From the IMG/VR virus record IMGVR_UViG_3300048576_000587: 24,203 nt of DNA; one strand, written 5' to 3'. The notes beneath the pieces were generated by a model that saw nothing but the letters and a program-made list of their open reading frames with translations, searched no databases and was not told the DNA's origin. A program made the translations under genes and the position numbers. This document shows positions 1-24,203 of this stretch, piece after piece. Origin of the DNA: an uncultured virus (IMG/VR IMGVR_UViG_3300048576_000587). Taxonomy: Duplodnaviria > Heunggongvirae > Uroviricota > Caudoviricetes. Within the stretch, counting starts at the first letter, position 1, and each line of letters begins with the position of its first letter.

Positions 1-123
1 GTTCTGCAGACCTGCTATCATACGATTATGCAAAAGGATGAGGCATTGGAAAACAGTAATTTAAACACGTATTACGGGTTTGGAATTAAGCAGACCTGTT
101 ATCATACGATAATGGAGGTATAA
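1..123 (+). CDS. 3' end of upstream gene, probably a P2 gpI-like baseplate/tail protein (partial)
   Basis: Frame 1 is open to TAA 121-123: VLQTCYHTIMQKDEALENSNLNTYYGFGIKQTCYHTIMEV. It resembles the C-terminus of the gpI homolog at 3700-4272 (VYYIGFGVYQRHFQKIR) and sits directly before a fibre gene. Confidence 0.55.
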   Translation, partial: VLQTCYHTIMQKDEALENSNLNTYYGFGIKQTCYHTIMEV

Positions 124-124
124 A

Positions 125-2101
125 ATGGCCAAGTTTACAAATTTGACTATGACCGAAAATGGTCTGACTTTGCAAATCAAAGCCCAGTCCGGTACTCAAT
201 TGAAGTTTACCAAGGTCGCCATTGGTGATGGGACTTTGGATGAAGGTGAAAGTTTAAATGGTTTAATTCAGTTGAAAAAAGAAAGAATGTCGACGGCTAT
301 CGGCAATTTATCCATCGAAAACGGTTCTACAGTTATTAAAGCCAATTTTTCCAATAAAGACTTGACTGAGAGTTTCTATTTAAGGGAATTGGGCATTTTC
401 GCCAATGATCCCGACGCGGGGGAAATTTTGTACGCCGTAACCTATGATGAAAAACAGGGAGATTATTTACCGGCTTATAACGGCAGTGAAGTTGTAGAGC
501 AGGTGTTCACTCTTTCACTGATAGTATGTAGCGCCACTGATGTGACGGCTACCTTTGCGGAGTCGATCTATGTTTTGAGAGCCGGCGAAACTATGACCGG
601 ACCGTTGGTTTTGAGTGGGGACCCTACTACAGATTTAGGGGCTGCAACGAAACATTATGTGGATAATTGTACAGTGGATAATATCCAAGGTTTCATTAAA
701 TCCCTGATCGTTGCCTCAGGAAAAACAATAACTACTGGGGATGTAGTGCGGATGATTAATGGGGGGATTGAAAAAGCTGTAAATCAACAAATGGGACCTC
801 CAGTAATATTTGAGAATAATAAAATCGGGGAAATAACAGCATGTGTTTTGGATAGTAAACGAGTACTTTTAGCCTATCGAAATGAAAATAATTCCGGTTA
901 TGGTACTGCGATAGTATTATCTATTTCCGGCACTACGATTACTACCGGTACAGCAGTAGTATTTAATAGCGGATCTACTGACTTTATAAGAACATGTGTT
1001 TTGGATAGTGGACGAGTACTGGTAGTATATGAAAATCTAAATAATTCATCTTATGGCACTGCAGTAATATTAACTATTTCTGGTACAATAATCACTGTTG
1101 GAACAGCAACAGTGATTATTAATACTACATACACTTATATTCATTCCATATGTATGTTAAATAGTGAGCGAGTATTGGTGGTATATTCAATTGGAAACAG
1201 TCCTTATTATGGCGCTGCAGTAATATTAACTGTTTCCAATACCACGCTGACTACCGGTTCGGTAACAGTATTTAATAATAAATTTACTAGTAGTATATCT
1301 GCATGTGTTTTAGATAGCAGCCGGGTGTTGGTAGCATATGAAGATGTAGATGATTCTCATTACAGCAAAGCAGTAATATTGACTGTTTCTGGAACTACAA
1401 TCACTGTCGGTACGACAATAGTATTTAATAATGCATACACAAGTGGAATATCCGCATGTACTTTGGATAATGGACGAGTGTTAGTGGCATATGAGGATGT
1501 AAATAATTCTTATTATGGCAAAGCAGTAATATTGACTGTTTCCGGAATTGCGATCACCGTCGGTACAGCAATAGTATTTAATAATGCAAAGACTTATAGT
1601 ATATCCACATGCGCTTTGGATAATGGAAGAGTATTAGTGGCGTATGGAAGCCAAGATAGTTTCGGCGCTATGGTAATATTAACTACATCCGGTGCTAACA
1701 TATTTTCCAATGTTCCGAAAATATTTGCGAATGCGCGTATTTATTTAATATCTGCTTACATTTTTAGTAATAATCGAGTACTGCTAACATGGGCGTTATA
1801 TGCTGGTAATAATATATTATGGGGTTACGATTACAAATGCGGTACTGCGGCAATTATAGATATGGCGCCTTCGATGAGTGGAATATGTGGAATTGCAAAT
1901 GAGAGTAAAACGAATGGAGAGTTGTGTAAAGTTTCAATCGGCCCAATCATAACCCGGTTATCAGGATTGATAACCGGAGCAACTTATTATTTGAATGAAA
2001 CCGGATCATTAATAACAACTTCATCATCACTCCAAATCGGGGTCGCACTAAGTGATACTGAATTAATTTGGCAACCTGCCAGAGTTAATCAAGATATTTA
2101 A
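125..2101 (+). CDS. Phage tail fibre: DUF3751-like N-terminal baseplate anchor plus C-terminal 7-repeat beta-propeller
   Basis: RBS GGAGG at 114-118. N-terminus MAKFTNLTMT..G..LQ.K..SG..LKFTKVAIGDG..YLRELGIFANDPDAGEILYA; MTGPLVLSGDPTTDLGAATKHYVD fibre motif; seven ~51-aa repeats. Confidence 0.85.
   Translation: MAKFTNLTMTENGLTLQIKAQSGTQLKFTKVAIGDGTLDEGESLNGLIQLKKERMSTAIGNLSIENGSTVIKANFSNKDLTESFYLRELGIFANDPDAGEILYAVTYDEKQGDYLPAYNGSEVVEQVFTLSLIVCSATDVTATFAESIYVLRAGETMTGPLVLSGDPTTDLGAATKHYVDNCTVDNIQGFIKSLIVASGKTITTGDVVRMINGGIEKAVNQQMGPPVIFENNKIGEITACVLDSKRVLLAYRNENNSGYGTAIVLSISGTTITTGTAVVFNSGSTDFIRTCVLDSGRVLVVYENLNNSSYGTAVILTISGTIITVGTATVIINTTYTYIHSICMLNSERVLVVYSIGNSPYYGAAVILTVSNTTLTTGSVTVFNNKFTSSISACVLDSSRVLVAYEDVDDSHYSKAVILTVSGTTITVGTTIVFNNAYTSGISACTLDNGRVLVAYEDVNNSYYGKAVILTVSGIAITVGTAIVFNNAKTYSISTCALDNGRVLVAYGSQDSFGAMVILTTSGANIFSNVPKIFANARIYLISAYIFSNNRVLLTWALYAGNNILWGYDYKCGTAAIIDMAPSMSGICGIANESKTNGELCKVSIGPIITRLSGLITGATYYLNETGSLITTSSSLQIGVALSDTELIWQPARVNQDI
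800..1860 (+). repeat. Seven ~153-bp (51-aa) coding tandem repeats, probable propeller blades
   Basis: Consensus CxLDxxRVLVAYxxxxNSxYGxAVILTVSGTTITVGTAxVFN; ATGTGTTTTGGATAGT recurs at 841 and 994 (153-bp period); AT-rich. Confidence 0.9.
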
Positions 2102-2152
2102 CCTAACTGAATATGGATAGTCAAGAATATTTAAATTTGGGAGGAATAAAAA

Positions 2153-2410
2153 ATGATTGTACTCATCGACAAAAATAATGTAATTATTGATATTGTGGAA
2201 TCCGCTCAAACGGTTGAAAACGGTCTTCAGGTCACAAAAAATAAACAGACTTATATTTACGCGAGTGTTTTGAGTAAAGACTTCTCCCAAATAGAAAAAG
2301 ATAACATACCGGATGGAGTTAATGCCCAGGCATACAAATTGGTTGAAGGGGAATATGTGGTCAATCCGGATTATGTGGCACCAAAATATTATAATACCAC
2401 AAGGTTCTGA
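2153..2410 (+). CDS. Small fibre-associated hypothetical protein (possible chaperone), possibly frameshifted at its 3' end
   Basis: RBS GGGAGGA; follows a fibre gene; the +1 frame continues to 2492 with coiled-coil-like sequence. Confidence 0.6.
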   Translation: MIVLIDKNNVIIDIVESAQTVENGLQVTKNKQTYIYASVLSKDFSQIEKDNIPDGVNAQAYKLVEGEYVVNPDYVAPKYYNTTRF

Positions 2411-2555
2411 TACCGAATCGATTAGGAGCACCCTGATAAGCCTAAAAGAGGAATTAGAGAACTACCAAAAGCAAAATAATGTTTTGAAGTAACTATCATC
2501 GTGGAGAGTATCGTAATTATGGGAATGTTATTGTAATCCAAGGCGGTGAATAAGC

Positions 2556-3707
2556 TTGTCCAACATTGACAAATTAAACAATCTAACGGATATCGATTTT
2601 GTGGATACGGATGTGAATACCTTGCTGGCCGAATTAATCGCCGATTACGAGACCAAGTATGCGGAATTGACCGGCGAATCCAAAACCCTGGCCGGTGGCG
2701 ATCCGATTCGCATTTTGCTTTATGCCAATGCGGCGCGGATTTATGCAATCTTACAAAAGATTAATCATGCGGCCAAACAGAATTTATTGAAATATGCCGC
2801 CGGGAACTATTTGGATCAACTGGGAGCGCGGGTGGGGGTGATCCGCCAGGAGGCGACTTCCGCCAAAGCCACCGTGGAATTTACCCTGTCCAAAGCCCAG
2901 TCCGGTGGGGTAACCATTCCGAAAGGGACCCGGGTGGCCGCGGGTAATGTCTATTTTGCCACGCTCAAAGAGGCTGGAATCGCCCCTGGTAGCCTGGCTG
3001 CCGATATTACCGTGGAATGCGCCGAAACCGGCGCCTTGGGGAATGACTTTACCAGCGGGCAAATCAATGTCCTGGTGGATCCGATCCAATATGTGGCAAG
3101 TGTTAGTAATATCGACACCAGCGGGGGCGGGACCGACGAAGAGGATGACGAATCCTTGAGGGAACGGATCTTCCTTAAACCGGAATCATTCAGTGTGGCC
3201 GGGCCATCCGGGGCCTATGAATACTTTGCCAAGGAATATAGCTCAGAAGTTGCGGATGTGGCCATTGATTCTTCCAGTGAGGGAGTAGTCAATATCTATA
3301 TTATCCTTGAAGGCGGCAAGATACCGGATGATAATGATCACATTCTTACAGAGCTGAATCAATATTTGAGCGACCAGACCCGGCGGCCCTTGACGGACAA
3401 GGTGAATGTCCTTGCGCCAAGCCCGGTGGAATATAACATTGATCTTACCTATTATATCAAGAGCAGTGACAGTTCGATGGAGAGTAATATTAAAACCGCC
3501 GTGGCCAATGCGATTCAAACCTACCGGCTTTGGCAAAAGTCTAAAATCGGCCGTGATATCGATCCCGGCTATCTCCAATATCTGATTTACGCTGCCGGGG
3601 CTAAGCGGGTAGTCATTAATTCCCCAAACTATCAGCAGCTTTCCATTACCCAAGTAGCCAAGGATGTAACGGTAAACGTTATTTACGGGGGGCTCGAGGA
3701 TGAGTGA
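2556..3707 (+). CDS. Baseplate J/gp47 family protein (contractile-tail wedge)
   Basis: LLKYAAGNYLDQLG, GVTIPKGTRV, ECAETGALGN, GGTDEEDDESLRERI, SVAGPSGAYEYFA and RRPLTDKV motifs; TTG start with AGGCGGTG RBS. Confidence 0.93.
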   Translation: MSNIDKLNNLTDIDFVDTDVNTLLAELIADYETKYAELTGESKTLAGGDPIRILLYANAARIYAILQKINHAAKQNLLKYAAGNYLDQLGARVGVIRQEATSAKATVEFTLSKAQSGGVTIPKGTRVAAGNVYFATLKEAGIAPGSLAADITVECAETGALGNDFTSGQINVLVDPIQYVASVSNIDTSGGGTDEEDDESLRERIFLKPESFSVAGPSGAYEYFAKEYSSEVADVAIDSSSEGVVNIYIILEGGKIPDDNDHILTELNQYLSDQTRRPLTDKVNVLAPSPVEYNIDLTYYIKSSDSSMESNIKTAVANAIQTYRLWQKSKIGRDIDPGYLQYLIYAAGAKRVVINSPNYQQLSITQVAKDVTVNVIYGGLEDE

Positions 3708-4272
3708 ACGGCGTGGCAAGACGATAAATGATGTGACTTTGCTGGAGTTATTGCCCCCTAATCTGGCGGAGATCCCGGAGTTCATCGCTGTGGGCGCAGC
3801 CATTGACAAGCAGTGGCAAAAGCTGGCGGCCAAGATTAACAAGGTACTGACCTTTGTGGACATTGATGAGGCCTGCCCGGAGGTGGTTGATATGCTGGCG
3901 GCTGAAATGAATGTGGATTTTTATGACTCCACTTTGGAGTTGGCCAAACGGCGGGTGCTGGTGAAAAACGGTTATGTCTACAAATACACCAAGGGGACGG
4001 CTTACGCGATTCAACAGGTGGTAACCGACGCTTATGACACGGCTCATGTGGAAGAGTGGTTCGATTATAATGGAGAGCCATATCATTTCCGGATTACGAC
4101 CGGGGCGTCCATGCCGGACGAAGCGATCATCAATCATATTTTCAGCGCGGTCAATGCAGTCAAAAATGTTCGTTCCAAACTAGATTATCTAGGCGCCTTA
4201 AAAACAGTCGATAATCCGGTTTATTATATCGGATTTGGAGTATATCAGCGGCATTTTCAAAAAATTCGTTAA
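3700..4272 (+). CDS. Phage tail protein I (P2 gpI-like)
   Basis: LLELLPPNL, DMLAAEMNVDFYD, KGTAYAI, EEWFDYNGEPYHF and KNVRSKL motifs; overlaps the baseplate J stop. Confidence 0.88.
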   Translation: MSERRGKTINDVTLLELLPPNLAEIPEFIAVGAAIDKQWQKLAAKINKVLTFVDIDEACPEVVDMLAAEMNVDFYDSTLELAKRRVLVKNGYVYKYTKGTAYAIQQVVTDAYDTAHVEEWFDYNGEPYHFRITTGASMPDEAIINHIFSAVNAVKNVRSKLDYLGALKTVDNPVYYIGFGVYQRHFQKIR

Positions 4273-4292
4273 TACGAAAATAGAAAATCTAA

Positions 4293-4399
4293 TTCTCGCG
4301 CAGAGACGCGGAGAATGATAAAATATAATTTCTGTTAAATGCTAAGTCATTTTGTTCTAGATAATCATTCCTCTGCGTCTCAGCGCCTCCGCGGGAGAA
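4293..4399. repeat. Intergenic inverted-repeat element built from 8-bp subunits (REP/MITE-like)
   Basis: Left arm TTCTC-GCGCAGAG-ACGCGGAG-AATGAT (4293-4319); right arm ATCATT-C-CTCTGCGT-CTCAGCGC-CTCCGCGG-GAGAA (4364-4399); AT-rich spacer. Confidence 0.75.
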
Positions 4400-4492
4400 C
4401 AATGATTCAATGACTTACGATATTTTCATTCCTGGTTGTGATACCAATCATGCCGTGTTAGTTAGAATGCAAAGTTCGGAGGAGAAAGAAAA

Positions 4493-6424
4493 ATGGCGAA
4501 TTTTGGGACTTTAGTAATAACAACTGCCGGAATGGACTTGCAAGGAAAAGTTGAAGCCGGTCGGACAACATTGACTTTTAACCGGGTGGCAATCGGTGAT
4601 GGGACTTTACCCGGCGGGACAAGTCTCTCGAGTTTAACAAACTTGATCAACCCGAAAATGTCGGTCGCCATTAACTCCATCACTGTAAATAAAGGCTTGG
4701 CGACCTTAAAGTTTACTTTTTCCAATAGTGGTCTGATTACCGGGTTCTATATCCGCGAGCTTGGCATATTCGCCAATGATCCCGACGCGGGTGAAATCCT
4801 TTACGCCGTGGTCAATGCCGGTGACAGTCCTGACTATCTGCCGGCGGAAGGGTCGAATATTGTGGAGGAGATCTTTGAGGTGGTAGCTGCCATTGGTAGT
4901 ACCTCCAACGTAACTGCAACGATAGATAAGTCCTTAACTTTCTTGCCTTTGGTGGGCGGCAATATGGCGGGAGCTATCAACGAGGCTGAGGTGGCCATGG
5001 CCGCGGAAGCAACGATGAACATAGGGACTGCGGCGGGGAATTTTATTTTGGTAACCGGTACAACAACGATAACCGCTTTTGATAATGTGCAGGCTGGGGC
5101 TAGGCGTACTTTAAAATTTACCAACTCCTTAACAATTACGTATAATTCAGCCAGCATGATTTTGCCGGACGCGACCAGTCTTGCGGTTAGCGCCGGTGAC
5201 GTTGCGGAATTTGTAAGTCTGGGTAATGGGAATTGGGTTTGTATTAATTATCAACCGGCAGTCGGGAATTTGCCAAGCAATGGCACTGCAGTGAATGCGG
5301 CGACAGCGACTAATGTTACAACCAATATCAATGGTCGTGCCATTACACATATTTTCGAATCTGATGGAGTAACGGCGAAAAATGCGACGAATGCACTTAT
5401 AACGAATCGTGCTAAATCTATTGGCGGCTATGCTGGTGTATTAAATAATATGTTAGGTACATGGCCGCAAATTTTGGCTCCAATGTTACGGCAACAATCT
5501 CTTACACTAAATTCGGGAGAAAATAATGGAGGTAGTATTACTTTTGATGGCACTTATTTATATGTAGTGAATAAAACCTTACCAACAATTATTACAAAAA
5601 TTAATTCAAGTACTATGACAAGAATAGGATCTCTTGAATTGGAATATGGAGAATGGACTGCAAATTCTATTACTTTTGATGGCGCTTATTTATATGTAGC
5701 AAATGTGACCAATCCAACAATAATTACCAAAATCAATCCAAATACTATGACAAGAATAGGATCTCTCACCCTAAATTCAGGAGAAAATAATGCATGTACT
5801 ATTACTTTTGATGGTACTTATCTATATGCAGTAAATTCAACCTATCCAACAACAATAATTACCAAAATTGATCCAAGTGGCATGACAAGAATAGGATCTC
5901 TTTCATTAAATTCGGGGGAATATAATGCATGGGGTGTTACTTTTGATGGTACTTATTTATATGTAGTAAATCAGACCGAACCAACAATAATTACTAAAAT
6001 TAATCCAAGAACTATGACAAGAATAGGATCTCTTACCTTAAATTCAGGAGAAAATAATGCACATGCTATTACTTTTGATGGCATTTATTTATACGTAGTA
6101 AATTTAGGCAATCCAACAATAATTACTAAAGTTAATCCAAGGACTATGACAAGAATAGGATCTCTTACCTTAAATTCGGGAGAAAATAATGGATGCAGTG
6201 TTACTTTTGATGGCACTTATTTATATGTAGCAAATGTGACCAATCCAACAATAATTACCAAAATCAATCCAAATACTATGACAAGAATAGGATCTCTTTC
6301 ATTAAATTCGGAAGAAAATAATGCAAATTCAATTATTTTTGATGGTACTTATCTATATGTAGTAAATTCAACCAATCCGACTATAGTTAAACAAATTGAT
6401 ACTATGGGAAATTATTGGAGTTAA
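4493..6424 (+). CDS. Phage tail fibre: DUF3751-like anchor plus a different C-terminal 7-repeat beta-propeller
   Basis: RBS GGAGGAG; N-terminus paralogous to 125-2101 (RVAIGDG, IRELGIFANDPDAGEILYAV, DYLPA); seven 44-aa repeats. Confidence 0.85.
   Translation: MANFGTLVITTAGMDLQGKVEAGRTTLTFNRVAIGDGTLPGGTSLSSLTNLINPKMSVAINSITVNKGLATLKFTFSNSGLITGFYIRELGIFANDPDAGEILYAVVNAGDSPDYLPAEGSNIVEEIFEVVAAIGSTSNVTATIDKSLTFLPLVGGNMAGAINEAEVAMAAEATMNIGTAAGNFILVTGTTTITAFDNVQAGARRTLKFTNSLTITYNSASMILPDATSLAVSAGDVAEFVSLGNGNWVCINYQPAVGNLPSNGTAVNAATATNVTTNINGRAITHIFESDGVTAKNATNALITNRAKSIGGYAGVLNNMLGTWPQILAPMLRQQSLTLNSGENNGGSITFDGTYLYVVNKTLPTIITKINSSTMTRIGSLELEYGEWTANSITFDGAYLYVANVTNPTIITKINPNTMTRIGSLTLNSGENNACTITFDGTYLYAVNSTYPTTIITKIDPSGMTRIGSLSLNSGEYNAWGVTFDGTYLYVVNQTEPTIITKINPRTMTRIGSLTLNSGENNAHAITFDGIYLYVVNLGNPTIITKVNPRTMTRIGSLTLNSGENNGCSVTFDGTYLYVANVTNPTIITKINPNTMTRIGSLSLNSEENNANSIIFDGTYLYVVNSTNPTIVKQIDTMGNYWS
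5498..6400 (+). repeat. Seven ~132-bp (44-aa) near-identical coding tandem repeats
   Basis: Consensus SLTLNSGENNAxxITFDGTYLYVVNxTNPTIITKINPxTMTRIG; CTTTTGATGG at 5541 and 5673; 5685-5766 identical to 6216-6297. Confidence 0.95.
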
Positions 6425-6617
6425 TATTGTATTTTTAATGGAACATGGTGACTTTGATTAACTTATAAAAAGTTATGAATTACACTCCGGAGTGGCTTAT
6501 TGATTCTCATCCGGCCAATTAGCTAAAACAATTATCAATAAAATAGATGAGATAAACCTGGATATTTAGTTTATTGTTAGATAAATTCTCTGATGTCAAA
6601 GAAGGAGGAGAATTCCC

Positions 6618-7583
6618 ATGCCTGACCTTACACCCACCATTAACCTCAAAAAACCGCTGGGCAATGAAACGGTCAACCGGGCCGCATATGCGGAAAACCT
6701 GGACTTGATTGATGCAGCGGCTTTGGCGGCGAAGAATGATTTGCAAACTCATCTGGATAGTCCTGATCCCCACCCCCAGGCGGGTTATTATGACTTTCCC
6801 ATCGGCGCCATCATTTTCGCCGCATATGATACACCTCCGGGAGGATGGCTTGAATGTAATGGGGCGGCGATCTCCCGAATGGCGTTTCCGGAGTTGTTCG
6901 CCAGGATTGGAACCCGTTTTGGTATAGGCGACGGTACGGTTACTTTTAATTTACCGGATCTGCGCGGGGAGTTTATCCGGGGCTGGGATCATGATAGAGG
7001 AATTGACTCTGGGCGGCAATTGGGGAGCTGGCAGAAAGATGAGTTTAAGAGCCATTATCATGAAACCGATGTAGAAGGACCTAAGAATGACGGTCCAACA
7101 AGATATGCATGTATCGGGAGTTATTTAAGTCACCCTACGACTAACACTTTCCCTAGCGGCGGTTCCGAAACTCGCCCCCGGAACATCGCCCTGATGCCCA
7201 TCATCAAGGCCAAGAATGTCCAGGGGTCCGATCCAGCGGTGCATCAAGCCAACGCCGACACTCTGGACGGGTTGCACGCCGCCGACTTTATGCCGTCCAA
7301 TTCTTTTAACAATCATAGTTTGGGTTCCACCGGTTATCAGGCGTTACCCGGCGGGCTGTTACTCCAGTGGGGCAAGAACACGGTGAACGCCAACGCCACT
7401 GCCGTTTTTAATTTCCCAATCACCTTTCCCGGCGAAGTATTTATGATTTTGGCCGGACTTGATCAGGAAAAAACCACAGTGGACAATACCGTTTCCGCCC
7501 ATTCCGTCTCCAAATCACAGTATTCCCTCTCCAATACTTGCGGTACGGCGAAAACTATCTCCTGGATTGCTTTAGGTAGGTGA
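6618..7583 (+). CDS. Tail fibre with phage tail-collar domain and gp53-like C-terminal domain
   Basis: RBS AGGAGGAG; MPDLTPTINLKKPLGNE start; collar motif PIGAI..PPGGWLECNG..FNLPDLRGEFIRGWD; ETRPRNIA; GYQALPGGLLLQWG. Confidence 0.88.
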   Translation: MPDLTPTINLKKPLGNETVNRAAYAENLDLIDAAALAAKNDLQTHLDSPDPHPQAGYYDFPIGAIIFAAYDTPPGGWLECNGAAISRMAFPELFARIGTRFGIGDGTVTFNLPDLRGEFIRGWDHDRGIDSGRQLGSWQKDEFKSHYHETDVEGPKNDGPTRYACIGSYLSHPTTNTFPSGGSETRPRNIALMPIIKAKNVQGSDPAVHQANADTLDGLHAADFMPSNSFNNHSLGSTGYQALPGGLLLQWGKNTVNANATAVFNFPITFPGEVFMILAGLDQEKTTVDNTVSAHSVSKSQYSLSNTCGTAKTISWIALGR

Positions 7584-7589
7584 TAAATT

Positions 7590-7979
7590 ATGAAATATGC
7601 TCAATATGATGAAAAGGGCCGGATTACCGGGTTTTATACCCAGGGGTTAAACGGCGGGCTTCCCGAAAACGCCATTGAGATCAGCGATGAAGAATGGCTT
7701 GAATGTTTAAACGACCAGACCCGGTGGCGGGTCAATCCGGTAACCAAAGGACTGGAAGCGGATGATTATTCGCCATTAGCGGCCGAAAAACAGTTGAACA
7801 CCGTAATCCGCCCTCAAAGGGACAAGTTGCTTACCGCCAGCGATTGGACCCAACTCCTCGACAACGGCTTATCCCGGGCCAAGCGGAAGGAATGGGCCAT
7901 CTATCGGCGGAACCTCCGGAATTTTCCGGAAGTTTGCGACCCATTTGACCCGGTCTGGCCGGAACCGCCGGGGAGATGA
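7590..7979 (+). CDS. Tail fibre assembly chaperone
   Basis: LPENAIEISDEEW N-terminal part and RxQRDKLLxxSDWTQLxD..WAIYRRNLR..VWPEPP C-terminal part; follows a fibre gene. Confidence 0.85.
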   Translation: MKYAQYDEKGRITGFYTQGLNGGLPENAIEISDEEWLECLNDQTRWRVNPVTKGLEADDYSPLAAEKQLNTVIRPQRDKLLTASDWTQLLDNGLSRAKRKEWAIYRRNLRNFPEVCDPFDPVWPEPPGR

Positions 7980-8021
7980 ACCAGCTATAAATGGAGCAAT
8001 TATAAAGAAAATGGTTATCGG

Positions 8022-8260
8022 ATCACGAATAGCACGAATAAAACATAGAACCTTTTCGTGTATTTCGTGACTTTCATGATCAATATGTTTTAAAGGGGTT
8101 TTATTCGAGCAATTCGTGCTATTCGTGATTAAAAAGTTTAGAATTTATGATTGTTTTATAGTTCCATTGTTACAGGAATTTATGAACCACGAATCATACC
8201 AATAGTATCAAAAATGATATGCAAAGGGTTTATTTCTTACGATCAGCGTTATTCGTGGTT
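8022..8260. repeat. Cluster of inverted repeats built from 9-bp CACGAAT-containing subunits (REP/MITE-like)
   Basis: Perfect 18-bp IR ATCACGAATAGCACGAAT (8022-8039) / ATTCGTGCTATTCGTGAT (8112-8129); extra TTCGTG arm at 8055-8081; 10-bp IR AACCACGAAT (8185-8194) / ATTCGTGGTT (8251-8260). Confidence 0.8.
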
Positions 8261-8279
8261 AAAAAAGGAGCAAAAAGCC

Positions 8280-9332
8280 ATGCCCGATCTTACCCCGAAA
8301 TTAAATTTGAAAAAACCCCTGGGGAATGAAATAGTCAACCGGACCGCGTATAATGAGAATCTGGCGCTCATTGACCAGAACGCCGCTTCCCAGGCCCAAG
8401 CCGATGAGCCTTTTTATTTGCGGGAGGCGGCTTACTACGATGGCTTGCATGTAATTCAGCTAACTTTCGGACCCGGCAGGGCGGTGTTTTTAAATCATCG
8501 GGTAGCGAAGGCTGAGGAGTCGGTTTATCAAGTTGCCACACCCACTGTGAATACCAGTTATTTTGTGTATTTGACCCGGGAAGGCGATTACATCCACAAT
8601 ATCAGCGGGGTTGAAATTCCGGGTGCGATACTAATCTGGAAGATAACCACCGGTGCTCAGCTCGGCCAAATATCCGTGGAAGACCGGCGTGGACGACTCT
8701 GCGGCGCATCGGCCCGGATCGTCCATGATAATTTAAATGTTCATCTGGGCGCGGGAGGTAGCGAACATGCTGCTGTTAGCCAAACTGTCAATGGCTTCAT
8801 GAGCGCCACCGACAAAACCAAGTTGGACGGGATTCCCCCCAACCCGGCTCCGGCGGGAGCAATGATGCCGTTTGCCGGAACGGCGGCTCCATCCGGCTGG
8901 TTGTTATGTTACGGGCAGGAAGTGTCAAGGAGTACTTATTCTGTCTTATTTGCAGTGATCGGTACCACTTATGGAGCAGGGGATGGGAGTAGTACGTTTA
9001 ATGTGCCGGATTTCCGGGGACGGACTCCCATTGGCAAGGATAATATGGGGGGGACTTCGGCCAATGTGGTCACCAATTCAGATGCGGATGTTCTTGGAGG
9101 TAAAGGTGGGGAAGAAAATCATACCTTAACCATCGCTGAAATGCCGAATCACGGTCACGATGAGGTTGGTTCCTTAGACTGTGGTACACGTGTGCCTTGG
9201 GATAGTGGATATTACAGTACTCCTACCGATGTGCCTGGAGGAGGAGGCTTCCGTGGTTCCCACACGGGAAGAGATCAACCGCATAATAATATGCAGCCGT
9301 GGCTGGCTTGTAATTGGATCATAAAGTATTAA
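8280..9332 (+). CDS. Tail-collar domain fibre protein (paralog 2), 350 aa
   Basis: Start moved to ATG 8280 (AAGGAG RBS, MPDLTP as in the paralogs); PAGAMMPFAG..GWLLCYGQ..FNVPDFRGR; HTLTIAEMPNHGH; HNNMQPWLACNWIIKY. Confidence 0.88.
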   Translation: MPDLTPKLNLKKPLGNEIVNRTAYNENLALIDQNAASQAQADEPFYLREAAYYDGLHVIQLTFGPGRAVFLNHRVAKAEESVYQVATPTVNTSYFVYLTREGDYIHNISGVEIPGAILIWKITTGAQLGQISVEDRRGRLCGASARIVHDNLNVHLGAGGSEHAAVSQTVNGFMSATDKTKLDGIPPNPAPAGAMMPFAGTAAPSGWLLCYGQEVSRSTYSVLFAVIGTTYGAGDGSSTFNVPDFRGRTPIGKDNMGGTSANVVTNSDADVLGGKGGEENHTLTIAEMPNHGHDEVGSLDCGTRVPWDSGYYSTPTDVPGGGGFRGSHTGRDQPHNNMQPWLACNWIIKY

Positions 9333-9356
9333 GTAAACAGAAATGAGGCGCTATCT

Positions 9357-10397
9357 ATGCCGGATTTAACCCCTAAACTTAAACTGAAACAACCCCTTGG
9401 CAATGAAACCGTTAACCGGGAAGCTTATAATGAAAATCTGCGACTCATTGATGAAAATGCCGCATCCCAAACCCGGGTTGATGAGCCGTTTTACTTAAAA
9501 GTTGCCGGATTTGATATGGAACATAACCGGATAGAACTGACTTTTGGTCCGGGCAAAGCGTCGTTTTTGGGAAATTTAGTTACTTTCACCAGGGATACCA
9601 CAGTTTTTCTTGACAGTCCGTTATTCGATATTCCATATTTTATTTACCTCAAAAGTGACGGAACTCTTATATTTAATACCAACGGAGGGAATGTTCCCGG
9701 AGCGGTTGTAATCTGGAAGGTAGTGATTGATAGCCAAATTCAGCAAATCCGCTTTGAAGATTTTCGGGGACAATTGAATGGAGCAGATGCCAGAGTGGTT
9801 CAGGATAATCTGACAGCCCATATTAACACTCCCGATCCTCACCCAATATACGCCACGGACAACGATTTAGCCACCCATCATCACGATACGGTATATGTGA
9901 AATTAAGCGCCAACAGTACGGTTCCCCCGGGCGTAGTTAATCCCTTTGCGGGAACGGCAGCTCCTCCGGGTTGGTTATTATGTTACGGGCAAACGGTATC
10001 AAGAAGTACTTATTCGGCTTTATTTACGGTTATCGGTACCACTTACGGGGCAGGGGATGGGAGTAGTACATTTAATTTACCCGATCTACGTGGACGTACT
10101 CTTGTTGGCAAGGACAATATGGGAGGAACGGAAGCTAACCGTATAACCAATACCAATGCAGATATCCTGGGAGGAACCGGAGGAGCGGAAAAACATCAAT
10201 TATCAGTACAAGAAATTCCGAGTCACAATCATAGTGTCCAAGTACTCAATGTGGGAGGAGATGGGGGCGAAATTGCTTGGGATGTGGGCGCTGCCGACAG
10301 AACATGGGTAAATAAAACTACAACTAGTACTGGTGGAGATCAGCCCCACAATAATATGCCCCCGTATCTAACTTTAAATTATATTATCAAATATTAA
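9357..10397 (+). CDS. Tail-collar domain fibre protein (paralog 3)
   Basis: MPDLTPKLKLKQPLGNE start; collar domain; EIPSHNH; HNNMPPYLTLNYIIKY. Confidence 0.88.
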   Translation: MPDLTPKLKLKQPLGNETVNREAYNENLRLIDENAASQTRVDEPFYLKVAGFDMEHNRIELTFGPGKASFLGNLVTFTRDTTVFLDSPLFDIPYFIYLKSDGTLIFNTNGGNVPGAVVIWKVVIDSQIQQIRFEDFRGQLNGADARVVQDNLTAHINTPDPHPIYATDNDLATHHHDTVYVKLSANSTVPPGVVNPFAGTAAPPGWLLCYGQTVSRSTYSALFTVIGTTYGAGDGSSTFNLPDLRGRTLVGKDNMGGTEANRITNTNADILGGTGGAEKHQLSVQEIPSHNHSVQVLNVGGDGGEIAWDVGAADRTWVNKTTTSTGGDQPHNNMPPYLTLNYIIKY

Positions 10398-10425
10398 CCG
10401 ATATTTTGTGGTAAGGAGTAAAACA

Positions 10426-11482
10426 ATGCCCGACCTAACCTCCAAACTGAAACTCAAAAAAACCCTCGGCAATGAGGCCGTCAATCGGGCTTCTTACAAT
10501 GAAAACCTTACGCTCATTGATCAGAACGCTGCATCCCAAGCCCAAGTCAATGAGCCTTTTGATTTAAAAACGGCGGTTTACGATTCACCCAATCATCGTA
10601 TCGCTCTTACCTTGGGCCCAGGTCTGGCGGAGTTTTTAGATGTGTTGGTAGCCAAGAACGAGGATTCCCTGTATTTTATCGATCAACCATCCGTCGATAA
10701 GGCTTATTATCTATATTTGAAAAGTGATGGAAATTACCTTCACAATACCACTGGCGGGATGGTTACCGGAGCGGTAATGATTTGGAAGATTAGCACCGGT
10801 TCCCCGGTTGGCCAAATCACCATTGAAGACCGGAGAGGCAGGCTGCCGGGGGCGTCCGCGCAGATGGTGGCGGACCAATTGAAAATAAATGACTCTTTGG
10901 GAGTTCCCAAGCCGTTTTTTGGCGGTATTCTACCCGCCCGGTACCTGTGGTGCGATGGCCGGACCGTAGGCGATGCCTTATCACACGCATCATCCAGGGC
11001 GAATGCCGATGTATATGAATTGTATTGTATCCTTTGGACGGCACCGGGGTTAAAAATATTCGAATCGAATGGTACGTTAACATCCCGGGGAGCAACGCCT
11101 CAAAACGATTGGAACGCCCATAAACAGTTGGAACTGCCGAAATTGAACGGCCGGACCTTGATTGGGTGCGATAATCTGGGAGGCAATTCCGCAAATACAG
11201 TAACCGATGGAAAAGCAGATGTATTAGGGGGGGATTGGGGGAGAGGAGAAACATACTCTAACAGTACAAGAGTTAGCGAGCCATAACCACCAAATCAGAA
11301 GTATAACAGTTTCTGGAGCTGATGGCGCACTAAGGTCAACTGCTTTTCATGGTGCGGCAAGCAATTATTATCATTACGGCTGGGATGCACCCGCTTATCC
11401 AATTATTGCCAAAGAAGGGGACAATCAAGGACATAATAATATGCAACCGTGGATTGCTTGCAACTGGATTATGAGATATTGA
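10426..11482 (+). pseudogene. Tail-collar fibre paralog 4, frameshifted at a G7 tract (pseudogene, phase-variable gene or sequencing error)
   Basis: Start ATG 10426 (TAAGGAG RBS). As read it stops at 11286. Removing one G from 11227-11233 gives DVLGGIGGEEKHTLTVQELASHNH...HNNMQPWIACNWIMRY with TGA 11480-11482, 351 aa, matching the paralogs. Confidence 0.85.
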
Positions 11483-11700
11483 TCCTTTCCGTATTCGCCC
11501 GATGATACTTATGATCGTTGTTAAATAAGATACGAATTAGGCTATTATGTATTTGTCATAAAAAAGTGTTTTTCGGCAAATTTTTAAGAAAATTTTTGAA
11601 TTATAACTTCGTTACAATATGCATTAATTTTGCAGTTTGACGGGTTGGTTTTATTGTAAAATTGTAGTATGAAAAAGCAATTATCCACCTCCTTTGATGA

Positions 11701-11731
11701 AGTCCCGGGACGAAAGTTTCGTTCCGGGACT
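11701..11731 (+). promoter_or_regulatory. Strong stem-loop in the leader of the glycosyltransferase cluster
   Basis: AGTCCCGGGACGAA-AGT-TTCGTTCCGGGACT, 14-bp stem with one G-U pair, ~60 nt upstream of ATG 11792; followed by an A-run, so it could also terminate minus-strand transcription. Confidence 0.5.
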
Positions 11732-11791
11732 AAAAATTTAAGTGGGGTGTTGTATATGGCCCGGGCACGGACCGGGGAAGGGAGGAATTTC

Positions 11792-12508
11792 ATGAAAATA
11801 TCCGCTTTAATTCCGTTCAAGTCCGATCATGGCGGATTCCGGGATAAAAATCTCTATTATATCAAAAAGCGGTACGAAACCTTGATGCCTGATGTGGAAT
11901 TGATTATCGGCGAGGATGCCAGTGAACCGTTCAACCACTCCCGGGCAGTGAACCGGGCGGCGGCAAAAGCCACCGGGGATTTGTTCATGGTGGTGGATGC
12001 TGATGTCTTTTTCGGTACCAAGCTAATTGATATCATCATTCAAAACGAGGCGTTTCATCCCTGGATAATCCCTTTTAGCCAGGGATTTAAACTATCCCCA
12101 AAAGGTTCGGAAGAAGTCCTCAAAAGTGGCCAGATCAAGCTACCCACCAGCTTCGCTGAAGTTGATATTGAAAGTAATTGTAACTTTTATGGGGCATTTA
12201 TGAATGTCATGTCCCGTGAAGCATTTGAACTCGTCGGTGGACAGGATGAACGCTTTTACGGGTGGGGCGGAGAAGATGAATCCTTCGCCAGAGCGCTGGA
12301 TACTCTTGCCGGTCCACATTTCCGGCTGTACGAACCGATCTTCCACCTCTGGCATCCCCCGGTAGAATACTATCACTCGTATCGAACCAAAAATGATGAG
12401 CTTAAAGAAAGATATATCAAGAATTTCGGTAATGTTGAAGCCATGAAAGAACTGATTGCCGAACGAACGAAGGTTCCAAGACATGAAATGACTGAAAACT
12501 GGATGTAA
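11792..12508 (+). CDS. Glycosyltransferase, GT-A fold with GT7 C-terminal (galactosyltransferase-like) motif, paralog 1
   Basis: Start moved to ATG 11792 (GGGAGG RBS, MKIS as in the paralogs); FNHSRAVN, DAD, GGQDERFYGWGGED and HLWH motifs. Confidence 0.88.
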   Translation: MKISALIPFKSDHGGFRDKNLYYIKKRYETLMPDVELIIGEDASEPFNHSRAVNRAAAKATGDLFMVVDADVFFGTKLIDIIIQNEAFHPWIIPFSQGFKLSPKGSEEVLKSGQIKLPTSFAEVDIESNCNFYGAFMNVMSREAFELVGGQDERFYGWGGEDESFARALDTLAGPHFRLYEPIFHLWHPPVEYYHSYRTKNDELKERYIKNFGNVEAMKELIAERTKVPRHEMTENWM

Positions 12509-12531
12509 ATTCACACGGAGGAAATAATCGC

Positions 12532-13236
12532 ATGAAAATATCCGTCTTGATTCCGTATAAACCGGATGGAGGAAGGGAAAGGGATATAAACTTTTCCTTT
12601 GTCAAGAAACGGTACGAAACCCGGATGCCCGATGTAGAGTTGGTGGTTGGCGAGGATAACAGCGAACCGTTCAACCGTTCCAAGGCAATAAACCTGGCGG
12701 CGGCCAAAGCTACCGGTAATTTATTGCTCTTAGCGGATGGCGATGTCTTTTTCGGTACCAAGTTAATTGACAAAATACTGGCCATCGCCGGCCTACATCC
12801 CTGGATCGTTCCGTTTAGCCGGGGATATAAATTGACTCTGGAGGGTACCCGCGAAGTGACAAAAACAGGCGAACTACAACTCCCAAGTAATTTAGTCAAC
12901 GCCGGCATTGAAAAAAATTGTGACAATTTAGGGGCATTTATGAATGTAATATCCCGCCAGGCGTTTGAAACCATTGGAGGAATGGATGAACGGTTTTTGG
13001 GATGGGGCCGGGAGGATGAATCCATGGCCAAGGCTTTAGACACTTTAGTCGGAAAGCATTTCCGGATGGACGAAACCATTTTTCATCTCTGGCATCCACC
13101 GGCGGATTGCCATCCCCATTATTTGGCTCGAAATGATGAGCATAGAGACAAGTATATCCAGGCTTTCGGTAATCCTCAAGCCATGAAAGAATTAATCACC
13201 GGAGGTCGGATATCGGAACAATATCAGAACCAGTAA
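12532..13236 (+). CDS. Glycosyltransferase GT2/GT7-like, paralog 2
   Basis: FNRSKAIN, DGD, GGMDERFLGWGRED, HLWH; RBS GGAGG. Confidence 0.88.
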   Translation: MKISVLIPYKPDGGRERDINFSFVKKRYETRMPDVELVVGEDNSEPFNRSKAINLAAAKATGNLLLLADGDVFFGTKLIDKILAIAGLHPWIVPFSRGYKLTLEGTREVTKTGELQLPSNLVNAGIEKNCDNLGAFMNVISRQAFETIGGMDERFLGWGREDESMAKALDTLVGKHFRMDETIFHLWHPPADCHPHYLARNDEHRDKYIQAFGNPQAMKELITGGRISEQYQNQ

Positions 13237-13276
13237 CGGCTCAATAATCCGTTAGAGTTAAAAGGGGACGATTATC

Positions 13277-13969
13277 ATGAAAATATCGGTGCTCATTCCA
13301 TTCAAATCCGATGAGGGAGGAGTCCGGGATTTGAACTTCTACCATGTCAAGAAACGCTACGAGATTTTGATGCCTGAGTTGGAACTGGTCATCGGCGAGG
13401 ATGATAGCAGGCCATTTAACCGGGCCAAGGCGAGAAACCGGGCAGCCGCGAAAGCCACAGGCGATTTATATATCATGGCGGACGCCGATGTTTTTTTCGG
13501 TACCCGGTTAATTGATAAAATACTGGCCATCGCCCCTCTGCATCCTTGGATCGTTCCGTTTAGCCGGGGTTACAAACTCACTGCGGATGGGGCCGGCAAG
13601 GCGATCCAAACCGGGGAACTCAAACTTCCAACCAATCTAAAAAACACCGATATTGCGGAGAATTTCACTAGTTTAGGAGCGCTCATGAATGTAGTGTCCC
13701 GGCAAGCTTTCGAAACAGTGGGTGGGATGGATGAACGGTTTTTAGGATGGGGATCGGAGGATGAAGCATTTGCAATAGCCTTAGATACTATAGCGGGCAA
13801 ACATTTCCGGATGAATGAAACCATCTTTCATTTATGGCATCCGCCGGCGGAACATTATCATCAATACACCCAATATAATGAAACGTTAAAAAACAGATAT
13901 TATGAAGCCCGTGATAATGTAAACGCCATGACGCAATTAATCAGCGAAAGCGTAACTCAATATCATTGA
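13277..13969 (+). CDS. Glycosyltransferase GT2/GT7-like, paralog 3
   Basis: FNRAKARN, DAD, GGMDERFLGWGSED, HLWH. Confidence 0.88.
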   Translation: MKISVLIPFKSDEGGVRDLNFYHVKKRYEILMPELELVIGEDDSRPFNRAKARNRAAAKATGDLYIMADADVFFGTRLIDKILAIAPLHPWIVPFSRGYKLTADGAGKAIQTGELKLPTNLKNTDIAENFTSLGALMNVVSRQAFETVGGMDERFLGWGSEDEAFAIALDTIAGKHFRMNETIFHLWHPPAEHYHQYTQYNETLKNRYYEARDNVNAMTQLISESVTQYH

Positions 13970-14018
13970 AGCCCAATTAATTTTCCTATATTTCATCAAT
14001 GACAAGGAGGATTCCGAT

Positions 14019-14576
14019 ATGGGGAAAAGGGCCATGCATGATGAATGGTACCCGGAAACCGAACGTTTGCTTGCGAAATATTGGCATAATCAGGAACGAA
14101 TCCAACGGCTAAAAGTCAGGGAAAAACTGTTACGGGATCAGATTGAAACACTGGATAAAGATCTCTGCCAGTTGATTCACATCCGGGACTTTCCGTATAT
14201 TAATGGTGTAATAAGTTTTAAGGCCAGAATGGGCGATCAGGATTACTCAAACCGGCTAGAGCGGCAAGAAATTCAAATTAGCGCAGTGTCAGAGACCCTA
14301 TTTATCAAATACAAAAAATTGATTCACGTCCAAAACCGGATGTTTCAATTGGAGGAGTTTGACGCCTCCATGAAGACAATCATCGATTTATTATCCGATG
14401 AGGAGAAAAAACTAGTCGAGCGGCGATATATCCACGGCGATAGCAATTATCAGATTGGCTATTTTCTTCATTGCAGCGAACACCGAATCCGCAATATGCA
14501 TTACCGGATTATCAATACGATCGCACAACGGGTGGGCAAGAAAAACGGGCGCAACCCCGTCGTAACAAAAGCGTAA
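14019..14576 (+). CDS. ArpU/RinA-like phage late transcriptional activator
   Basis: N-terminal ERLLAKY and coiled coil; C-terminal sigma-4-like HTH LSDEEKKLVERRYIHGDSNYQIGYFLHCSEHRIRN; RBS AAGGAGG; precedes structural genes. Confidence 0.72.
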   Translation: MGKRAMHDEWYPETERLLAKYWHNQERIQRLKVREKLLRDQIETLDKDLCQLIHIRDFPYINGVISFKARMGDQDYSNRLERQEIQISAVSETLFIKYKKLIHVQNRMFQLEEFDASMKTIIDLLSDEEKKLVERRYIHGDSNYQIGYFLHCSEHRIRNMHYRIINTIAQRVGKKNGRNPVVTKA

Positions 14577-14590
14577 AACCGTGATACACT
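14550..14590 (+). promoter_or_regulatory. Putative activator-dependent late promoter
   Basis: CGCAAC (14550), CGTAAC (14561) and CGTAAA (14572) at 11-bp spacing, then extended -10 TG-A-TACACT (14582-14590); no canonical -35. Confidence 0.5.
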
Positions 14591-14621
14591 TATATTGTAA
14601 GAAACGATCTTAAAAAGAGAC

Positions 14622-14805
14622 TGGCAGTTACCAATGAATCTCCGGCCGGAGAAGATAGGTTTGATGTCCTATCATAACAGTTCAATTAATCATTCGGATG
14701 AAGTCTCCAAATTCGATCGGGAGTTTTAATTTACCAAAGTACTGTATGAAATGGAATCATTGAAACTGCCAATGGCCCTGTTTCAATTACAGCTTGGTAA
14801 CAAGC
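14622..14805 (+). ncRNA. Putative structured RNA leader of the tail operon, not assigned to a known family
   Basis: Several nested helices can be paired by eye (see findings), plus a GUAA-tetraloop hairpin at 14792-14805 next to the SD. Confidence 0.4.
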
Positions 14806-14821
14806 GAAAGGAGGGAAATGC

Positions 14822-15265
14822 ATGGCCTGGAATGTAAAAAATATCGAAACCGAACTGGTAGCCCGTCTGGCGGCACGAACTTCATTAATCAATATTTTGG
14901 GAGATTCGAGCCATATCCGGGCGGAAGGAACCGGGGGTGCGCTCTATCCGTCAGTGAATTACCTCCTGGAAGATATCCCAAGTGATCGTGACGAACATCT
15001 GATTATTCTTTATCTGTATATTGATACTCAAAACGATACAGGGCATAACCAAGGCCTGGATATCGCAGCGGAGTTAACGGCGGAGATCTATCATAAACCG
15101 CAAGTTTCGAATTCAGCGGCTTTTTTAGATCTAATGGATTATCAATACCAGATTTTAGATCAGATCAAACTCCATGATTCAGGGCCGGTTCCCAAAGAAG
15201 GCAGTTCACCGGTGACTTTCCGCTGTAAACAAATTTGGCGGTTTATCGTAACCGACCAATCATAA
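14822..15265 (+). CDS. Putative tail completion/terminator protein
   Basis: 147 aa, directly upstream of the tube gene; YPSVNY and alpha/beta pattern; RBS AAGGAGGG. Assigned mainly by synteny. Confidence 0.5.
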   Translation: MAWNVKNIETELVARLAARTSLINILGDSSHIRAEGTGGALYPSVNYLLEDIPSDRDEHLIILYLYIDTQNDTGHNQGLDIAAELTAEIYHKPQVSNSAAFLDLMDYQYQILDQIKLHDSGPVPKEGSSPVTFRCKQIWRFIVTDQS

Positions 15266-15292
15266 AAAACCATAAAAAAGGAGTGTTTTAAC

Positions 15293-15811
15293 ATGAGTAC
15301 AACCACCAATCTTCTCTATGGCACACCGCATTATATCAAAATCGGGGCTTACGGGACAACCGAAGCCGAAGCTGTCGACGTCGGCTTTACGGATGCCGCC
15401 CTGCAACTGACTCCCAAGTTTGAAATTGAAAAACGCATGGTCGCTCAAAATCTGGGCGCGGTGGATGCCAATATGAAGGGTGTTTCCTTCACGCTGAAAA
15501 TGACCTTAGCCGAAGCATCCATGGCGAATTTGAAAATGGCATTAAGCCTTCCGGATGACAATTTAGCTACTAATGTGTTAAGTATAGGTTCCGGTCTCGG
15601 CGTGCAAAAGAAAACCATTTTTATCGAAGGCCCTGGCCCGTCCGGCGGAACCCGCAGTATAAAGATCCAGAAATGTTACCTGAGTGAACCCGGTTCATAT
15701 GTCATGGACAAAAAGTCAACCAACCTGGATTTGACCTTTGAGTTGTTGGAAGATACCTCGGTTGCCGATCCCAAACAACGCTGGTTCACAGTAACCGACG
15801 CTACCGCTTAA
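15293..15811 (+). CDS. Major tail tube protein, non-contractile (siphovirus-like) type
   Basis: 172 aa; DVGFTDAALQL, VAQNLGAVD and TLAEASMANLKMAL resemble siphovirus tube motifs; followed by a terminator and chaperone; no sheath gene beside it. Confidence 0.72.
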   Translation: MSTTTNLLYGTPHYIKIGAYGTTEAEAVDVGFTDAALQLTPKFEIEKRMVAQNLGAVDANMKGVSFTLKMTLAEASMANLKMALSLPDDNLATNVLSIGSGLGVQKKTIFIEGPGPSGGTRSIKIQKCYLSEPGSYVMDKKSTNLDLTFELLEDTSVADPKQRWFTVTDATA

Positions 15812-15862
15812 TCAAATCATCGGACATCGATTATCTCGAAATCTATTGCATTAAATTGATTG

Positions 15863-15895
15863 ATTAAAACCCAGGAATCTCACCTGGGTTTTAAT
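15863..15895 (+). terminator. Intrinsic terminator (possibly bidirectional) after the tube gene
   Basis: ATTAAAACCCAGG-AATCTCA-CCTGGGTTTTAAT, perfect 13-bp inverted repeat. Confidence 0.8.
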
Positions 15896-15924
15896 TATTA
15901 AAAAATAATATGGAGGAATAAAAA

Positions 15925-16470
15925 ATGAGTAATTTGAACGCATCACCGCGAGTCATTCGGAGAAATAGCATCAAGGTCGTTCTCCGGGACCAAACATTTG
16001 AAATCCGCGGTCTGAGTATCGCCAGTTTGGAAAAACTTAAACAGAGTATTAGCAGCTTACTGGTGAAAGTTTTTCAAAAAATCGGCGAATTGCAACAGCA
16101 AGATTGGAATTCCCAGATAATTCCCAAGAAAGGTTTTCTCAATAAGTTATTAGGGCGTAAATCACAAATTACCATCCCAACCCAGACCATGAGTTTTATC
16201 GATGATTTGCTTAACTCGGTTTTAAAAGAACCTTTGGAGTTGTTAGAGTCGGCCAGCGGACTGCCTCATGAATTCTTCGATCCCAGTCAAAAAGAGACTT
16301 GTTTAGCCATCGAAGAAATTAAACAATTAGCCGAGATCGTGTTCGAGGTTAATGGCTTGGGTTTCGCTTGGACGGCACTGAAGCAACTGGGGAGACAAAT
16401 GGTGGAATCAATACAGAAGAAGCCATCAGTGCCGTCTGTCAATGGTACGGATACTCCCTCAGTGAACTAG
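15925..16470 (+). CDS. Tail assembly chaperone (lambda gpG analogue)
   Basis: Lies between tube and tape measure genes; RBS GGAGG; overlapped by a -1 frame ORF. Confidence 0.7.
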   Translation: MSNLNASPRVIRRNSIKVVLRDQTFEIRGLSIASLEKLKQSISSLLVKVFQKIGELQQQDWNSQIIPKKGFLNKLLGRKSQITIPTQTMSFIDDLLNSVLKEPLELLESASGLPHEFFDPSQKETCLAIEEIKQLAEIVFEVNGLGFAWTALKQLGRQMVESIQKKPSVPSVNGTDTPSVN

Positions 16471-16736
16471 AAAATGAATTATCATATGAGCAAGTGTCCT
16501 GGTTATATTCCGATGCGCTGAAACGGGAAAACATTAAGACCGCTCTAGAGGCTGAACTAAACTACCAGGCTTTAGCATTGTCACTAACTGCGGTACTTAA
16601 TAAAGCTTTAGGCGGCCAAGGCGACATTCCTGAGAAACTTGGCGTTATGGATGCGTTGGAGAACAAGAATCCGGAGCGGAAAAAGACTTTAACCCATTAC
16701 CGGGAAGATGCGCCGGATATTTTAAGTATATTATGA
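16359..16736 (+). CDS. Chaperone C-terminal extension (gpT analogue), probably made by -1 frameshift
   Basis: The -1 frame opens after TAA 16350-16352; in-frame G GGT TTC heptamer at 16359-16365; no SD before TTG 16368; WYGYSLSELENELSYEQV is T-like. Confidence 0.65.
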   Translation, partial: GFRLDGTEATGETNGGINTEEAISAVCQWYGYSLSELENELSYEQVSWLYSDALKRENIKTALEAELNYQALALSLTAVLNKALGGQGDIPEKLGVMDALENKNPERKKTLTHYREDAPDILSIL

Positions 16737-16761
16737 CTTTTAGAGCAAGGTGGTGTTTATC

Positions 16762-18942
16762 ATGGGTAGTTCGAATAATTCAAATATAGCAATGAATATC
16801 AAGGAAACTACTTCAGGCGGTTTTGATGATATTAACAAATCGGTTGTTATGTTAACAAAAAACTTACAAGAAATGGCCAATAAAGGTCAAGAAGCTGCAA
16901 AGAAACTAAAGTTTACGGAGCAGGCAAAACAAATTAATGAGTTTGTCGGTATAATTACTGATTTTGCAAAAAATGTGGATTTGGCAAATAGTATATTGGG
17001 TAAACTGGGAAACGAAGGGAAAAAGACTTCTACCTTATTTGAAAAGTTCGGCTTGGCGCTAAGTGATTCTATAATTAAAGCCATCCAACCCTTTTTAAAA
17101 TCTTTGAACGAAGGAATGTTGCCGGTACTCGCTATTATCGCCAATAGTTTTCAAAAGGTAGGTGTAAACATTGCGCCATTGATAGCAATACTTGCCCAAC
17201 TCCTACAAGTTGGTTTGCAAGCAATAGTCCCCGTATTGCAAGAGTTGGGAAATATAATTGTGTTTGTTTCGGAAAAGGTCGGCCAGTTTTTGGCCCCATT
17301 ATCAAACCTGGCTAATATCACCAGTGTGTTAGTCCCTATCATAACCGGGCTTATGATAGCTTTAGGTGCTATTAAAGTAGCGACACTCATTAATATGATA
17401 CCCCAGTTAGTGGCTGGATTTGCGACATGGGCCGTTCATGCTGGCACCGCCGCCGTAGCGACTTTGTCCGCAACAGGGCCAATTATTGGCATAGCATTAG
17501 CAGTTGTCGCTGGGATTGCCACAATTATTGCCCTTGTTCAAAGCTGGAAAGAACTCTGGAATGCCGCGCAAGTAATCTGGAAAGCCATCAGTGATGTAAT
17601 CGTTGCTTATGTTAGTGGCTGGAAAATGTTATTTGTTGGTCTTGGTAAAGTTATCTGGGGTGCGCTGACGCTTGATAAAAAGATGATTGATGCGGGGTTA
17701 AATGATGTAAAAGGCGCGGTGACCGGATTTATGGGTACTCTCGGTCAATCTGCCAACGAATCGGTAAACGCGTTGGGTAAAGTCGGTTCTGCTATATGGG
17801 GCAACATGGTAAATAACGCGAAAAATGCTGCCAGTTTTCTCCAAGGATCACTGACCGATACCAAACAAATCAACCAGCAAATAACCGAGGAAGAGAAGAA
17901 GCTAAACGAACAACGGGAAGCATTTGAAAAAGATTGGAGTAAAAAATTACGTGGTGAAACCGCCAGCCGGCTTGAACTTCTTGAGGATGAGAAAAAAGAA
18001 GCTCTTGCCAAAGCAGAGGAATTACACGCCAATAAAAGTGATATTGAAGCATATTATGATAAAAAAAGTAAAGATCTTGCTAAGGAAACTGCGGATGCTA
18101 AAGCACAAATCGAACATGAATTTATTTTAAAGTCAGAAGGAGAACTTCAACGGCGTATAGATGAACTTGATGATGAAATGAACGCTAAACTGGATGCAGC
18201 CAGAAAAGTAAACGCCGATGAAGCAAAGATTATAAAATATTATGATGATCAAAAAACCAAGGTAATCCAGGAAGGTGAAAAGAAGAGACGGGATGAGATC
18301 ATCAAGACGATTCAACAAGGATTATCAACCACAAAAGATATAGTAGGCAAGCTTTCAGGTTTATTCAATCAATATTACGATAACCGTTCCAAAGAAATTG
18401 ACGCCAACTATGCGGCGGAGAAAAAACGGATTATGGAATCCCAGATGAACGAGGAAGAAAAGAAAAAGGCTTTGGATGCCTTAGATGCGGATACCGATAA
18501 AAAGAAAAAACAACTGGCCAGAGAACAAGCCCAAACAAATAAGACTGTTGCTATATTTAACGCGGTTATTGATACGGCTCAAGCAATTGTATCGTCGCTG
18601 GCGGGGGGAATACCTCCCATGAATTTCATTATGGCAGCTTTAGCAGGGGCCATGGGCGCCGCCCAAATCGCGTTAATTTCAGCTCAACCTCTCCCGGCCT
18701 TGGCATCAGGGGGTATTATAACATCCAGTGGTATGGCGCTCGTTGGAGAACAGGGCCCGGAGCTGGTTACTCTGCCGCAGGCGGCTTCCGTTATTCCGTT
18801 AAACCGTCCACAGTTAAACGCGGCCGGTTTTGGCGGTTATAGCACCGCCAATATTACCCTTGAGATCGACGGACGGGCTTTGGTCAAGCAATTGGGGACA
18901 CCGCTTAGAGATGTGCTGCGAATCAAGACCGGTCTCAAATAG
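16762..18942 (+). CDS. Tail tape measure protein (~726 aa)
   Basis: Long helical protein with amphipathic/hydrophobic middle, W-spaced repeats, charged coiled coil and C-terminal PALASGGI..ALVGEQGPELV..IDGRAL; ATG 16762 with AAGGTGGTG RBS. Confidence 0.9.
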   Translation: MGSSNNSNIAMNIKETTSGGFDDINKSVVMLTKNLQEMANKGQEAAKKLKFTEQAKQINEFVGIITDFAKNVDLANSILGKLGNEGKKTSTLFEKFGLALSDSIIKAIQPFLKSLNEGMLPVLAIIANSFQKVGVNIAPLIAILAQLLQVGLQAIVPVLQELGNIIVFVSEKVGQFLAPLSNLANITSVLVPIITGLMIALGAIKVATLINMIPQLVAGFATWAVHAGTAAVATLSATGPIIGIALAVVAGIATIIALVQSWKELWNAAQVIWKAISDVIVAYVSGWKMLFVGLGKVIWGALTLDKKMIDAGLNDVKGAVTGFMGTLGQSANESVNALGKVGSAIWGNMVNNAKNAASFLQGSLTDTKQINQQITEEEKKLNEQREAFEKDWSKKLRGETASRLELLEDEKKEALAKAEELHANKSDIEAYYDKKSKDLAKETADAKAQIEHEFILKSEGELQRRIDELDDEMNAKLDAARKVNADEAKIIKYYDDQKTKVIQEGEKKRRDEIIKTIQQGLSTTKDIVGKLSGLFNQYYDNRSKEIDANYAAEKKRIMESQMNEEEKKKALDALDADTDKKKKQLAREQAQTNKTVAIFNAVIDTAQAIVSSLAGGIPPMNFIMAALAGAMGAAQIALISAQPLPALASGGIITSSGMALVGEQGPELVTLPQAASVIPLNRPQLNAAGFGGYSTANITLEIDGRALVKQLGTPLRDVLRIKTGLK

Positions 18943-18954
18943 GAGGTGAAAGAT

Positions 18955-20658
18955 ATGGAAGTTCGAATGAATGGGGTTCCCGTGGCATATGTCAGTGAGA
19001 GCATCTCCATCGAAGATACGATCGGTGAACGATCCACGGCTTCATTTACGGTTTGGGATGAAACCGGGACGGCACATTATAGCAAGGGAACGCCCTACCA
19101 AATATTCAATGATGACAATGAACTGCTGATATCGGGCGTGGTTGAGGATTCCAAGGCAAAGAAGTGCAGTCCGGTGGAACCCGGAATTCTTCATGATATC
19201 ACCGGAATCGACAATCATTATTTCGCCGATAAACGGATTGCCGCTAAGTCTTACAAAGCCCAAACCGCCGGTTATATCATTCGTGATCTAATCCAAAGTT
19301 ATCTGGCCGATGAAGGAATCACAGCTTCAACGCAGATCCAGGATGGGCCGGTTATCAACGAGGTTATCTTCAATTACATTCCAGTGAGCGACTGTATCGA
19401 CTCATTGGCTGAGAAAACCAGATTTTGGTGGAACATCGATGCCGCGAAACAAGTGACTTTCGTTTCCAAGTGTACCAATAACGCCCCTTGGGAGTTATCC
19501 GCCGGAGATATCATCGGAGAACCGGTGATCACCCGTGGCAATCCTCAATACCGGAATAAACAATATGTTCTCGGCGGCAAAGCCACCACGGATACCTTAA
19601 CGGAAACAAAATACGGGGATGGAAATACCAAAACATATACCGTGGGCTTTCCGATTGCTGAAAAACCGGTAATCAGAGTTTCAGGCGTTGAGAAAACGGT
19701 TGGAATCAAAGGAACTGATGAAAACAAAGACTGGTACTGGGCCAAAAGCGATCCGATCATTACCAGTGATACGGAGTTGGCCAATGGCGCCCTGCTTCAA
19801 ATTACCTATAAAGGCGAGTATCCGGTTATCGGAGTATACAAGTCCGACGATCAAAAAACAATATTGCGGGGGATTGAGGGTAGCGGTTCGGGGATAGTGG
19901 AGAATGTTGTCAAGCAAGAAACCAATGATAAAGATGCTGCTTTGCAATATGCCATCAGTTTGATTGATCAATACGCGACCGATGGCGAGAAAATTCAGTT
20001 TAAAACTGACCGGAAGGGGCTTAAACCAGGCCAGTTCTTAACGGTGAATCTTCCGGAATACGGGATGTGTGAACCTCCGTATAACCAATTGTTGATCGAA
20101 TCCGTTCATATCCAGGATGATATTTACCAATTGATTTATGAGGTAACGGCCTCCCGGGGGCCCATTGACGGAAGTTGGGCCAAGTTCTTCTATGATTTGA
20201 TGAAACCCACGCCATCAACTATCAGGGAGAATCTAGGCGAGAATGAGACACTATTAATCGTGTTGCCATACTCCAAGAACTGGCTGCCAACCGAAAGCCC
20301 CAATATATTCAAGGAGTTATATCCGGCGGCGAATCTATACCCAAGTCCAACCCTATATCCGCAGTTTAGTGCGGAAAATCGAATCAATTACGTCGCTTTA
20401 ATTGATGAAAATGAAAATGAAATATTCCGGAATAAGTGGATCAGTCAAACGGACACCGGCACCGGCACCATCGAGACTACTTTTTATATTCAACCGGCGG
20501 AGGGCGTGGGCAGTATTAAAAAAATCTACTGGTACGGCGGAGCAACCGCCTCGTTATATCCGGGCAGCGGCGTTAGAATGGCCTGGGTTAACTATGATCA
20601 TATCAAAACCAATGTTGAATCAATTCAAATCCAGAGAACTGATACGAAGGGATGGTAA
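18955..20658 (+). CDS. Tail tip/baseplate hub-like minor tail protein
   Basis: Directly after the tape measure gene; AGGAGGTG RBS; AGYIIRDLI, SDCIDSLAE..WNID and GLKPGQFLTV fit hub/Tal-like architecture. Confidence 0.65.
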   Translation: MEVRMNGVPVAYVSESISIEDTIGERSTASFTVWDETGTAHYSKGTPYQIFNDDNELLISGVVEDSKAKKCSPVEPGILHDITGIDNHYFADKRIAAKSYKAQTAGYIIRDLIQSYLADEGITASTQIQDGPVINEVIFNYIPVSDCIDSLAEKTRFWWNIDAAKQVTFVSKCTNNAPWELSAGDIIGEPVITRGNPQYRNKQYVLGGKATTDTLTETKYGDGNTKTYTVGFPIAEKPVIRVSGVEKTVGIKGTDENKDWYWAKSDPIITSDTELANGALLQITYKGEYPVIGVYKSDDQKTILRGIEGSGSGIVENVVKQETNDKDAALQYAISLIDQYATDGEKIQFKTDRKGLKPGQFLTVNLPEYGMCEPPYNQLLIESVHIQDDIYQLIYEVTASRGPIDGSWAKFFYDLMKPTPSTIRENLGENETLLIVLPYSKNWLPTESPNIFKELYPAANLYPSPTLYPQFSAENRINYVALIDENENEIFRNKWISQTDTGTGTIETTFYIQPAEGVGSIKKIYWYGGATASLYPGSGVRMAWVNYDHIKTNVESIQIQRTDTKGW

Positions 20659-20662
20659 AACA

Positions 20663-21604
20663 ATGAATACAGTTGAATTTGTTGACGGGGGCGCGCCGGG
20701 GATCAGTGCCGCTTTATTGAATGAACCATTTCAGATTAAGACACCCTCAAACGATAACGGAAATATCGTTGTAACCATTGGAACTGGACGGGCCAATTTC
20801 GGGAGTTTGCCGTTGGTTGAAAAGCTGACGGATAGCCAATTGATCATTACGTCACCGACGATTAATACCACGTATTACATTTTTCTTAAAAGTGACGGCA
20901 CTTTTGTATCCAATGTATCCAGTGATCCGCAGGATGGACAAGTCCTGTTGGGAGCCGTGGTTGTTGGGGAAACTCTAAACACGTTGTCAAAGCTTGACTT
21001 ACGGGGAATGCTGCCGGGATGCTATGGAACTGTACCCAGCCTGATAGTTAAGAACCGGACGGGAAATACTCCATTTGTTGATTTTTTTACTAGCGGCAAT
21101 AGTAATTATGACGCCAGGATTAGTTGCTCGGGCGGAAATACCACGGCTGGAAACGGGGATATTAACTTTGCAGGAAAATACATAAGGATCAATGATGAAG
21201 AACTCAACAAATGGGCCACACTTGGTGATACTGTTCTTTATACGGCGAATGCAGAACGCTCAGCGCCTTATGGAAGTAGTTTTTCAAAAAGATTTCGTGT
21301 AAAATATCCTGGAAACTACCGGATCCATGCTGAACTCAGAACTAATACCATTGGTTGGGGAGCTACAGTCACTGCAACCGCTCGCGGTGTAAGTAGTTCT
21401 GCATTCTCAGGTCTTACTACATATACCGGGGCAAATATTGATTTGATTGGAGTAGGAGCGAATGAGCTCATTAGTGTTACCGTTACGGTAGGTGGGGACT
21501 ATTATCATCAAGGAGCAACCGGGTATATGAAAAATGTGAGTTTACGATGTAATTATATTAACTATGATCCCAATAATTATACCTATGGTATGGTAGTAGA
21601 TTAA
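20663..21604 (+). CDS. Tail fibre / receptor-binding protein of the flexible-tail module
   Basis: Start moved to ATG 20663, 4 nt after the hub stop; FVDGGAPGISAALLN anchor-like motif; domain shared with the collar fibres; beta-rich C-terminus. Confidence 0.7.
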   Translation: MNTVEFVDGGAPGISAALLNEPFQIKTPSNDNGNIVVTIGTGRANFGSLPLVEKLTDSQLIITSPTINTTYYIFLKSDGTFVSNVSSDPQDGQVLLGAVVVGETLNTLSKLDLRGMLPGCYGTVPSLIVKNRTGNTPFVDFFTSGNSNYDARISCSGGNTTAGNGDINFAGKYIRINDEELNKWATLGDTVLYTANAERSAPYGSSFSKRFRVKYPGNYRIHAELRTNTIGWGATVTATARGVSSSAFSGLTTYTGANIDLIGVGANELISVTVTVGGDYYHQGATGYMKNVSLRCNYINYDPNNYTYGMVVD

Positions 21605-21623
21605 TTGAAAGAGGCGGAATAAT

Positions 21624-21905
21624 ATGTTAATCATGATAAATCCGGGAACAAATCAAATCGAATTCATCACTACCGTTAGGCCCCAAGGACGCCTGTTATC
21701 CGCCGCGGAGAAGGAGATAGCCATCATTGAAGAGCCTCCTCCGCATTTAAAAGCATTTCATATTATAGACGATGATTTAATTTCGAAGTTATGGGAAGCG
21801 ATGGATAAATCCGCTATCATCGAAAGTATTACCCCGATTTTCAATGATAACGGTGACTTGGTTGATTTAGCAATTACCGAATACGGTATCGGGGAAGAAC
21901 GCTAA
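21624..21905 (+). CDS. Small hypothetical protein (possible fibre chaperone)
   Basis: RBS GAGGCGG; follows the receptor-binding gene; 93 aa, acidic. Confidence 0.6.
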   Translation: MLIMINPGTNQIEFITTVRPQGRLLSAAEKEIAIIEEPPPHLKAFHIIDDDLISKLWEAMDKSAIIESITPIFNDNGDLVDLAITEYGIGEER

Positions 21906-21974
21906 AGGATGAAACAACCAATGTCTGATGAAGAACAGTAAACATGGAGAATTATCCGAAATACCTTTGTATTT

Positions 21975-22013
21975 TGAGCAGTGCCTAGCCATCCGGCCAA
22001 GCACTGCTCATTT
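21975..22013 (+). terminator. Stem-loop, probable terminator or attenuator
   Basis: TGAGCAGTGC (21975-21984) / GCACTGCTCA (22001-22010) followed by TTT; short U-tract. Confidence 0.5.
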
Positions 22014-22096
22014 CCCTCCGGTTGCATGGAGAAAATTCCATGTACGAATCGTTTCTATGGCGATATCAAAAATCCGTTGGATTGGAGTCGTTGCGT

Positions 22097-22801
22097 ATGA
22101 ATCAAAATAACATCCGGAATTTGGTTGTTTGCAGGGCCGGAGATACATCGCTCCATCCATTATGGCTGCATCCCCCGGAAGATAAGAACTTCGATGTTTG
22201 GATCAATTATTTCGGAACCCAACCGGGCAAGTATGTCAATGATTGCTTGATTTATAAGGAATCGGGGGGAACCAAATTTCCGGAGTTATATGATTTAATC
22301 AATGAAAACCTGGAGCAAATATTAACATACGATACAGTTTGGCTTCCGGATGATGATATTGTCACCGATGTGGCCGCCATTAACCAAATGTTTCAAATAT
22401 TCAACGAGCATGAGTTATGGCTGGCCCAACCTTCTTTACATCCAAATTCCTATTATAGTTATTCAATTACGTTAAAAAATGACGGGTGTTCCATGCGATG
22501 TACTAATTTTGTGGAGTCAATGGTACCGGTTTTTGCCACGAAAATATTGCTTAAGCTGCTTCACACATTCAAGGAAAATGTTAGCGGCTGGGGGTTGGAC
22601 TTTATCTGGCCCAAATTGTTAGGAAATCCGAGGGATAAAGTAGGTATCATTGATTCGGTAGCTGTTTTTCACTCCCGGCCGGCGGGGGCAGGAGAACTTT
22701 ATCAACAGACACGGAAACCGGCAAATGATGAAATGGTAAACCTCACGGCGAAATATAAAATTTCATTGCCTTACCCCATGGTTACATACCAATTTTTATA
22801 G
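22097..22801 (+). CDS. DUF707-like putative glycosyltransferase
   Basis: Start ATG 22097 (GGAG RBS); RAGDTSLH, YDTVWLPDDDI, LAQPSL, TNFVESMVPVF, GWGLDFIW and IIDxVxVxHxRP motifs. Confidence 0.78.
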   Translation: MNQNNIRNLVVCRAGDTSLHPLWLHPPEDKNFDVWINYFGTQPGKYVNDCLIYKESGGTKFPELYDLINENLEQILTYDTVWLPDDDIVTDVAAINQMFQIFNEHELWLAQPSLHPNSYYSYSITLKNDGCSMRCTNFVESMVPVFATKILLKLLHTFKENVSGWGLDFIWPKLLGNPRDKVGIIDSVAVFHSRPAGAGELYQQTRKPANDEMVNLTAKYKISLPYPMVTYQFL

Positions 22802-22873
22802 ATTGTCTTCCGATGGGCGGACCTTTATTAACTGTCCTGCCGGTTTAATTTTAAATAAGCGATGGTGAACTTC

Positions 22874-23113
22874 ATGACCGAACCTGTAAACATTAAATTA
22901 GCGCGACTGGAAGAAAAACTGGATGCCGTGGCCGAGAAAATCGATAACTTGGTAAAATGCAACAGCGATACCCAAGCGCGTTTGCGGGAGATGGAGAATA
23001 AAACGAATCTCTATGGCACCTATTTTAAAATCATTGCTTTCGTGGGAGGCGCCATCTGGACCATTATTCTGCTGATTATCGGCAAGATCTTCGGCAAATG
23101 GTTTGGGGAATGA
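22874..23113 (+). CDS. XhlA-like lysis protein / holin
   Basis: N-terminal coiled coil (LARLEEKLD) and one C-terminal TM helix; end-of-tail-operon position; alternative start 22862. Confidence 0.6.
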   Translation: MTEPVNIKLARLEEKLDAVAEKIDNLVKCNSDTQARLREMENKTNLYGTYFKIIAFVGGAIWTIILLIIGKIFGKWFGE

Positions 23114-23159
23114 GGTTTAGACCGGTTATAATCGTATCTTTCGAACGGAGGTAAGTAAA

Positions 23160-23489
23160 ATGGGTGAATTTAGTATCACACCAATGGACGGCGGTTTGGT
23201 GGTTCTAGTAATATTGGGGGTCCAGGCCTTGAAAAAACATGTTGTCCCGCGCTGCGTCCCCGTATTACCTTTTATTATCAGTTGGATTTTAATGGTCCCG
23301 GCGGTCATCGTGGCCCGGGGGGGCATTCCTTCCGTTTTGGTCTTAATCTCCCAGGCTTTTTTGGAAGGCCTGAAGGTAGCCGTATTAGCCATGGCCACGT
23401 ATAAGATTCAATATACCACCGTGCTCGGGAAGCGGTCCGACAATATTTTTACAGGACATTCCCGGAAGAGTAAAGTGAAAAACCAATAA
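23160..23489 (+). CDS. Putative holin
   Basis: 109 aa, 2-3 hydrophobic helices, VQALKK..P..P motif, basic C-terminus; RBS GGAGGT. Confidence 0.6.
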   Translation: MGEFSITPMDGGLVVLVILGVQALKKHVVPRCVPVLPFIISWILMVPAVIVARGGIPSVLVLISQAFLEGLKVAVLAMATYKIQYTTVLGKRSDNIFTGHSRKSKVKNQ

Positions 23490-23524
23490 AACACCAAAAA
23501 TCAATTCATAATTACACCATTCCG

Positions 23525-23559
23525 GCCGGATTCATCCACCCGATGAATTCGGCTTTTTT
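23525..23559 (+). terminator. Intrinsic terminator closing the tail-lysis operon
   Basis: GCCGGATTCATC-CACCC-GATGAATTCGGC-TTTTTT. Confidence 0.88.
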
Positions 23560-23682
23560 CATTCCTGCATTGAGCCATTCCCCGGCTTTTGTCAAGGGAA
23601 ACTTCTTTCGTTAGGTTTTTGATGATAAGGATGATAAAATGGAATATAATGAGTCGTGATGATTTGATGAATGGAGGATAAA

Positions 23683-23964
23683 ATGGCGCAGGTAATGAAT
23701 GTACCGGAGATCATGAAAATAAAAAACCATCTGACGGAGTTGCAAGTCAAAGAATTGGTGAAGGAATGGGAGTTGCCCTATGAAAATCTGTTAACCCGGC
23801 TCCCGGCGGCTATTTTTTTTGTAACACCGGCCGGTGAGGAACAAATGACGGCAATCATTAACACATTGAAGAATTATCCCAATTTCAGCTGCCGGGAGAA
23901 CACTGAAAAGAAGTTATCCCAGTTGATGTACCGGATTACTTTTGAAGATCCTGATTTTAAATGA
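23683..23964 (+). CDS. Hypothetical protein, probably a host gene
   Basis: ATG 23683 with GGAGG RBS; TATAAT at 23645-23650; no phage motifs recognised. Confidence 0.65.
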   Translation: MAQVMNVPEIMKIKNHLTELQVKELVKEWELPYENLLTRLPAAIFFVTPAGEEQMTAIINTLKNYPNFSCRENTEKKLSQLMYRITFEDPDFK

Positions 23965-24023
23965 GATGGTGAAGTTCCTTCCTGTCAATCGACTATCCGG
24001 ATATGCATTGCAAGTTCATAGTG

Positions 24024-24203
24024 TCAATGATTTTTTAGGGGAGTATCATCATCTTTCTTACACCGGTAATGTTCATTGAGTAACCGATCAACTTCCGCCG
24101 CTGCTTCCAGGATTTCCTGATCGGTTACCCCTTTGAAATCCCACAGATCCATTAATTTTTTTTTGGCAGACCAAACTTCAGCCTTAATTGTCTGGGAACG
24201 CAC
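24024..24203 (-). CDS. Spo0E-like aspartyl-phosphate phosphatase (start at or beyond the window edge; absent from the ORF track)
   Basis: Minus strand reads VRSQTIKAEVWSAKKKLMDLWDFKGVTDQEILEAAAEVDRLLNEHYRCKKDDDTPLKNH*, matching the two-helix Spo0E pattern (EILxxSxELDxLxNEY-like; signature Ser appears as Ala). Confidence 0.6.
   Translation of the reverse strand: MRSQTIKAEVWSAKKKLMDLWDFKGVTDQEILEAAAEVDRLLNEHYRCKKDDDTPLKNH

Follow-up and report, generated by a model that had tools for sequence, protein, structure and literature searches.

A contractile fibre cluster beside a headless flexible tail in a spore-forming bacterium looks like part of a two-type tailocin island

Can phage tails of two types, encoded side by side with no head genes between them, be weapons kept by a bacterial host? 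The question is raised by a stretch of 24,203 nt (the window; letters and notes were given for 1..23559) that is part of a spore-forming bacterium's chromosome. It comprises the fibre-encoding end of a contractile cluster of PBSX/diffocin-like type (1-11483), three active-looking GT-A glycosyltransferases (11792-13969) and a self-contained flexible (F-type) tail (14019-23554). The 3' end of a gpI-like gene is followed by fibre gene A1, J, gpI and five further fibre genes (one frameshifted), then by the three tandem glycosyltransferases and an activator of RinA/sigma-like type; a sheath-less tail operon comes next, and behind it lie genes for a DUF707 protein and for two holin-like proteins. 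All 26 credible genes lie on the + strand, as do the leader and terminator described below, and 25 of the 26 are intact. A preliminary description had claimed co-orientation and two adjacent tail types, contractile and flexible; both are real, the latter by gene content and order.

Families were sought with Pfam, PHROGs and NCBIfam in 27 + strand ORFs. Head, packaging, replication and integrase families were absent from these and from the 12 longest - strand ORFs, in agreement with the earlier claim for the 24 kb. The window contains no tRNA, Rfam family, invertase, or contractile sheath, tube or hub; the three databases revealed no effector or toxin gene in it, and neither an endolysin nor a separate distal tail protein was found within it.

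The window opens in the 3' end of a baseplate gene that is gpI-like and of the core-adjacent (I1) type (1..123; 40 codons, open from base 1). Residues 14-38 of its product match the I1 C-terminus of two relatives (G003, 64%, E 7e-9; G008, 64%, E 7e-10) and residues 10-37 the Ia C-terminus of a third (G001, 46%, E 1e-7); a 25-nt direct repeat lies inside the gene (6-30 and 90-114, period 84 nt). Baseplate J, a gp6/gp47-like wedge protein (2556..3707; PF04865 E 1e-58, phrog_6 E 4e-85), and a gpI-like Tail_P2_I protein (3700..4272; PF09684 E 2e-19, phrog_14404 E 3e-36) form a second, paralogous J-I pair (2556-4272), placed after the core-adjacent gpI and its fibre A1. In trees, the window's J falls in an "extra cassette" clade, an old group of paralogues that several lineages have retained. 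The records of the window's hub, its tube and a J1-type J all cite a 654,868-bp contig, and this J falls in the clade of core-adjacent J1 proteins (support 100/100). Because the window opens in an I1-type gpI and a J1-clade J is recorded on a contig of this length, the contractile cluster very probably continues upstream of the window.

Contractile-type J/gpI genes with six fibre genes had been described; the count stands, and the order is corrected, as A1 precedes J and a gpI-like gene is already open at base 1. Together with the receptor-binding protein (20663-21604), the six make seven fibre-type genes, bearing out the estimate of at least seven. A1 (658 aa; 125..2101; phrog_7037 E 2e-39, PF12571) has a conserved N-terminal attachment domain, with an N-terminus 62-65% identical to that of the fibre preceding J2 in G003/G008, and five to six 51-aa repeats (153-nt repeats D3/D8). 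A2 (643 aa; 4493..6424; phrog_7037 E 7e-48, PF21959 E 4e-12) shares the N-terminal domain and continues with seven 44-aa propeller-like DUF6923 repeats (132-nt repeats D1/D7). An 85-aa ORF (2153..2410), with a sub-threshold DUF2977 match alone and no tblastn homologue in G001, G003, G008 or G018, might, from its position, encode a fibre chaperone.

The other four fibres, B1 (6618..7583; gp53-like C-terminus; PF07484 E 7e-22, PF21882 E 1e-15), B2 (8280..9332, start placed by paralogue alignment D6; Gp10_C-like; PF07484 E 6e-25, phrog_9116 E 5e-38), B3 (9357..10397; PF07484 E 2e-25, PF21939 E 2e-6, phrog_9116 E 2e-42) and B4 (10426..11483; B2/B3 tblastn, repeat D9), share a Collar domain and N-terminus (repeat family D6). 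The genes of the window had been called mostly intact, and B4 is the exception: its B2/B3 matches are two pieces in different frames, a one-base frameshift lies at a G7 tract around 11225-11231, and the C-terminal 85 codons run on in another frame up to 11483. B1 is followed by a tail fibre assembly chaperone (7590..7979; PF16778 E 2e-13, phrog_188) and a 300-nt intergenic region (7980..8279) with an 18-nt perfect inverted repeat (I1) and an array of the heptamer CACGAAT, six of whose seven occurrences in the window lie inside 8024-8257. Lectin-like and propeller repeats are present in the fibres.

Three of the four glycosyltransferases proposed previously were recovered, all matching phrog_1721: a GT-A enzyme of GT2/Glyco_transf_7C-like type (11792..12508; E 9e-24), with an ATG start, GGGAGG upstream and intact motifs, and two paralogues (12532..13236, E 5e-31, dN/dS 0.157 versus G018; 13277..13969, E 3e-31). 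All eight aligned copies carry unchanged DxD, GWGxED and HLWH motifs; the catalytic motifs are intact in all three window genes, and the enzymes appear active. The "fourth glycosyltransferase" (22022..22801), GT-A-like, was rejected as such: its family is DUF707 (PF05212 E 1e-13; DUF707 clusters in the ESM Atlas), and its likeness to glycosyltransferases is structural only (GT2-type clusters, TM about 0.8). The glycosyltransferases may decorate the particles or may remodel the producer's own wall glycan, by which the producer would be spared; we consider the two roles about equally probable.

A sheath-less tail operon with its own receptor-binding protein, as originally described, occupies 14822-21604. 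Preceding it is a RinA/sigma-70-region-4-like late transcription activator (14019..14576; phrog_36 E 2e-12; TIGR02937 E 1e-7 and TIGR01636 [RinA] E 2e-5, both under the NCBIfam cut-off), 75% identical in G018 with a dN/dS of 0.105. The conserved non-coding leader between activator and operon (14577..14821) aligns with that of G018 at 82% identity overall, the first ~100 nt being nearly invariant; dS of the flanking genes is 0.6-1.4 versus G018, and the leader is likely a late promoter or operator.

The operon begins with a tail terminator (tail completion protein) of SPP1 gp17-like type (14822..15265), assigned by structure (TM 0.75 to a Tail_completion_gp17 cluster, ESM Atlas) and by a position shared with the gp17-family genes of L052 and L058, two phage relatives; it is 86% identical in G018. 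The AF2 model of the tail tube (major tail) protein (15293..15811; pLDDT 74.7) has siphophage tubes as its top Foldseek matches, namely Douge (E 6e-6, TMq 0.63), HFTV1 and Bxb1, and a C-terminal Ig-like domain occurs in four of seven tube homologues (window's own record excluded). Downstream of a hairpin with a T-run (I5, 15856-15902) lie the tail assembly chaperones (15925..16736), an ORF at 15925-16470 overlapped by a -1 frame ORF at 16368-16736. Their coordinates give a G/GT-type arrangement, and both products are conserved (71% and 69% in G008, 60% and 54% in G018); no slippery site was identified. The tape measure protein (730 aa; 16750..18942; phrog_18891 E 1e-11, plus matches to five further tape-measure PHROGs) is 63-70% identical in its C-terminal part in G008 and G018. 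The baseplate hub (18946..20658; AF2 pLDDT 85.6) has the gp27/Mu gp44/gpD fold and a C-terminal extension; Foldseek matched it to the HFTV1 tail (E 7e-19), Mu gp44, the MuSo2 hub, monocin tip 9j1k_L and Listeria gp18, and its homologues carry PF05954/PF24032.

The receptor-binding protein (20663..21604, ATG at 20663; phrog_25788 E 7e-10) is 33% identical over residues 16-125 (20660-based numbering, one above the count from the ATG) to residues 37-147 of B3 (E 7e-13), and its C-terminal tip resembles a contractile-cluster fibre of G001. The 93-aa protein that follows (21624..21905), with homologues directly after the G001 fibre (40%) and after the G018 receptor-binding protein (48%), is from its position probably the receptor-binding protein's chaperone and resembles that of the same G001 fibre. 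The shared B-fibre domain and the G001-like tip and chaperone therefore indicate that contractile and flexible modules exchange binding parts. Of the holins proposed, a protein with an N-terminal coiled coil and a C-terminal membrane helix (22862..23113) matches a holin family (phrog_689, E 3e-5) and is 92% identical in G018 (dN/dS 0.059); the other (109 aa; 23160..23489), without a Pfam, PHROGs or NCBIfam match and 77% identical in G018, is a candidate from several hydrophobic segments read by eye. A strong intrinsic terminator (23524..23554; 13-pair stem, then a T-run) forms the right end of the locus.

Four relatives were examined in detail (G001, G003, G008 and G018), and no head gene was found beside their tail modules. 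Head genes upstream had been named as a refutation; in the relatives, to which this result applies, the contractile core has none upstream of it. In G001, the roughly 10 kb before the sheath gene contained no recognisable capsid gene, and the upstream ORFs of G003 were matched to those of G008 by size and order only. In G008:C40, eCIS, SLT and three small ORFs are followed by a flexible-tail module (46-80% identical to the window's) and then by sheath, tube, tape measure, hub, gp25, three J-I-fibre cassettes, holin and amidase. Homologues of both modules likewise adjoin in G004 and G006, with no head genes on either side in any of these three genomes; the flexible tail borders a contractile cluster with three tandem J-I-fibre cassettes, and the hub-to-J spacing is that of G008. 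The contractile cluster has three J genes in G003 and two in G001. With J branch lengths of 0.01-0.06, the genomes G003, G004, G006 and G008 are closely related and count as one lineage.

The window's flexible-tail block and glycosyltransferases are syntenic in G018, which provides the conservation in relatives that had been named as a check: at least four glycosyltransferases, activator, terminator, tube, chaperones, tape measure, hub (split into two ORFs), receptor-binding protein, chaperone and holins, with a flanking 97-aa gene common to both loci. The order is contractile, glycosyltransferases, flexible in the window versus flexible then contractile in G008; the contractile/flexible junction is therefore not ancestral as such. 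The flexible module is absent from G003, and the G018 assembly yielded neither J nor sheath, so that the two modules also occur apart. Among five IMG/VR hub-family loci scanned, three have capsid/portal families upstream and none has a sheath family; in the hub's phage relatives, head genes stand exactly where the window has activator and glycosyltransferases.

Relaxed selection, also named as a refutation, was not seen. The analysis covered three of the four refutations proposed, two of these in the relatives only. Window-to-G018 dN/dS was 0.06-0.26 in the nine computed pairs (dS was saturated in one further pair), compared with 0.13 for the flanking host gene, and the flexible-tail block with its glycosyltransferases is under purifying selection. 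Between G003 and G008, dN/dS was 0.06-0.23 for the sheath, the tube, gp25 and each of the three J-I pairs. Purifying selection is equally expected in recently acquired phage genes.

Because a contractile fibre end is joined to a complete headless flexible tail, the locus resembles a pair of phage-tail "weapons" maintained by its host, and we judge it on balance probable that the window makes up the right-hand portion of an island of headless phage-tail machines (tailocins) in the chromosome. The composite tailocin first proposed is retained in part: identities, order, adjacency, conservation and selection stand, and the relatives support it, while we infer the upstream contractile core, the particles and the killing. 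A stress signal would turn on the late activators, tails would be assembled in the cytoplasm without heads or DNA, and a subpopulation would be lysed via the holins to release them. Fibres and receptor-binding protein may then attach to wall glycans of related bacteria; the contractile particle would pierce the envelope and the flexible one insert tape measure and hub. The locus would be of the known R plus F kind, here in Bacillota, with paralogous J-I-fibre cassettes and a glycosyltransferase array as unusual traits. To our knowledge, the paired arrangement has been described so far mainly in Pseudomonas.

Other origins must be weighed. The contractile part could belong to a head-bearing, PBSX-like myovirus prophage, defective or intact, with its head and packaging genes upstream of the window, so that only the flexible module is headless and adjoins it by chance. 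PBSX-like elements of Bacillota carry head genes, and J, I and fibres are the only contractile genes in the window. Against this, the sheath-to-J core in G001, G003 and G008 is preceded by non-head genes, namely lysis-type enzymes, eCIS or a flexible module (in G003 as judged by ORF size and order), and the window's J falls in a clade found inside headless clusters of relatives, which makes such a prophage unlikely. If two unrelated prophage remnants were decaying next to each other without present function, this would account for the frameshifted B4, the endolysin missing from the window, the split hub of G018 and the separation of modules in some relatives. Decay is hard to reconcile with 25 of 26 intact genes, dN/dS values similar to that of the flanking host gene, a conserved leader and -1 frame chaperone ORF, intact catalytic motifs in all three glycosyltransferases and the same flank in G018, and we give this account little credence.

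We think it similarly improbable that particles are made for purposes other than killing bacteria (adhesion, signalling, non-bacterial delivery, or a flexible tail for a capsid-forming satellite). The eCIS in the same island of relatives, the unusually large fibre repertoire and the lectin-like and propeller repeats would suit such uses, but the three databases showed no gene for an effector or toxin in the window, and activator, tail genes and holins match the monocin architecture (PMC11830787). Finally, no fetched relative offers an independent copy of the junction between fibre genes and glycosyltransferases/flexible tail (11484-11791), and the G018 contig ends within its glycosyltransferase array, as might be expected of an assembly artefact; yet GC content is even over the junction (0.43-0.47), fibre, chaperone and glycosyltransferase are also adjacent in G001, and the hub, tube and J1-type J records all name a contig of 654,868 bp, so that an artefact is very improbable.

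Among known systems, IMG/VR siphophage contigs of the same hub family (e.g., L052) have the same order of gp17-like terminator, tube, chaperone, tape measure and hub. TerL, portal, protease, capsid and connector genes lie directly upstream there, whereas the window has activator, glycosyltransferases and contractile-type fibres in place of head genes. The monocin, an F-type tail-like bacteriocin of Listeria monocytogenes, has a regulatory region, structural genes and a lysis cassette and shares with the window a regulator, terminator, tube, two chaperones, tape measure, hub, receptor-binding protein, lysis genes and headlessness (PMC11830787). The hub model matches its tip chain 9j1k_L, with no detectable sequence similarity to the solved monocin chains. 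Unlike the monocin, the window has no recognised distal tail protein (FtbK equivalent) or endolysin, places the hub directly after the tape measure, as in phage contig L052, and includes glycosyltransferase and DUF707 genes.

The core order of the relatives (sheath, tube, tape measure, LysM/X, YQBQ-like hub, gp25, J, I, fibre, holin, amidase) is also that of diffocin/PBSX-type contractile elements. The window's J and I are of the same family as those of such elements in Bacillota (PMC11329794, PMC10538166). Two to three paralogous cassettes of J, I and fibre follow one another here and in relatives, where those elements have one. Several fibre genes in one cluster also occur in kosakonicin (PMC6629978) and Xenorhabdus tailocins (PMC13280938), where the alternative fibres are read as widening or varying the target range; variety there lies in fibre genes alone, whereas here J and I are duplicated along with them. 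The literature searches turned up no published description of tandem paralogous J-I-fibre cassettes.

Adjacent, co-oriented, headless contractile and flexible clusters in the chromosome, with lysis genes serving the locus, make up the R2/F2 pyocin and Pseudomonas multi-tailocin loci. The window resembles the R2/F2 locus of Pseudomonas aeruginosa and the multi-tailocin clusters of rhizosphere Pseudomonas (PMC4684702) in its adjacent, co-oriented clusters. In contrast to these loci, the host phylum here is Bacillota, and the tail lineages are unrelated: the relatives have a PBSX/diffocin-like core, and the flexible tail has phage relatives with HK97-type heads. The activator is RinA/sigma-like, PrtN/PrtR-type regulators not being seen, and the window adds paralogous J-I-fibre cassettes and a glycosyltransferase array to the Pseudomonas plan.

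The gene content and order given in the preliminary description were borne out, with small corrections, by open reading frames and by searches of Pfam, PHROGs, and NCBIfam. Every credible gene lies on the plus strand, in keeping with the co-orientation that had been claimed, and no Pfam family was found in the 12 longest minus-strand ORFs. Fibre A1 (125-2101), followed by an 85-aa ORF, precedes the genes for baseplate J (2556-3707; PF04865, E value of 1e-58) and the gpI-like baseplate protein I (3700-4272), fibres A2 (4493-6424) and B1 (6618-7583), a fibre chaperone (7590-7979), and fibres B2, B3, and B4 (8280-11483). Next are three GT-A glycosyltransferases in tandem (11792-13969), followed by a RinA/sigma-like regulator (the activator; 14019-14576) and a tail operon (14822-21604), 3′ of which lie, in order, a 93-aa gene, a DUF707 gene, and two holin-like genes, all on the plus strand. 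A strong terminator (23524-23554) closes the locus after the holin-like genes, and the host flank comprises a 97-aa gene (23671-23964, plus strand) and a partial ORF (24024-24203, minus strand). Four glycosyltransferases had been described; three are the tandem GT-A genes, and the supposed fourth is the DUF707 gene.

Head, packaging, replication, and integrase families were absent from the 24-kb window in Pfam, PHROGs, and NCBIfam searches, as the preliminary description had stated, and none of the marks of an intact or recent prophage (integrase, att sites, replication, lysogeny, capsid, or packaging) was found in these 24 kb. Scans of the window for tRNAs and Rfam families returned nothing, and megablast against 50,697 phage records gave no match. 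With these results, the original observation is confirmed.

The fibres fall into two sets, with a common N-terminal domain in A1 and A2 and another common N terminus plus a Collar domain in B1 to B4. The genes had been called mostly intact, and all are except B4, which is split by a frameshift at a seven-G run (11225-11231); the break may be read as an error in the sequencing, as a pseudogene, or as an on/off tract prone to slippage. Six of the window's seven CACGAAT heptamers lie at 8024-8257, in the 300-nt gap before fibre B2, in an array that includes an 18-nt perfect inverted repeat (8022-8039/8112-8129). The motif is absent from all fetched loci; the cluster may represent either a small repeat element or an array of operators. 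Between gpI and A2, a gap of 220 nt (4273-4492) contains GC-rich inverted segments, CTCGCGCAGAGACGCGGAGAATG ... CATTCCTCTGCGTCTCAGCGCCTCCGCGGGAGAAC.

The flexible module has genes typical of an F-type tail: a tube without a sheath, a terminator, a chaperone pair with a predicted frameshift, and a tape measure. The 172-aa protein at 15293-15811 is predicted to have a tail tube fold (model pLDDT of 74.7), with the tubes of the siphophages Douge, HFTV1, and Bxb1 as the best structural matches of the model; a PDB sequence search returned only a spurious RecA-linker match. Some of the few tube homologues carry a C-terminal Ig-like domain. Immediately 5′ of the tube, a 147-aa protein resembles SPP1 gp17-type tail completion proteins (Atlas model, TM score of 0.75). 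The position of the G/GT chaperones is taken by a pair of ORFs that overlap, with the downstream one in the −1 frame, and both are kept in two relatives. The 730-aa protein that matches six tape-measure PHROGs (16750-18942) has shorter counterparts of 454 aa in the related bacterial genome G008 (L025:16825-18189) and 334 aa in the related genome G018 (L028:13704-14708, minus strand), and these sizes predict an approximately twofold difference in flexible tail length among close relatives. At 1.5 Å per residue, the 730-aa protein would correspond to a tail of roughly 110 nm. The 570-aa hub gave no useful match in a PDB sequence search; its model is good (pLDDT of 85.6) and resembles baseplate hubs of the gp27, Mu gp44, and gpD type, including the monocin tip and Listeria gp18. 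The receptor-binding protein contains a 110-residue domain common to the B fibres (E value of 7e-13). No sheath family was detected among the ORFs of 14019-23489 by Pfam, PHROGs, or NCBIfam, in agreement with the earlier reading of a separate, sheath-less operon with its own receptor-binding protein. A separate gene for a distal tail protein was not found in the window, and in some phage relatives (e.g., the IMG/VR locus L052) the tape measure is likewise followed by the hub with no such gene between them.

The hub is present in 9 of 401 sampled genomes of the phylum (E value of ≤1e-40) and in a family of 227 IMG/VR relatives. The search for head and sheath families covered 56 of 73 ORFs upstream of the hub, in five of the six IMG/VR loci chosen. 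Capsid or portal families lie upstream of the hub in L052, L044, and L058, with a terminase family also in L052; among the scanned ORFs, L094 has only a minor-capsid match and L064 no head family. None of the ORFs scanned in the five loci belongs to a sheath family. In the window, the space of the phage head genes is held by the activator, the glycosyltransferases, and contractile-type fibres; the activator and glycosyltransferases are directly upstream of the flexible tail genes, and no capsid, portal, or terminase adjoins them. The presence of head genes in phage relatives and their absence here indicate that the module corresponds to the tail-encoding half of a siphophage, severed immediately before the gene for tail completion.

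J, I, and the fibres are the only contractile-type genes inside the window. The reading frame at bases 1-123, open from base 1, corresponds to a gpI C terminus of the core-adjacent type (64% identity over 25 residues, E value of ∼1e-9). A J protein 53% identical to that of the window is recorded on a 654,868-bp contig, and the contig in the records of the window's own hub and tube has this length too. This protein falls in the clade of core-adjacent J1 copies (support of 100/100 in a 19-row tree), and the window J falls in a separate clade of J proteins from additional cassettes of J, I, and fibre (100/99 in that tree, with the same split in another). The contractile cluster very probably continues upstream, judging from the gpI end and the J1-clade protein on a contig of this length. 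Homologous J genes adjoin sheath, tube, tape measure, hub, and gp25 in the related genomes G001, G003, and G008. Within the gpI-like end, a 25-nt direct repeat (6-30 and 90-114; period of 84 nt, or 28 codons) encodes QTCYHTIM twice and may be an in-frame tandem duplication running off the window. A 21-mer repeat at the 5′ end was considered as a recombination or operator site and rejected, as it lies inside the gpI coding end; it is absent from all fetched loci.

A J protein search of genome, viral, and metagenome contigs found only relatives at 47 to 65% identity, and named homologues of window proteins include those of Paenibacillus, Desulfosporosinus, and Clostridium. The fetched relatives are all distant. 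By sequence, a closer relative with a predicted tandem-cassette arrangement is a 66,207-bp JGI contig, whose three J paralogues fall one in each major clade (P0132, P0142, and P0159, at 71%, 64%, and 56% versus window J). Contig 29 of G001, a Bacillota metagenome-assembled genome, contains the whole cluster from sheath to I, a fibre and its chaperone, and four glycosyltransferases, with a second J-I-fibre set, holin, and amidase 20 kb further on; the flexible module was not found in this genome. In G003, sheath, tube, tape measure, hub, and gp25 are followed by three tandem J-I-fibre cassettes ∼4 kb apart, a holin, and an amidase. The same contractile cluster, including the three cassettes, occurs in G008, G004, and G006, which with G003 are close kin of one lineage, and in these three genomes a homologue of the flexible tail (46 to 80% identical to that of the window) lies directly before the sheath gene. 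Upstream of the flexible module in G008 are an SLT gene and a ∼43-kb extracellular contractile injection system (eCIS) cluster. This eCIS-type cluster (G008:C40:50.5-93 kb; L030, L031, L025) is complete and directly upstream of both tail modules, and it includes sheath, two gp19-like tubes, CIS_tube, a VgrG-like spike, gp25, Pvc16_N, an AAA ATPase, giant proteins of 2062-2420 aa, and eCIS_core-domain proteins. The G008 island thus brings together three types of tail-like machine in ∼77 kb; upstream ORFs of G003 agree with the G008 eCIS ORFs in size.

The right half of the window is matched best by G018. There, at least four tandem glycosyltransferases are followed by the activator (75%), the terminator (86%), and the tube (90%), and then by the chaperones, a tape measure of reduced length, a hub divided between two ORFs, and a receptor-binding protein (43%) accompanied by its chaperone. 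The two hub ORFs (L028:11371-13691, minus strand) encode 157 and 569 aa, and the sequence that separates the homologous parts is new. A cargo segment (L028:6089-10283, minus strand) encoding an unknown 342-aa protein, a radical SAM/SPASM protein, and PMT_2 (GT-C) replaces DUF707 before the holin, so that this slot holds a GT-C-type enzyme in G018 versus DUF707 in the window. Both holin-like genes follow (92% and 77%) and then the same flanking 97-aa gene (80%). Neither J nor a sheath gene turned up in the assembly of G018. The synteny that the preliminary description had proposed to examine is therefore retained from activator to holins, with the flank, in G018, and as adjacency of both tail types in G004, G006, and G008.

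In each of the window, G018, and G001, glycosyltransferases adjoin fibre genes, and the motifs DxD, GWGxED, and HLWH are kept in all eight aligned copies. A PDB sequence search with glycosyltransferase 2 gave only a weak chondroitin synthase match. Glycosylation of the particles and remodelling of the producer's wall glycan are both compatible with the array. The ∼100 nt after the activator stop codon, which include the palindrome CTCCGGCCGGAG, are near-identical between the window (14577-14680) and G018 (L028:16800-16896, minus strand), and genes beside this leader have dS values of 0.6 to 1.4. A k-mer comparison of 14 intergenic regions revealed no common regulatory motif, and scans for sigma-70 promoters and for terminators gave no enrichment over shuffled sequence, except for the terminator at 23524-23554.

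Only indirect evidence points to a spore-forming host: Spo0A was above the curated cutoff in all four relatives searched (G001, G003, G008, and G018). Each of these genomes has two separate Spo0A matches, of 292 to 320 bits, and hence two genes resembling Spo0A. The partial ORF at 24024-24203 (minus strand) may be Spo0E-like; it has no Pfam match.

The explanation that we consider probable is a chromosomal island of head-less tails, in which an R-type cluster would be joined through the glycosyltransferase array to a complete F-type module. The window would hold the fibre end of the R-type cluster, and the F-type module would carry an activator and holins of its own; the window shows only one activator and a single holin set. 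The holin-endolysin cassette is incomplete, with holin-like genes and no endolysin family in the window (Pfam, PHROGs, and NCBIfam), and the G008 island ends with a holin and Amidase_2. A head-bearing prophage upstream of the window is unlikely: head and packaging genes were found neither in the window nor beside the contractile core in G001 and G008, and space for head genes is absent on both sides of the tail modules in G008, G004, and G006. G018 and G008 also lack capsid, portal, and terminase beside the flexible-tail genes.

That the locus represents two dead remnants, to which the broken B4 could be attributed, seems improbable. The dN/dS ratios (NG86) for the window versus G018 were 0.06 to 0.26 in nine computable pairs (one more had saturated dS) and 0.13 for the flanking host gene, and in the G003-G008 comparison sheath, tube, gp25, and each of the three J-I pairs gave 0.06 to 0.23. 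The relaxed selection of decaying prophages, which the preliminary description had named as grounds for doubt, was thus not seen between the window and G018, and low dN/dS, intact glycosyltransferase motifs, and a near-invariant leader together form a pattern that is not that of decaying remnants. We give equally little credence to particles serving another use. Misassembly is very improbable. R and F adjacency recurs in a second lineage (G004, G006, and G008), with the order reversed. The opposite order there, and the occurrence of each module alone, indicate that the link between R and F modules is recurrent rather than fixed.

Beyond a head-less tail island, we suggest, tentatively and as a doubtful extension, a modular multi-particle arsenal in spore-forming anaerobes, with alternative cassettes, shared binding domains, a glycosyltransferase array, and, in relatives, eCIS. 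A single contractile core would be served by two or three alternative, coevolving J-I-fibre cassettes. The J duplication would be older than the split of at least four lineages, so that baseplate peripheries could differ between, or be mixed within, the particles built by one cluster. The flexible tail would use the same pool of receptor-binding domains as the contractile fibres, and the glycosyltransferases might glycosylate fibres or retailor the producer's wall glycan for self-protection.

To our knowledge, the few examples of Gram-positive tailocins are of a single type only (diffocin and monocin). Open-access papers and preprints yielded no description of tandem J-I-fibre cassettes or, for Bacillota, of a combined R and F locus. 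According to a review, no Gram-positive R-type tailocins other than diffocins are widely recognised (PMC10538166). If our explanation is true, a Bacillota locus joining contractile and flexible head-less tails would widen the picture of Gram-positive tailocins through its duplicated wedge-plus-fibre cassettes, its seven genes for receptor binding, and sugar-adding enzymes of its own. Such a locus would provide a natural system for studying how target range multiplies and what spares producers from their own particles. The duplicated cassettes pose the testable question of whether one contractile core accepts alternative baseplate peripheries, which would be useful for engineering narrow-spectrum antibacterials against Gram-positive bacteria. 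By analogy, the window locus appears to have the same working organisation as the R/F pyocin locus (cf. PMC4684702). The flexible module may likewise be compared with monocin, whose regulatory, structural, and lysis layout (PMC11830787) it seems to resemble.
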